Shown one piece after another: positions 1 through 64,000 of a stretch of 64,000 nt of DNA. The stretch covers positions 1 to 64,000 of the forward strand of contig CBFDEM010000042.1 in NCBI GenBank assembly GCA_965603825.1, in the 5' to 3' direction. Positions within the stretch are counted from its first letter, which is position 1. Every line of letters starts with the position of its first letter. The translations under genes were made by a program, and so were the position numbers. The DNA comes from Blepharisma stoltei ATCC 30299 (taxonomy: Eukaryota; Protista; Ciliophora). Under the pieces are notes generated by a model. The model saw only the letters and a program-made list of their open reading frames with translations, did no database searches and was not told where the DNA came from.

Positions 1-3000
1 TTACACCACCCTAACACCCTAACAACCCTAACACCCTAAACACCTAACACCCTACACCCTAACACCCTCACCACACCCTAACACCCTAACACCCCTAACA
101 CCCTAACACCCTAACACCCTAACACCCTAACACCCTAACACCCTAACACCCTAACACCCTAACACCCTAACACCCTAACACCCTAACACCCTAACACCCT
201 AACCCTAACACCCTAACACCCTAACACCCTAACACCCTAACCCTAACACCCTAACACCCTAACACCCTAACACCCTAACACCCTAACACCCTAACACCCA
301 CACCCTAACACCCTAACACCCTAACACCCTAACACCCTAACACCCTAACACCCTAACACCCTAACACCCTAACACCCAACACCCTAACACCCTAACACCC
401 TAACACCCTAACACCCTAACACCACACCCCTAACACCCTAACACCCTAACACCCTAACACCCTAACACCCTAACACCCTAACACCCTAACACCCTAACAC
501 CCTAACACCCTAACACCCTAACACCCTAACACCCTAACACCCTAACACCCTAACACCCTAACACCCTACACCCTAACACCCTAACACCCTAACACCCTAA
601 CACCCTAACACCCTAACACCCCTAACACCCTAACACCCTAACACCCTAACACCCTAACACCCTAACACCCTAACACCCTAACACCCTAACACCCTAACAC
701 CCTAACACCCTAACACCCTAACACCCTAACACCACCCTAACACCCTAACACCCTAACACCCTAACACCCTAACACCCTAACACCCTAACACCCCTAACAC
801 CCTAACACCCTAACACCCTAACACCCTAACACCCTAACACCCTAACACCCTAACACCCTAACACCCTACACCCTAACACCCTAACACCCCACACCCTAAC
901 ACCCTAACACCCCCCTAACACCCTAACACCCTAACACCCTAACACCCTAACACCCTAACACCCTAACACCCTAACACCCTAACACCCTAACACCCCCTAA
1001 CACCCAAACACCCTAACACCCTAACACCCTAACACCCTAACACCCTAACACCCTAACACCCTAACACCCTAACACCCTAACACCCTAACACCCTAACACC
1101 CTAACACCCCTAACACCCTAACACCCTAACACCCCTAACACCCTAACACCCCTAACACCCTAACACCCTAACACCCTAACACCCTAACACCCTAACACCC
1201 TACACCCACCCCCCTAACACCCTAACACCCTAACACCCTACACCCACACCCTAACACCCTAACACCCACACCCTAACACCCTAACACCCTAACACCCTAA
1301 CACCCTAACACCCTAACACCCTAACCACCCTAACACCCTAACACCCTAACACCCTAACACCCTAACACCCTAACACCCTAACACCCTAACACCCTAACAC
1401 CCTAACACCCTAACACCCTAACACCCTAACACCCTAACACCCTAACACCCTAACACCCTAACACCCAAACACCCTAACACCCTAACACCCTAACACCCTA
1501 ACACCCTAACACCCTAACACCCTAACACCCTAACACCCTAACACCCTAACACCCTAACACCCTAACACCCTAACACCCTAACACCCTAACACCCTAACAC
1601 CCTAACACCCTAACACCCTAACACCCTAACACCCTAACACCCTAACACCCTAACACCCTAACACCCTAACACCCTAACACCCTAACACCCTAACACCCTA
1701 ACACCCTAACACCCTAACACCCTAACACCCTAACACCCTAACACCCTAACACCCTAACACCCTAACACCCTAACACCCTAACACCCTAACACCCCTAACA
1801 CCCTAACACCCTAACACCCTAACACCCTAACACCCTAACACCCTAACACCCTAACACCCTAACACCCTAACACCCTAACACCCTAACACCCTAACACCCT
1901 AACACCCTAACACCCTAACACCCTAACACCCTAACACCCTAACACCCTAACACCACCCTAACACCCTAACACCCTAACACCCTAACACCCTAACACCCAA
2001 ACACCCTAACACCCTAACACCCTAACACCCTAACACCCTAACACCCTAACACCCTAACACCCTAACACCCTAACACCCTAACACCCTAACACCCTAACAC
2101 CCAACACCCTAACACCCTAACACCCCTAACACCCTAACCACCCTAACACCCTAACACCCTAACACCCTACACCCTAACACCCTAACACCCTAACACCCTA
2201 ACACCCTAACACCCTAACACCCTAACACCCTAACACCCTAACACCCTAACACCCTAACACCCTAACACCCTAACACCCTAACACCCTAACACCCTAACAC
2301 CCTAACACCCTAACACCCTAACACCCTAACACCCTAACACCCTAACACCCTAACACCCTAACACCCTAACACCCTAACACCCTAACACCCTAACACCCTA
2401 ACACCCTAACACCCCTAACACCCTAACACCCTAACACCCTAACACCCTAACACCCTAACACCCTAACACCCTAACACCCTAACACCCTAACACCCTAACA
2501 CCCTAACACCCTAACACCCTAACACCCTAACACCCTAACACCCTAACACCCTAACACCCTAACACCCTAACACCCTAACACCCTAACACCCTAACACCCT
2601 AACACCCTAACACCCTAACACCCTAACACCCTAACACCCTAACACCCTAACACCCTAACACCCTAACACCCTAACACCCTAACACCCTAACACCCTAACA
2701 CCTAACACCCTAACACCCTAACACCCTAACACCCTAACACCCTAACACCCTAACACCTAACCCCTAACACCCTAACACCCTAACACCCTAACACCCTAAC
2801 ACCCTAACACCCTAACACCCTAACACCCTAACACCCTAACACCCTAACACCCTAACACCCTAACACCCTAACACCCTAACACCCTAACACCCTAACACCC
2901 TAACACCCTAACACCCTAACACCCTAACACCCTAACACCCTAACACCCTAACACCCTAACACCCTAACACCCTAACACCCTAACACCCTAACACCCTAAC

Positions 3001-3877
3001 ACCCTAACACCCTAACACCCTAACACCCTAACACCCTAACACCCTAACACCCTAACACCCTAACACCCTAACACCCTAACACCCTAACACCCTAACACCC
3101 TAACACCCTAACACCCTAACACCCTAACACCCTAACACCCTAACACCCTAACACCCTAACACCCTAACACCCTAACACCCTAACACCCTAACACCTAACA
3201 CCCTAACACCCTAACACCCTAACACCCTAACACCCTAACACCCTAACACCCTAACACCCTAACACCCTAACACCCTAACACCCTAACACCCTAACACCCT
3301 AACACCCTAACACCCTAACACCCTAACACCCTAACACCCTAACACCCTAACACCCTAACACCCTAACACCCTAACACCCTAACACCCTAACACCCTAACA
3401 CCCTAACACCCTAACACCCTAACACCCTAACACCCTAACACCCTAACACCCTAACACCCTAACACCCTAACACCCTAACACCCTAACACCCTAACACCCT
3501 AACACCCTAACACCCTAACACCCTAACACCCTAACACCCTAACACCCTAACACCCTAACACCCTAACACCCTAACACCCTAACACCCTAACACCCTAACA
3601 CCCTAACACCCTAACACCCTAACACCCTAACACCCCTAACACCCTAACACCCTAACACCCTAACACCCTAACACCCTAACACCCTAACACCCTAACACCC
3701 TAACACCCTAACACCCTAACACCCTAACACCCTAACACCCTAACACCCTAACACCCTAACACCCTAACACCCTAACACCCTAACACCCTAACACCCTAAC
3801 ACCCTAACACCCTAACACCCTAACACCCTAACACCCTAACACCCTAAACACCCTAACACCCTAACACCCTAACACCC
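1..3877 (+). repeat. Telomere, (CCCTAACA)n C-rich strand; chromosome end
   Basis: About 480 tandem copies of the 8-mer CCCTAACA from base 1, with occasional variant units. This is the telomere repeat known from heterotrich ciliates (Stentor, Blepharisma). Confidence 0.97.
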
Positions 3878-4393
3878 AATTATAATCAAATATAACTATT
3901 GAATTGGAATTTTTACTTTTTATAGTAAAATTCTGAATTTATCACAAAGAAAATTAAAATGCTAAATTTCTGGCACAATTTATAAAAATTGCTTTTTTCC
4001 AAATTCCTTTTATTAATTATATTATAAATTGCTCTGCCTCTCATCAGCTAGTCTATATTATCGTTTAAAATTGATTTATAGTCAGCAATATTTTTGTGTT
4101 GAGAATAAAATTTCTCTTACTAGTTGTACAGAAGCCGGTCTAAAGCAAAATATATGCTCTCTTAAAAGCACGAAAAACAAAAATTTTAGAATACCTTTTT
4201 GCAATTTCCAAGTTAAAGAGGAAGTCAGCAAAAAGTTTTGGAATATCAAGAAATCTGCTATAAAAATACTAAATACTAATTAAAAGGTAAAAATACATAA
4301 AAACATTAATTAGCCTTATTCCATTTTCTCCATAGGTTACACAATTGAAATTTTAAACGTTTTCTTTTTTTAACAGCTCTTATTCATAAGTGA

Positions 4394-4972
4394 TTAGCTA
4401 TTAATAAAATTGCTTTTCTTATCAGAGGTTTTATTTCGTAAAGCCTCATCACTACTATCTTCTTCCTCTTCTTCCTCCCTGACTTTTTTGTTCAATCCAA
4501 CATAAACCGCTGCCTTTATAAATTTTACAGTCATAGGTGGCTTTTCTGGAGATTCTTCACTAAAAACACTTTCAAAGTTATTTCAAGCTTGTTTTTCTGA
4601 CTGCACTGAATTTCCAATGGTTTCAATAGCTCCATGCTGCATCAGCAGCTTCTTCATTTCTTCATTCTTTAGAAAAATTGCTAATTTTAAAGGTGATTCA
4701 TTATGCTAATTTATGCTTACAGCATCAAGAACATTAATATCACAGCCTGCAGTAATCAATTCTTCCGCAAAGACTTGGTTATTGAATCAAACAGCTAAAT
4801 GGAGAAGAGTCCATTTGTTCTGATTATTTTATACAGTTTCTATCTCCAGGTTTAAGTCAGCCTCGTTAAGTCTGATGGACTGTTTTTTTCTGATGGCTTC
4901 AACTAATTCATAAATCTGAATATAAACTACCCGCTTATCATTTTTTGAAGGTCCTCTGTGCATGTTCCCCAT
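4394..4972 (-). CDS. Small ankyrin-repeat protein with N-terminal MG (possible myristoylation); 3-4 micro-introns; missed by ORF track
   Basis: ATG at 4972. 15-nt GT..AG introns at 4916-4930, 4820-4834 and 4706-4720, plus a probable in-frame one at 4514-4528. Spliced product: MGNMHRGPSKNDKR/IYELVEAIRKK...LNLEIET/NKWTLLHLAVW(TGA)FNNQVFAEELITAGCDINVLDA/HNESPLKLAIFLKNEEMKKLLMQHGA..., TAA at 4394-4396. TLLHLAV..L+..G.D+N is the ankyrin consensus. Confidence 0.85.
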
Positions 4973-5049
4973 TGTTATAGGTATTCTGCTATAATCTTTT
5001 GAATATGGAGTTAAAAAACAAGGTATTATATTATGATTATAAGGAAATG

Positions 5050-5292
5050 TTATTTATTTTGTGACGTAGGGGCTGCTTCATGCATTGGGTATTCTTGCTT
5101 ATACTTTTCTAAGTCTATCAGGAATTTTCCTCTGTGTTTATCTGTCTTGAGGCACTCATGATACACTTTTAGCTGCTCTTCGCAAGGAACCATTGGCCCT
5201 TTGACTTTTCCAGCGAAATATTCAGTATCCAGTCATATTTGAAAACATTGGTCATATGCTGCACGAAGCTCTTTGCATTTATCATCACCCAT
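5050..5292 (-). CDS. MDM35: Mdm35/TRIAP1-family twin CX9C mitochondrial intermembrane-space protein (80 aa); missed by ORF track
   Basis: MGDDKCKELRAAYDQCFQIW(TGA)LDTEYFAGKVKGPMVPCEEQLKVYHECLK...; matches the TRIAP1 pattern C..(L/M)+..YDQCF..W.....L.G.....C......Y..C, and the conserved Trp is encoded by TGA. Confidence 0.85.
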
Positions 5293-5491
5293 TTAATGTT
5301 GAAATTTATTTTAATGCTTCCGAATTTACGCATTAATATATATATGATGGATATGAAAATCCAACAAATGAGATAAAAAATCAGTATTGATGTTTGGGCA
5401 ATTAAATCATTTTTGAAAATACGAAATTAGTTAGGCTATATATTCAAATGATTTGCATTGTCTGTAATTATTCTTGAGATGATTGATTAAA

Positions 5492-5815
5492 TTAAATACC
5501 ACGGTCTAAGTCCATTGGAGAGCTTGCTTCTCCATTTGTGACCATAGTAAGGCTTCTTATAAGGTTTTCTTGTTCCTGTTTTCTTTTTCTAAGGATTTCT
5601 AGTTTTTGGGTCAAAATATCTTTTTCTGGGACTGAATCATTGACTTCTTTGATAAGATTCTTAATGCTGTTTATTTCAGATGCTAATTTTTGACTTGTTT
5701 TTTCAAATTGCTGAAGATCTTCATCACCTTTAATATCGTTTAGTGCTTTTTTAACTGTATTTTTCAATGTGAGAAAAGCATCGCTGATTTTTCTTTCCAT
5801 TTCATACTCGTCCAT
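5492..5815 (-). CDS. Small coiled-coil protein (107 aa), function unknown
   Basis: Clean ATG..TAA ORF with host codon usage and heptad pattern; no family recognised with confidence. Confidence 0.7.
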   Translation of the reverse strand: MDEYEMERKISDAFLTLKNTVKKALNDIKGDEDLQQFEKTSQKLASEINSIKNLIKEVNDSVPEKDILTQKLEILRKRKQEQENLIRSLTMVTNGEASSPMDLDRGI

Positions 5816-6023
5816 CTTCTAATAATTATATAAAAGTGACTTAATTTTTATAAAATTTAATTTCCTTATGGTAAAGCCAACTGAAAATTCTTAATATTCA
5901 AGCAAATTTACTTAATATTTATAAAGGCAGAATATCATTATTTTGCAATATCAGCTTTAAAATATTTTAAAAATTCATCTAGTTTGATTAATTAATATAT
6001 GTGACTGTAAAATTTAAGCATAA

Positions 6024-7034
6024 ATGGAATCAACAGAGGAAGAGCCTGTATTGATTTCTCAAAATGACTCGAATTATCTTCCAATAAGGAACGGCTACAC
6101 ATCAAGAAGATCCTTACTTAACTCACAAGAACGATTAATCCTGGCAAGCTCATCAATTGAGAATATGCCAGGTGGATGGCTCTATAGAAATTTTATGAAG
6201 AGACGTATAATGTTTCTAAGAACATTAAACATTTTTGGCATATTTTTGGAAATAAGTGGATTTATTGCTGGTGAATATCTCACTGACTTTGGAACAGACA
6301 TTTCTTCAACATATGAGACGCCTTTTACTCTTGATGACTGATTTGAGTTTTCGCTCTGGGTTTTTATACTGTCATTATCAGTATTTCTACTCCCTGTGCT
6401 TTTTAAAAAGACTGAAAACTCAATATCATTTTTGACTGAAAAATTAAAATTTTATCATTTTCCTGTGTGTGCATTTTTGGGGATTTATTTTTTTTCGAAG
6501 CAATTTTATGATAATGAGCTATCATATATAATAGTTAATGATATTTTGCTATTCTTGATCGCTGTTTTTGTGTTTTATATATATTGAAAAGTGAAATACG
6601 AAGAAGATGGAAGATATAGAGTTTCTTGGATTGAGTACATAGGAATTCATTTACAATTTTCTGTTTTAGTTTCTTTTGTCCTCGTAGAACTGTGTAGATC
6701 AGTATTGATGACTATAATTAAGGTCAAAAAAATAGACAACAGAGAGCTGTTTGGGCTGGATTTTGATGAGTGAACAATAATTGTAATGGCTTTTGCATTT
6801 GTTCTTGGAGTGATATTTTTGACAATGTATAAAGATATTTATTTCGCTGGAGTTTTAGGGTATAATTTCTTTGGAGTCTTTGTAGTTCAAGCTACAGATG
6901 AATGTATAAAAAGCAATTGCAGTGAGCGCGTACAAGAAGCTTCATTGGTACTTGGCTGTTTGACGTTTGGGTTTATTATCCTCACAATTGGATTTTATCC
7001 TAGACTTATTTGCTACAATTTAAGATCAAGTTAA
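6024..7034 (+). CDS. Multi-pass membrane protein (336 aa)
   Basis: The four ORF-track pieces (6024, 6396, 6591, 6786) are in one frame and separated only by TGA (=Trp). About 7-8 hydrophobic segments; ends in TAA. Confidence 0.85.
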
Positions 7035-7280
7035 GATTCTATTATATCGCTGTATAATCTATCTATCTTATAATGGACACCTTCTACATGTATTAAATTA
7101 ATCTAGTTTTTTTATTTAGAGAAAATTTTTAAACTCTTAATTCTCACTGTTCTAATTATGAAATTAATTATTCTAAATATATTGGTTATCGTTTTCCTGT
7201 TGATATAATTTATAATTTTGTTGTAATTATATTAGTAATTTTAAAATAAATTATAGTATGAATTTCAAAAATATGAAGAA

Positions 7281-8351
7281 TTAATCACTCAATTGAGATT
7301 GACTTGATACTCTTCTAAAATAATTTCGCCTTCCTTCAATTATTTCTTCCAATAAGGAGCTATTTTTTCGCGATTTCTTTATTGCAATTGATAAAGGGCT
7401 AACCACATCCAAATGGTCAATTTCAATACTTCTTAGTCTTCTATTTTTAGGCTTGAAGCTTGAATTTCCAAATGAATTTTGCCCAGCTGTCCTCGGCTTA
7501 TTAGAGCTTCTCAGATTTCTGCTTTCTTTCGGGTTTATCAGCATTTCTATTTTTTTAGATAAAATATCCCCACTGGATTTTTCTCTTGAAAATACGCTCC
7601 CTTTCAAAAGTCTTTCAGATATTCTGACGCTTCCAATAGGTGCTTTAAATAGAGAAGGAATACTTCTGGCAGAAGATTTATGAAATAATGATTCTTCTGG
7701 CTTAAAATATTGTATCATCCAAGGAGAATATTGAGGTTTCGCTCCTTCTTTATAATGAAGTCTTCCAGATAAATTCAGCTGGTTAAACCACTGTGATTTT
7801 AGCAGGTGCCCATGGATCTGCTTTAAAACTCTGACGTACTCTATTACTAAAGTGCTTCTAGTAAATGTGTCTAGGCACTCAAAGAATCCATCATAGAAAT
7901 CAGATAACCCTAAGCATTCAGAGTCTCCAAAATCAATTTTCATATCAGTTAAAACCATTGATTTTACTGACTGTTCTTCTGTGGAGGCATTCAATATCTC
8001 AACATATATGATTTCATATAAACTAAAATAAACTTTTTTCGAGATTCCTGGCATCTTAATAGGGTTGATTAAATTCCATAAACTTAGGAAAGTTTTGAAC
8101 AAAACTTCGTTTCTTTTTAGCATCAATCTCTTATAGAGATGACTAAATAAATAACCGTCCACTACATCTAGCTTCTTCTGATAAATAATTGCAAGCATAT
8201 CCTCTCCGCTGGTGGGCTGGTAGTCAATAATACTTGTAGGAGGCGGGGTTGCAGTTTTCCTAAAAACTCTTCATTTATTTTTATTTGATCTTGAGGTAGA
8301 ATACTCTCTTGTGATGATATGGACTTCAGCAACTAATGCATTTTCCATCAT
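7281..8351 (-). CDS. Hypothetical protein (356 aa)
   Basis: ORF 7281..8198 extends in frame through one TGA to ATG 8351 (MMENALVAEV...NKW(TGA)RVFRK). Confidence 0.75.
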
Positions 8352-8389
8352 AAAATTTTTTTATTAATTCTACTTATTTACACTCATTT

Positions 8390-10594
8390 TTAAAAAAACT
8401 GTTTGCCTAAAAGCTTTATTTTTGCTGTCCCTATTTCCATTTCGAGGTCCTCTACTTCTCGCTTTTTTAAAGAAAGGACTTCTTTCATCATTTCTCGCTC
8501 AGTCCTTATTTGGCTCATTTCACTATAAAGCCTTTCAAGCCTTTTGGTTCTTCTCTATATAGCATTTACTCTTAATCGTTTTTTGTGTTTGTCTATTTCT
8601 ATAGGGTCTATATAGTATTGGCTTTCTGCATTTCTGAATTCATTTAATTTTTGGATCAATTTATTCCGAATTTCTTCCTTAAAATTTTTCCTTTTGGAGA
8701 GGCTGTCCTCATTTCTTTTTTTAATTTTTCTTATAGCTTCTTCACGTATTTTCCTGTTATTTTGGATTATTTCTGCTTTTTTGTCTTCGTATTCAATTTT
8801 CATTTCAGCTAATTCTTGCTCTTTGTCTAACTGAAACTCATGGGCTTCATCAATTTTCTTTTTCAGTTGGTCTCGCTTGTAGCATTTAAGCTCATCCAAT
8901 CTTTTTTGTACATAATCCATCATTTCTTTGCTGGAAAAATAGCTGCCATTAGATGGGTCAGAGTAATACCTGTCTTTTTGTTCTAGCTGGGATTTCAAAA
9001 TTTCAGCATTAATTTCAAGCTCAGAAAGCTCAGATCGTTTATTGTATTTTGACTGTAAAATTTCGTCTTTTATTTTTTTCAAATAAAGCTGTAGTGATGA
9101 TAGGTTTTTGTCTCTTTCGTTAATGTCCATGGTTTTTTGTTTGACATCAGTTCTGATATTTTCCAGATTTTTCTTATAAACTTTGACTTCAGCTGTTTTT
9201 TCCATTAAATCTTTTTGCATGTTTGTTATTTTTTCTAGTAAAATTGCAGTTTCATTCGAGCTTTGGATTCTCTCAAGCTCGAAATTGATGTCAGACAGCT
9301 TTAGCAGCATTTCTTTTTCAGCTGAAAATAGCGTGGCTAGCTCTTTTCGTTTTTCAGTGATTTTTTCCTCTAATTCTTTAACTTTTTGGTTAAAAGTTGC
9401 TATTCCTTGCAAGCTTTCTCGTATGCTTGCTTTTGTTTTTATGGTTTCTTCTACCTTAAGAGAGATTTTTTTCTGCAGTTTTTTAATATTCTGTTTAAAA
9501 GGCGTTGTATTATATTTTGGTTCTTCTTTTTCCTCCTCTTTGGCTTCTTCTTTAGCCTCTGACTCAGTTGCTGCTGTTGTTATGGTAGCATTATCTTCAC
9601 TACTAAAAATTGGCTCTTTATTTTCATTTGGCGGCTCTTCATTAATGACTTTATATCCTTCCGTCACCACTTCTGGCCCCATAATGCTTTTAAGGCTTTT
9701 TAATACTGGCTCTTGTACCATAGTTTCTCTTATTGGGGGAATCTCAGTTAGCCATCTATCATTTTTAGTTTCAGTCGCTGTAATTCGGTCAGCTGGATTT
9801 TTTTCAAGCATTTTGGTTACCAGCTCTTTAGCTAAAGGTGGAAAATTCAAAGGAAATTTCACTTTTGCGTTAACAATATTATTCAGCATTTGGTCTTTTG
9901 CTGGAGTTCTAAAAGGAGTAGTCCCAGTCAGCATCTCATATAACAGAACTCCTAAACACCATATATCAGCCGCAGTGCTATGCCCAGTTTCCTGCACCAT
10001 TTCAGGTGGCAAATACTCTAGAGTCCCACACGTGGTAAATCTTGGCGCATTTGTGTCTGTTGAATAATAATTCGACCATCCAAAATCTGTAAGTTTTATT
10101 CGGCCATCTTTATCTAAAAGGATATTCTCTGGCTTTATATCGCGGTGTATTATGGCAGGCACGTGCATGTGCAAGTATTCAACAGCTAATAATACTTCTC
10201 TAAAATACTGAGCAGCGACTTTTTCTAAAAAGTTTCTTTCTCTATATAATCTATGATATAAATTCCCACCCTCTGCCAGCTCCATTATTAGGAAAAAGTT
10301 CTTTTCGTCCTCAAAATGATTGTATAGCTTTATTATATGAGGGTGATTTAATTCGTACATGATTAGAAGCTCTCTTTTGAATTGGGGAATCATTTTGGCT
10401 ACGTTTTGTTTTGGGACTTGTTTAAGCGCATATAATTTGTTAGTGGCTTTATGCTTTATTCTTCAAACTTGTCCAAATGCTCCGTCGCCTAATTTTCTCT
10501 CAAAATCGAAGTCGCTGCGCTGCAGTTCTTTTTCTTCACCGTTAAAGACTGAAGGAGATTCAAATAGAAGTTTTGTGAAGTTTTTCTTGTTCAT
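8390..10594 (-). CDS. Aurora-like Ser/Thr protein kinase with long C-terminal coiled coil; one 15-nt intron (8555-8569)
   Basis: ATG 10594; LGDGAFGQVW(TGA), YALK, HRDIKPEN, and DFGWS..CGTLEYLPPEM (Aurora-type). Removing gtaaatgctatatag restores the frame to TAA 8390-8392. Confidence 0.92.
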
Positions 10595-11256
10595 ATTAGT
10601 TTAGAGCTGAAATGGATAATTTGATTATAACGATAGCTTTTAATTACGAAATTCAGAGAAATATACAGGAAGAAGCTGAGATTACTTTGGAAAATAAGTG
10701 CAGAAGTTAATGCGATTAATGAGACCGTTAGAGATTAAAGTGGGTGATATTTATAAAGAAGAAAAGCTTAACAGAGCTCGGAAAATTAGAAAAAGCGGCA
10801 ATTCAAGTTTTCTATAGTTATTATATGTTGGGAAATAAAGGCTTAAGAATAAGAGAAGTAGAATATAAAAATTTTTAAATTATTTAAAAAGGGATTTTAA
10901 ATGAATATACCACTTCGAAATCCCACCAGCTTAAAAGTGTTTAATAAAATATCGATTTTTATATTTAAATAAGGAAGTCAAAATTAATATAAGAAAATTT
11001 CTATTTTGAAAAACCTGATATCCTTCAGAAAATCTTTGCAAGTAGAATTTTATATTTTCTAAATATTTAAGATACGTCTATACTGATAAAGAGATATTTC
11101 AGCTCTTAGGATTATAAACTCTTATATTACTATTCAATTTATAGCAATACAAAAATATGAAAATAAGGCAATTATCGTTAAATTATATGCAGCTATCCTA
11201 ATTTTACCTAAAGCCTATGACAAAAACTGGATACCATTTCTAACTTCTAATGTAAA

Positions 11257-11922
11257 ATGGAGCCTCGGCTGAAAAAGACCTATCAAGATCATCTTAACGC
11301 CAACGCAAAACGAATTATTTGTCGATTTAAATCTAAAGTTGGCCACACAATGTCGAAATCCCTTCTTGAAAAGCTTCCAAAACCTCAAACATCAAAACCA
11401 TCAGTTCTATCTCACACTAACAGTAATCATCCATTCTCAACAGCAATCCCTTCATATCCTCGCTTACAAAAATTACCAATCTCCCATAGCTTCAAGCAAA
11501 AACCTAAGTCTTCACAGACCATGAGAAGCACTTCCCAAGAGTCAAAACCAACCCTAAGGCTAAATCTCAAAGAAATTCTTCACAAAAAATCATTTGAAAA
11601 TCCAAAATCAGATCGGCTTATTTACATCCAGCCTATCCCTAAACCTTTAAAGCATAGCAAAGCTATGAGTCTTGAAAACTCATTTGCAGGGCCAATCCCT
11701 AAAATTTGTAAAACAAGCCGAGAATATATAAATACATCAAAAGATGATAAAGAAAACGTTGAGGAAAACTATGATATTTATAGGACAGAAATACTAGAAA
11801 TATCAAAGGAGAAATTATTAAAGTCGCCTAATATCCAAGCTCTTTGTAAAAACAGCTTTGAAATGTCTTTAGAAGAACTAGAGCCCAAGCTCACTATGTT
11901 TTATAACAGTTTACCATTATAA
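11257..11922 (+). CDS. Hypothetical basic low-complexity protein (221 aa)
   Basis: ATG in AAAATG context, TAA stop, host codon bias. Confidence 0.7.
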   Translation: MEPRLKKTYQDHLNANAKRIICRFKSKVGHTMSKSLLEKLPKPQTSKPSVLSHTNSNHPFSTAIPSYPRLQKLPISHSFKQKPKSSQTMRSTSQESKPTLRLNLKEILHKKSFENPKSDRLIYIQPIPKPLKHSKAMSLENSFAGPIPKICKTSREYINTSKDDKENVEENYDIYRTEILEISKEKLLKSPNIQALCKNSFEMSLEELEPKLTMFYNSLPL

Positions 11923-11924
11923 AT

Positions 11925-12617
11925 TTACATGTTAATTTTAACATACTCTTCTCGCAGTTTTCGAATTTCTTCTTGTCTTTTCAAGTCAAGCTCTTGGCTT
12001 ACTTTTTCGATTTCTTCGTCCATATCATATTTCATTTGTTCCATAACTTTTACAATTAGGCCTTGCTGGCCTTCAATTTCGCCTTGTCCTTCTAATTCTC
12101 TCATTTGTACTTCATATGCAATTTTTATTTCTGAAATTTTATTTACTTTTTCATTCAAACTTCGGTCCATTATGGCTTCTAAATCCCTTATCAGCCCTTG
12201 GTCAATGATTTTTCTGTTTCTTTCAGAATTTATTCGCTTTTGTATGATATCTGGGTCGTCTTCTTCTAAAATTTCAATTTCTAATTTCGGCTTTGGCCTT
12301 GGGGGTTTTTTAGTGTATTTTTGAGGATTTAAAGCTTGGGTAACCTGAGGCTTCTGCAGCATCTTATGCATTCGTTCCTGAATTTCATGGAATCTTAAAT
12401 CTTCGTTAATTTCAAAACTTTCTATAGCTTTGGAATATAAAGCTATAAGCTCATGAATAGTTTTTAATTCGAAATTTTTTTCTAGTTCCTTTTCTTTAAT
12501 ATCGATTTGTAGCAAAAGGATTTGAATTGGCTTTGAAACGGCAGCTTCAATAATTCTTACATCTGGGCATTTGCTTCGGTCTCGGGTAGATCTTTTGTTA
12601 GAAAGGCGTCTCGACAT
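11925..12617 (-). CDS. Hypothetical coiled-coil protein (230 aa)
   Basis: Clean ORF, E/K/Q-rich helical C-terminus; stop lies 2 nt from the stop of the convergent gene. Confidence 0.75.
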   Translation of the reverse strand: MSRRLSNKRSTRDRSKCPDVRIIEAAVSKPIQILLLQIDIKEKELEKNFELKTIHELIALYSKAIESFEINEDLRFHEIQERMHKMLQKPQVTQALNPQKYTKKPPRPKPKLEIEILEEDDPDIIQKRINSERNRKIIDQGLIRDLEAIMDRSLNEKVNKISEIKIAYEVQMRELEGQGEIEGQQGLIVKVMEQMKYDMDEEIEKVSQELDLKRQEEIRKLREEYVKINM

Positions 12618-13264
12618 GGATTGCAGATTAATTATTTATTTTTTTGAGTAAATGGAAACATAGGAAAATGCTTGCAGACAAAACCATTGAATATTGAGGA
12701 AAATTTAAAAATTAAAGTATTAAAATTTTATTCGTAAACATATGGAAATATTGTTAAAATTCAAATTAATAGGTAAGAAAAACCGATTTAAGCTTTGAAT
12801 AAAGAGGGAAAACAATATAATTAAATAAGAGAACAATATTATGGAGAAAGTGAATGGGAATTAAGATGATATTAATATAAAGTTAAATTAAGTATATTTT
12901 TTCATTATTCTCCAGATTATATTTAATTAAAATTTCAATTAGTAGCTTAATTTAAAGAAATCTTTCTTTCTGCAACTCAAGCCCCCAGCACTTAAAATTT
13001 TAGTTTCAGATTGGATCTGACTATATAGGAGACAATAAGATGCCACGTGCTAATTAACAGAGATAGAAAACCGCTTAGTTTTCACATCGTCACTTCTAAA
13101 ACCCACAGGCTAAAAACAGTCAGTTTATTTTTAAATTATCTAATAATCAATAACCAAAAATTAATAATAACACATATATATATATTTAATCACAACTATT
13201 CAAGAAAACATTATTATATCGATAAATATAATCTTCTATCTAAAATTTCAGATTTATCAGCACA

Positions 13265-14074
13265 TTATTTCCTTGAACTCGCCATGCTACTCTGCCGTCA
13301 CAGTCTTCTTTTCCTACTCGAGCTATTCTCAAACATCCCAAACGAAACATCATACGGGCTTTCTTCTTCCCCCTTTTCATTTTCCGTCATTAATTTTTTA
13401 ATTCTTTCATACGCGTCCGCATTACTCTCACTTCTCTCCACTCCTCCTTCATATATCGAAATTTCTCCACTTTGTGGAAGTACTGTGCTTTCGCTGCCAT
13501 ACGATTCAGACTCGCTTGTATTACAATGTTTTTGGTATGCGTTTGTATTGAAATTCGGTGTCTTTAAATCTCGCCTTGTCATTCCTTCGCAGTTCCTTTG
13601 GGATTTTAATAATAAATCTTTTTCCATATTCGGTATTCTTATTTTTGTTTTCGGGGAGAAAGGAATTAGGCTCTTTCTTGAGGAAGTTTCTATTATAGGA
13701 GCCAAAAGATCATAAGCTGAGTTATTCCGGCTTAATGCAATTTTTGGTTTATTTGGGGTCCTGGAAGAAAGGCACGGGGACTGGATATTTAATTTAAGCT
13801 TGGAAGGCAGCGACATCTTGGGTGCTGGGAGATTGCAAATAGAGTTCCTAGAGGCGCTTTTTTTGGGAGGGCAAGAGGGGCGAAGAGTTGGGACGCCAAG
13901 ACCTGCTTGGCGCATGTTAAGGAATGGGTCTTTTACAGAAGAAGACTTCGAAAGAGTTTGAAACTCATTAGGAGAGTTAATTTCTGAAAAAGAATACTTA
14001 TGACTGCTCTGAATTGAGGTGTCTATATTTTTTGCTCGGATTTTGATTCTTGAATTGGAATGACTTTGTTTCAT
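13265..14074 (-). CDS. Hypothetical Ser/Pro/Lys-rich protein (269 aa)
   Basis: The ORF-track TGA at 13298-13300 read as Trp extends the protein (WRQSSMASSRK) to TAA 13265-13267. Confidence 0.7.
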
Positions 14075-14344
14075 TTTGAGGTTTTATTTAAATTATTTTC
14101 CCTTATTATCTTTGTGTTAGTTATTTACAATTAATTTGCAATGCTCTTTAATTGATCAGTATATATGCGAATTTTTATAAATTTATTATTCTGCTTAAAG
14201 CAATAAACGGACAGTTCAGTCTGTTAATATTTATTATTGTTGAAGGTAAAATTATAATAGATAATATCCATTAGAATTGAAATTTATATAATGACAAATT
14301 ATCAAAAATTATATCGAGGTAATAAAAATTACTTTATTGGACGA

Positions 14345-14677
14345 ATGTCTGATAAAAATGCTCGTTTGGTTGTAAAGAAAATTAAATTAAGCAATGGGTC
14401 AAGCGGGACTGAAGAAGGAAATAAGTACGCAAACAAAGATAGATGAGCCAGAAAACACAGAGAAAATTATAGATTTATTGTTGATATCGTCTGGATTGCG
14501 ATCATCTTTATGTTTGGTATTATAATGAGTGCCAAACTAGCGCTAGGCGCAATGATCTTATTTTGGGCGTACCATCATCAACTATTCAGAAGAAAGAAAT
14601 CAAAAGACAAATATTTTTACTATAAAACAACGTTAGAAACAGTGATGGAAGTGACTGATGAGTCAGACATAGAATAA
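14345..14677 (+). CDS. Small membrane protein with two TM helices (110 aa); missed by ORF track
   Basis: MSDKNARLVVKK...KDRW(TGA)ARKHRENYRFIVDIVWIAIIFMFGIIMSAKLALGAMILFWAYHHQLF...SDIE*. Confidence 0.65.
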
Positions 14678-15369
14678 TTAATGATAGAAATTGTGCTAAA
14701 TGTTGGGTATATAGGAAAACTAAATTTTAAACTAATTTAGCATCAATAAATGTGAACATTCAATTGATTATGATATGATTGATTTTTAATATGTAATCAT
14801 ACGTAGGATAGATATACTCAATGAAATGGCTTTAGATATATGATTCAAATTTAGTGAAATGAGAATTTTCTATTAATTTATGGGATTTTTCTGATGAATA
14901 AAACCAAAATTAATAAAATAGCCAAAATAATAGAACTAAGAAGTATATAGCTTTCATAGAAAAATAATTTATTAAGAACTAGAAAAAATAATTACTATAT
15001 ATGCTTTTTTTAATTGATAATAATTTGGAGCTATTCGGTGTTTATTTCACAATTTTTGATATTCCTGTTACTCACTATCAATAATCTAATTTTAGCTCTA
15101 TTAATAAATTGCTTATATTCCAAGCACTAAGATATTTATTTTATTCATCCTGAATTTTAATAAATATTGCCCTTATTTTTTAATAAAATCCAAAGATAAT
15201 TTAGAAAAGAATTTTCTTCATATCAAAAAACCCCCAAATATATTAATTAAATATTCAACAAAAGAGTAGCCTCTAATTACTTATGAAAAAAATTATAAGT
15301 TTTGCATCACCAAATACCAAGTAAATTTATTTGAAAAAATCATCCATATTCCATTTAATTCAATAAATT

Positions 15370-17112
15370 ATGGTGGAACGTATTAAAAGCCTCGTTATAA
15401 GATGTGAAAGTGTACGAAATCTTTCAATTTCTGAAGATAGCGTAAACGAAGTAAAAGAAATCTATGCTGTAAGTAAAGAAATAAGCAATAAGTTATATAG
15501 AAAACTTATCAGTCTCGTTTGGGATGTTGGAGACATTATTCTGTATCAGCAGCAGCTCAAAAAAGCTCGGGATTGGAAAAGCTGACACTCTGCTGCCGAA
15601 CAAATAGACAGGATTGAAGGCAAGGATGAGTGGAAAAAACGTGAGCAAAGCCCGCTTTATGACTATAGGCTCCTTCGTCGACGGCTGAAACTGATTCGCA
15701 GTCTTCGGCAGCAAGATGATATTCCAGCCTTGGTTCATCACCTTCGTTCAGGCCTTCTACGTGGATTAGGTGGAAGTTTAAATTCAACTTTATATACGAA
15801 AACTCTAGTAGATACCAAACAATTGATCGTGGAGTATCAAGATGAAGTTTCAAATGCCTTGCGACATGTTTTGCACTCCCCGAAATACCCACTTCTAGAG
15901 AAAGTGAAATTTTTTTCAGCATCAAGATATGCCTTTGGAAAAACTGCGCTCCTTATGAGCGGAGGCGGAGGCTTAGGACTTTACCATTTAGGAGTTGTCA
16001 AAGCTTTATACGACCAAGGACTACTGCCCAGAATTATATGCGGAACTTCAGCTGGCTCCATGGTCGCTTCATTTATTGGAACTACAAAATGAGAAGACAT
16101 TCCTAAATGGTTTGGAAAAGGAGCTTTAAAATACGGCCCTTTTGAAGGACTTGCTAAAGGCTCAGTTCAGCGAAAAATAAGAAGACTATTCAAACAAGGC
16201 CACCTTATGGACAGCAAAACACTTGAAGTCTTTTTAAGGGCAAATCTCGGAGAAGTCACCTTTGAAGAAGCTTATGAAGCAACAGGCATTATATTAAATA
16301 TAACTGTAAGCGAGTCTGGAAGTTTTGACGACTTCCGGCTGCTGAACTATTTAACAGCTCCTCACGTCTTAGTGTGAAGCGCTGCTTTGGCATCGTGTGC
16401 TATTCCTTTTGTATTCCAAAGCGTGGAGCTTAAATGTAAAGATTATAATGGCCAAACCGTCCCTTTCCACCCAAGCGGCCTGAAATTCATTGATGGGACT
16501 ATAAAAGCAGATTTGCCAACACAAAAGCTTGCAGAAATGTTTAATGTGAACGCTTTTATAGTTTCCCAAACAAACCCATGGGTGTTACCATTTTTGACAC
16601 CAGAGGACGGAGGCGGGACTTGGGGCGACAGCTTTAAATTCAAACTGTTTAAGGCTGTTAAAAGGCTGATTATGATGGAATTCAGACATAGAGTTCAGCA
16701 GTTGAATCTGTTGGATTTAAGCAGCACTTTGACGTGGTTTTTGAGTATTTTTACTCAGGAGTACAGAGGCCATGTGACGATTTGGCCAGTTCCTTCACTT
16801 AAAGACTATGTCAATATTTTGTCAAACCCAACGGATGAAGACATTCAAAGATGTGTGAGGAAAGGACAGTTAAGGACTTTCCCTAAGATTAATATGCTGA
16901 AATCGATAATGGTGATTGAGAAAACGTTTGAGTCCTGCTATCATGAGCTGAGAGACAGAATTCATGCCCAAGATCGACGATCAAGGTTTTCATTTGATGG
17001 GCAGCCTGAAGAAACCATGCTAAAAGAAAGCTTGTACCAAGCTGAGTTTGATATAATTCCTGACATCAAAGATGAATTCGAGCACGAAGAAGTCATCGTT
17101 GATGCCCAATAA
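15370..17112 (+). CDS. Patatin-like triacylglycerol lipase (SDP1/TGL3-5 family), 580 aa
   Basis: Three ORF pieces in one frame joined through TGA codons. Motifs: SGGGGLG oxyanion loop, GTSAG nucleophile elbow, LLNYLTAPHVLVW(TGA)SAALASCAIP, FIDG catalytic Asp, FNVNAFIVSQTNP. Confidence 0.93.
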
Positions 17113-17132
17113 CTAATAGATTATTCTTAAAT

Positions 17133-17966
17133 ATGGCTCAGTTTTTAGAACTTGAAAATTTGAAATTAAGAAGAGAGATCAAAGAACTTCAATCCGCTTT
17201 GCATGAAATAGGAAGAGAAGTGTCATATGACAAACCTCGAAAAGACTACGAAAAATTACATAGGAGAAGGGAAAGGTTGAAAAGAGAAATCGCAGAAAAA
17301 GTAAACAAAGGAATTTACGAGCCGCCTAAATCACCAGAATTGTATGAAAAACCAAAGAAATTTGAAGAAAATTTTGAAAATGAAGAAGACTCTGATTATT
17401 TGAAAAGCTATGAAAGTGACAGGACTTTGAAAGAAGATGAATTAAAAAGAAATGACTCGTTGCAGCTGGAATTTTTGAAGCTAAAAGCTTCAGTAGAACA
17501 AATTAATCAGTCAATAGAAAATCTGCAAGAAAATTCATTGAGAAAAAGCTCGAAAAAGCTAAAAGACTCGTTTGGGTCTTATTATTCAGATGAAAAGGGA
17601 GAACTTGAAAATGATGAAGTAATCGTTGACACAAAAACTTCAAAAAGGCTTGTAAATGTACTTTGCCAAGAAATTGAAGCTTTAAGAGCTGAAAACAGTG
17701 AGCTGAAATTACAGATGAGAAAAGTTTCAAAATCCCCTAAAAGGAAGAGAATTGAAGAAAAAAAGCCTATGAAATTCAACAGGTGACAAAGCGCCACAAG
17801 AGGCAGCTTAAAATCTCCAATGAAAATCAAAGATACAACACTAGTTTTTGAGTGCGCCCAAAATAGGCTTCATAATTGTTCTGCTTGCGACCTGCTGCTT
17901 TCTCATGGATACTCTACGAAGTGCTGCTCATCACATGGGATCACTTGTAAAAATTTTCAAAAATAA
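17133..17966 (+). CDS. Coiled-coil protein with C-terminal Cys/His cluster (277 aa)
   Basis: Read-through of TGA 17784 gives ...HNCSACDLLLSHGYSTKCCSSHGITCKNFQK*, TAA at 17964-17966. Confidence 0.75.
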
Positions 17967-17991
17967 TATTTAAATTTGTACTCAAAGTTTT

Positions 17992-18357
17992 TTAATTATT
18001 GTAAAAAGCAACATTTTGGAATCTTGGCATGTGTCTTTTGTACTCAAACTCTCGATATTGATGCTCCGCAAGTCTGGGATCTGCAATTCCGGTTTGTGGG
18101 TCAGTCCCAATTGGACGTCTGAAAAGCAGAACATGTGGCTCTGGAGGATGGGCGCCATAGTGCTGCCAGCCCTTTGTCATTTGGACTCCTTCAGATCTCC
18201 ATTCATCTTCTGATAGCAGTCCTCTCTTCCTGAACTCCTTGCCCTTTTTCTTCGGAAAAATGACTTGTCTGTACTCCCAAACTGAGTCATAGTATTTTTC
18301 AGAGTATTCGATTTTGTCGTTTTCTTTATCTTCTTTCTCTTTAATAACCTTAATCAT
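17992..18357 (-). CDS. CKS1: Cyclin-dependent kinase regulatory subunit (Cks1/Suc1)
   Basis: IEYSEKYYD..EYRQV, LLSEDEWR..GVQMTKGWQHY..HPPEPHVLLFRRP is the CKS signature. Confidence 0.95.
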   Translation of the reverse strand: MIKVIKEKEDKENDKIEYSEKYYDSVWEYRQVIFPKKKGKEFRKRGLLSEDEWRSEGVQMTKGWQHYGAHPPEPHVLLFRRPIGTDPQTGIADPRLAEHQYREFEYKRHMPRFQNVAFYNN

Positions 18358-18819
18358 TATTATTTAGTATTTTCACCGCGCTTTTATAGACATCACTTCT
18401 TCAAACGAAGATTTGCTTCAAATTATTTTGATAAGAAAACATGGTGTTTTAGAATTAGATATCAAAATTTGTTGAAATAAATGCAATAAAAAGGCTGAAA
18501 GGCTGATAGTCTTTAGATTTAGCATAGTAAACCGATTATTTATCTTTCTCGATAGAATTCAATAAGCATTTTAAGAGCTAATTTTATCAATATATAAGTA
18601 AAAAGCCCATACTTATAAAAATATGCATCGGCTATATATAGCGTTTGATTATTTGGCTTTGGTTAAAGCAACTTTAAAGATCGACTTAAAAAATAAATGA
18701 GTATTAGCTTCATCATAAGTGGAGATATAAGTAGTATAATCATAAAAGCTTTATTTTAAAGTTAATTATAAATTATCAATAAATAGGCATTCTTTACCTT
18801 TTGTCTCTAAATAAATAAA

Positions 18820-19468
18820 ATGGCCTCAAATGATCAACAGCCAGATGCTCTCTATAAACTCCTCATAATTGGTGACTCTGGTGTTGGAAAATCTTGCTTT
18901 CTCTTGCAATTCACTGAAGGCGACTTTAAGGAAGATCACAATGTTACTATAGGAGTCGAGTATGGCGCTAAAACTCTCAAAGTCGAAGAAAAGAATATAA
19001 AACTCCAAATTTGGGACACAGCAGGGCAAGAATCCTTTAGGGCCATTACTCGCTCTTTTTATAGGAACGCGCATGGAGTGGTTCTAATGTATGATTTAAC
19101 TCGCTTAGAAAGCTACGAAAACCTTTATGATTGGCTTAGAGAAATTAAGCAAAATTCTGACCCTGATGTCGTCATATATCTTGTAGGAAATATGCTTGAT
19201 CTAGCTGAAGACGAAAGAGAAGTGCAGACTGACCAAGCACAAGCGTTTGCAGAAGAAAATAAGCTTGATGGCTTTACAGAAGCTTCAGCCAAGACAGCTG
19301 AACATGTTGCAGAGGTAATGCATAACTAGGGTTTTTCAAAAAATTGGGGAAGTATTGTACAAAAAATCAGTGGAAAAACAAGCAAGGGAACAAAAAGCTA
19401 TATCACCTCCACCTCCGATCATAGTGCGGCCAACAACACAACCAGAGAAGAAAAAGTCTTGCTGCTAA
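18820..19468 (+). CDS. Rab GTPase (Rab2/4/14-like) with C-terminal CC prenylation motif; one micro-intron near 19315
   Basis: GDSGVGKS, TIGVEYG, WDTAGQESFRAITRSFYR, EASAKT. The downstream exon VFQKIGEVLYKK...KKKSCC* (TAA 19466-19468) requires removal of 16 nt at 19314/5-19329/30. Confidence 0.9.
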
Positions 19469-19685
19469 ATAGACTAACATTTAAATCTTTGGTAAATGTT
19501 TTAACTCAAAAAGATATTGAGGCGTCTAGTCTAGACACCCTTTTCAAAATTTTTATAAAGCCAATCTGAAATAGTTATAATCTTTTATTATCTAAATAGC
19601 TTAGAGCAATTTTTTAGCTTAATGATAAGCGAAATATTAGTCAATAAATCAAAAATTATTTGGGAAAATTATAATGTTTAGTAAA

Positions 19686-20393
19686 TTAATGCTTTTGATT
19701 ATTTAAACTCTCTCCTTTGACAAGTGCTGGGTTATTTGGAGAATAAAACCTATACACATCTTCATCAGCATCAATCGTTTCTACAGTCATTTCATTATTG
19801 ATATGAGGAAAAGACTCTTTTTGGGCTTTAGCAGGCTCTCTTTGGGCTTTTACAGGCTGGTTGTTTTCTTCAACTTTTTTCTCTTCTTTTCCAAAAATTT
19901 TTTTAACTTTAGCTTTAAATCTCTGTCCGAAAGGTGTTTTTTTAGGCTTTTTCTGTTTTTCTTGTTTATTTGCTTCAAGGATTGACTCTTCAATAATTTG
20001 CTGCAGTTTTCTTTCTTGCTCTATCGGATCTAGATACTCTTCTTGTTCCTGATTGGGAATGTCTTCTTCTGAATCGGGATCCCCAAGCTCTAAAAAATCG
20101 TCGTTTAAAACAACATTTGGCTCTTGATGAACTTTAGGAGGTTCTGAGGCAGCTTTTTTAAGCTGGGGAGCTTGGATTGGAGGTGGCAGATTTGGTGCGT
20201 TTATAATTGGAGGATCAGGCTCATTAGATAGACTGCTTTTACTGTAGGATTCTTCATCTAATCTTAACAAATAATCTGTTGCTTTATTGACACTGCCTTC
20301 ACAGCTTTCAAGAATCGATTCTATAATTTCAGCGTCCAGTTGAGGGAACATTGATGTGAGATAATCAACTTGTTTCTTGTATGGAGATTCCAT
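19686..20393 (-). CDS. CUE-domain ubiquitin-binding protein (235 aa)
   Basis: N-terminal VDYLTSMFPQLDAEIIESILESCEGSVNKATDYLL has the CUE MFP and LL motifs. Confidence 0.85.
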   Translation of the reverse strand: MESPYKKQVDYLTSMFPQLDAEIIESILESCEGSVNKATDYLLRLDEESYSKSSLSNEPDPPIINAPNLPPPIQAPQLKKAASEPPKVHQEPNVVLNDDFLELGDPDSEEDIPNQEQEEYLDPIEQERKLQQIIEESILEANKQEKQKKPKKTPFGQRFKAKVKKIFGKEEKKVEENNQPVKAQREPAKAQKESFPHINNEMTVETIDADEDVYRFYSPNNPALVKGESLNNQKH

Positions 20394-20757
20394 TTTATTA
20401 TAGCAGAAATGGAAATTAATTTAGGATATAATATATTTCAAATTAAAAATTTATGATGTCAATAAATATTCTTAGCGAATTAATGCTATTCTGTAAAGGG
20501 AAAGTGCCTGATAATTATAGGTATATTTTCTTTATGTTTTAATAAGATTTGGTAAGCCAATTAAAAGCTATTTCAGTGATTTGTAAAAATATAGATAAAA
20601 GAATTATTATGATTTCTTTTGAAAATAAGCGTTTAATTTTATTAAATGAGTGATAAAGTAGCAGATGGCAATATTTATAAATGGATTTATTATCTAAAAT
20701 TTGAATTTTATATCCTATGCTCAATATTAATTCTTACAAATTTTGAGACTTAATTAA

Positions 20758-21474
20758 ATGAATTTTATTAACTCGGATATAATTGAAGAGGAGCCATTAC
20801 CTGCTCCAGTCCCTTCGCCAAAGCCTTTACTTGAAGAATTTGGCACAAAAATTAAACAAATGCATTTAAAAAGCTTAAAAAAAGAAAGAAACATCAAAAA
20901 AGTTAAAGGGCATTTCGAAAATCAAATGAGTCCAGATACCTTATCAAAATTAAATAGGATCCAAAAGCAGCTCGCCCACAAACGAAACTCAAGCTCAGAC
21001 ATTACCGATGACCTAGAAAACATAACAAAGGTCTTTAGTAGCCCAGCTGGAAGGTTTGAAGAAAATGAAAAATGGGGAGAAGGTATTGACGAAGGCAAAT
21101 TGGAAATACAAAAACCAAGATCCATTAATATTTCAATCAGTCTAAGTAGGATCAATTCAAATTCAATGATCATTTTGAATGAAGATCTAGGGAAGAACTA
21201 CAGGTTTAAAAGAAATCCAATTAAGTTATCGATGATGGCACACAATATAAGAGAAAAGTTACTGAAGCCAGGCGAAGAATCAAAAATAAAAAGTATTTCA
21301 ATTTGACCAGACCAGACGCCACTTAAAATTATTAAACACAAATACACAAAAACTCATCATACAGCAAGAGATATAGCAAGCCCTATTGCTAAAGGAAAAT
21401 TAACAGCAAAAATGATAATGAAGCAGAAAAGGGATTGGTCGAGGTCTGCACTTGATAATGTATGCATATTATAA
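20758..21474 (+). CDS. Hypothetical basic protein (238 aa)
   Basis: The ORF continues through TGA 21304 (Trp) to TAA 21472-21474. Confidence 0.7.
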
Positions 21475-21581
21475 TCGTAATTAATAATTATTAACCTAAT
21501 GCAGCAGTTTATATTTATAGTATCACAGTTTTAAAAGAAATTGGATTTTTGAATAATAGGCAAAAAATAAGAAAAGGCGGT

Positions 21582-21656
21582 GTCAGAGGCCAGGACTCGA
21601 ACCTGGGACCTATCGGCCTGAACGACAATATGCTCTACCAACTGAGCTACCTCTGA
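21582..21656 (-). ncRNA. tRNA-like gene A (75 nt) with aberrant anticodon arm
   Basis: TCAGAGG-TA-GCTC-AGTTGGTA-GAGC-ATATTGTCGTTCAGGCCGATA-GGTC-CCAGG-TTCGAGT-CCTGG-CCTCTGA-C. Perfect acceptor, D and T arms, intact A and B boxes, downstream T-run terminator. The anticodon region is 2-3 nt too long. Confidence 0.85.
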
Positions 21657-21723
21657 TATCAAAGATTAATAATTCAAGATGAATTTATTTATAAAATCTC
21701 ACCAAATAAAAAATGCAAAAGGG

Positions 21724-21795
21724 GTCAGAGGCTGGGTTTCGATCCCAGTTTTCCGGGTCCGAAATTCCGGCGTGCATCCATTATACTACCTCTGA
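21724..21795 (-). ncRNA. tRNA-like gene B (72 nt) with aberrant anticodon arm and initiator-type T loop
   Basis: TCAGAGG-TA-GTAT-AATGGAT-GCAC-G-CCGG-AATTTCGGAC-CCGG-AAAA-CTGGG-ATCGAAA-CCCAG-CCTCTGA-C followed by CCCTTTT. Acceptor stem identical to gene A. Confidence 0.8.
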
Positions 21796-22177
21796 ATGTG
21801 TATTTTTAGCTTTAAGGACTTAATTTAGATGTAGATAATTTGCATATCATCATTAGCATTTAATAAAAAATCATATCTTTTATATCTATTATTTTATAAT
21901 TATTTCAATCTTGACTGCTTTCTTCATTATTTATTATATTTTTTTTAATAATTCTTTATTTAGCCTTTATATAATAAAATGTATTAGCTCTAGTCACAAA
22001 AATACTCCCATTCTTAAGCCAGAGGCAATTATGACTAGAATTGCAAATTTAGGTTCTCTTTTAAAATTTTTTATATATGGCTATGATAATTTTCATTATT
22101 ACCTAAGATTAGCTGCTTCTTTTTGATAAAACAATTATTTGATGAATAACGACCAATTTTTAATGAAACTTATTAAA

Positions 22178-23857
22178 ATGTCCAGCCTTGAAAACCTTAA
22201 ATCTCAAGGACCCTCAGAAATAGAAGGCATCCAATCCCTTCTTCAAGTAGCTGAAGGTAAATCCTAAAAAGAGCTTTTGTTTTCATTTCCCCTCCCAACA
22301 GAAATCGTCACAAAATACGACACAATGCGCAGCAAATATTTCCAAAAACTAGGAATTTCGTCCTCATCTTCCCACATTTGAAAGCTCCAGCGAGATGCTC
22401 ATGCTAAAAGTCGCTCCAAAAGTCCAATTCCTGATAGAAACACAAAATCTTTTGACTCAATAAAAATTGAGCTAGAGTCCCGAATTGACAAAAGCTATTT
22501 ACTAATCTCGAAATATAAAAAATTAGTAGAAGATGTGATGTATTACCAAGATAAACTAAATCTGCAAGCAGGGTTGATTGCAGAAAGATCGAATAGGCCC
22601 AGAAGCCAAAGTCCGTTAAAATCAAGCCTGGGATCGAACCAATATGACCAAACTTTGAGGGTTTTTGACTTAGGAAGCTCTTCGTTACAAAAATACCAAA
22701 TCATTGAGAGCGAAGAAGAGTCAAGTTTTGAGGCTTTAAAGCAGCAATTTAATGAAAAAAGTAGACAATCGTTTATTATTATGGATGATGTACGAAATCT
22801 ATTTGCGAAACAGGTAGCTACTATTTCTGGATATGAAGATAGTATTAAAAAATTATCGAAAAGAGAGAACTCTGATAGAGAAGACTTCGAAAATAAGTTT
22901 AACCTGCTAGCATTGAAATATAACCAAACTAAGGAAGAATATGAGGTTAAAATCAAACAATTAAGAGAAGAAGCATATAGCACAAGACAAAATTACTTAG
23001 AAGAAGCAAGAAAATCGCACATAAAAGATATTGAAAAACTAATGCAAGAACGAGACCAATATAAAGAAAAAGCTGAGCAGCTTCAACAGCAATACGACAG
23101 TGTGAAATTTTCGTTAATGGAAGAAATCAATCGAATCAATTACTCATATTCCAAGGAAATCGAAACCTTAACACAAAAATGTACCCACGAAATCAAAGAC
23201 AACGACAGTGCCTATCAATCAGAAATAAACGCACTAAAAAATAAGCAAAAAATCCGCGAAGAAGAGCTCCTGCATAAGCTTGAATCAATTGCAGAAGAAG
23301 ATGCCAAAACTATTCAAGCGCTCAGAGAAAGCTTAGACAATCACATTCGGTCAGAAGAAGAATTAAAAACTATGATCCGGACTATAGGTGAAATCTCTCA
23401 TGGGATTTATTGAAAATATGGACGCAGTGATGAAGAGCAGGCAAATAGAAGAGAAAATATATATGAAAAATTCTCCTATTATGGAGTTTGTGAGTTTACC
23501 GATGTGCTTGTAGAAATTGACTATTTAGGCTATTTAATTGGCAAGCTAAGCACAGATAATAACTGGCTTGTGGATAGACTAGGAGATTTTGGGAAAGAAA
23601 ATGACACGCTAAAAGCTGCTATATACTCAAAAACTCCAACCCCTAAGAAAATTAGGGAAGATGCTCATAGGAAAACCCATTCAGAGCTGAAATCTACAAG
23701 CAAGGCTATGAAAGAGTTTGAAGACGCAAGAGATAAACTGATAGAAAAAATGAATATTTCTGAAGGACCAAGAAAAGAACCGTCTAGTGTTACAAAATTG
23801 TATAAAAAATATATTGGAGATAGAGGAAGGTCACAAAGTTTTGTTAGAGGAGAGTAA
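22178..23857 (+). CDS. Long coiled-coil protein (~554 aa); one 15-nt intron (22257-22271)
   Basis: ATG 22178. Intron gtaaatcctaaaaag contains an in-frame TAA. Two TGA=Trp codons join the ORF pieces at 22535 and 23504. Confidence 0.8.
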
Positions 23858-24616
23858 AAATAAATTTCTATCTTAAACTGATTAAATGTAAAATCTATAT
23901 GCGCAAGCTTACTTCTCGGTGATTTAAGAATAGTTAAATTTTTCGTTGGAATAAAGCTAAATGGCTATTGCTTAAATGAATTCTGAATTTTTATTATAAC
24001 AATGAAAAATTCATATAAGTATTTTAGAAGATTATATCGATAAAATGGCTTAGAATTTTGAAAGTTTTTTTTTCAACAGTCGGTTATAGAATCTGTAAGT
24101 AAAAACCTCTACTTTATCTAAGCTATAAGCTGTTACTTTAATTCTTTCCGTCTTATTCTTAATCTCAGAAAATGCTTATTTTACAAATTTTCGAATTTCA
24201 TTTTATGGCTTTTATTTTCACGATTTCTTCACAAATAGCATTAAGAAATGCATACAATAATTTAATTAACCATCAAAGAATTTATTTAGATCCGAAAAAT
24301 TATTTTTTATAAACCAGATAATACATTTGCTTATATTTTTCTTTATCTATTAAATTACTTAAGTAATAATTGAGCCCTTTATAATTACAAAATCTTATCC
24401 TAATTTTGATTTCAAGCTCTCACAGCTATTTTCTCTTCAAAATAGAATTAAAAAAACAATCCATCAGATATGTCAAATTAAAATATTAACGCATAAAAAC
24501 CTAAAAATTTAATAAATCTAATAACTTTTATCTGAACAAGTGCTGGTCCATTTAAAATTATTAGAGTAAAGATGAATTTTAATCGGCAAACGAATGGCGC
24601 ATAGTGAATTCTAAAT

Positions 24617-27499
24617 ATGGTTAATAATTCTCAAATGATGGATAATCTTTCCCTCAACGAAGCTCAAGTACAAGAGCTCGAAAAAGAACTTGAAGAAAAC
24701 CCTTTCAATATCCGCGCCCTCAGTGAGCTGGCTCAATATTTTGCAAGTCAAGGGGACTATGCATCAGCATGCCAGCACTACGAAAAAATTGTCAGGGTAG
24801 ACGAAGAGAACGGTAAGGCCTGGACCGCCCTCGGCCATTGTTACCTTCTCAAAGGTGAGTACCAGAAATGTTTCACTGCCTACCAGAAAGCCTTGTATAC
24901 TATGGAAGACAACCGCGATCCTCAGTTGTGGTATGGAATTGGCTTACTTTACAATAAATTCGAAAGTTACGAGTACGCCGAGCCCGCTTACCAAGCAGTT
25001 TTAAGGATCGACCCCAACTTTGAGCAAAAGCACGAAGTCCTCTACAAGTTGGGTCTGATCTATAAGAAGACCAAATCCTTTGATAATGCTATCACATATC
25101 TCAGAAATTCCATGGCCTGTGAAAATGTCCCAATTTCACGAAAAGTTGATGCCTTGTGCCACATAGGGAATTCCTATGAAAAACAGGAGAAAATGGACGA
25201 GGCAATCAGCATTTATAGGGAGGCGCTCACTTTGGATGAAAATAATTTCAAGACGATGGAGTACTTGGGCTGGGCACTGATGATCCATTCAGACCACGAC
25301 CAGGCCTTGGAGATTCTGAATCGGGCTCTTGAGTTCGTCAAAGAAAACTGTGCAGAGGCAGGGGATATCCACTACTTGATTGGGAGGTGCTATTTGGACC
25401 TCAAAAACTACCCAGAAGGCCAGTCCGCTTTCCAAAAGGCCATTTATAAAAATCCAAACGCCTACATCTACTGGTGCAGCATTGGGATTTTATACGCCTT
25501 AGCGACCCAGCCACAAGACGCCTTCGAGTGCTTTGTAAAAGCATCAAACATTTCCCCTGAATGCGGAGATGTCTGGTTCAACATGGCAGTCCTCTATGAG
25601 CACTGCAAACAAAAGCAAGAGGCAAGCTTGGCCTATCAGCGAGCTTTTAGTCTAGACAGCACAAATAAAAAAGCTATTGACAGGAAAACCAAGCTCCAAG
25701 CTGGTGACGAAACTTCCCCAATCCCCGATTTCATCCACCCCGCCTTTGAAGTAAGTGACATTCCTTTCTCAATTAAAAAGAACGACAAAGCTTCCAAGCC
25801 TATCAAAACGCTCCCAGACATCAAAAATTTCAGAAGGGACGGAGAAGCTGAAGAAGAGAAATTCCAAGACGCTGAACAAGATGAAGGCAGTCCTACACAA
25901 GAAGAAGCAGAAGTCAAAAATGAGAAGCCTGAAGAGGAAGAAGGAGAAGAAGAAGGAGAGGAAGAAGAAAGTGAAGAAAGTGAAGAAGAGGAAGAAGACG
26001 AAGATGAGGACGCATCCATTAAAAGTGATGATAACTCAGAGTCTGAAGAAGTGCCAGCTGAAAGTCTGAGAAGAACAGAAGGCCCGAGAACGAGAAGAAG
26101 GGATGAGATGCAGAATAAGAAACCAACTCCTCAGTCAGCACCTGTGCAAGCTCCTCAGCCACAAAAGCCAAAACCACCACAGCCTCAACCTCAGCCTTCT
26201 CCTCAAGTTTTAGCACCTGTGGCTGCTCCTCAAGCACAACTTTCTTCTTTAGCCCAGTTCCAACAAATGTCTCAAATGGCTTTCCAGCAGAGACCTCAGC
26301 AGAATGTACCCCAGCAAGCTCCAAAAATGGCTTCTCCAATGGGGAATCTACCTCCTCAGCCAAGCAAAACTCCGCAGATGCCAACACCATCAAAACCTCA
26401 AATGAACTCTCCTCCTGGCTTCCCACAAGGAATGAATCCATTTGGAGGGATGCCAAACTTCCCGATGCCGCCAAACATGCAAGGGATGCCAGGCATGCCT
26501 AACACAATGCAAGGTATGCCAAACATGCCTCAGATGCCTAATATGCCAGGAATGCCAGGTATGCCGAATTCAATGCAAAACCTTCAAAATCAGTCTCAGT
26601 CCAATCTTTCCTCAGGAGGGATGCCTAATTTCCCACTCCCGCCCAACATGCAAAATGTCCAGAATATGCCGCCAAATATGCAAAACATGCCAAATATGCC
26701 AAGCATGCCTAACATGGGCAACATGCAAAACATGCCCAATATGCCTAACATGCAAAACATGCCCAACATGCCAAATATGCCTAACTTATCAAACCAACAG
26801 CCTCAAAACGTACAAAATCCTAACATGCACCAATTCCAAGGAGGAATGCCTAACTTCGGAGTCCCTAATATGCAAAACAACCCCAATCAAGGAAATATGC
26901 CAAACTTCCCTGGGCTTCAAGGTATGCTAGGAATGCCTGGAGGGCCAAACATGATGATGCCTGGAATGATGGGAATGCAAGGACAGCCTGGTATGATGAT
27001 GCCACAGCAGCCAAACATGATGGCTATGCAAGGGCAGCCTCAATCTCAACAAGGTGGCCAGTCTAACCAACAAAAAGGAGCAGTCCCTGGCTTCAACCCT
27101 TACCAAATGGCAGCCCTAATGATGAATCCTATGCTGGCAGCTCAAATGATGTACGGAATGGGCTCAGTCCCAGGGATGAACCCTATGATGCCACCAGGCA
27201 TGGGAAGTATGCCCCAAATGGGCGGCATGCCTGGAGGATTTCCAGGAGGCATGCCAGGCGGTATGCCAGGAAATCCACCACAAGGTATGAATATGGCCAA
27301 CTTAATGAATAGCATGAGAATGCTGGCACAAGCCCGACAACAAATGAACCCTCAGAATCCACAGAAAAAAGAGCACGACGAGGACATCGCAGAAGCATTG
27401 GCAAATTTGAACGAAAAAGACGAAGACGAAGATGGATCAAGGAAAAGAAAAGGAGACAGTGACAAAGATTCAGCAAAGAAAAAGAGGAAAAGGAAATAA
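24617..27499 (+). CDS. Ssn6/Cyc8 (UTX-type TPR) transcriptional co-repressor-like protein with acidic linker, M/P/N/Q/G-rich low-complexity tail and C-terminal NLS
   Basis: About 10 N-terminal TPRs with Ssn6-like motifs (AWTALGHCYL, AYQKALY, DPQLWYGIGLLY, YWCSIGILY, VWFNMAVLYE); ends KKKRKRK. Confidence 0.88.
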   Translation: MVNNSQMMDNLSLNEAQVQELEKELEENPFNIRALSELAQYFASQGDYASACQHYEKIVRVDEENGKAWTALGHCYLLKGEYQKCFTAYQKALYTMEDNRDPQLWYGIGLLYNKFESYEYAEPAYQAVLRIDPNFEQKHEVLYKLGLIYKKTKSFDNAITYLRNSMACENVPISRKVDALCHIGNSYEKQEKMDEAISIYREALTLDENNFKTMEYLGWALMIHSDHDQALEILNRALEFVKENCAEAGDIHYLIGRCYLDLKNYPEGQSAFQKAIYKNPNAYIYWCSIGILYALATQPQDAFECFVKASNISPECGDVWFNMAVLYEHCKQKQEASLAYQRAFSLDSTNKKAIDRKTKLQAGDETSPIPDFIHPAFEVSDIPFSIKKNDKASKPIKTLPDIKNFRRDGEAEEEKFQDAEQDEGSPTQEEAEVKNEKPEEEEGEEEGEEEESEESEEEEEDEDEDASIKSDDNSESEEVPAESLRRTEGPRTRRRDEMQNKKPTPQSAPVQAPQPQKPKPPQPQPQPSPQVLAPVAAPQAQLSSLAQFQQMSQMAFQQRPQQNVPQQAPKMASPMGNLPPQPSKTPQMPTPSKPQMNSPPGFPQGMNPFGGMPNFPMPPNMQGMPGMPNTMQGMPNMPQMPNMPGMPGMPNSMQNLQNQSQSNLSSGGMPNFPLPPNMQNVQNMPPNMQNMPNMPSMPNMGNMQNMPNMPNMQNMPNMPNMPNLSNQQPQNVQNPNMHQFQGGMPNFGVPNMQNNPNQGNMPNFPGLQGMLGMPGGPNMMMPGMMGMQGQPGMMMPQQPNMMAMQGQPQSQQGGQSNQQKGAVPGFNPYQMAALMMNPMLAAQMMYGMGSVPGMNPMMPPGMGSMPQMGGMPGGFPGGMPGGMPGNPPQGMNMANLMNSMRMLAQARQQMNPQNPQKKEHDEDIAEALANLNEKDEDEDGSRKRKGDSDKDSAKKKRKRK

Positions 27500-27660
27500 A
27501 TTTATGTAATTAGTGTCACTCGTTATTTTATAATAGGTTTCATTAAAGTGTCTTTTGTTGGCTTCAAAAAGGCATTTTCGGATAACTTTATATAGCCTTA
27601 TATTGATTTTATATGGAAGATGTAACTTTCATATTGCAATAAATTATATTTAATTCAAAA

Positions 27661-28491
27661 ATGATGGAAAGGTCAGGACAAAGATTTGGTTCCAGCAAGC
27701 CTGTATCCGAACAAGAGCTCATGCAAGCAAGACACTGTTTAAGACTCCTCAAAGACAAAATAGCTCGAAATCCTCCTGCATATTTCCGTGAGAATGGAGA
27801 AGAGCCTGAACAAGTCCAGCCAGCTGCTTCCAACTATCGCAAAGCTTTTAAACCAGTCACAAACAACCAAGAAGCGCCTATATCTCGCCCTCCGATTTAT
27901 CAAGAAACCCCACCGCCTCGAGCACCTATGAAAAAGCCTCAAAACGTCGCTAAAGAAAGCTCAAAAGGGTTCGCTCAGTATGATTTCGAATCAGTCGAAG
28001 GCGCTGAGCAGCCAGGACAGGAAGACAGGGTTTCTTGCCCTGATTGCGGGAGAAAGTTCGCCCCAGAGTCCTTTGAAAAGCACTCAAGAATTTGTAAAAA
28101 AGTATTTATGAGCAAGAGAAAAGAATTTAATTCGTCTGAGCAAAGAGCGGCAGATGAAGCTGCCGAAGTTCCTAAAAAGTCAGCCCCGCCACCTAGAAAG
28201 CCAGCAGCGAGTGGGAAAAATAATAAATGGAAAATGCAGAGTGAGCAGCTAAGGGCGAATATGAAAGCTGCTAGGCTTGCAGGGTCTGGAAATGATAGTG
28301 CAGCATATGAAGAAGCGGCAAGAGCTGCTGCGGAGTTAAATCAGGATCAATATACTAAGTGTCCACATTGTGGAAGATCGTTTAACGAAGATGCTGCGAA
28401 TAGGCATATTCCGATTTGCGCGAAAAAAGCTATGACTGAACAGTTTAAAAAAGGAGGAAAACAGCCACCTCCAAGAGCTGGCAAAAGATAA
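27661..28491 (+). CDS. C2HC zinc-finger protein (ZC2HC1-like)
   Basis: Two CPxCGRxF...H..IC fingers plus VF.SKRKEFNS and KWK.QSEQLR motifs. Confidence 0.9.
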   Translation: MMERSGQRFGSSKPVSEQELMQARHCLRLLKDKIARNPPAYFRENGEEPEQVQPAASNYRKAFKPVTNNQEAPISRPPIYQETPPPRAPMKKPQNVAKESSKGFAQYDFESVEGAEQPGQEDRVSCPDCGRKFAPESFEKHSRICKKVFMSKRKEFNSSEQRAADEAAEVPKKSAPPPRKPAASGKNNKWKMQSEQLRANMKAARLAGSGNDSAAYEEAARAAAELNQDQYTKCPHCGRSFNEDAANRHIPICAKKAMTEQFKKGGKQPPPRAGKR

Positions 28492-28547
28492 GATAATTTT
28501 AGAAAAAATTGATATATGAATAATTAAGGTTTTTCAGAGTTCATATT

Positions 28548-29720
28548 ATGAATTCGCATTTAAATGGAATTGTTTTAAGTGACCCACAAATTGATAGAGA
28601 AAAGTTTTTACAAGGAATTTCTGCAAGAAAAATTCATCACTTGACCTACGAAATAAATACAAAAGACCCTATAACAAATTCACACATAATTTTCCACCTA
28701 GAAGAATCTGATGTAATTCCTGACTCGATATCTCAATATCAATGCATTTTACTTCTATATTCTTTGAATGAGGAATCGACATTTTCAAACATTAAAGAAG
28801 TCTGACTGCCAGAAGTGCAAGCCTCAATACAAAACGAAAATTCCTTCATTATTCTTGTTGGGCTTGAGTATGGACCTCATCGTCAAATTGATTCAGATGA
28901 GGCAGAAAATTTAGCGACAGAGGCTGGAGCAATCCATGTAGAGATTTCTCTTTCAGCCAAGAAAAACATCACGCTTCTCCTCAGATTAATGAGAGTAAGA
29001 GCTACTTTACTATTAAAAAAACAGCCCATTAAATGTGAATCTTCCCAAAAACCAAAAACTCCTCAAAAAAGAAACCTCGATCTAAATTCAATACAAAAAA
29101 TAACCCTAGAAGATTGCATAACCCCACAATTCAGCTCAAGAACTTCCAAGCAAGAAGAAGCTCATAACTATTCCCTTATAGAAAATCAGAACCATTTGCA
29201 TAGAAAATATCGCTATGAAGACGAACAAATTTTTCAGACTGAGCCTTCCCAAGAATCAGATTCAGATAGTTTTACCAGAAATGAAAAAATCAATAAATCA
29301 ATAGAAAAAGAAATTACTTTGGGCGAGGACTTTGAGAGTGAAAACTGTTGGGCTATGAATGGAACCTTAGGAAGCCCATCTTATCAGCAGCAATATAAAG
29401 TGCCACCGTTATCATTAAATCCAGTTATGCCGCCTATTAAGCAAGCTCAAACAACAGAAAGAGCGTCAACTCCAAAAAAAATTTTAAAAAATGGGCCTGA
29501 GACAGAAAGGCCTTATAAATGCCCATTATTGATATTAGAGATTAAAATGAGAAATTCTGTAAAATCAATCGAGGTTTACCAAGGAGATACCTCATATGAT
29601 TTAGCCAAAAAAGTATGCGGGAATGAAGAGGAGGCTGAAGAGCTGAGCTATTGCATAGAGCAGGAGATCAATAGCTATTGTGAAGAAATAAAGAAAATAC
29701 AAAGAATGGGAAAATTCTAA
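28548..29720 (+). CDS. Protein with degenerate Ras/Rab-fold N-terminal domain (pseudo-GTPase), 390 aa
   Basis: Two ORF pieces joined via TGA. ILLLYSLNEESTFSNIKEVW(TGA)LPEV...IILVG...RQIDSDEAENLA...HVEIS resembles the small-GTPase core, but the G1, G3 and G4 motifs are absent. Confidence 0.7.
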
Positions 29721-29791
29721 TTTTCCCACACAAAAATCGCTATTTATATTATATTTCTTATAAAATTTGAATTCTTAAAATAATTAAAATA

Positions 29792-32254
29792 TTAGCTTTT
29801 AGCCCCAACAGCCCCAGACCTCATAATTGTTTTATAAAACTCCACCAAAGACTGTTCTTCCTCATTTTTATGCTGTTTGGCAATCATACTTTGGTTTTTA
29901 ATTGTATTTGTTGCCTGCTCATAAGCTTCATCCAAGCATTGGTTCAACCAAATTCCGTCGTCTTGAGTAGGCCTTATCCCTAAGGTTTCAAGTTCATTTT
30001 TAATGTCTAAGAAAAGTTCTCCTTTCCTAAAATCAGGATACATGCGGATTACTTCAAGTTTTTGCTTTTCTTTTGGCAATAAATCAACGCTGTTTACATC
30101 AGCTAAAGATAGGCAGCAAAAAATACTAGCCCTTAGGTCGCGTTTTCTTGCAAACTCAAGCTGTTTTTTCCTGAGAATTGAGACTTCACTTTGCTGGTCT
30201 GCAGCTTCTAAGGTCTCTTTGAGGGTTTCAAAGCCTTTGGTATTATTTGATTGTGAATAAGCTAGTGGCCTCCTTGGGTCTTTTAAAACACCGTCTACAT
30301 CATAGGCAACGCCAAGTCTTTTTTCTTCCTCTTCGTATATTCTTATTAATAACTGCGACGCGTTTGCCATGTTCTTTTTGGAGTTTCAGCTTGAAAATGC
30401 AGCTTTGGCACGTGAAATTTTCAATAAATGGCATAGGCAGCTGATTGCGATTCTTCTGTGGACTTCTAAGCATTCATCTAAATAATCAAGCAAAGCAGTA
30501 ATTCCTTCTATATCAATAAAATGAAGAGTCGATCTTTTATTTTGCAAAATCGCATGCCACAAGCAATCCAAAACTGCCAATAAAAATTGGTCAGGCTCCC
30601 CAGTCACTATTGGTGGCATCGGCTTTATGTTTGCCTTAATCAGCTCAATCCAGCCTTTTCTTCTGATTTCTTTTTGGTTTTCTCTGCAGTTTTTGCAGGC
30701 ATTTGATATGATTGACAAGGCAAGTTCTCTTGCAAAAAGCGGGTAATCAGCTTCACTCTGCACAATGTCTAGCAAAGTATCAAAAAGTCCTTCTTCTGCC
30801 AGCTCTGTCTTGAATTCTTGAAATTGTGAGGCCACTTCCAGCGCTTTTAACGTGGCGAGCTTTCTTTCATTATCACTATAAGACGACAGAAAATGGACCA
30901 GACAGTAATTTCCATTTTGCTGCTGGAAATGTTCAGGGAAAATAGGCAAAATATGGAAAATTGTGTTTAGTGCATGCATTTGGATTTCTTTAAGCTGGGG
31001 CTGCTGCCATCGAGAAATGGCTTGGTTTTTTTGGCTTGGGTCTAAATAAAGTAGCAGGGCTGGCAAAAAGTCACTGTTGACGACTACTTCAATTGCCGCA
31101 TCAAGCTTGGAAGAGATTATTCTTGACGTGCAGGTCCATAGCAGCTTTTTCAGCTCTAAATCTTCTGGCTCAACCCCCCACATTGCTTTATTCGCAGAAA
31201 TCGTACTTGTGGTCCCTGCGACTGCTAGATTTAGCTCATCATATGAACTGAATTTAATTAATTCTTCCAAAAAACATTCAGGGGACTCTTCTCTGCTTAA
31301 AAAGAAAGCATGGGTTTCTGGACATGCCACAACAGCAGAAATTAAAATCATAAGCTCGTTTCTCAGTTTTCTATCAGTCAGCTTGTAGCCTTCCTTTATA
31401 ACTCTTTGTAAGCACCATCTGAGTGAAATGATAAGTTCTTCTCTTGCAAGTGTTTCTATGCATTCGTCGCCTGATTGTTCAAGGATATTCCAAATACACT
31501 CAATACATAAATTTACCAATGGGTCTCTAAAATTTGGATGGTTACATATCACAACTACAAGGTCTTTTAAAACCCCAAGCTCTCCAATTTTACTTGCTAA
31601 TGGGGCATACATAGAAAGTGCGAGCATTGCGCTCACTGTTTGTGCTGCAATTTCGTTTTCTGTAACATTGTCTGCTAAAATATGGACAAGGCCTTCTGGA
31701 AGCTCTGTAGCTGCAATTGCTTTAAGGTATTTTGTCCCATTCGTTTTTATCACTGCTAGCACGTTGGTTTCCCAGTTGTCTAAAGACTTTGACCTTTTGG
31801 ATTTCGACAAAGAGCTCTCAGCTGCATTTTTTTCTGCAGTTGTTGCTATATCTTTTTTGGCGAAATCAGTGATAAAGCTGCAGACGCACAGTAAAAGCTC
31901 TTTTATTGGCTCTCTTTCTGGCTTTAGTATTGGGTAAAGAACATTTAAAAATTCTGGGAGTTTTGGGACATAAAGAGTTTCATCACTCATTTGCTCTTTT
32001 CGGAATTGGATTTTGCAGTGGTTGATAAGTCTGCATAGAGGCTCCACTAATTCTTTGCTGCCTTCTTCTATACCTTTATTCAAGAGTTTGATAATCTCTA
32101 TGACTTTGTCGAGGTCTTTATAATAAAACCCTTCAGCATACTGAGATTTTGTTGAGCATATTCTTCGGACCATGGCTGCATGTCTGTCTTTTAGCTGAGA
32201 GGTGTGGCGTGAAGTCATAAGCTCGATAGCTTTTTCAAGGGAAACGTTACTCAT
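29792..32254 (-). CDS. CFAP69: Cilia- and flagella-associated protein 69 (ARM-repeat), 820 aa
   Basis: ORFs 30386..32254 and 29792..30370 are in frame through one TGA. Motifs such as GFYYKDL, ECIWNILE, EGYKLTDRKLRNEL, EDLELKKLLW, W..PQL.EIQ.HAL, LDCLWHAI, EEE.RLGV and DLRASIF resemble CFAP69 as I recall it. Confidence 0.8.
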
Positions 32255-32363
32255 TTTAATTATTATATGAAATTTTGCATTTTTATTATGTTGAAATTAA
32301 CTAAATGCTATTTTTAAACATTATTTTTAAATAGTGCATTAACGACTCTTAAATAATCTTAAA

Positions 32364-33476
32364 ATGGACCCTGTAAGAGACCCATATCTTGACAATATGA
32401 TTGAGCTCATCAACAAAAGCAGCAAAACGTCTGAAGAAATCGACAAAATTGACGGATTCTTATACAACCTTAAGCCATTCCAAAGGCTTATTGAGCACCT
32501 TGCAATCAATATCAGACAGCAAGTAATTGGCTGTTTGCAAGTAAAAGAATGCAAAGAAGGCGAAAGACTGTTCACCAAAGGCGACCCCAGTGACTGCCTA
32601 TATATTGTCATGCGTGGCTCTTTACAAATGTACAATCACTCCTCAAAAGAAAAAAATGACATGATACCTGAAAATGTTCTTGGAAAAGGAAAAATTCTGG
32701 GTGAAAGAGGAATCCTAAGAAATGGGCCCAGAAGCTTGACAGCCGTAGCAAAGGAGCATTCTTATGTCCTCACCCTTGATGAAAAATATTTTAAACTTTA
32801 TTTGAGCAATGAAATGTATAATACTCTTGAAACGAAGAAAAAAATAATTGACAAATTTATCCCTGGACTATCAAAATACCCAGGCACACAAAAAGAAAGG
32901 CTTGCTTATACATTGGAAATCGAGGATTATGATAGAGGAACTATATTAGCCAAACAAGGAGCATTAACTGAAAAAATGCTAGTTATATTAGAAGGGGAGT
33001 GTGTTATGACGTTTAAAGAAGGAAATATTAAGAGAATGGTAGCGAGACTAGAAAAAGGGTCAATAGTAGGTGAGGAAACTGCGCTATTTGATAGACCTTC
33101 TAGCTTTACAGTAACTGTCACTTCAAACACATTAATGGCAGGAAAAATAAAAAACACAGATTTGCAGACAATTTATCCTAATAAAGTTGTACAAATGATG
33201 AGAAATTATTACTCAGAGAGAAACCTAACAAGGAAAAAATTAGCAGATTTTACCCATCCTTGCCTTGGGACAACTGATTTAATTTTAAGCCCAAAAAATT
33301 TTCCACTGGCAAGCCCAAAGGCGAAAGAACATATGACTATGATAATGAAAAGAGTCCCAAGTTTTGCCAAAGAAAATTTGAGTGAAAAACTCATGAATTT
33401 TTCTTATAAAGGAAAGCTGGAAAAGCTGAGGGATACGGCAAATAAAAGAATAAGCAGGTTCTTGGCAAAAGAATAA
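32364..33476 (+). CDS. Cyclic-nucleotide-binding protein with two CNB domains
   Basis: LFTKGDPSDCLYIVMRGSL..GKILGERGILRNGPRSLTAVA, and a second CNB (QGA..LVILEGEC..GSIVGEETAL). Confidence 0.88.
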   Translation: MDPVRDPYLDNMIELINKSSKTSEEIDKIDGFLYNLKPFQRLIEHLAINIRQQVIGCLQVKECKEGERLFTKGDPSDCLYIVMRGSLQMYNHSSKEKNDMIPENVLGKGKILGERGILRNGPRSLTAVAKEHSYVLTLDEKYFKLYLSNEMYNTLETKKKIIDKFIPGLSKYPGTQKERLAYTLEIEDYDRGTILAKQGALTEKMLVILEGECVMTFKEGNIKRMVARLEKGSIVGEETALFDRPSSFTVTVTSNTLMAGKIKNTDLQTIYPNKVVQMMRNYYSERNLTRKKLADFTHPCLGTTDLILSPKNFPLASPKAKEHMTMIMKRVPSFAKENLSEKLMNFSYKGKLEKLRDTANKRISRFLAKE

Positions 33477-33547
33477 ATTTTTGAAATAAAAGAAATCTTG
33501 TGTTTTAATCTGATTTTATAAATAAAAGCTTTATAGGTTTTCAAGCT

Positions 33548-33587
33548 GACTGTTTGGCCGAGTGGTCTAAGGCGCCAGCTTCAGGCG

Positions 33588-33622
<35 letters not shown>

Positions 33623-33627
33623 AGTCA
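33548..33627 (+). tRNA. tRNA-Leu(CAG)
   Basis: GACTGTT acceptor, GCC/GGC D stem, CCAGC-TT CAG GC-GCTGG anticodon arm (CAG at 33582-33584), long variable arm, GTGGG-TTCAAAT-CCCAC, A73, T-run terminator. Confidence 0.95.
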
Positions 33628-34307
33628 TTTTTTATTTTTTAAGAATTTCGAAGTTAAAGTGAAAAATATGTAGAAGATTAACGGTTTGGGAGATAGCGTA
33701 TTACTACTTCAACTAGCTTCATGTTTTGATTGTGATTAAAGATTGTCATTTTTAAAATTATATTTTATATAAGCTATGAAAATTATAATTGATCTTATAT
33801 GTATTTGATTTGGCAATACTTTTTATAAAAATGTGTATATGCTTTTATTAATTAATGTCCATGTGCATTTATAAATAATAAAGTTGCGAGAGTAAAATAG
33901 CTCTAAAAAATCTATATTTACAGAAATGATTTTAGAAGTTAAAAGCGAGTATTTTCTAGCATTAATGCCAATGATGAGGTATAAAACTGCCAATTAAGTG
34001 AAGCAAGAAAATAATTAAATGCTGAACTCCCTATAAGAGTATGCTATTCCGAAGAATTTAGAAATTTCATTTAGCAACAAAAGATTAACTCAAGAAGTAA
34101 AGCTTGAAATAATCGAATTGCAAGAAGTCTATTTATTCAGGTTTTGATAATGAAAAGAATAGCATTAGTCACATAGATATAAGTCTTGAACCATAAATTC
34201 AAAGATTACACAAATCTTAAATAAAAATTAGCTAATCACTTCAGCTAATAACAAAAATGATAATTTTTATTGTCTAACTCTTAGGGTCGATATTGAAATT
34301 GGTTATC

Positions 34308-34652
34308 TTAATAGCCAAGGATATCGTTGACCACCATATTCCCATTTGTAGGTCTTGGAACATATCCTTTAGTCTTGAAGTATTCTTTTGCTTCTTCTTG
34401 GTCTTTGATCATCTTTTGCCTTCTTTTAGCTAATATCTTCATTGCCTCTTGGTCATAGATGTTTTTGCTTCTTTCTAGCATTGAAGTTGCGTAGTCATGG
34501 GTTTTTCCCTCCAATGTATTGTATTCTCCAAGAGCCGTCCTGTAATAGTGGGTAACTAATGAAAGTGCTGTGAGCCCAACTATAACCTTAGGTAGATTTT
34601 GCCTCTTATTAGGGATCCATCTCCAAAACATCACTTTCCACTGAAGTACCAT
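34308..34652 (-). CDS. Small single-pass membrane protein (114 aa), possibly a mitochondrial inner-membrane subunit
   Basis: Clean ORF, one hydrophobic segment (VIVGLTALSLV), basic helical C-terminus; family not recognised. Confidence 0.7.
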   Translation of the reverse strand: MVLQWKVMFWRWIPNKRQNLPKVIVGLTALSLVTHYYRTALGEYNTLEGKTHDYATSMLERSKNIYDQEAMKILAKRRQKMIKDQEEAKEYFKTKGYVPRPTNGNMVVNDILGY

Positions 34653-35131
34653 TTTATTATAATGTTCTTTTGAGATTTTAATTAGAAGTAATGCTAATGA
34701 AAGCTCAAAGTCTTGATTTTTCCGCTTTCTGGATTTTTAATATTGAGTAAATTGAGAATTCTTATTTTAGATTAATGTGAAATGAAATAGCAGCTAATTT
34801 ATATTGATTTTTTAATAAATTCGAGTTTTACTTGCATCCCCATGAAGTTTTATGGTCGATTGCAAGGAGGGTTAATAAAGTTTAATTTGCCCCCAAAAAA
34901 ATATCATCATAATGATAAAAATATTTCTCTAACCTAAAATTCCGTAAATCTTTTTTCTAATCATCTTTAAAAAACACTTTTTTAGTCATTACATTACTTT
35001 TTAAGCCAAATTCTTCATTTTCTCCCTTTTTACCCCCTCAAAATAATCAAAAATCCCAAAAAGCTTTTTTAGCTCCCATTCTTAATTCAAAAACGGATAA
35101 TCTTTTTTCAATGAAGGCAATAAATTTATAA

Positions 35132-35644
35132 ATGGCAGGCAGACAACCAGCAAAAGGTTCCAACGCATTCAATCCAAAACAATACGAACGCCCTGGCCTC
35201 ACTGAGGACGAAATTGAAGAAATCAAAGAAGCTTTCGATCTCTTCGATACCGATGGATCTGGTACAATTGACCCAAGAGAACTGACCTCTGCAATGCAGT
35301 CTCTCGGCTTTGAAGCCAAAAACCAAACCATCTACCAAATGGTTAGCGACTTAGACAAGGACGGATCAGGAGCAATTGACTTTGACGAGTTTCTTGACAT
35401 GATGACTGCCAGGATGAGCGACAAAGACACTAGAGAAGACATTCAAAAAGTTTTCAGGCTGTTTGATGATGATAAAACTGGAACCATCAGCATTAAGAAC
35501 CTCAGAAGAGTAGCCAAAGAGCTTGGAGAGACCATGACTGATGAAGAGCTGCTTGAAATGATTGAAAGAGCTGATAGTGACGGCGACGGACAGGTTTCCT
35601 TTGAAGACTTCTATAATATCATGACTAAGAAAGCCTTTCCATAA
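35132..35644 (+). CDS. Centrin (four EF-hands)
   Basis: [70 protein letters not shown]. Confidence 0.96.
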
Positions 35645-35662
35645 TTTAACTAAGAATTAAAT

Positions 35663-38155
35663 ATGATAAGCCAAGAAAGTTTTGCAAATTTGAAAAAAGA
35701 AGGCAAATTTTTAGAAGCTATTGAAATTCTTGAATTGGAGCTTGCTGAGCAAAAACCTGAGCTATGGGGATATGAAAGTAACGAAATCAGTAAAACCCTT
35801 TGTGAATTTTGCAATCTCTATGCGATGAGTTTGATGCAACAAAACAAATTTGACAGCTCTTTGACTTATTTAAGGAGGGCTGAATTTTTGTCTGAAAGAC
35901 TACCAGTCATGAAAGCTGTAACTTATAATAACTTAGCCTGCTTCTATAGAAAACAAGGAAAACATAGAATTTCGCTTAAATACCTGCAAAGGGCGTTACT
36001 GCTAGAACCTTCTGGAGATATTCATTTAAATTTGTGTGCAGTTTTAAGTCAGATTGGAAAGCATGAGCAAGCCTTAGAGCAAGCTATGCACGCAATTATT
36101 TATCTGCAGGACGAGCTTTTCGAAGCTGCATATGAGAAAAAGCAAAGTGTTATTGATGAAAGAGCTCCTATTTTGGCGGTCGCTTATCATAACTTGGCTG
36201 TAGAGCTTGAATTTTTAAGAAGAATTACAGAAGCTCATTCATATTATATGAAAGCTGTAGCGTTTGCTAAAAAGCATTTGCCTCAAGAAACACAATTAAT
36301 AGAAAACCTTGAAAACGTCCTTGAAAAAGTCCTTGGAAAAGGCAAGAGGATAAAAGTTCCAGCTTTGCAGCTCAAGAAAACCAACAGACTTGTTCTAAAA
36401 AATAAAAGTAAATCTCCATTTGGTGACAGAAAAAGTGTCAGTCCAATAATGGGGACTGGAAGAGCCCAAACCCAAAGGATGCTGCAAACTTCTCCAAGTA
36501 GACTCGATGAAATTAGAGGACTCGCTAAAACAGCTGAACAGCTGAAAAAATACGAAGATCTGCCTGTAAAAATAAAGCATCCTGAACAAGTTAAAGACGC
36601 AGTTTCAAACTTCCGGCAGAGAAAATATAGAAGCTCTCTAGGAATTAAGCCAAATGTAGAAGAAAGCAGCTCAAATGAGGCTGAAAATGAGGAAAACTAT
36701 AATATTCAAGAAAACCGATATGACCTGCCAGAAGAAAAACAAAGCAATCACGAAGATTCTTTGCATAAGAGCCACAAAGACTCTGCAAATGAAAGCGAAA
36801 AAGAAATAGAAGAGCCTCCACAAGTGATCCCTGATATTATGGACAACTTTATCCAAGAAGACTTAGAATTAGAAGCAAAAATTGAAGCTTTAAAAAATAA
36901 GCAAAAAAAAGAGGAAAATTTTTCAGATGAAGATGAGGCAGAAATCGCAATGAAAATAGCTGAAGAAGAAATAAATAAATTAAATAGTCTGAGCTTTGAA
37001 AAAAGCAGAGACAAAAGAGATAAGGAAACTGATGAAGATGAAATTATGGAGAGCCCGATAACAGAATTGCATGAAAAGCATTCAGTCCAGGAGATTAATG
37101 AAGAAATCCAGGTAGATATGATTGAAATTAGCACTGAAAAAAAAGAAATTGCAGAGAGCAAGGATGAAATTCAGGAGAAATCACAATCTCGGGACATTTA
37201 CTCAATTGACATATATGTGCCTACAATAGAGGAAAGCCATAAGGCTGAAGATAAGCCAAAATTGATCGTGCAAGAAACCTCGCATTTTGGAGAAGGCAGT
37301 AATAAGGAGCTAGCAGTTAAATTAGAACCTGAAAATGTCAGTCATGAAAAGGTCGAAGAAGCTATTATTGTGCAAAATAAAATAAACGAAGAAGAAAAAG
37401 AAATTCACGACACAGAAATGGACCCTCAGGGTGAATCAGATGTAGAACTTATGAATCCAAATGATAAAGAAGTTACCCCAATAGCTCATATAATTACGAT
37501 TAGCGAAATAGAGAAAAAAGAAAAAAATGAAAATAAAGAAAAAGAAAATTTAGCTCAAGATGTAATAGAAACAGAAGTAGTCCTTTCCAGAAAAAGCTCT
37601 AAAGCAATAGAAACTGTAATAGAGGAACAGTCATTAAGTATTCAAGTCATAGAAAATGTATTGGCAGATGACAATAAAGAAGAAATTGGCGAAAAAATGA
37701 TCGAAGAGCCTCAAATTACTGAAAATTTGCAAAGCAGTTTTCATGAAAATAATCCAAGTGATCTTACAAATAAAAGCTTTCATGAATTTATATTAGAAAA
37801 ATCTATTGAAAATGTTTTACAGAAAGACAAAGAAATCGATGAAGGTAAGCCTGCTTTCGAAAATAGCCCAGAAAATGCCATTGAGGTAGTAGACGAAAAC
37901 AAGCCTGAACTAGAAATCATCAAAATTCCTTCTGATAAAGACCTAAAAATTAGTCTTCATGACTCAAACCCAGATCCTCCAATACCCCTTCAAAACCCTG
38001 AAATAATCCCAGAAGCTCATGAGAGCCTATCTTCAAATTCCCCAGCACCCCAAGATCTATCCCACAGAACTTTAATCCAAACCCCTCTTTTCATTGAGTC
38101 CCAAGAAATTTGCACATCAATCATCTCCAGCATTCTGGACTCCCTTTCAGCCTAA
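35663..38155 (+). CDS. TPR protein with long acidic disordered C-terminus (830 aa)
   Basis: TYNNLACFYRKQGK, HLNLCAVLSQIGKHEQAL and AYHNLAVELEFL TPR motifs; Glu-rich tail. Confidence 0.85.
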   Translation: MISQESFANLKKEGKFLEAIEILELELAEQKPELWGYESNEISKTLCEFCNLYAMSLMQQNKFDSSLTYLRRAEFLSERLPVMKAVTYNNLACFYRKQGKHRISLKYLQRALLLEPSGDIHLNLCAVLSQIGKHEQALEQAMHAIIYLQDELFEAAYEKKQSVIDERAPILAVAYHNLAVELEFLRRITEAHSYYMKAVAFAKKHLPQETQLIENLENVLEKVLGKGKRIKVPALQLKKTNRLVLKNKSKSPFGDRKSVSPIMGTGRAQTQRMLQTSPSRLDEIRGLAKTAEQLKKYEDLPVKIKHPEQVKDAVSNFRQRKYRSSLGIKPNVEESSSNEAENEENYNIQENRYDLPEEKQSNHEDSLHKSHKDSANESEKEIEEPPQVIPDIMDNFIQEDLELEAKIEALKNKQKKEENFSDEDEAEIAMKIAEEEINKLNSLSFEKSRDKRDKETDEDEIMESPITELHEKHSVQEINEEIQVDMIEISTEKKEIAESKDEIQEKSQSRDIYSIDIYVPTIEESHKAEDKPKLIVQETSHFGEGSNKELAVKLEPENVSHEKVEEAIIVQNKINEEEKEIHDTEMDPQGESDVELMNPNDKEVTPIAHIITISEIEKKEKNENKEKENLAQDVIETEVVLSRKSSKAIETVIEEQSLSIQVIENVLADDNKEEIGEKMIEEPQITENLQSSFHENNPSDLTNKSFHEFILEKSIENVLQKDKEIDEGKPAFENSPENAIEVVDENKPELEIIKIPSDKDLKISLHDSNPDPPIPLQNPEIIPEAHESLSSNSPAPQDLSHRTLIQTPLFIESQEICTSIISSILDSLSA

Positions 38156-38203
38156 CCACTCCACTGGCTTAGCCAAGTATATAATTATCTAATTTCATAA
38201 AAA

Positions 38204-38407
38204 TTATTTTAATCTTCTTGCTTCTCTTTCGCTTTCCAGAAGTGCAAGCATATCTCCTTCTTTGACTGGTCCTTTTACATTTCTTACAAGCGTTCTTCCA
38301 CTTTCGTCACCATGTAGGACAACACGGACTTGAGTAATCCCACCTCTTGACCCAGTTCTTCCTAGAAGTTTTTGCACTGTTGCAAGTATATGGCTTTGCT
38401 CTTCCAT
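38204..38407 (-). CDS. RPS28: 40S ribosomal protein S28
   Basis: [38 protein letters not shown]. Confidence 0.97.
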
Positions 38408-38500
38408 AATTATGTTTCTAAATAAGAACTTATAATGGATATTGGATATATAAGCTTTTGGGTAGTTAGAATTTATTATAACTATTTAAATTATGCACAT

Positions 38501-39610
38501 TTATTCCTCTCTTTTCTTTTTCTTTTTGATTTCTTTATCTGAGTCATCAAAAACCATTTTGTGCCTCTGCTCTTTAAATCTTGCATTGTGTAAAGTGTCC
38601 TTTATTTTATATGGTTGGTTTCCTTCTTTTGTGGACTGTCCTCTTCTGTATTTTTTTCAGAGTTTTGAGACTGATTGGGAAAAATCTACATGGATTCTCC
38701 TCTCGTCAATCCTCACCCTATCCATTTTAAGTACAGCTTCTTCACAGTCTCTTGGATTTTCATACTCAATAAATGCATATTGTAAGCTTTCACCTGTTTT
38801 TCAATCTTTTACGACCTCACAAGATTTTATAGGACCGAATCTGCTGAAAATTACATACAAATCTTGGCTGGTCGTATGGGCATTTAGCCTGCACACAAAA
38901 GCGACATTTTCTGGTGGCTTGATATCAGCGTCAGGCAAGTCTCCAAGGATTTCTAATACAATTGCTCGAGTTTTCGCCTCGTTTTCTTTTATGCTGGTTT
39001 CTATTTGTTTTTCGTCAATATTTTCATCTATTTTTTCATTGTCCAAAAGTCTATCACTTTCTGTGACCGGCTCAGGGCTATTTGGGACTATTAAATTAGG
39101 CAAATCTGGAAAAGGGTCTTCTAGTATATATGTATGCTTAATTCTTATGTCCCTATACGGTCTCCCAGCATCATCACAATAAATTTTATTGAAATTTTCT
39201 ACAATATCTAAGCCTTCGCCAACTATTCCAAAAATCGTGTGCTTTCTATCTAAATCTTGGCCTTGAGATCCCAATGTAATAAAGAACTAAATAGCAATTA
39301 CATGTGAAGCGCTCATATCTGGGCCTCTATTCGCCATTGATACAATTCCTACTCTATCATGTTTTAATACAGGAGTAATTTCGTCCTCAAAATATTTCTT
39401 TTCTTGGCCTTGCAAAATTCCAAAAATTGAGTTATCTTGATTTAAATGCCCACATTTTACTGTGTAATTTTTTTCTATGTTGTAGAAAAGAGAGTTGTTA
39501 TAGTGCTTTATTTTGCAGAGCTTTAAGAAATTGAGGCACGTTTTGGGGCATAAATCAGGGTATAGGTCAATGACAATATCTCCAATTGAAGTTTCTAGCA
39601 GGACTGCCAT
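38501..39610 (-). CDS. PPIL4: Cyclophilin-RRM protein (PPIL4/Cyp59/Rct1); one 15-nt intron (39287-39301)
   Basis: [27 protein letters not shown]; intron gtaattgctatttag; RRM with DW(TGA)[13 protein letters not shown] and [14 protein letters not shown](TGA); TAA 38501-38503. Confidence 0.93.
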
Positions 39611-39900
39611 TTTAGTATATTAAGTAGGCTTATAATTTGGAAGCAGCTTGAGTATGCTTAAGTCTGCATATATCAGGATAATTTTTGGTATAAATATTCA
39701 TATAGAAATATTTTATTTGGAATCTTGCATAAATATTTTGTATATGTCTAATACTCTTATTCTAATAAAGTTTATTAATAGAAAATTTCGAGAATAATTC
39801 TATCTAGCGATGCATGATATGAGGATTCTTTGACGTGTTTATTTCATGCGCTGAAATAAGATACTTGAAATTTAGATCATTCTATAAGAAAAATAAGAAA

Positions 39901-40200
39901 TTAGTTTATGATTCCTACCAATTCAGTGTCTCTGTATATGTAAAGTTTTTCCTCGTTCACAAAGACAACTTGTCCTCCATAACTTGGTAGCAAAACGGTT
40001 TGTCCTTCGTTTACTAAACATTTCCTAAGCTGGCCGTCGATGTTCTTCTCTCCAGGTCCGGTTGCTATAACTTTTCCCATTGTGAGATCTTGTTCTTTGG
40101 TATCAGGAAGGAATATCCCACCAGCAGTTGTTTTAGGTGCTTCCAACTTTTGTATAAGAACTCTATTTAGCAAAGGGATAACACGTTTAATGCTTGCCAT
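39901..40200 (-). CDS. HSP10: Mitochondrial 10 kDa chaperonin (Hsp10/Cpn10)
   Basis: PLLNRVLIQK..KTTAGGIFLP..GKVIATGPG..VLLPSYGG..YRDTELVGI. Confidence 0.95.
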   Translation of the reverse strand: MASIKRVIPLLNRVLIQKLEAPKTTAGGIFLPDTKEQDLTMGKVIATGPGEKNIDGQLRKCLVNEGQTVLLPSYGGQVVFVNEEKLYIYRDTELVGIIN

Positions 40201-40379
40201 ATTATTATAGCCTTATAATTTATCACTAAAATATTTTCTTATATTTTTAAAGCATTTTTCGCATCCAAAATCGTAGAATTTTATGAATAATTCTGCAGGT
40301 TTATAGGATTATGAATTTATTAGAAATCCAGAATTTAATAAAAGAATATATAAATGAAGCATTTTTATAAAGAATAACT

Positions 40380-43300
40380 TTAATTTACCCGATCTTTCAT
40401 TCTTCTAAACAAAGAATCCCTGGATAAAAGCTCTTTAGGAGCGCCCATCTCTGCGACTATCCCCTCTTGCATAACAATGATTACATCATTTTCCAAAACC
40501 GTTCCTAATCTGTGAGCAATAGTCAATATTGTGCAGCTATCAAACTTTTTCCTAATTAAATTTTGAATATACAAATCTGTATTATAGTCAATCCCTGCAG
40601 TTGCTTCATCAAATAAAATTATTTTAGTGTGCGCAAGCATCGCTCTACCAATGCTTAGCAACTGTTTTTCGCCTGCAGACAAATTTGATCCATTGCTTTG
40701 GAGTTGATGATCAATAGAAAACGCTGATAAATTGACAGTGTCTAAAGCAATTTTAATTTCCTGTTCTGATCTTACCCCAGGAGGATCCAAGTTTTCTTTA
40801 AGTGAGCCTGAAAAGACCAATGGATCTTGAGGTACTAAAGTGATTGCAGATCTCAACTTTTTCAGCCCAATCTGTGAAATGTCAACATTGCCAATTGTTA
40901 TTAAGCCTTTTTCTAGCTCTACAATTCGGAGTAAAGCGAGAAAAATGGATGATTTTCCACTCCCAGTTCTTCCTACAAACCCTACTCTATTGCCAGCTTT
41001 GATCTTGAAGCTAAGATCTTTTAAGATTATTGGGGTATTCAGCCGGTATTTCATATAAACTTTGCGAAATTCAATTGATGGATTTTCTGGCCAATATCTG
41101 AGGTGCTCATCAATTGGTAAGTTTTTAGGTAATTCATAAGGGATGGCCATGTATTGCTTTATTCTTTCGACACTGATTATGCTGTTTTCTGATTCTGCTA
41201 CATCAAACACAAAATATTCAATGTTTGCAGGTAAGGTGAATGCATAAGCCAAAGTAAGTCCAACAATTCCGATTGGAATTTCATTTCTAAGTATAATTAT
41301 GGCAATAAGTAAAATAAAAATGAAAAACGATCCTAATAACCCTAAAACCACATCGAGCCAGCCTTCAATACTTGCTAAAGAGTAGAGTAATCTCCCATTA
41401 ATATCCAATAAATCAGCATTTTTCTTATGAAATTTCTCAGATTTTTGGAAAATTCTAATAATTTTACCTCCAGATAAGGTCTCTGAAAAATGATTCAATA
41501 TCGGAGATCTTGAAATAGCCTCAAGCCTAGTCAGCTCTCTCGCAGCAGCTAAATAAATATTTTTCAATTTAAAATAAACCCAAATAAGAGCAGGAAGAAG
41601 CACTAAAAGCAAAGGAAAATAAATCATGATCATTATGATTCCACAAATAACTCTAAACAAAGAAGAAATCACCCACGCAAAACAATAAGGGACCTTCTCA
41701 TCAATAGACGCAATATCTTTGCTAAGCCTGTTTATGATTCTCCCTGAAGGAGTTACATCATAAAATAAGTTCACTGGAGCTTTCAAAAGCTTATTAACCA
41801 AAGAACGATGAATATTTTCTGAAGCCCTAATAGCCAAGAAATAATATAAAAACATTGTTTTCAAAAAAATAAATAACTCCCCTCCAAAACTAAGTGACAA
41901 ATAAAGTACCAAATATAAACTGGTTTCTTTTGAGTCATTGCTTCATTCCTTCAGTATTATATCTCCAGAAATACGAGTTATAACCCAAATGGCCATGCAT
42001 AAAATTGATAAAATAAGCATAGAAAATCCTCCTGAAAACTTAAAATAGTCAAAATATAGCTGTTTGTCGATTTTCCCAGAAAATTTTTCTTCATTTTCAA
42101 TTAATTTGCTTGTTGGAGAAGAAAGTGGCTGGATTTCTGGCTCATGAGTTTCTATAAGATCTCTTGGTATTTCTAATAGCTCAGGCTTCGATATTTGAGA
42201 AATTTTTCCATTTTCCAGAACAATGACTCTGTCTACCTCTTTTAAAGTACTCAGATTGTGAGTAACCATTATTCTTGTTTTGTTGGATAATAAAGAGAGA
42301 AAGCATTTTTTCATTATATGGTTCGCTATAAATGTATCAACAGAGCTTAAAGGATCATCCAGAAGATAAATTTCTTTATCAGCATATGCAGCTCTTGCAA
42401 GGCAAATTCTAGCTTTTTGGCCACCACTTAGGTTTATACCTCTTTCACCTATTTCTGTTAAATCTTTATTGGGGAAAGAATTGATGTCTTGCATTAAACT
42501 GCAAGCTTCAAGGACTTGGAAATACCATTTTTCATTGTATGGCTCGCCAAACAAAATATTGTTCCTTAAGCTGTCATTTTGTAGCCATGATTCCAAAGAG
42601 GGAGAATATGCGATTTTTCTGCTCACTTCAGCATTTCCTGAAAGAAGCTCTAATTCTCCAATTAAGCTGTTCAGAAATGATGATTTTCCACTACCAACTG
42701 GCCCAATCACTGCAATAAACTCCCCTGGTTTTATTTCTAAATTGACATTTTTCAGCAGAATTTTATCCCCATACCCAAATGAGCAATTATCTAGGTTTAT
42801 TTTATCTCCTTTTGGAATTTCTTTTAAATCATTAATATCAAGAAACTTTTGGACTCTTCTGATACTGACAATACAAAGTGTTAAATCAGTAATTAAACAG
42901 GGAAACTGATGAAGAGACTCCTGAAGAACTATTAAGGTCGTCAAAGTCACAAAAGTTTTTTCTGGAGTCAAAGACTCTCCCATTACTTGTGTAAAATAAA
43001 CAAAAACGACTGCAGCTGTAATACAAGGAGTAGCTGAAAATATAAAGGATAGAGCTGCATTTAATAGATGAAACTTTTTTAAGTGGGATAGCTCAGATAT
43101 CCTGATGTTGCGAATGGTATTTTTGAAGAACTTTTCTCATGTGTAGGCTTTAATCATCTTAATATTTGCTATAAGCTGAGATGATGCTTCTAGCCTTTTG
43201 TCTTTAAGAGTCATTATGCTTTCTGAATATTTCTTAATATTTTCTGAAGCCAAATAGCCAATTCCTATACATAAAATCAGAGAGACTATAGCTGAGTATG

Positions 43301-43967
43301 TAGCCTCTCCTACTTGGAGATGAATAAGATAAATAGATACCATCATTTGGAGAGGGGATGCAATTATTAAGCTGAGCTTGAAAAATCCTCAACAGATTTT
43401 GGCGGTGTCAATTTCTAATATATTGACTCCTAAGCCTTCAGGAAGTTTGGCAGCTTTTAATACTTTGGCATAAATCACATTACATAAGGAATTTTTAACT
43501 TTTATTTCAATAACTTTATCATTGAAAATATGTCAGCCTTTTACAGACTGATCTAATCCGGCAACTACTAAAAAAGCTATTATAATAAAAATCCCTGTCA
43601 TTATAGGCTTATCATCGCTTTGCAGGTAAGAAATAAGGACTTTGATAAATAGTGGAGCAGAGAAATTGAAGAGAGAAGACAAATTTCCGATGAACATAGA
43701 AAAAAGTAATAGTTTTCAATTAGAAAGAATAAGGGCTCAAAATAGTTTGTATCTTTCTAGGAAATAAGTCAGGTTTTCTTTTTCAATAGATATGCTATCT
43801 GGCAAAGGATAAGCATCGTCTATAGACGCTTCAGCCTTTTTACCAATTAATAAGACTGGCTTAACTCAAGTAAAATAGGCTCTAGAGAAAACGCTAGGAG
43901 CTTTATGTGGAGTTGAGAAATAAGCATAAGGTATGGGTTCAGGCTGATTCAAGGGCTGTAGCTCCAT
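40380..43967 (-). CDS. ABCC/MRP-type full ABC transporter lacking TMD0, paralog 1 (1195 aa)
   Basis: Single frame from ATG 43967 with several TGA=Trp, including the lasso FTW. NBD1: GPVGSGKS/LSGGQ/LLDDPLS. NBD2: GRTGSGKS/LSAGEKQ/DEATA. Confidence 0.92.
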
Positions 43968-44145
43968 TTATTTATAGATTTAATTAAATATATTTTTAAA
44001 AATAGATAAAATTGATTCTCCATAGAAATTTCATATAAAATCTGAATTCAAGATAATTGGATTTATTAGAATTTTTTCTTAATAAAGATATTACCAATAA
44101 TATTATTAAATTATGTATAATTATTATCAAATAATAAATAAAAGC

Positions 44146-47100
44146 TTAATTAAAGTTATCCTTTAAGCTTTTAAATATAGAGTCTTTTGATAAGAGCACT
44201 TTAGGATTTCCAGCTTCTGATACCTTTCCATCTTGCATCACAATAATTTGATCGCTTTCCATTACTGTCCCTAGTCTGTGTGCAATCGTCAAGATTGTGC
44301 ATCCTTGGAATTTATTTTTAATTAATTCTTGGATTTGATGATCAGTATTTTGGTCAATCCCTGCTGTGGCTTCATCAAATAAAATAATTTTTGTATGAGT
44401 CAGCATCGCTCTTCCTAAGCTAATAAGCTGCCTCTCGCCTGCTGATATGTTTGAGCCGTCTCCTTTTATTTCATAATCTATAGAAAACCTGGTCAAATTT
44501 ACTTCTTTTAGTGCATTTTCTACTTCACCATTGCTTTTTAGTTGGCAAGGATCCAAATTATCCTTTAAATCCCCTGAAAACACTAAAGGATCTTGAGGGA
44601 CAAGAGTGATTGCAGACCTTAACTTATTCAGCCCAATCATTGCAATATTCACCCCATCAATTAAAATTGACCCTGAGCTGATTTCTACTAGTCTGAGTAA
44701 ACATAAATAAATAGAAGACTTTCCGCTGCCAGTTCTGCCAACTAATCCGACCCTTTTTCCAGCTTCAATAGAAAAATTGACCCCTTTTAAAATAATTGGG
44801 GTGTTAGATCTATATTTCATTTGGACATTTTTAAACTCAATTGATGGGAATTGAGGCCAGTTTCCTAGGTTTTTATCCGTGGCTTGCTTATGCGGATTTT
44901 CACTTGTGATGCCCATATATACTTTAGCCCTTTCAACTGAAATCAATTGGTTTTCTAAGTTCGCCCAATCAATAACTAAATAATATATATTAATCGGCAA
45001 AGGTACTACATAAGCTAACGAAAGCCCAACAGCACCTAAAGAAATATTGTTCCTAAACACTACAATTAAGGCAAACATAAAGCACAGCACACCTGAGCTT
45101 AGCAGCCCTAAATTTACAACCAGTCAGCATCTGCAAGCAGACATTGAATATAATAATCGTGAATTTATGTCAATAAGCCTACAATTTTTTATATGGAAAT
45201 TTTGAGTCTGTCTAAAAGTCCTTATGATTTTGGCACCAGACAAGGTTTCTTCAAAATTATTTAAAATCGGAGAATTCGAAATCGCTTCAAGCCTTGTCAG
45301 TTCTCTTGCTGCTCCTAAATACAAGTCTTTTATCTGTAATGAGTAATATACCCAAAAAGGTAAAATCATAATTAGTATTGGGAAATATATTAAAGCCAGA
45401 AACACCATAGATAAAACTTGCCAAATCTGTGCAATGATGCTAGCTGTAGCCCTAGGGACCAGTTCATCTATAGAGTTGAGGTCTTTATTAAGCCTATTTA
45501 GAATCCTGCCTAATGGTGTTACGTCGTAGAATAAATTGACAGGGGCTCTAATGAATGATTTTATCATTTGGTTGTGGATGAATCTTGATGCTCTGTTCCC
45601 AACTACTGCCATTGTTAAAACAGCTCTGATAAAAGCAAAAATAGTGCCACCAACTCTGAATAGTATATATAAAAGTAGATAAGTTTCTGTGCCATCTGGG
45701 TCAGTGCTCCATTCTTTTAATATAATATCTGCTATCATTCTGGTGGCCGCCCAAAGGCCCATTGCTAAAAATGCAATTGAGATCATTAAATATCCTCCTG
45801 AGTAGCCAAAATAGTCTTTCAAAATTTTTATATTGACCTTTCCTGATTCTTTGTCTTCGTCTTCTATAAGTTTTGTATGTGTAGAATGCATTTCTTCGAT
45901 TTCAGAAGACTTGTGGTCTTCAATGTCTTGGGTTATCTGCAAGGAGTCGGGGGATGAATTTTCTATGATCGAGCCATTTTGAAGCACAATGACACGGTCA
46001 ACTTTATTTAAAATGTTTAGGCGGTGTGTAACTAAAATCCTCGTTTTTTGAGATAATACATTTAAAAAGCATTTATTCATGATGTGAGTTGCAACAAAAG
46101 TATCTACTGAGCTTAAAGGGTCGTCTAATAAATAAATGTCTTTGTCTGCATAAACAGCTCTTGCAAGGCAAATTCTTGCTTTTTGGCCTCCACTGAGATT
46201 TATCCCTCTTTCCCCAATTTCAGTTAAATCTTTATTTGGCAGAGAATTTATGTCTTGGATTAGGCAGCAGGCGTCAACGACTTTTAAATACCAAGCCTCA
46301 TTGTAAGGCTTTCCAAACAAAATATTGTTTCTTAAGGAGTCATTTTGCAGCCATGAATCTAAGGACGGGGCATATGCAATACTATCAGTTACCTTTATAA
46401 CCCCTTCCTTTACCTTAAGTTCCCCCATAATTCCATTTAATAACGATGATTTTCCACTCCCAACAGTTCCGACTACTGCAATAAATTCTCCTTTATTCAC
46501 CTTCAAGCTAATTCTATTTAAAACACTTTTGTCTCCATACGCAAGCGTGCATTCTTTTAAATCAACTGTATCTGAGCTTGGCAGTCCTTCTAAATCAGGC
46601 AAATCGATTAGTCCTTGCATTCTTCTGCAGCTTACAATGCACATCATAACTTCTGACACAAGCCAAGGAATCTCCTGCAGAGAGTCCTGCAGTATCAATA
46701 AGGTTGATAAAGTGACAAAAGCAGTTCCAGGATCCAAAGACTTTTCCATCACTAATGTGTAATACATAAACACTGCAGCTGCAGTTATACTGGGGACTAT
46801 CCAAAAGAAAAAATATGTAGTTCCTTGCAATATCTGCAATTTCCTCAAAAGTGACAGTTCCCTCACCCTTGCATCCTCAATTTTCTTTTTAAAAAACTTT
46901 TCCCACACATAAGCCTTAATCATTTTTATACTTGCGAGCATCTGAGTTGTCGCTTCAACGCGTCTGTCCCTTACACTCATAATTCTGCCTGAAAATTTCC
47001 CAACAGCTCTCGTAATGACTGTATTTAGGCTTAGGCAAATAGTTAGTGTTGCTAAAGCTGCATATACCGCATTTCCTACTTGATAATATATCAAATACAT

Positions 47101-47730
47101 TGATAAACCTGCCTGTAAGGGGGTTGATATAAAGAGGCTTAAATCTTTGAAGCCATCACAAACTTTTTTGACGTCGACTTGCAGAATATTCACTCCTGTG
47201 CCTTCAGGAATTCTAGCAACTTTTAGCACTTTGCAAAAAATGGCATTTGATAGGGAACTTTTTATTTTGATTTCGACTAGCTGATTTGTCCATAAAAACT
47301 GGCCTTTTAAAACTTGGGTTGTTAGGGTAACAATTGTGAAACTTATAGCCAGCAGAATTCCAATTGACAAGAACTTTTCTTGAGTTTGTAAGTAAGAAAG
47401 CAAAAATTGAATAAAAAGAGGTGAAGAGAAATCAAAAAGAGAAACGAGATTCCCAAGCATAATCGCCTTGGATATAAGTTTGATATTAGAAAAAAGCAGT
47501 GATTTGTATAATGAATAGCGAGATAAATAAGAAGTTAAGGTCTCGTTTTGAGACGAGTGTTCGTCTGGTAATGGGTATACATCTTCTGGGGTTAATTTGT
47601 TTTTCTTGCCTATTGAAAAAATTTGCTTTGCTCAGGAGAAAAAAATGATAGAGGATAGGCTGGAAGAAGAAACTAGTGGAAAGTAAGGAGAAGAGCCTTC
47701 ACCTTGTGTGTTTAATGGTTGAAGCTCCAT
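44146..47730 (-). CDS. ABCC/MRP-type full ABC transporter, paralog 2 (1194 aa)
   Basis: ATG 47730 (MELQPLN); pieces 45124..47460 and 44146..45090 joined through TGA; same motifs as paralog 1. Confidence 0.92.
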
Positions 47731-48443
47731 CAGATGAGAATAATAGATTATCCATATTTCATGAAGGAGAAAAGTTAGTGATAAATCAAAAGGTCTTGAT
47801 AACTATAAGAACCGTTCTTAATTTGAAAGACCGAGCTATTTATATAGATAATTATAGTAAAATTCTATAACTTAATGAACAGCTTTAGAGACGAGAAGCA
47901 CAGTTTTTAGAGAGTCGTTGTGAGCAGAAGGATGGCTATATAATTTTTAAAGGTGTTTTAGCTCATTACGGATGGCTTTTTAATATTAAGTTGAAATAAA
48001 TAAATACATAAATAATTAAGAAATAGGTTTAAAATCTTGAGTTTTTAAGAATTTGTTATAAATCGCTTAAAACTTTTGAAGTACATACTTAATAATTTGG
48101 TGCATTTTAAGTAGCAATCAAAACTTAGATCGGGCTAAATATTATAGGTCCTCCTATTAGCATATTTTATTTGCTTTGTTTTTTCTCTTTTTGAGATGCA
48201 ATTATACCAGTTTCCAACTTGACAGCTTAAGCACCCACATGCATAACTTATTTTTATTTTATTGAGGCAAAGTTGAGTATTATGCTTAAAGTATTTTAAA
48301 ACTATTTTTATCAAATTATTAAAAATACAATTTTATTCATAAAAAACAAATAGCATAATTTTATTAATTAATTTTTAGACTTATAGAGCATTGCCATGCA
48401 CGAAATTAAAATAATTATAACTAGACAGGTAAATTTATTACAA

Positions 48444-51400
48444 TTAATTAAAATTATCTCTTAAATTCCTAAACAAAGAATCCCTAGAAAGCAGCTCTTT
48501 GGGACTCCCCATTTCAGCTACAATCCCATCTTTCATGACCCAAATCACATCATTTTCCATAACAGTCCCTAACCTGTGTGCAATAGTCAGTATCGTGCAC
48601 CCTTTAAATTTATTTTTAACGACTTCTTGGATTTTTAAATCATTGTCTTGATCAATCCCAGCAGTCGCTTCGTCAAATAAAATAATTTTTGTATGGGCCA
48701 GCATTGCTCTACCTAAGCTTATAAGCTGTCTTTCACCAGCTGACAGATTAGACCCGTCTGACTTTATTTCATAATCAATAGAAAACTTTGACAAATTCAC
48801 TTCCCTTAGCGCCTCTTGTATTTCTTCATGGCTTTTTATTTTGCAGGGATCCAAGTTATCTCTTAGATCCCCAGAAAATACTAATGGGTCTTGAGGGACA
48901 AGGGTTATTGCAGATCTCAGCTTGTGCAGCCCAATCATAGCAATATTGACGCCGTCAATAAAAATTGTCCCAGCATGAAGCTCAACTAAGCGTAAAAGGC
49001 ATAAATAAATAGATGATTTCCCGCTGCCAGTCCTCCCAACTAGTCCTGCTCTTGTCCCAGCTTCAATAAATAGGTTTACTCCTTGCAAAACAAGAGGAGT
49101 ATTTAGTCTATATTTCATATAGACTTCTTTAAATTGAATAGACGGCTGACTAGGCCAGTCCTGTAAATTTTTGTCTGATGATATTTCATTAGGATTTTCT
49201 GAAATTATATCTATGTACTGTTTAGCCCTTTCTACAGCAATAATCTGGTTTTCTAAGTTCGCTCAGTCCCCTACGAGTCTTAAGATGTTGTGAGGCAAAG
49301 GCACAACATACGCAAGAGACAGTCCTACAATGTCAATTGGGACATTATACCTAAAAATAATTACAAGTGAAAATAACACCCACAGGACAGTTGAACTTAG
49401 CAGCCCTAAAGTCACTGAAAGCCAGCATTTGCAAGCAGCTTGTGAGTACAATAATCTTGAATTTGAATTAATTAGACGATAATTTTTCTGTTTAAAGTTT
49501 TCGTTCTGCTGAAAAGTCCTGATGATTTTTATTCCTGAAACAGTTTCTGCATAATGATTAAGGATTGGAGAGTTCGAAATAGCCTCAAATCTCCTTAGCT
49601 CTCTTGCCGCACTTAAATATAGCTCTTTTATCTGTAAAGAATAATATACTAAAAAAGGCAGTAATAGGGTAATAATAGGGAAATATATTAAGCCTATAGT
49701 CACCATTGAAGCTACCTGACAGGTTTGAGCTATAACAGCAGCCATTGCGCCTGATATATTTTCATCGATAGAGTTTAGATCCTTATTAAGCCTATTCAAA
49801 ATCCTGCCTATTGGTGTTACATCGTAAAAAAGGTTTACTGGAGCTTTAATAAAAGACTCAATCATTTTGTGATGCACAAATTTAGACGCGCTGATTCCTA
49901 CAACTGCCATCATTAATAAAGCTCGAATATAAGAAAAAATGTTTCCTCCAACTCTGAACAGTAAATATAAAGGTAAATATTCATCAATTCCGTCAGGGTT
50001 TGTGGTCCAATTTTTTAATATGATGTCTCCTATCATACGAGTTATAGCTCACAGTACCATTGATAAGACTGCAAGAAATGGAAAAAAATAGCCTCCAGAA
50101 AATTTAAAATAGTCAATATATAAATGGCTGTTAATTCGTCCGAGGACTTTTTCTTCTTTTTCGATTAATTTTGATTGCTGAGGTGCTGGCTCTTCTATTT
50201 CAACTCTACTAGTTTCTTTGATTTCTTCTATTATTTTAATTTTGTCAGGAGAAGAGTCATTTTTAATAGAACCATTTTGAAGTAAAATGACCCGGTCAAC
50301 TTTATTTAAAATATTTAGGCGGTGTGTAACTAAAATCCTCGTTTTTTGAGATAATACGTTTAAAAAGCATTTGTTCATGATATATTTTGCAACATAAGTA
50401 TCTACTGAGCTTAAAGGGTCGTCTAATAAATAAATGTCTTTGTCTGCATAAACAGCTCTTGCAAGGCAAATTCTTGCTTTTTGGCCTCCACTGAGATTTA
50501 TCCCTCTTTCCCCAATTTCAGTTAAATCTTTATTTGGCAGAGAATTTATGTCTTGGATTAGGCAGCAGGCATCAAGCACTTTTAAATACCAAGCCTCATT
50601 GTAAGGCTTTCCAAACAAAATATTATTTTTCAAAGTATCATTCTGTATCCACGAATCTAGTGACGGGGCATATGCAATATTATCAGGGACATTAATAAAT
50701 CCTTCTTTTATCTTCAACTCTCCCATAATACTATTCAGCAGTGACGATTTCCCGCTCCCCACTTCTCCAACAACCGCCACAAACTCCCCTTGTTTTACCT
50801 CAAGACTAATATTTTTCAAAATATTTTTGTCCCCATAGGCAAAAGTGCAATTTTTCATCAAAATTTTGTCACCTTTATTCGGTTCGTCTAAATCAGGCAA
50901 ATCAATCAAACTTTGTACTCTCCTGACGCTTACAACACATATTAGCAGTTGAGATACTAGTCATGATAAATCCTGCAAAGAATCTTGTAATAAAAGCAGC
51001 GTGGTTAAGGTAACGAATGCGATTTCTGGGTCAAGTTTTTCTTTCATAACTACTGTATAATATACAAAAACAATAGCAGCTGTGATACTAGGTATCACTC
51101 AGAAAAAGAACCTAGAAGTTGCAAGAAAAAGCTTTATTAACCGTAAAATACTTAACTCACTTGCCCTGATGCTGTTTATTTTTGTCTTAAATACGTTTTC
51201 TCATACACAAGCTTTAATCATTTTTATATTAGTCAGCATTTGTGTGCTGGCTTCTATACGTTTGTCTCGGTGTGACATAATCCTGATAGAAAATCGCTGG
51301 ACTCTTCGAGCAATAAACATGTCCATAGCAATGCATATAATTAAAGTCCCAAGGGCAGCAAATACAGCATTTCCTACTTGTTGATAGATTATATACATTG

Positions 51401-52034
51401 ATATCCCAGCTTGCATAGGGCAAGTAATAAACATATTTAAATCTCTAAGACCTTCATAGATTTTTCTGACGTCAACCATAAGGATATTTACTCCTAAGTT
51501 ACTAGGAATTGAGGCTGCTTTTAAGAGTTTTGAATAAATTACGTTTGATAATGAGCTTTTTACCTTTAATTCTATCAATTGGTTAGTTCATGAAAATCGG
51601 CCTTTTACAAGCTGATTTATTAATGTGACAAATATATAGCCAAGTAATAAATAAAGTCCTATAGATAATGGTTTTTCTTCAGATTTTAGATATGCAATGA
51701 GGAGCTTAATAAAAATAGGGGATGAGAAGTCAAAGACTACAACAATGTTTCCAAGGATAGTGACTAATAAGAGGAGCTTTCAGTTTGATAAAAATAATGC
51801 TTTAAATAGGCGGTGCTTTGAAATGTAGGTGGTTAAATTTTCGTGCTCTATTAAATGTTCATCAGGAAGAATGGGGATGTCATCTTGCTCAAGCTTCAGA
51901 TTTTTTCCTAATAAAAGCATGGGCTTTACTCATGTAAAAAAAAGCATAGAGAAAAATCCTGGAGATCGGGAAGGGACTGGGATATAAGGGACAGTGATTT
52001 TTCTTTGTGGCCCAATTTCTTGAAGCTCGAGCAT
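48444..52034 (-). CDS. ABCC/MRP-type full ABC transporter, paralog 3 (1196 aa)
   Basis: ATG 52034 (MLELQEI); ORF pieces 51201, 50049, 49263 and 48444 are all in frame, separated by TGA. Confidence 0.9.
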
Positions 52035-52402
52035 TTTAATTTAAATAATCAATATTTTTCAGATAATTATTTACATTAATTATAAAAGTTCTGAATAATA
52101 AATTAAATATATAAATCTAAACAATCTCATTTTACTTCTTACTCCCCAATCTTTGGACCTTGGCACATCTCCTGGCTTTAAGATCGATTCAAGTGTAATA
52201 CAAAATGCTAAATATATCTCTTTCTTTTTTCTTCATGAATTTCGAGAGATAGACTTTAAGCGAAATCCCAAAAAGACATTTTTCTTTATAAACAAATAAC
52301 TAATTTGAGCCCTATTATTTTTGAGTTATGTACAAACTTTTTAAATTTAAATATTTTCTGATGAAGAAAATAAAATTTTAGATCAAAGCATATAATTAAG
52401 CA

Positions 52403-52475
52403 TCAGGGGTAGCTCAGTGGTAGAGCGTTCGACCAGCAAGACGATCGGCCCCAGGTTCAAATCCTGGTCCCTGAC
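52403..52475 (+). ncRNA. tRNA-like gene C (73 nt) with aberrant anticodon arm
   Basis: TCAGGGG-TA-GCTC-AGTGGTA-GAGC-GTTCGACCAGCAAGACGATC-GGCC-CCAGG-TTCAAAT-CCTGG-TCCCTGA-C, then TATTTTT. D and T arms are nearly identical to gene A; the loop contains no U at all (no U33). Confidence 0.85.
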
Positions 52476-52693
52476 TATTTTTCTCCTTCATAAAATTTTT
52501 TATAAGATACACTTTTATATTTCCACTTATTAATTGCTTATAAAATATAATCAAAAGTAAGCCTCGATTTATTTCCGATTTTGGCTCCTTTTTGTTCTAA
52601 AGCCAAGCTAATTCTTGTTAAGTTTATTTAATCTACACACCATCATAAAATCCATGGAAATCTAAAGCATCTTTTATTTAATACATAAAACTA

Positions 52694-53638
52694 ATGTCTC
52701 AAGCTGTCGAAAATCCCTTTGAAGAAAATCTTCAATTTGAAGAAAGCCCAAAATTCGGAGAAGCTTCACCGAAAAGGGACAGCGAAGGTAGTCTATATGA
52801 CAATTATGGGCTTAGCAAGCCAGAAGAAGTTGTTGAGTATGAAAATGCCATGAATGAAGTTTCTGAAAAACTTTCCAAGGCCAGCGAGTACGTTGAATCT
52901 CTCAAACAGAAAAAAGTCAAGCACCAAAAGGAGCTAGAAATGTAAAACTTATTCAGACTTGAGCAAGAAAGCGAATCATTTTTATATGAAAATGAGTCTG
53001 TCAAGAAAAAAATTGAAGCAATGGAAAAAGATTTAAATCAGCTTCAAATTTCCCAAAAACGCACAGCAAGCACACATGCATCAATAAGCCCTTCAGAACA
53101 GAACTTTTCACTAGTAAGCAACGACAGCTCAAAAAGTGAGTCTAATACTGTTAACGCACTCAAAGCGCAAATTGCTGAACTTAAAAAAGTTTTTCAAAAT
53201 CAAGAACAAGCTTTACAGAAATTCCAGCATATAGTACAAGAAACTAATGAAGACAATGAACAATTTAATAACTTTTTAGGAGGATTTGAAAACGATAGAA
53301 GCAAAGTGTCGTTTCTAATGAATTCTTTTGCACTGAGAAAAAGCATGTTTGTAGATGGACCTTCTATTATTCCAATGTCTCCTGTTTTGAAGGCTGATGA
53401 CGATTCTTCTTTATTTGCGAGCAGCTTGTTGGGATTTGAGTCTGATTCGGAATTTGTAGATGAAGAAGGGAGCAAAATTTTAATAAATCTTAGTGATGAA
53501 GAAGAAACGCCAAAGAAAAAGCCTAAGAAGCCTGAAACTCCAGTGAAGTTATACAGAAGAGATAGACATATCAGAAGACCAAGGAGCTTGATCGAAAAGA
53601 TAATGTTCAGATCACATCTCTGCTTATTCCATATATAG
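52694..53638 (+). CDS. Coiled-coil protein (~309 aa); one 15-nt intron (52942-52956)
   Basis: Intron gtaaaacttattcag contains the ORF-track stop; splicing joins 52694..52945 to 53021..53638 in frame. Confidence 0.82.
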
Positions 53639-54132
53639 CTTAGAGATATGATAATTTATTATAAGATAAATTAGTAATAATTAAAAAATGCTTTGATGAG
53701 AAATAGTTAAATGAAAACGATATTTAGAGCATAGGTTTAGTAAATGAGAAAATCTCGAGTGATAAACTTTCGATTTTGGCAAGAAATGCTTTATAAGCTA
53801 AGAATAGATAGCTAGATATAAATAAAGAATTACTCAGAAAGGACCGCTTATAATTCACGCTCATCTTTTCAGCAAAAAGTGTTGCAGTCTTTTCTCACAA
53901 AAGTTTGAGTCAATTTCAAGCTAATCAACTCGTCAGCGAAGTAAACATTTTAAAATCTGCACATGAGGCATTCATTAATTATTGGTAGAATAAGCAAATA
54001 TATCTCCGTGGTTTAAGGATATGCAATTAATCATTTTTTTTAGATACTCTATTTTACAACCCTGTAAGATCGACATATTTTATCGGTAATGCGTCTTAGC
54101 TGTATAAATTAATTGTGATATAATTGTAAAAT

Positions 54133-54939
54133 ATGAATACGATAAGATGCTATGAGCCAGCGTGTGACGGTGAGGCTGAGCTTTTATGTAACTGCACTTC
54201 ACCTGTGACTTATTCTTGTGAAAATCATATGCTGAAGCATTATAAATCAAGCAGCCCTCATAATTTTAGCTCAATCTTTGTAGAGCCTGTTGAAGGCACA
54301 AAAGAAGCAATTCTTCAGTTTCTTGCAGAAGAAAAGTCAAAAATTGAAAAAATTAAGGCAAATATAATCGAATCCTTTGCTCAAACTCTTAGATTATTAA
54401 GCAGAAGAAAAAAAGCTTTGGAATGCTTGCAAGAAGCTATCAGAATTGATCCAAATGATGCTGATGCACACAATTGAATAGGAGTTATTTTAGGAAATGA
54501 AAATAAATGTGAAGAAGCAGTAAAATATCACAACAAAGCAATTAGAATCAACCCAAACTGTTCACTTTATTATAATGATAAAGGATATGCTCTATATAGA
54601 TTAGGCAGAATAGAAAAAGCTATTGATTATTTAGAAAAAGCTATCAGAATTGATCCAAATAATGCTAATTCAATCAATAACATAGGAAATATCTTAACAA
54701 ATGAAAAGAGATATGAAGAAGGAGTAAAACAATTTAGCGAGGCAATTCGAATCAACCCTAACTCTGCAAATTATTATTATAATAAAGGATATGCTCTTAA
54801 AGAGTTAGGCAGAAGAGAAGAAGCTATGGAATCCTATAAAGAAGCTATCAGAATTGATCCAAATTATCCTGTTTCATACAGTTGCAAAGAATTTATCTCA
54901 GAAAATGAAAAGAGACAGTTAAAGTGCACTTTATTTTAG
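54133..54939 (+). CDS. Zn-finger (B-box-like)-TPR protein, short paralog (268 aa, ~5 TPR) ending in CaaX (CTLF)
   Basis: TGA 54475 read as Trp; N-terminal C-x4-C-x7-C-x-C-x7-C-x2-H-x3-H; TPR repeats; ends ...QLKCTLF-TAG. Confidence 0.82.
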
Positions 54940-55029
54940 TTAATCTTATCAAGAATAAAGATATATCAATAGAGTTCGTACTTTTTAGCACATTATATAT
55001 AGATTTATTTAATATAAAATAAAAAAAAT

Positions 55030-55600
55030 CGCTAGTCCTAGGCATGGGAAGCGTTTTTTCTATATATTGTTCTAGCCTTTCTATATTAAGTCTAAGCTTC
55101 TCACATTTATTTCGGGAATATTCACGTTTTTAGTTGAGTTTTTTTTTCAAGGGTATTAGCTTTTAGGAATAATGTATGAGCTATAGTAAAATATATAATT
55201 GCTGTTTTGCTTCCTCTTTAGATTTTGCTTTCTTTTATTCGTTTATTTGATTTTAAAAGTAAAAAATTAGCATCGCGGTCAGAAAGCCCTCTGAATCAGT
55301 GTCAACTTGATTTAAGACGACTCAGCCCATGCTTCTTTATGAGAAGGTGTTTGGCTTAATTCCAGTTTAAGCTTGGAGATATTATTATTTCTTCATATCA
55401 GCAGCTGCTGATCTTTCATTTAATTCAATTTGAATTTCTTGTTTAGTGGCTTGTTTTCTTTAAATTGGCTTTCTAAAAATTACTGATTTCTACAAACCAT
55501 TTGATTATAAAATTCTGCGTCTGTTTTTTGTCTATATAATTGAGCAATGTGCGATAGCAGAAAATCTGATAGTCACTTGGATCAATTTTGATTGCTTCAA
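55030..55600 (-). pseudogene. Decayed gene fragment X, copy 1 (inverted relative to copy 2 at 60314-60776)
   Basis: Colinear similarity to the reverse complement of 60314-60776, e.g. ttagcatcgcggtcagaaag vs ttagcatcgtggtcagaaag and gctagtcctaggcatgg vs gctagtccctggcatgg. Contains a residual EAIKIDPSD / KAIELDPSD TPR-like peptide. Confidence 0.6.
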
Positions 55601-55666
55601 TCGATCTATAATTTTTTTCTGGGTAAATCTCTAATTTTTTTTAAAAACAATTATATATAAATTGTA

Positions 55667-56065
55667 TAGCCAATTTTCTATTGAGTGAAGAATGAAGAAG
55701 CTGCTGATGCAGTATGGAGCTAATGAAACAATTGAAAATTAGTGCAGTCAGAGAAACACCTGTAAAAGTATTTTTAGTGAAGAATTTTCAGAAAAGCCAC
55801 CTATGACTGTAAAATTTATAAAGGTGACGATTTATGTTGGATTGAACAAAAAAATCAAGTAGGAGGAAATAGGGGAAAAGATAGAAGTAATGAGGCTTTA
55901 CGAATAAAATCTCTAATAAGAAAAGTATTTTAGTAATAGCTAATCACTTATGAACAAGAGCTTTAAAGGAAAGAAAACGTTTAAATTTCAATTTTGTAGC
56001 CTATATGAAGAATTTGGAATCGGGCTAATTCGTGATTTTACGTATTTTACCTTTTAATTAGTATA
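55667..56065 (+). pseudogene. Truncated copy of the 3' half and 3' flank of the ankyrin gene at 4394-4972
   Basis: Aligns to the reverse complement of ~4274-4685 (gaagaagctgctgatgcag..., cagaaaagccacctatgactgtaaaatttataaagg, tagctaatcacttatgaa), with indels and no 5' exons. Confidence 0.85.
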
Positions 56066-56241
56066 AGTTTGCAATGTAAAAGTAATAAATTTTGTTAAAT
56101 GTTATATTAATAAATCTATATATTATATACTCATAAAAACATCTTTTAATGTTGATAAGATTAAGCATTTATAAATTTTTGCTTTGTTAAGGCATTAATA
56201 GTTTTTCTCTTCTGCCTAACTTATGTATGAAAAGTGTGTTT

Positions 56242-59200
56242 TTATTTTCCGAAAGAGCTCTGTGTCTTTTGTGCATAAGCATAATTTTCAAAATATATTA
56301 TAGCTTCTTTATAGTATTCAATAGCTTCTTCTGTTCTGCCTAATAATCTAAGAGCATTTCCTTTATTTGAATAATAAAATGCACAGTTTGGGTTGATTCT
56401 GATTGCATCGTTGTAATGTTTCACTGCTTCTTCATATCTATTTTCATTAAAGAAGATAAGCCCTATTCAATTGTATGCAAATGAATAATTTGGATCAATT
56501 CTGATAGCTTCTTTATAGCATTCCATAGCTTCTCTGTTCAGCCTAACTCATATAGAGCATCTCCTTTATTTGCATAAAAATGTGCATAGTTTAGGTTGAT
56601 TCTAATTGCATCGTTGTAATATTTCACTGCTTCTTCATATCTCTTTTCATCATAGAAGAGAAGTCCTATGCTATTGTCTGCATTAGCATTATTTGGATCA
56701 ATTCTGATAGCTTTTTTATAGCATTCCATAGCTTCTTCTCTTCTGCCTAATAATCTAAGAGCAGTTCCTTTATTTGAATAATAAATTGCAGAGTTTGAGT
56801 CGGTTCTAATTGCATCGTTAAAATGTTTTAATGCTTCTTCATATCTCCTTTCTTTAAAGAAGATATTTCCTATGCAATTGTAAGCATATGCATAATATGG
56901 ATCAATTCTGATAGTTTCTTTATAGCATTCCATAGCTTCTTTTCTTCTGCCTAATTCATCTAGAGCAACTCCTTTATTTGAATAATAAAGTGTTTTGTTT
57001 GGGTTTATTCTAATTGCATTGTTATAATATTTTATTGATTCTTCATATCTCTTTTTATTATAAAAGAGAAGTCCTATGCCATTGTATGCATTAGCATAAT
57101 ATGGATCAATTCTGATAGCTTCTTTATAGCATTCCATAGCTTCTTCTCTTCTGCCTAAATCTCTAAGAGCAGCTCCTTTTTTTGAATAATATTTTGCATC
57201 GTTTGGGTCGATTCTAATTGGATCGTTATAATGTTTCGCTGCTTCTTCATATCTATTTTCATAACAGAAGATATCTCCTATTTCATTGTATGCAGATAAA
57301 TTATTTGGATCAATTCTGATAGCTTCTTTATAGCATCCCATAGCTTCTTCTCTTCTGCCTAATAATCTAAGAGCAGTTCCTTTATTTGAATAATAAACCG
57401 CAGAGTTTGAGTCGATTCTAATTGCATCGTTAAAATGTTTTAATGCTTCTTCATATCTCCTTTCTTTAAAGAAGATATTTCCTATGCAATTGTAAGCATA
57501 TGCATAATATGGATCAATTCTGATAGTTTCTTTATAGCATTCCATAGCTTCTTTTCTTCTGCCTAATTCATCTAGAGCAACTCCTTTATTTGAATAATAA
57601 AGTGCATTGTTTGGGTTGATTCTAATTGAATCGTTGTAATGTTGTACTGCTTCTTCATATCTCTTTTCATTATAGAAGATATCTCCTATATCATTGTATG
57701 CAGATGAATTATTTGGATCAATTTTGATAGCTTTTTTATAGCATTCCATAGCTTCTCCTCTTCTGCCTAACTCTATAAGAGCATTTCCTTTTTTTGAATA
57801 ATAAAGTGCACAGTTTGGGTTGATTCTGATTGCATCGTTGTAATGCTTTGCTGCTTCTTCATATCTCTTTTCGTTTTCTAAGATAATTCCTATTCTATTG
57901 TATGTTATAGAGTTATTTGGATCAATTCTGATAGCTTCTTTATAGCATTTCATAGCTTCTTTTTTTCTGCCTAATTCATCTAGAGCAACTCCTTTATTTA
58001 AATAAAGTGTAGAGTTTGGGTTGATTCTAATTGCATCGTTAAAATATTTTATTGCTTTTTCATATCTCCTTTTATCTCAGAAGATAAACCCTAAGCCATT
58101 GTACGCAGATACATCATTTGGATCAATTCTGATAGCTTCTTTATAGCATTTCATAGCTTGTCCTCTTCTGCTTAACTCTCTAAGAGCATTTCCTTTATTT
58201 GAATAATAAAGTGATTCGTTTTGGTTGATTCTAATTGCATTGCTATAATATTTTATTGCTTCTTCATATCTATTTTCATTTGCAAAGATAAATCCTATGC
58301 TATTGTATGCATAAGCATAATTTGGATCAATTCTGACAGCTTCTTTATAGCATTCCAGAGCTTCTTCTCTCCTGCCTAACTCTCTAAGGGCATATCCTTT
58401 ATTTTTATAATAAAGCGCTTTGTTTGGGTTGATTCTAATTGCATCGTTGTAATGTTTCACTGCTTCTTCATATCTATTTTCATTATAAAAGAGAAATTCT
58501 ATCCCTTTTTGTCCATGAGCATAATTTGGATCTATTCTAGTAGCTTCTTGTGAGCATTCCATAGCTTCTTCTCTTCTACCTAACTCATATAGAGCATCTC
58601 CTTTATTTGAATAATAAGCTGCACAGTTTGGGTTGATTCTAATTGCATCGTTGTAATGTTTCACTGCTTCTTCATATCTTTTTTCATCATAGAAGAGAAG
58701 TCCTATACCATTATCTGCATTATCATAATTTGGATCAATTCTGATAGCTTCTTTATAACATTCAATAGCTTCTTCTCTTTTACCTAACTCTCTAAGAGCA
58801 TTTCCAATATTTGAATAATAAATTGCAGAATTTGGGTTGATTCTAATTGCGTCGTTGTAATGTTGTGCTGCTTCTTCGTATCTCTTTTCATTAAAGAAGA
58901 TAACTCCTATGCCATTGTATGCAGATGCATTATTTGGATCAATTCTGATAGCTTCTTTATAGCATTCCATAGCTTCTTCTCTTCTGCTTAATTCATATAA
59001 AGCATCTCCTTTATTTGAATAATAAAGTGCATTGTTTGGGTTGATTCTAATTGCGTCGTTGCAATGTTGTACTGCTTCTTCATATCTCTTTTCATTAAAG
59101 AAGATAATTCCTATGCCATTGTATGCATATGCATTATTTGGATCAATTCTGATAGCTTCTTTGTAGCATTCCATAGCTTCTTCTCTTCTGTCTAACTCGC

Positions 59201-60200
59201 CTAGAGCAGCTCCTTTATTTGAATAATATTTTGCATCGTATTGGTTGATTCTAATTGCATCGTTGTAGTGCTTCACTGCTTCTTCATATCTCTTTTCATC
59301 ATAGAAGATAAATCCTATTTCGTTGTATGTATAAGCATTATTTGGATCAAGTCTGATAGCTTCTTTATAGCATTTCAGAGCTTCTTCTCTCTTGCCTAAA
59401 TGCCTAAGAGCAGCTCCTTTATTTGAATAATAAGTTGCACAGCTTGGGTTGATTCTAATTGCGTCGTTGTACTGTTGTACTGCTTCTTCATATCTATTTT
59501 CATTTAAGAAGATAGCCCCTATGCCATTGTATGCATCAGCATAATTTGGATCAATTCTGATAGCTTCTTTATACTCGCTTAATACTTGCTGCAACGTATC
59601 CTCTTTATTTTCAAAGTTCGTATGAATGTTTTTCAATTCAAAATTGATTTCATATGGAGTAACTTTGGACTTTTCTTCGTGAAAGCTCTTAATAACTGCA
59701 TCAATTTGTTTATTTAATTCAGATAATAACCCGATATTATTATTTGATATTACTGTAAAAATTGTTTTAGCTTTTTCAACAGCTATATTTGTCTGCAAGA
59801 CTAACAAATTTAAGGCTGAATCATACCTTATATACGAGTGTTTTTGTGCTTGCCTTACTTTTTCGGCGTAGCTGCCAATTTCTAAAGAATAAGAGTTGAT
59901 TTCTTTTACAAGTTGTTTAAGGATATTGTTACAACCAGAAAGAGTTTGAGTAAAGGATATGATTATATTTGCCTTAATTTTGTCAATTTTTGATTTTTTT
60001 TCTGAAAGAAAGTGAAGAATTGCTTCTCCTGTGCCTTTAAAAGGCTCTACAACAATTTTGCTGACATGATGAGGATTGTCGCTAGATTCTATATGCTCCA
60101 GAATATGATTTGTGCAAATATAAGTCGCAGGTGAAGTGCAATTGCATAAAAGCTTAGCCTCACTATCACACGTTGGCTCATAGCATCTTATCGTGCTCAT
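56242..60200 (-). CDS. Zn-finger/coiled-coil/TPR protein, long paralog (~32 TPR); apparent 1-nt frameshift near 56533
   Basis: ORFs 58077..60200 and 56538..57953 are in frame through TGA. After GGC TGA ACA one base is missing relative to the repeat consensus, giving TAG at 56463-56465, while the TPR frame continues to TAA 56242. Confidence 0.85.
56270..59575 (-). repeat. Coding tandem repeat, 204-bp unit (two alternating 34-aa TPRs)
   Basis: The anchors tttggatcaattctgatagcttc and gggttgattctaattgcatcgtt recur every 204 nt. Confidence 0.93.
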
Positions 60201-60313
60201 ATTTTACAATTATATTACAGTTAATTTAATCAGCTAAATGCATTATCGATGAAATATGTAGATGCTTAGATATTTACACAAAAAGAAATTATAAAGCGAT
60301 GAGTGTTTAATTA

Positions 60314-60776
60314 AGCAATTGAACTTGATCCAAGTGACTCTCTGCTTTTCTGCTATTGCACATATGCTCAATCATTTAAGACAAGAAACTGAAACAGAAT
60401 TTTACGAGTAAATTGGGGATCTGCAAACAAGAATCAAATGGCATAATAATTTTTATAAACTGAAATTTTTGCCAAAGACCTTCTCTTAAAGAAGCATAGG
60501 CTAATTTGTCTCAAATCCAGTTGACACTTTGCCTGATTCAGAGACCTTTCTGACCACGATGCTAAATTTGTACTTTTACAATCAAATAAATGACTAAAAA
60601 AAAGCAAATCCAAAGAGGAAACAAAGCAGCAACTATCACTTTCACTGCAGATCATACATTATTTTAAAAGTTAATACCCTTGAAGGAGAGCTTGAAAAAA
60701 ATGAATGTGAGAAGCTTAGATAAAGAAATGCTAAAATCTCATATAGATAGAACGCCTGCCATGCCAGGGACTAGCG
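60314..60776 (+). pseudogene. Decayed gene fragment X, copy 2
   Basis: Inverted homolog of 55030-55600, with multiple indels and stops. Confidence 0.6.
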
Positions 60777-61341
60777 TGTTTTTAAGTTTGCAGAGAAAAA
60801 TTTAAAAATTAGAAGACAAAAACTATTTGTAGAGCAAGAATTGAATGATATTTTGTTCTGATTTTAGAACTGGAGAAAGGCTTTGAAGCAAATCCTATCT
60901 TGAACGGGGTGCTGCTGCGAAATTTAGGACTCTTCTAAAAATGAGCTTCCATATTAATTTTAAAAACGGGAGTTGCTGCACTAAAAGTTCTTACACATTT
61001 ATAAATAAGATATTGTTAGAAATTATTATTTAAAAGGATTCACATATTTCAGGTGGAATCATTAGAAATCTTCTCCAATTTGACTCTCAAAACATTCATT
61101 GCATAAAAATTCTATAATTCATCAATTATTGTAATAAATCTATTTATTTTCTTCAAAATCAAAGGTTTATTTATAAAAATTTTCTCATGCATTTATTATC
61201 ATAGCTCAAAGCTTTCTGTTCAACATCAAAATTTATAAATTGATAAAAGACTTCCTCTGATTTATAGAATCTATAATAAGAATGAGACGATCGGCAAGCA
61301 CATATTTGATATTGAAAAAACCTGCATTATCATTGCATATA

Positions 61342-61720
61342 TAATTAGCAATTTTTCTGAAGAATGAAGAAATGAAGAAGCTGCTAATACAGCATGGAGA
61401 TAATGAAACAATTGGAAATTTAGTGCAGTCAGAGAAACAACCTTGAAAAACCATCTATGACTGTAAAATTTATAAAGGTGACGATTTATGCTGGATTGAA
61501 CAAAAAAATCAAGAAGGTAGAAGTAGGAGAAAAGATAGTAGTGATGAGGCTGTACAAAATAAACCTCTGATAAGAATAGCAGTTTTAATAATAGCTAACC
61601 ACTTATGAATAGGAGATGTTAGGGAAAGAAAACGTTTAAAATTTCAATTTTGTAACCTATACGGAGAAAATGGAATCAGGCTAATTCATATTTTTACGTA
61701 TTTTTATCTTTTAATTAGTG
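61342..61720 (+). pseudogene. Second truncated copy of the ankyrin gene 3' half and flank
   Basis: aattagcaatttttctgaagaatgaagaaatgaagaagctgcta... matches the reverse complement of ~4274-4686, with an internal deletion. It lies directly 3' of the third TPR gene, as the 55667 copy does for the second. Confidence 0.85.
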
Positions 61721-61898
61721 TAAATTTGTATTGTAAAAGTAATAAATTTGCTTTACTGTTATATTTAAAAAATCTATTTATTATATGCTCATAAAAACAT
61801 CTTTTAATGCTTGATAAGATTAAGCATTATAAATCTTTGCTTTATTAAGACAGTCCGTACCTTCTTCTCTTCTGCCTAACTTATCTAGAGCAGCTCCT

Positions 61899-64000
61899 TT
61901 ATTTGAATAATAAAGCGCACTTTTCATTTTTTGAGATAAGTGCTATGCCTTTGTGTGCATTAGCAGTATTTGGATCAATTCTAATAGCTTCTTTATAGCA
62001 TTCCAGAGCTTCTTCTCTCCTGCCTAACTCATATAGAGCAGCTCCTTTATTTGAATAATAAAGTGCACAGTTTGGGATGATTCTAATTGCATCGTTGTAA
62101 TGTTTTACTGCTTCTTCATATCTCTCTTCATTATAGAAAATATCTCCTATTTTATTGTATGTTTCAGCATCATTTGGATCGATTCTGATAGCTTCTTTAT
62201 AGCATTCCAGAGCTTCTTCTCTCCTACCTAACTCATCTAGAGCGTCTCCTTTATTTGAATAATAACTTGCACAGTTTGGGTTGATTCTAATTGCATCGCT
62301 AAAATATTTTATTGCTTCTTCATATCTATTTTCATTATAGAAGATATCTCCTATTTTATTGCATTGATAAGCATCATTTGGATCAATTCTGATAGCTTCT
62401 TGTAAGCATTCCAGAGCTTCTTCTCTCCTGCCTAACTCTCTAAGAGCAGCTCCTTTATTTGAATAATAAAGTGCTTTGTTTGGATTGATTCTAATTGCAT
62501 CGTTGTAATGTTTTACTGCTTCTTCATATCTCTTTTCATTATAGAAGATACCTCCTATTTGGTTGTATGCCGAAGCATCATTTGAATCAATTCTGATACC
62601 TTCTTTATAGCATTCCAGAGCTTCTTCTCTCTTGCCTAACAAACTAAGAGCAGCTCCTTTATTTGAATAATAAAGTGCTTTGTTTGGGTTGAATCTAATT
62701 GCATCTTTGTAATGTTTTACTGCTTCTTTATATCTCTTTTTATTATAAAAGATATCTCCTATTTGATTGTATGCCGAAGCATCATTTGGATCAATTCTGA
62801 TAGCTTCTTTATAGCATTCCAGAGCTTCTTCTCTTCTGCCTAACTTATCTAGAGCAGCTCCTTTATTTGAATAATAACTTGCACAGTTTGGGTTGATTCT
62901 ATTTGCATCGTTGTAATGTTTTACTGCTTCTCTATATCTCTTTTCATTATAGAAGATATCTCCTATTTCATTGTATGCCGAAGCATCATTTGGATCGATT
63001 CTTATAGCTTCTTGTAAGCATTCTAGAGCTTCTTCTCTTCTGCCTAACTTATCTAGAACATATCCTTTATTTGAATAATAAAGTGCTTTGTTTGGGTTGA
63101 TTCTAATTGCATCGTTGTAATGTTTTACTGCTTCTTCATATCTATTTTCATTATAGAAGATATCTCCTAATTGATTGTATGCCGAACCATCATTTAGATC
63201 GATTCTGATAGCTTCTTGTAAGCATTCCAGGGCTTCTTCTCCTCTACCTAACTCATCTAGAGCATCTCCTTTATTTAAATAATAAAGTGCTTTGCTTGGG
63301 TTGATTCTAATTGCATCGTTGTAATGTTTTACTGCTTCTTCATATCTCTTTTCATTATACAAGATGACTCCTATTTCATTGTATGGAGATGCATTATTTG
63401 GATCGATTCTGATAGCTTCTTGTAAGCATTCCAAAGCTTTTTCTCTCCTACCTAACTTATCTAGAGCAGCTCCTTTATTTGAATAATAAAGTGCACAGTT
63501 TGGGTTGATTCTAATTGCATCGTTGTAATGTATTACTGCTTCTGCATATCTCTTTTCATTATAGAAGATGACTCCTATTTCATTGTATGGAGATGCATTA
63601 TTTGGATCGATTCTGATAGCTTCTTGTAAGCATTCCAGAGCTTCTTCTCTCCTGCCTAACTTATCTAGAGCAGCTCCTTTATTTTTAAAAAATAATGCTT
63701 TGTTTGGGTTGATTCTGATTGCATCGTTGTAATGTTTTACTCCTTCTTCATATCTCTTTTCATTATAGAAGATGACTCCTATTTCATTGTATGCAGATGC
63801 ATTATTTGAATTGATTCTGATAACTTCTTTATAGCATTTCAGAGCTTCTTCTCTCCTGCCTAACTCATATAGAGCAGCTCTTTTATTTGAATAATAAAGT
63901 GCTTTGTTTGGATTGATTCTAATTGCATCGTTGTAATGTTTTACTGCTTCTTCATATCTCTTTTCATTATAGAAGATATCTCCTATTTGATTGTATGCCG
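61899..64000 (-). CDS. TPR-array protein, third paralog (5'-partial, >=20 TPR in window)
   Basis: The frame appears open from the window edge to TAA 61899; the ORF-track start at 63434 is only an internal TTG. Same 204-bp two-TPR unit. Confidence 0.9.
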   Translation of the reverse strand, partial: AYNQIGDIFYNEKRYEEAVKHYNDAIRINPNKALYYSNKRAALYELGRREEALKCYKEVIRINSNNASAYNEIGVIFYNEKRYEEGVKHYNDAIRINPNKALFFKNKGAALDKLGRREEALECLQEAIRIDPNNASPYNEIGVIFYNEKRYAEAVIHYNDAIRINPNCALYYSNKGAALDKLGRREKALECLQEAIRIDPNNASPYNEIGVILYNEKRYEEAVKHYNDAIRINPSKALYYLNKGDALDELGRGEEALECLQEAIRIDLNDGSAYNQLGDIFYNENRYEEAVKHYNDAIRINPNKALYYSNKGYVLDKLGRREEALECLQEAIRIDPNDASAYNEIGDIFYNEKRYREAVKHYNDANRINPNCASYYSNKGAALDKLGRREEALECYKEAIRIDPNDASAYNQIGDIFYNKKRYKEAVKHYKDAIRFNPNKALYYSNKGAALSLLGKREEALECYKEGIRIDSNDASAYNQIGGIFYNEKRYEEAVKHYNDAIRINPNKALYYSNKGAALRELGRREEALECLQEAIRIDPNDAYQCNKIGDIFYNENRYEEAIKYFSDAIRINPNCASYYSNKGDALDELGRREEALECYKEAIRIDPNDAETYNKIGDIFYNEERYEEAVKHYNDAIRIIPNCALYYSNKGAALYELGRREEALECYKEAIRIDPNTANAHKGIALISKNEKCALLFK

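Follow-up and report, generated by a model that had tools for sequence, protein, structure and literature searches.

Three tRNA-like loci of Blepharisma stoltei belong to a conserved heterotrich family of tRNA-shaped RNA genes with an enlarged anticodon-like loop

The window, i.e. the whole 64,000-nucleotide stretch of DNA that was analysed, is MAC Contig_47 of Blepharisma stoltei ATCC 30299. ARAGORN and the Rfam model RF00005 find three tRNA-like genes in it, called genes A, B and C below. They lie on the window together with their 3' trailers as follows:

21582 to 21656, minus strand: gene A, 75 nt, UCAGAGG acceptor, C73, canonical D and T arms
21560 to 21581, minus strand: 3' trailer of gene A, T4 from 6 nt past C73, then a T6 run
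21724 to 21795, minus strand: gene B, a tRNA-like gene of 72 nt
21708 to 21723, minus strand: 3' trailer of gene B, T4 from 3 nt past C73
52403 to 52475, plus strand: gene C, 73 nt, UCAGGGG acceptor, G7-U66 wobble, C73
52476 to 52486, plus strand: 3' trailer of gene C, T5 from 2 nt past C73

With RF00005 the three genes score 49.9 (A), 33.5 (B) and 46.8 bits (C), all above the gathering score of 29 bits, and with model R1 they score 71.5, 71.5 and 75.3 bits, respectively. Each has the RF00005 cloverleaf with a 7-bp acceptor, a 4-bp D stem, a 5-bp T stem and a T loop of the GTTCRANYC type. The original prediction had described these loci as tRNA-like genes with U1-A72, UCAGRGG, C73, paired T arms and T-runs, and ARAGORN, RF00005 and our reading of the sequence agree with this description. 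Of the A and B boxes that it had assigned to all three, those of gene B are weaker, whereas genes A and C have good ones. Gene B is the most diverged of the three, with one D-stem mismatch and the T loop AUCGAAA; given the mismatch and the weaker B box, it could be a decaying member. Its T stem differs as predicted, with pairing kept: CUGGG/CCCAG is a compensatory change relative to CCAGG/CCTGG in genes A and C. The trailer of gene A is of the Pol III terminator type. The contigs of three poly(A)-like RNA data sets stop at 21431-21475 and do not reach the genes; these data are uninformative on small RNAs.

In the source data of a 2023 preprint the three loci are entered solely as Leu-CAG, Ala-AGC and Undet, the underlying tRNAscan-SE calls being 'Leu CAG 56.9' for gene A, 'Ala AGC 49.8' for gene C and 'Undet, pseudo 25.2' for gene B (bioRxiv 10.1101/2023.10.09.561518). 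For genes A and C the identity elements disagree with the isotype derived from the anticodon. Neither label is credible: gene A has a 4-nt variable region without the long arm of Leu tRNAs, and gene C has A3-U70, not the G3-U70 of Ala.

A genome search with model R1 gave 13 matches at 68-88 bits, followed by tRNA-Asp at 56 bits. There are 12 intact paralogs in the B. stoltei genome, genes A, B and C among them. In addition, we found a single relative whose arm is canonical and two copies that are visibly broken (Contig_22:410083-410153 and Contig_5:362305-362359), which carry deletions, unlike the intact members. Among 13 paralogs 98.1% of the cells in the acceptor, D and T helices are paired, and double-sided changes occur in 11 of the 16 pairs, a result equalled in 0 of 500 shuffles; such statistics overstate independence, because the paralogs share ancestry. 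The D stem retains 96% pairing at a sequence identity of only 50%. Identity among paralogs is 90% in the acceptor, 45% in the loop and 33% in the variable region, and conservation is highest in boxes A and B and in the 25 nt at the 3' end. The combination of U1-A72 and C73 is present in all family members and absent from all 44 canonical tRNA types that were examined in B. stoltei, and the nearest canonical relatives are tRNA-Asp and tRNA-Glu. T-runs start 0-6 nt past position 73 across the copies, which matches canonical tRNA genes. The flanks, compared by eye as printed, are unrelated between copies, and a by-hand check of locus coordinates against contig ends revealed no bias towards the ends. 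A role of the 3' end in providing a primer-binding site was considered and rejected: its complement with CCA does not exceed control level in the MAC genome (for the 3' end, 6 one-mismatch matches versus 3 in the reversed control). A search of viral contigs for the family gave no match.

The anticodon arms of the three genes depart from the canonical 5-bp stem and 7-nt loop and consist of 3-5 bp with a 10-nt loop:

21611 to 21630, minus strand: anticodon arm of gene A, 5-bp stem UAUUG/CGAUA, 10-nt loop UCGUUCAGGC
21753 to 21770, minus strand: anticodon arm of gene B, 4-bp stem CCGG/CCGG, 10-nt loop AAUUUCGGAC
52428 to 52445, plus strand: anticodon arm of gene C, 3 of 4 stem pairs in UUCG/CGAU, 10-nt loop ACCAGCAAGA

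These are exactly the loops that had been proposed from the window, and they fall into the register of all 15 family copies (12 from B. stoltei and three environmental ones, described below), each of which fits a single 4+10+4 arrangement. In this register 53 of 60 cells of the 4-bp stem are paired, compared with 16-30 in slid registers and with a mean of 22.8 and a maximum of 38 in 5000 shuffles, which are subject to the same shared ancestry. The stem is closed by an invariant G-C pair, and the loop has the consensus A-N-Y-U-N-C-N-R-A-N. Position 6 of the loop is C in 15/15 copies and position 4 is U in 11/15; therefore, the anticodon-like triplets are NCN. The loop thus keeps its U33-like, C35-like and R37-like positions in a frame with three bases too many. 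The arms had been predicted to be scrambled and unrelated to each other, which proved wrong, since the stem position, loop length, closing G-C pair, C6 and, mostly, U4 are shared.

Loop positions 4-8 of gene A are U-U-C-A-G, with the triplet UCA in the family register; ARAGORN and tRNAscan fold this arm differently and obtain CAG. The triplet is UCG in gene B and GCA in gene C. Over the family the triplets correspond to Arg (UCU, UCG, GCG, CCG), Cys (GCA), Trp (CCA), Ser (GCU), Gly (UCC) and UGA (UCA), the last being borne by gene A and by a copy on Contig_7. Loop positions 5 and 7 differ among paralogs and are the same between species. For six members the arm can also be drawn with a bulged A and a fifth pair, leaving a normal 7-nt loop.

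Three further copies, at 79-83 bits, lie together on a contig of an uncultured ciliate that groups with the Blepharisma and Stentor clade and whose proteins are 49-59% identical to those of B. stoltei. Their acceptor and T arms are identical to the family and their anticodon arms match it. Two arm types are nearly identical in the two organisms. For the pair c18 and M2, identity is complete in the acceptor (14/14) and in the anticodon arm (18/18), the D stem agreeing at 2/8 and the variable region at 0/4 positions; between c2_82909 and M3 the loop is identical at 9/10 positions and the stems are compensated. The uncultured ciliate has no in-frame UGA and its genes end in TGA, so UGA reassignment is not a condition for having the family. 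The environmental cluster shows no synteny with the B. stoltei family loci, and four related environmental contigs contain no family member. Two other metagenome matches were rejected as chance matches to bacterial-type tRNA fragments. Orthologs of genes A, B and C themselves were not found in another species, and the cross-species evidence comes from other subtypes. When a flanking 182-aa ORF was used as an ortholog probe it matched only itself, a second contig being the same strain in another assembly, and an exact look-up of five neighbouring ORFs returned none on record.

The three loci are genuine members of a conserved heterotrich-ciliate family of tRNA-shaped RNA genes. The suggestion that selection acts on their structure holds up well in view of the 98% pairing, the double-sided changes, the terminators and the copies in a distant ciliate. 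Judging from the sequences, genes A, B and C are not decaying pseudogenes, as the helices are retained and the family is conserved beyond close relatives. Moreover, the loop itself appears to be under selection, because two arm types have been kept almost letter for letter between genera. A function residing only in the acceptor/T half, as originally proposed, does not fit this conservation of the arm design.

The advice to consult the Blepharisma literature was well founded. Swart et al. 2023 describe CCA-tailed 'tRNA-like molecules' in Blepharisma, namely Contig_39-tRNA-like(UCA) and three on Contig_1, which are reported to be abundant, modified and CCA-tailed by YAMAT-seq and of which other Blepharisma species have orthologs, with a conservation well above the rate of the flanks (bioRxiv 10.1101/2023.10.09.561518). 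These molecules and the present family come from the same genome and share U1-A72, C2-G71, C73, a YCRGG-UUCRAYU T arm, the 4-bp stem with a 10-nt loop and immediate T-run terminators. The central loop C aligns as invariant in 19/19 sequences (15 of the family and four of Swart et al.), and one of the Swart et al. loops differs from that of a family copy on Contig_42 by a single base. Model R2 recovers both sets and nothing else above tRNA-Asp. There are also clear differences. The D arm is reduced in the Swart et al. molecules, whereas genes A, B and C have a 4-bp stem and a GG-containing loop; the former were missed by tRNAscan-SE and the latter family is called as assorted isotypes; the triplet is UCA in all of the former and a diverse NCN in the latter. 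Expression and CCA addition have been demonstrated for the Swart et al. molecules alone, the present family being known from sequence. The 2023 paper drew no link between the two sets and did not note the shared arm design; among the synthetases of B. stoltei it does mention a second TrpRS. The present family is a new subfamily of a partly known kind.

Expanded anticodon loops are known from frameshift suppressors with 8-nt loops and from yeast mitochondrial tRNA-Thr(UAG), in which a single base has been inserted into a tRNA whose identity is known. The likeness lies in a larger anticodon loop on an otherwise normal cloverleaf; here, however, a whole multi-gene family, marked by an acceptor signature of its own, has the 10-nt loop as its conserved state. 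Non-proteinogenic isoacceptors that act as aminoacyl donors, e.g. Staphylococcus tRNA-Gly for peptidoglycan, are likewise extra tRNA genes with features expected to keep them off the ribosome, but they retain a normal anticodon arm and normal synthetase identity. Multiple dispersed copies, low tRNAscan scores and 'Undet/pseudo' labels recall tRNA pseudogenes and SINE heads, from which the family differs in its covarying helices and its conservation across genera. A tRNA-derived SINE was rejected: the terminator lies directly past position 73, there is no body or tail, and the flanks are dissimilar. The tRNA-Trp(CCA) that reads UGA, which is also present in Blepharisma, resembles the family in its 4-bp anticodon stem, its C35 and its occurrence in a ciliate with UGA=Trp; what it has lost is the top pair (27-43), and the 7-nt loop and normal Trp identity are kept (Kachale et al. 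2023). In the present family the outer pairs are kept, and loss of the loop-proximal pair with one added base gives the 10-nt loop; the acceptor identity is foreign to all isotypes.

It seems somewhat probable to us that the loci are selectively maintained Pol III-type tRNA-shaped RNA genes of a superfamily confined to heterotrich-type ciliates, with a family-specific arm and a likely role as adaptors or ligands. Because these RNAs retain acceptor, D and T arms like those of genuine tRNAs, RNase P and RNase Z would be expected to cleave the transcripts, and CCA to be added, as YAMAT-seq has shown for the sister subfamily of Swart et al. alone. The absence of U1-A72 and C73 from the 44 canonical types suggests one common partner at the acceptor end and poor recognition by standard synthetases. 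Since positions 5 and 7 vary among paralogs and are kept between species, each paralog may present a different NCN triplet to some factor; the loop's candidate readers are a protein or, on the ribosome, an NGN or UGA codon. The RNAs would most likely be specialised adaptors or ligands rather than standard triplet decoders.

Standard decoding deserves to be weighed all the same. Despite their odd arm the RNAs could be working elongator tRNAs for NGN-box codons, either through a bulged-A stem with a 7-nt loop or through an expanded loop that relaxes decoding, possibly with a part in reading UGA as Trp in Blepharisma. The U33-like, C35-like and purine-37-like positions are what such tRNAs would keep, the triplets of the adjacent M1 and M2 have neither outer base in common and still both correspond to Arg, short anticodon stems have already been tied to UGA reading in Blepharisma, and Swart et al. 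drew attention to tRNA-likes that bear UCA (bioRxiv 10.1101/2023.10.09.561518). Six members can indeed form the fifth C/U-G pair that leaves a canonical loop, but in nine members this pair is impossible. Every NGN codon is already covered by canonical tRNAs, U1-A72/C73 fits no canonical identity set, and genes A and C lack the Leu long arm and G3-U70, respectively. An enrichment for Arg was rejected, as 5 Arg triplets in 15 are at chance level given the fixed C35 (about 6/16). A tie to UGA reassignment is at odds with the uncultured ciliate, which has the family together with TGA stops. We regard elongator function as unlikely.

Slow decay of Asp/Glu-type tRNA duplicates is quite unlikely. It would agree with the nearest canonical relatives, with the broken copies, with the pseudogene calls by tRNAscan for gene B and the Contig_7 copy, and with the concentration of divergence between paralogs in the arm and the variable region, if the arm was inactivated first, avoiding mistranslation, and the ends were kept by Pol III promoter constraint or gene conversion. 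The 3' acceptor strand, however, lies outside the promoter and covaries with the 5' strand, and the D stem has kept its pairing at half its sequence identity. Nor would decay leave an arm with a fixed register, a paired stem and an invariant C, whole arms identical across organisms with about 50% protein identity, or terminators retained amid unrelated flanks. Selection could also act on something other than the full-length RNA: the loci may be chromatin elements of TFIIIC/Pol III, or they may yield 3' tRNA fragments (acceptor/T half) that a Piwi or Argonaute protein takes up. This would predict the strong conservation seen in boxes A and B and in the 25 nt at the 3' end, and ciliates do bind 3' tRNA fragments, as Tetrahymena Twi12 does. 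It leaves unexplained the covariation of the D and anticodon stems and the conservation of the loop across genera, and the fragments would have no complementary 3'-end targets elsewhere in the MAC genome; we consider it very unlikely.

Ciliates are the main natural laboratory for changes of the genetic code, and the reading of UGA as Trp in Blepharisma is still debated. At least 16 intact B. stoltei genes encode tRNA-shaped RNAs that share a private acceptor signature and an anticodon-like loop which is enlarged and conserved, and the design is older than the split from a ciliate lineage with standard stops. Scattered odd tRNAscan calls thereby become a defined RNA class. The annotation needs correction as well: 3 of the 49 anticodons counted as distinct in the genome (GAC, GCG, AAA) come from these non-canonical genes only. 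It is possible, if doubtful, that these RNAs form an ancient second class of heterotrich tRNA-shaped adaptors, defined by U1-A72/C73 and a 10-nt NCN loop and charged or bound by a dedicated partner, for use in context-dependent NGN/UGA reading or in non-ribosomal transfer. If this is true, the Contig_47 genes would be its UCA-, UCG- and GCA-type members.

The three tRNA-like genes on Contig_47 are each detected by ARAGORN and by Rfam. Sequence reading gives a UCAGAGG or UCAGGGG acceptor strand complementary to the 3′ strand, C73, 4-bp D stems and 5-bp T stems. T-runs are found 2–6 nt 3′ of these genes as compared to 0–2 nt for canonical tRNA genes of the same genome. The original prediction of three genes with a UCAG(A/G)GG acceptor, C73, paired arms and T-run terminators is thereby borne out, and the 10-nt loops proposed for them are correct on sequence inspection. 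Its suggestion to check the Blepharisma genome literature was right, as the preprint of Swart et al. describes related tRNA-like molecules. The tRNAscan-SE source table of that preprint contains all three genes at precisely the coordinates of the original prediction (bioRxiv 10.1101/2023.10.09.561518):

Contig_47 21656-21582 (minus strand), gene A: 'Leu CAG 56.9'
Contig_47 21795-21724 (minus strand), gene B: 'Undet pseudo 25.2'
Contig_47 52403-52475 (plus strand), gene C: 'Ala AGC 49.8'

This match identifies the window as Contig_47:1-64000 of the macronuclear genome of B. stoltei ATCC 30299. The genes appear in the preprint just as tRNAscan calls, without discussion (bioRxiv 10.1101/2023.10.09.561518), and our literature search found no description of them beyond this preprint. 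A canonical class II tRNA-Leu(CAG) is present at 33548-33627 (plus strand; Rfam 59 bits, tRNAscan 68.9). Thus, the contig has a real CUG decoder, and the 'Leu-CAG' label of gene A is an alternative-fold artefact. The T loop of gene B is AUCGAAA, with A at positions 54 and 60. T loops of this type are otherwise typical of eukaryotic initiator tRNAs; tRNA-Ala(AGC) of the canonical B. stoltei set has a similar A54. Three public runs give poly(A)-type RNA contigs in the stretch 21400-21475; they stop at 21431-21475, about 100–150 nt short of gene A, and these ends are probably the mRNA 3′ end of the gene at about 20758-21306.

The B. stoltei macronuclear assembly (G000; 41.46 Mb, 64 contigs numbered C1 onward in lexicographic order of the Contig_N names) was searched with a pattern and with a covariance model (R1) for which the acceptor, D and T helices were the sole basis. 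This model gives 13 matches at 68–88 bits; the next scores, after a clear gap, are 56 bits for tRNA-Asp(GTC) and 48–49 bits for tRNA-Glu. The anticodon arm is non-canonical in 12 of the 13. The members and related copies are:

Contig_47 (three), Contig_2 (three, tandem), Contig_18, 7, 39, 42, 43 and 11: the 12 members with a non-canonical arm
Contig_22:410325-410395 (C15:410325-410395), minus strand: the 13th match, family-like body with a normal 5-bp/7-nt arm, Glu-UUC
Contig_22:410083-410153 (C15:410083-410153), minus strand: broken copy, one base deleted from the 3′ strand of the acceptor
Contig_5:362305-362359 (C45:362305-362359), plus strand: broken copy that retains the family loop AAGUCCAAAG but has lost the arm's 3′ half, the variable region and most of the T arm

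The 13th match has a UCUGAGG acceptor, C73 and a T arm identical to that of the family, and may represent the ancestral state joining the family to Glu/Asp-type tRNAs. The '49 distinct anticodons' reported for B. stoltei (bioRxiv 10.1101/2023.10.09.561518) include GAC (Val), GCG (Arg) and AAA (Phe), which the tRNAscan-SE table has solely from Contig_2.trna5, Contig_43.trna4 and Contig_39.trna5, all family members.

An exact-pattern scan of JGI metagenomes revealed three tandem family copies (M1–M3) on the 167-kb contig PR_CR_10_Liq_1_inCRDRAFT_1000001, flanked by two DEAD-box helicase genes; the identical locus is on the 193-kb ENA contig k141_46427. Two further pattern matches were rejected as chance matches in bacterial-type tRNA fragments. 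The host contig is very gene-dense and eukaryotic, from an uncultured ciliate-like organism (43% GC; intergenic spacers mostly <100 nt, often <30 nt), and its proteins are 49–59% identical to those of B. stoltei, the top named match. In a GH31 tree the host groups with the Blepharisma+Stentor clade (support 97/95). The three copies score 79–83 bits with R1, which shows conservation of the family outside B. stoltei; searches from neighbouring ORFs gave no orthologs of genes A, B or C themselves. Host genes have no in-frame stops and end with TAA, TGA or TAG. Since this organism uses TGA as a stop, the family is not tied to UGA reassignment.

The original prediction regarded the anticodon arms as scrambled and mutually unrelated. 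This does not hold for the 15 members (12 from B. stoltei and M1–M3). With only the spacing to the D and T stems fixing the register (position 26, 4 nt, 10 nt, 4 nt, variable region of 4–5 nt), all share a 4+10+4 layout in which 53/60 stem cells are paired (shuffle mean 22.8, maximum 38 in 5000; slid registers 16–30). All 15 have G-C as the innermost pair, and the weak pair is the third; gene A has one additional outer pair. Conserved loop bases are C6 (15/15), U4 (11/15), A1 (10/15), A8 (9/15) and A9 (9/15). For six members, though not for the other nine, the arm can also be drawn so that one A bulges out, a fifth C/U-G pair forms and the loop has 7 nt. Taking U4 as the U33 equivalent, loop positions 5–7 read NCN in all members:

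UCA: gene A and the Contig_7 copy
UCG: gene B
GCA: gene C and three other members
ACA, CCA, UCU (twice), GCG, CCG, GCU, UCC: the remaining single or paired cases

M2 and the Contig_18 copy are identical in the acceptor (14/14) and anticodon arm (18/18) but match at only 2/8 D-stem and 0/4 variable positions; M3 matches Contig_2:82837-82909 at 9/10 loop positions, and the stem changes between them are compensatory. Therefore, the loops are under purifying selection, which contradicts a function confined to the acceptor/T half.

Swart et al. reported six loci without tRNAscan predictions yet with high YAMAT-seq coverage, including Contig_39-tRNA-like(UCA) and three on Contig_1; these molecules have a non-templated CCA, bear signatures of modification and are 93.8% identical among Blepharisma species, as compared to about 61% in the flanks (bioRxiv 10.1101/2023.10.09.561518). 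In G000 they are located as follows:

C33:543665-543736: Contig_39-tRNA-like(UCA)
C1:245791-246829: the Contig_1 trio

Like the family, they have U1-A72, C2-G71, C73 and the T arm, and the 4-bp + 10-nt arrangement also fits; their D arm is reduced, whereas that of the family is canonical. The published Contig_39 loop is one base apart from the family Contig_42 loop, and the Contig_1 'a' arm is similar to the family Contig_7 arm. The central loop C is an invariant alignment column (19/19 sequences). A second model, R2, of the anticodon arm and 3′ half retrieves from B. stoltei exactly these 16 genes (12 family + 4 published), followed by Contig_22:410325-410395 (38.8 bits) and tRNA-Asp (36.4). 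U1-A72 combined with C73 occurs in 0/44 canonical B. stoltei tRNA types. For these reasons we treat both sets as one superfamily.

Across 13 family sequences, 98.1% of acceptor, D and T helix cells are paired, with double-sided changes in 11/16 pairs; 0/500 shuffles reach this level and slid registers are 22–44% paired. Between paralogs the D stem is 96% paired although sequence identity is just 50%. The pattern reflects selection for the structure of the RNA and not just promoter constraint, in agreement with the original prediction. It also opposes pseudogene decay, which we consider improbable. Genes A, B and C are, judging from sequence, very likely maintained, functional RNA genes.

As to what the RNAs do, roles at the DNA level or as fragment precursors seem the least likely. 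That family members decode NGN and UGA codons in an ordinary or relaxed way is somewhat more probable than decay but still unlikely. We lean towards the possibility that the family RNAs are non-standard adaptors, in which the enlarged NCN loop would be read by something besides ordinary triplet decoding.

Follow-up and report, generated by a model that had tools for sequence, protein, structure and literature searches.

A cluster of genes at the end of a Blepharisma stoltei chromosome encodes proteins in which a zinc finger and a helical stalk precede long arrays of TPR units that vary mainly on their concave face. To judge from genome-wide sequence matches, this is a subtelomeric cluster of a large, lineage-restricted B. 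stoltei gene family, and we consider it rather likely that the family supplies many putative binding specificities on a common zinc finger/stalk head. The macronuclear contig analysed here is 71.6 kb long and capped by telomeres; its first 64 kb make up the window, i.e., the whole stretch of DNA under study. Searches covered a genome of 64 contigs, 41,464,486 bases in all. Both ends of the contig carry CCCTAACA telomeres, with unusually long tracts of 3.7-3.9 kb. As TGA occurs at sense positions, it was read as Trp for all gene models. Three paralogues (A, B and C) reach into the window and a fourth copy (D) lies just beyond it. The architecture common to them consists of an eight-ligand Cys/His zinc finger, a helical stalk of about 150 residues and a TPR array with a period of 204 bp, corresponding to two units. 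Thus, the variable TPR gene cluster noticed in the first-pass annotation is real. Its features are as follows.

54133..54939, forward strand: gene A, 268 residues; zinc finger, about 45 stalk residues and about 5 TPR units
54396..54915, forward strand: TPR array of gene A; Tandem Repeats Finder, 204-bp period, 2.5 copies, 77% matches
55791..56224, no strand assigned: 3′ flank of cassette B, 86% identical to 61445-61884
56272..56585, reverse strand: 3′ end of array B; a 1-nt deletion near 56540 disrupts one unit and puts two more TPR units out of frame
56463..60200, reverse strand: open frame of gene B, 1245 residues with TGA as Trp
56586..59540, reverse strand: in-frame TPR array of gene B; 29 intact 34-codon units, types A and B alternating
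56688..57605, reverse strand: recent internal duplication in gene B; 56688-56993 repeats the three units of 57300-57605, with unit identities of 99%, 99% and 96%
59589..60065, reverse strand: helical stalk of gene B, residues 46-204
60066..60200, reverse strand: zinc finger of gene B, residues 1-45, with a predicted B-box-like fold
60456..60845, no strand assigned: element upstream of gene B, recurring upstream of gene C (C42:65730-66140), with an inverted copy at 55023-55522
61445..61884, no strand assigned: 3′ flank of cassette C, duplicate of 55791-56224
61899..64000, reverse strand: in-window 3′ part of gene C; 20 of its 28 TPR units and the C-terminal cap
67846-66690, outside the window: copy D, a telomere-truncated pseudogene

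Gene C is the only fully intact local copy. It runs beyond the window (C42:65477-61899, reverse strand) and encodes 1192 residues without internal stop or TGA. Gene A has lost most of its stalk, gene B carries a frameshift close to the 3′ end, where the frame closes at the TAG codon 56463-56465, and D is a pseudogene. The repeat numbers given in the first-pass annotation stood for gene A (about 5), whereas its about 32 for gene B resolve into 29 intact, one broken and two out-of-frame units, and its at least 20 for gene C become 28 units and a cap. Tandem Repeats Finder detected 16.2 copies of the 204-bp period in array B (56272-59573; 83% matches) and 10 copies in array C (61968-63998; 90% matches), the most homogenised array. 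Introns were not seen within the TPR arrays, and the proteins appear cytosolic, since neither a signal peptide nor a membrane segment is apparent.

The genes belong among the TPR proteins. Pfam was run on gene A, on residues 1-707 of gene B, on the in-window part of gene C and separately on the head. It called the arrays TPR (E 1e-116 to 1e-159); TPR_1, TPR_11 and TPR_2 matched at E values of 1e-99 to 1e-159 with 14-20 units per query, and the consensus of the 34-residue units (Y4, I/K7, G8, F/L11, A20, Y24, A27, P32) coincides with TPR signature positions 4, 7, 8, 11, 20, 24, 27 and 32. Together with Tandem Repeats Finder, these matches bear out the earlier description of two alternating 34-residue TPR types in a 204-bp unit shared by three paralogues. 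The closest solved chain overall is an engineered consensus TPR and the closest natural one the TPR domain of human OGT (E 1.5e-48), with SPINDLY, CDC27 and HOP among the other near relatives. One Asn is kept per unit, at position 6 in type B and at position 5 in type A, and Asn6 of type B coincides with the Asn position of consensus TPRs and OGT, in which an Asn ladder in the lumen anchors peptide backbones (PMC11145291). Like OGT, SPINDLY and the consensus TPR, the Blepharisma proteins thus combine long superhelical arrays with a concave-face Asn that occupies the OGT/consensus position in alternate units. However, OGT joins 13 units to a glycosyltransferase domain, whereas 28-32 units stand here without one: the GT41 catalytic domain is absent, the frames end about 25 residues or less after the last TPR and the Pfam scans contained no glycosyltransferase family. 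Moreover, in contrast to these relatives, the Blepharisma units are near-identical in DNA, differing mainly at groove residues, and their genes are multicopy and subtelomeric.

Amino acid entropy was calculated for the units of the window genes. It peaks at positions 6, 9, 2, 34 and 12 in type-A units (2.1-2.9 bits) and at positions 9, 2, 12, 13 and 34 in type-B units (1.7-2.5 bits), the remaining positions lying mostly below 1.3 bits. The variable set as a whole (2, 5 or 6, 9, 12, 13 and 34) falls on the face of the TPR known to be concave (Magliery and Regan, PMC1261162), in agreement with the groove proposed in the first-pass annotation; variation is therefore concentrated on this face and not spread uniformly. 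Of the individual positions named there, 2, 9, 12 and 34 hold for both types, whereas 6 varies in type A only, type B varying at 5 with Asn6 kept, and 13 varies mainly in type B. Unit identity within arrays is 0.81-0.89. The scaffold DNA had been called almost invariant, but it is only 86-92% identical between units, compared with an identity of 0.56-0.73 at the variable codons.

Are the groove codons under selection? The pairwise pN at variable codons (0.42-0.47) exceeds the overall pS (0.19-0.22), and parsimony yielded 172 non-synonymous and 20 synonymous changes at variable codons versus 180 and 80 elsewhere, corresponding to dN/dS ratios of 2.2-2.6 (P = 2e-4 to 7e-6) versus 0.59-0.68. In our own implementation of the MG94 likelihood, in which relative branch lengths were shared, omega was 2.4-3.8 at variable codons (2dlnL 16-57 against omega = 1; silent-rate multiplier 1.0-1.4) and 0.43-0.58 in the scaffold. 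The trees used are built on 204-nt recombining repeats, a violation of the single-tree assumption, and half of the tests use positions chosen after variability had been inspected; with the literature-defined concave set, fixed beforehand, omega was 2.15 (p = 0.0018) and 1.73 (p = 0.0002). However, the 12 variable codons alone gave an omega of 0.9-1.4, indistinguishable from 1, under GY94 in IQ-TREE with free branch lengths, so that the case for omega above 1 depends on the model. Hence, the scaffold is under purifying selection, and in most tests, i.e., by counting and MG94 and not by GY94, groove residues change amino acids 2-4 times faster than silent sites, the silent rate not being raised. 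Since TPRs at large vary most at these positions, such a pattern does not by itself demonstrate a recognition system.

The arrays are partly homogenised within each gene; in array C, 27 of 28 units are closest to another unit of that array. This homogenisation, the duplicated block in gene B and the duplicated cassette flanks support the array turnover postulated earlier: cassettes duplicate in tandem, unequal recombination or conversion, acting between 102- and 204-bp units, makes arrays grow, shrink and partly homogenise, and copies die via frameshift, internal deletion or telomere truncation. A combinatorial reshuffling of units may underlie this pattern, which comes from a single genome.

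The Cys/His motif C-x4-C-x7-C-x-C-x7-C-x2-H-x3-H described in the first-pass annotation is present in both A and B and is followed by an extra invariant His seven residues on; in gene B the ligands are C6, C11, C19, C21, C29, H32, H36 and H44. All eight are invariant or nearly so in an alignment of 101 sequences, in which paralogues are only 20-60% identical. The head has no Pfam match, not even to zf-B_box, and B-box chains in the PDB gave no profile match to it. The structure prediction proposed earlier for the N-terminal domain resulted in an AlphaFold model of the finger with a mean pLDDT of 83, for which VIA-align placed B-boxes at the top: COL2 B-box (Z 5.6) and TRIM28 B-box1 (Z 5.0, rmsd 1.6 over 42 of 43 residues), with PML B1, ZFYVE19 and TRIM5alpha among further top matches. 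The CYLD USP domain chain was likewise among the matches (Z 5.5, rmsd 6.2), ZZ, RING and U-box domains scored just below the B-boxes, and Foldseek matched B-boxes weakly (E 0.9-9; PML B1 TM 0.57/0.65). The finger may thus be a two-zinc cross-brace of the B-box type, a tentative assignment from weak scores and without a sequence-level match. In the AlphaFold model the stalk of gene B forms helices at residues 55-126 (pLDDT > 90) and 137-177. One heptad register is 56% hydrophobic at a/d versus 26% elsewhere, a value reached by 13 of 1000 shuffles, and the dominant periodicity is 3.6 residues, as expected of any amphipathic helix. The long amphipathic stalk probably pairs or oligomerises. A RING was not found in Pfam even at E values up to 10, and the proteins begin five residues before their single finger; without a RING, E3 ligase activity is not evident. 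Thus, the likeness to the B-box/coiled-coil part of TRIM proteins holds in so far as B-boxes are the best structural matches and a helical region follows, though the scores are weak and neither a Pfam B-box match nor a RING was found.

Searching the B. stoltei genome yielded at least 150 family matches, which answers the earlier call for a family count, and the head family comprises 264 representative clusters. The C-terminal parts of 74 representatives contained Kelch repeats in 25 cases, TPRs in 6 and WD40 repeats in 3. Moreover, the outermost 20 kb of the contigs contain 26% of the family copies versus 6.2% expected, and all 11 closest paralogues lie within 17.5 kb of a contig end. TAA or TAG stops are present in many of the family matches at other sites, and detectable relatives of the head are few outside Blepharisma. 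Our search of the open-access literature and the Blepharisma genome paper (PMC9942806) found no account of the head family.

Under the reading that we favour, each protein would hold extended peptide segments in the lumen of a TPR superhelix built of near-consensus, OGT-like units. The peptide backbone would be held by the conserved Asn residues, with side-chain specificity set by the variable ones, so that the family could offer many specificities on a shared oligomerising head, with Kelch or WD40 propellers possibly serving the same role in sister branches. The family might serve in conflict, immune-like or otherwise; nothing in the analysis points to an immune role. It would also be conceivable, though rather unlikely, that the proteins act in TRIM-like, NOD-less intracellular recognition, the B-box/coiled-coil head oligomerising once a foreign or non-self protein is bound by a diversified TPR, Kelch or WD40 sensor, and unequal recombination within the subtelomeric arrays serving to renew the repertoire. 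If true, a ciliate would have built, independently and from other parts, an equivalent of the NLR repeats of fungi and the TRIM restriction factors of animals.

To our knowledge, little is known about intracellular recognition and immunity in ciliates. In fungi (NLRs), jawless vertebrates and plants, recognition repertoires are typified by families of near-identical repeats whose binding face shows selected variation. The Blepharisma pattern resembles, as the first-pass annotation had suggested, the TPR, ANK and WD repeats of fungal NLRs (Podospora HNWD and related), which show high internal repeat conservation (Dyrka et al. 2014, PMC4986451). Shared traits are tandem near-identical TPR units, differences in repeat number between paralogues, signs of concerted evolution and variable, apparently positively selected concave-face positions, the last found here by counting and MG94 and not significant by GY94 on the variable codons alone. 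In contrast, fungal NLRs carry a NACHT or NB-ARC NTPase with a HET, lipase or other effector, in place of which a zinc finger and helical stalk are found here; NACHT, NB-ARC, STAND NTPase and death-type effector domains were absent from the Pfam scans of A, B (1-707), C (in-window) and the head. Furthermore, the units are 34-residue TPRs of the consensus/OGT type in a two-unit super-repeat, located telomere-side in the macronucleus of a ciliate, for which one genome was compared. With TRIM/RBCC proteins the family shares an N-terminal cross-brace finger (B-box-like by prediction), a long helical stalk, a varying C-terminal binding domain and its large size and fast evolution. Unlike these, the Blepharisma proteins lack a RING, have a single finger with the spacing C-x4-C-x7-C-x-C-x7-C-x2-H-x3-H-x7-H that the Pfam B-box model misses, and end in solenoid or propeller repeats instead of PRY-SPRY, their stalk being only a putative coiled coil. 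The NB-ARC-TPR and LRR candidate receptors of Ectocarpus (Zambounis et al. 2012, PMC3341825) likewise represent expanded TPR-repeat genes of a protist proposed as fast-evolving recognition proteins; going by the title of that study, they involve NB-ARC and exon shuffling, whereas no NTPase and no introns in the arrays were seen here. The cluster is a concrete, testable candidate recognition system, in which the same evolutionary logic may have been realised in an early-branching ciliate on another chassis, a B-box-like finger and stalk, telomere-side and with neither NTPase nor RING. It would also provide a natural library of consensus-type TPR putative binders with the specificity positions already marked.

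Alternatively, the proteins could be endogenous adaptors or scaffolds for self proteins, for instance in assembling the cortex or cilia, in proteostasis or in recognition related to mating, their groove differences reflecting subfunctionalisation to self ligands. The nearest solved relatives, OGT, SPINDLY, CDC27 and HOP, are indeed housekeeping TPR scaffolds, the propellers of the sister branches are typical adaptor domains, and effector, NTPase and death-type domains are missing from the Pfam scans. However, subtelomeric clustering, rapid birth and death, homogenisation and excess non-synonymous groove change are atypical of housekeeping adaptors, and detectable relatives of the head are scarce beyond Blepharisma; we regard this explanation as doubtful. 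Somewhat less probable still is a young, decaying family without selected repertoire function, in which units drift after recent tandem amplification and the groove is the least constrained TPR surface. While the GY94 estimates fit neutrality, TPRs in general vary most at these positions, truncation, frameshift or breakage affects three of the four local copies and stops interrupt many matches elsewhere, the scaffold is constrained (omega 0.30-0.58, p < 1e-8 versus omega = 1), frames of 1192 and 1245 codons stay open in DNA of about 31% G+C, groove codons exceed the neutral rate in most tests without a raised silent rate, and the zinc ligands persist across divergent paralogues. Finally, array length, unit order or the frameshift could stem from assembling long repeats beside a telomere, as the arrays comprise 3-3.3 kb of 83-90% similar 204-bp units and the telomere tracts are exceptional, but this is very improbable, since units that differ by 8-19% with unit-specific codons can be assembled from HiFi reads, on which the published assembly is based (PMC9942806), frames remain open over more than 1100 codons, and the product of gene A, identical to a protein of the public B. 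stoltei proteome, is the same on two public contigs.

The cluster comprises four local copies, genes A to D, of a gene for a zinc finger, a helical stalk and an array of TPR units. The genes were read with TGA as Trp and required no spliced model. The long TPR frame lacks TGG, TAA and TAG codons, and TGA occurs at positions where a residue is expected. UGA is read as Trp in the macronucleus of B. stoltei ATCC 30299, in which the telomere repeat is CCCTAACA (PMC9942806).

Gene copies and their TPR arrays (periods and matches from Tandem Repeats Finder)
54133-54939, plus strand: gene A, 268 aa
54396-54915: TPR array of gene A, 204-bp period, 77% matches
60200-56463, minus strand: gene B, 1245 aa
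56272-59573: TPR array of gene B, 204-bp period, 83% matches
65477-61899, minus strand: gene C, 1192 aa; in-window part 61899-64000
61968-63998: TPR array of gene C, 204-bp period, 90% matches
about 67846-66690, minus strand: gene D, just outside the window; begins near codon 76 of the head (finger plus stalk)

Pfam identified the arrays as TPRs with very strong scores; together with Tandem Repeats Finder, this confirms the three 204-bp-period arrays described in the first-pass annotation. Gene A retains the finger, with the stalk reduced to approximately 45 residues. Its product exactly matches a protein of the public proteome, and the exact-product look-up did not find a matching contig. Gene B contains 29 intact units; a deletion of one nucleotide near 56540 breaks unit 30 and leaves two further units out of frame. 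Gene C, with 28 units and a short cap, is the sole fully clean copy of the four, and an exact look-up in the protein collection did not find its product. Gene D directly abuts the telomere at 67849 and looks as if it had been cut by telomere addition; it also contains a frameshift and stops.

Using two profile models built from the arrays, we extracted 157 clean 34-codon units from this cluster and from its nearest paralogous counterparts, which lie on seven further contigs. Two unit types, A and B, alternate along the arrays. Genes A-C contribute 32 + 32 units; among these, the amino-acid entropy of type A units peaks at positions 6, 9, 2, 34 and 12 (2.1-2.9 bits, up to 10 residues) and that of type B units at positions 9, 2, 12, 13 and 34 (1.7-2.5 bits), with less than 1.3 bits at most remaining positions; in the larger unit set, position 5 of type B is variable as well. 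Within arrays, the variable codons show a nucleotide identity of 0.56-0.73 between units, and the remaining codons one of 0.86-0.92. The scaffold DNA is thus similar between units, but not 'almost invariant' as initially described. In TPRs at large, positions 2, 5, 9, 12, 13, 33 and 34 are the most variable and lie on the concave face, and the peptide bound by HOP is held by positions 2, 5, 6, 9, 12 and 13 (Magliery and Regan, PMC1261162). The coincidence with this general concave-face set supports the proposal that the variable positions form the binding groove. Since TPRs at large vary at the same positions, the pattern by itself would be expected in any TPR family.

We turn to the substitutions in the two-unit super-repeats (n=30 in the window, n=66 in all clusters), with the caveat for every test that one tree is assumed although the repeats recombine. 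In pairwise comparison according to Nei and Gojobori, where the overall pS is 0.19-0.22, the variable codons have a pN of 0.42-0.47 and all others one of 0.11. Tree parsimony assigned the 12 variable codons 172 non-synonymous and 20 synonymous changes, and the other 56 codons 180 and 80, respectively. The resulting dN/dS at the variable codons is 2.2-2.6 relative to the silent changes among these codons (P = 2e-4 to 7e-6) and 2.7-3.1 relative to the scaffold silent rate, compared with 0.59-0.68 in the scaffold. In a custom Muse-Gaut-type likelihood, which models A+T bias and transition bias, uses one set of relative branch lengths and a separate rate multiplier for the variable codon class, omega is 2.4-3.8 at the variable codons (2dlnL 16-57 vs omega = 1) and 0.43-0.58 in the scaffold. 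A post hoc choice of sites was avoided by employing the concave positions from the literature, conserved Asn positions included; with this set, the likelihood omega was 2.15 (p = 0.0018) for the window and 1.73 (p = 0.0002) for all clusters.

Targeted hypermutation of the groove codons was rejected, as the silent-rate multiplier of the variable class is 1.0-1.4; with no elevation of silent change, these codons are unlikely to be a mutational hot spot. When the 12 variable codons were instead fitted alone with free branch lengths under GY94 in IQ-TREE, omega was 0.9-1.4 and indistinguishable from 1, whereas the scaffold again lay clearly below 1 (0.30-0.42). These partition fits serve as a sensitivity check and not as the main estimate, because 57 free branch lengths on 12 codons are over-parameterised. 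Hence, the scaffold is under purifying selection and the groove is fully released from constraint. The dN/dS above 1 predicted for the groove was obtained by counting and by the Muse-Gaut-type likelihood (2.2-3.8) but did not reach significance with GY94, and diversifying selection on the groove is likely, though short of proof.

Among natural proteins of solved structure, the TPR superhelix of human OGT is nearest to the TPR units (E 1.5e-48), and engineered consensus TPRs are nearer than OGT. One paralogue has an automatic name that suggests an OGT/SPINDLY identity, which was rejected because the catalytic domain is absent. In the OGT lumen, unstructured peptides are held at their backbone by an asparagine ladder, and side-chain selectivity derives from the neighbouring residues (PMC11145291). 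In type B units an Asn aligned with that of consensus TPRs is conserved at position 6; in type A units Asn is conserved at position 5, and position 6 is variable. From the likeness to OGT and the conservation of Asn we infer that extended peptides would be bound in a four-turn TPR superhelix, with the variable residues setting the specificity.

Residues C6, C11, C19, C21, C29, H32, H36 and H44 of the head are common to 15 paralogous heads of only 34-60% identity; the spacing C-x4-C-x7-C-x-C-x7-C-x2-H-x3-H is found in 133 of 159 database relatives. The head had no match in Pfam, even at E = 10, and profile searches of PDB sequences returned matches at chance level only. AlphaFold, given the 204-residue head and a 15-sequence alignment, predicted a 72-residue helix (55-126) with confidence, then one of 41 residues, and left the finger poorly defined (pLDDT ~50). 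A fold search with the whole head was uninformative owing to the dominance of the long helix and the low pLDDT of the finger. Folded alone with a 101-sequence alignment, the finger reached a pLDDT of 83. Its best Foldseek matches, at E 0.9-9 throughout, are B-boxes (MID2, PML B1, CONSTANS, TRIM28, TRIM39, TRIM29, MuRF1 and TRIM54) mixed with ZZ domains; for PML B1 the TM is 0.57/0.65 and the rmsd 2.4. Near the top of a structure search independent of Foldseek were the COL2 B-box (Z 5.6), a CYLD USP domain chain (Z 5.5, rmsd 6.2), the TRIM28 B-box1 (Z 5.0, rmsd 1.6 over 42 of 43 residues), ZFYVE19, the TRIM5alpha B-box2 and PML B1, with RING, U-box and ZZ domains ranking slightly lower. Judged by the top matches of both searches, the modelled finger belongs to the cross-brace two-zinc domains and most resembles a B-box, at scores typical of any small domain. 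The hydrophobic pattern of the stalk is heptad-compatible, a level reached by 13 of 1000 shuffles, and its periodicity of 3.6 residues fits a coiled coil and an amphipathic helix alike. The best structural matches of the finger agree with the suggested reminiscence of the B-box/coiled-coil part of TRIM proteins, but neither their scores nor the stalk periodicity is discriminating. The head probably pairs or oligomerises the molecules.

A word-indexed protein search with the head, alone or within its 707-residue frame, yielded no matches, and an exhaustive profile search was therefore needed. In a library of 1.84 billion proteins it returned 264 clusters, and in the B. stoltei genome at least 150 of 303 candidate places match the head. 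Seven of ten looked-up cluster representatives stem from B. stoltei and the other three lie on ENA or Logan contigs; one of these contigs is a metagenome scaffold from ENA and another comes from an SRA run assembled by Logan. These environmental and other-sample contigs indicate that the head module is present outside the sequenced strain. The ENA metagenome scaffold and the Logan contig are gene-dense and eukaryotic, and on them the head relatives form fusions with WD40 or Kelch propellers. C-terminal to the head, Kelch repeats are found in 25 of 74 representatives, TPRs in 6 and a WD40 propeller in 3, and Kelch and TPR occur together in one family protein. In genes A, B (residues 1-707) and C (in-window part) and in the head alone, Pfam detected neither a RING nor an NTPase, protease or death-type domain. 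The family is laid out like a RING-less TRIM, yet is not a TRIM member; likewise, it would function like the repeat portion of fungal NLRs (PMC4986451), yet is not a member of the NLRs.

The units of array C are 0.88-0.89 identical among themselves and 0.82-0.83 to those of B, and for 27 of the 28 the most similar unit is another unit of C, a sign of expansion or homogenisation specific to this array. In gene B, the three-unit block 57300-57605 is repeated at 56688-56993 (unit identities 99%, 99% and 96%); the few differences mostly alter an amino acid. Whole cassettes are duplicated as well: the 3' flanks 55791-56224 and 61445-61884 share 86% identity, and a shared upstream element precedes B and C, with an inverted copy after A. 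Taken together, array turnover, duplicated cassettes and truncated, frameshifted and telomere-cut copies amount to birth-and-death evolution of the cluster beside the chromosome end. We also observed that stretches of approximately 400 bp located downstream of B and C (55667-56064 and 61343-61719) match 4273-4686 in inverted orientation at 84-91% identity. The latter segment lies beside the opposite telomere, and its minus strand resembles an ankyrin repeat end followed by a tail.

Throughout the genome, 38 of 146 family copies lie within 20 kb of a contig end compared with 6.2% expected, an enrichment whose nominal P is inflated by clustering, and all 11 closest paralogues of gene B are within 17.5 kb of one. 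The macronuclear genome is described as 41 Mb in 64 telomere-to-telomere contigs in a paper that does not mention TPR or subtelomeric families (PMC9942806), and the assembly totals 41,464,486 bases in 64 contigs. Both ends of the 71,566-base contig studied here consist of several hundred copies of the CCCTAACA octamer, with ~455 exact units at 1-3877 and ~460 at 67849-71566. These tracts of 3.7-3.9 kb are very long and leave only ~64 kb of the 71.6-kb contig as unique sequence, from about 3878 to 67848. Within it, ARAGORN called four tRNA-like genes (21582-21656, 21722-21795, 33547-33628 and 52403-52475), two as Leu(cag) and two with odd anticodon loops given as 'ttcg' and 'gc'.
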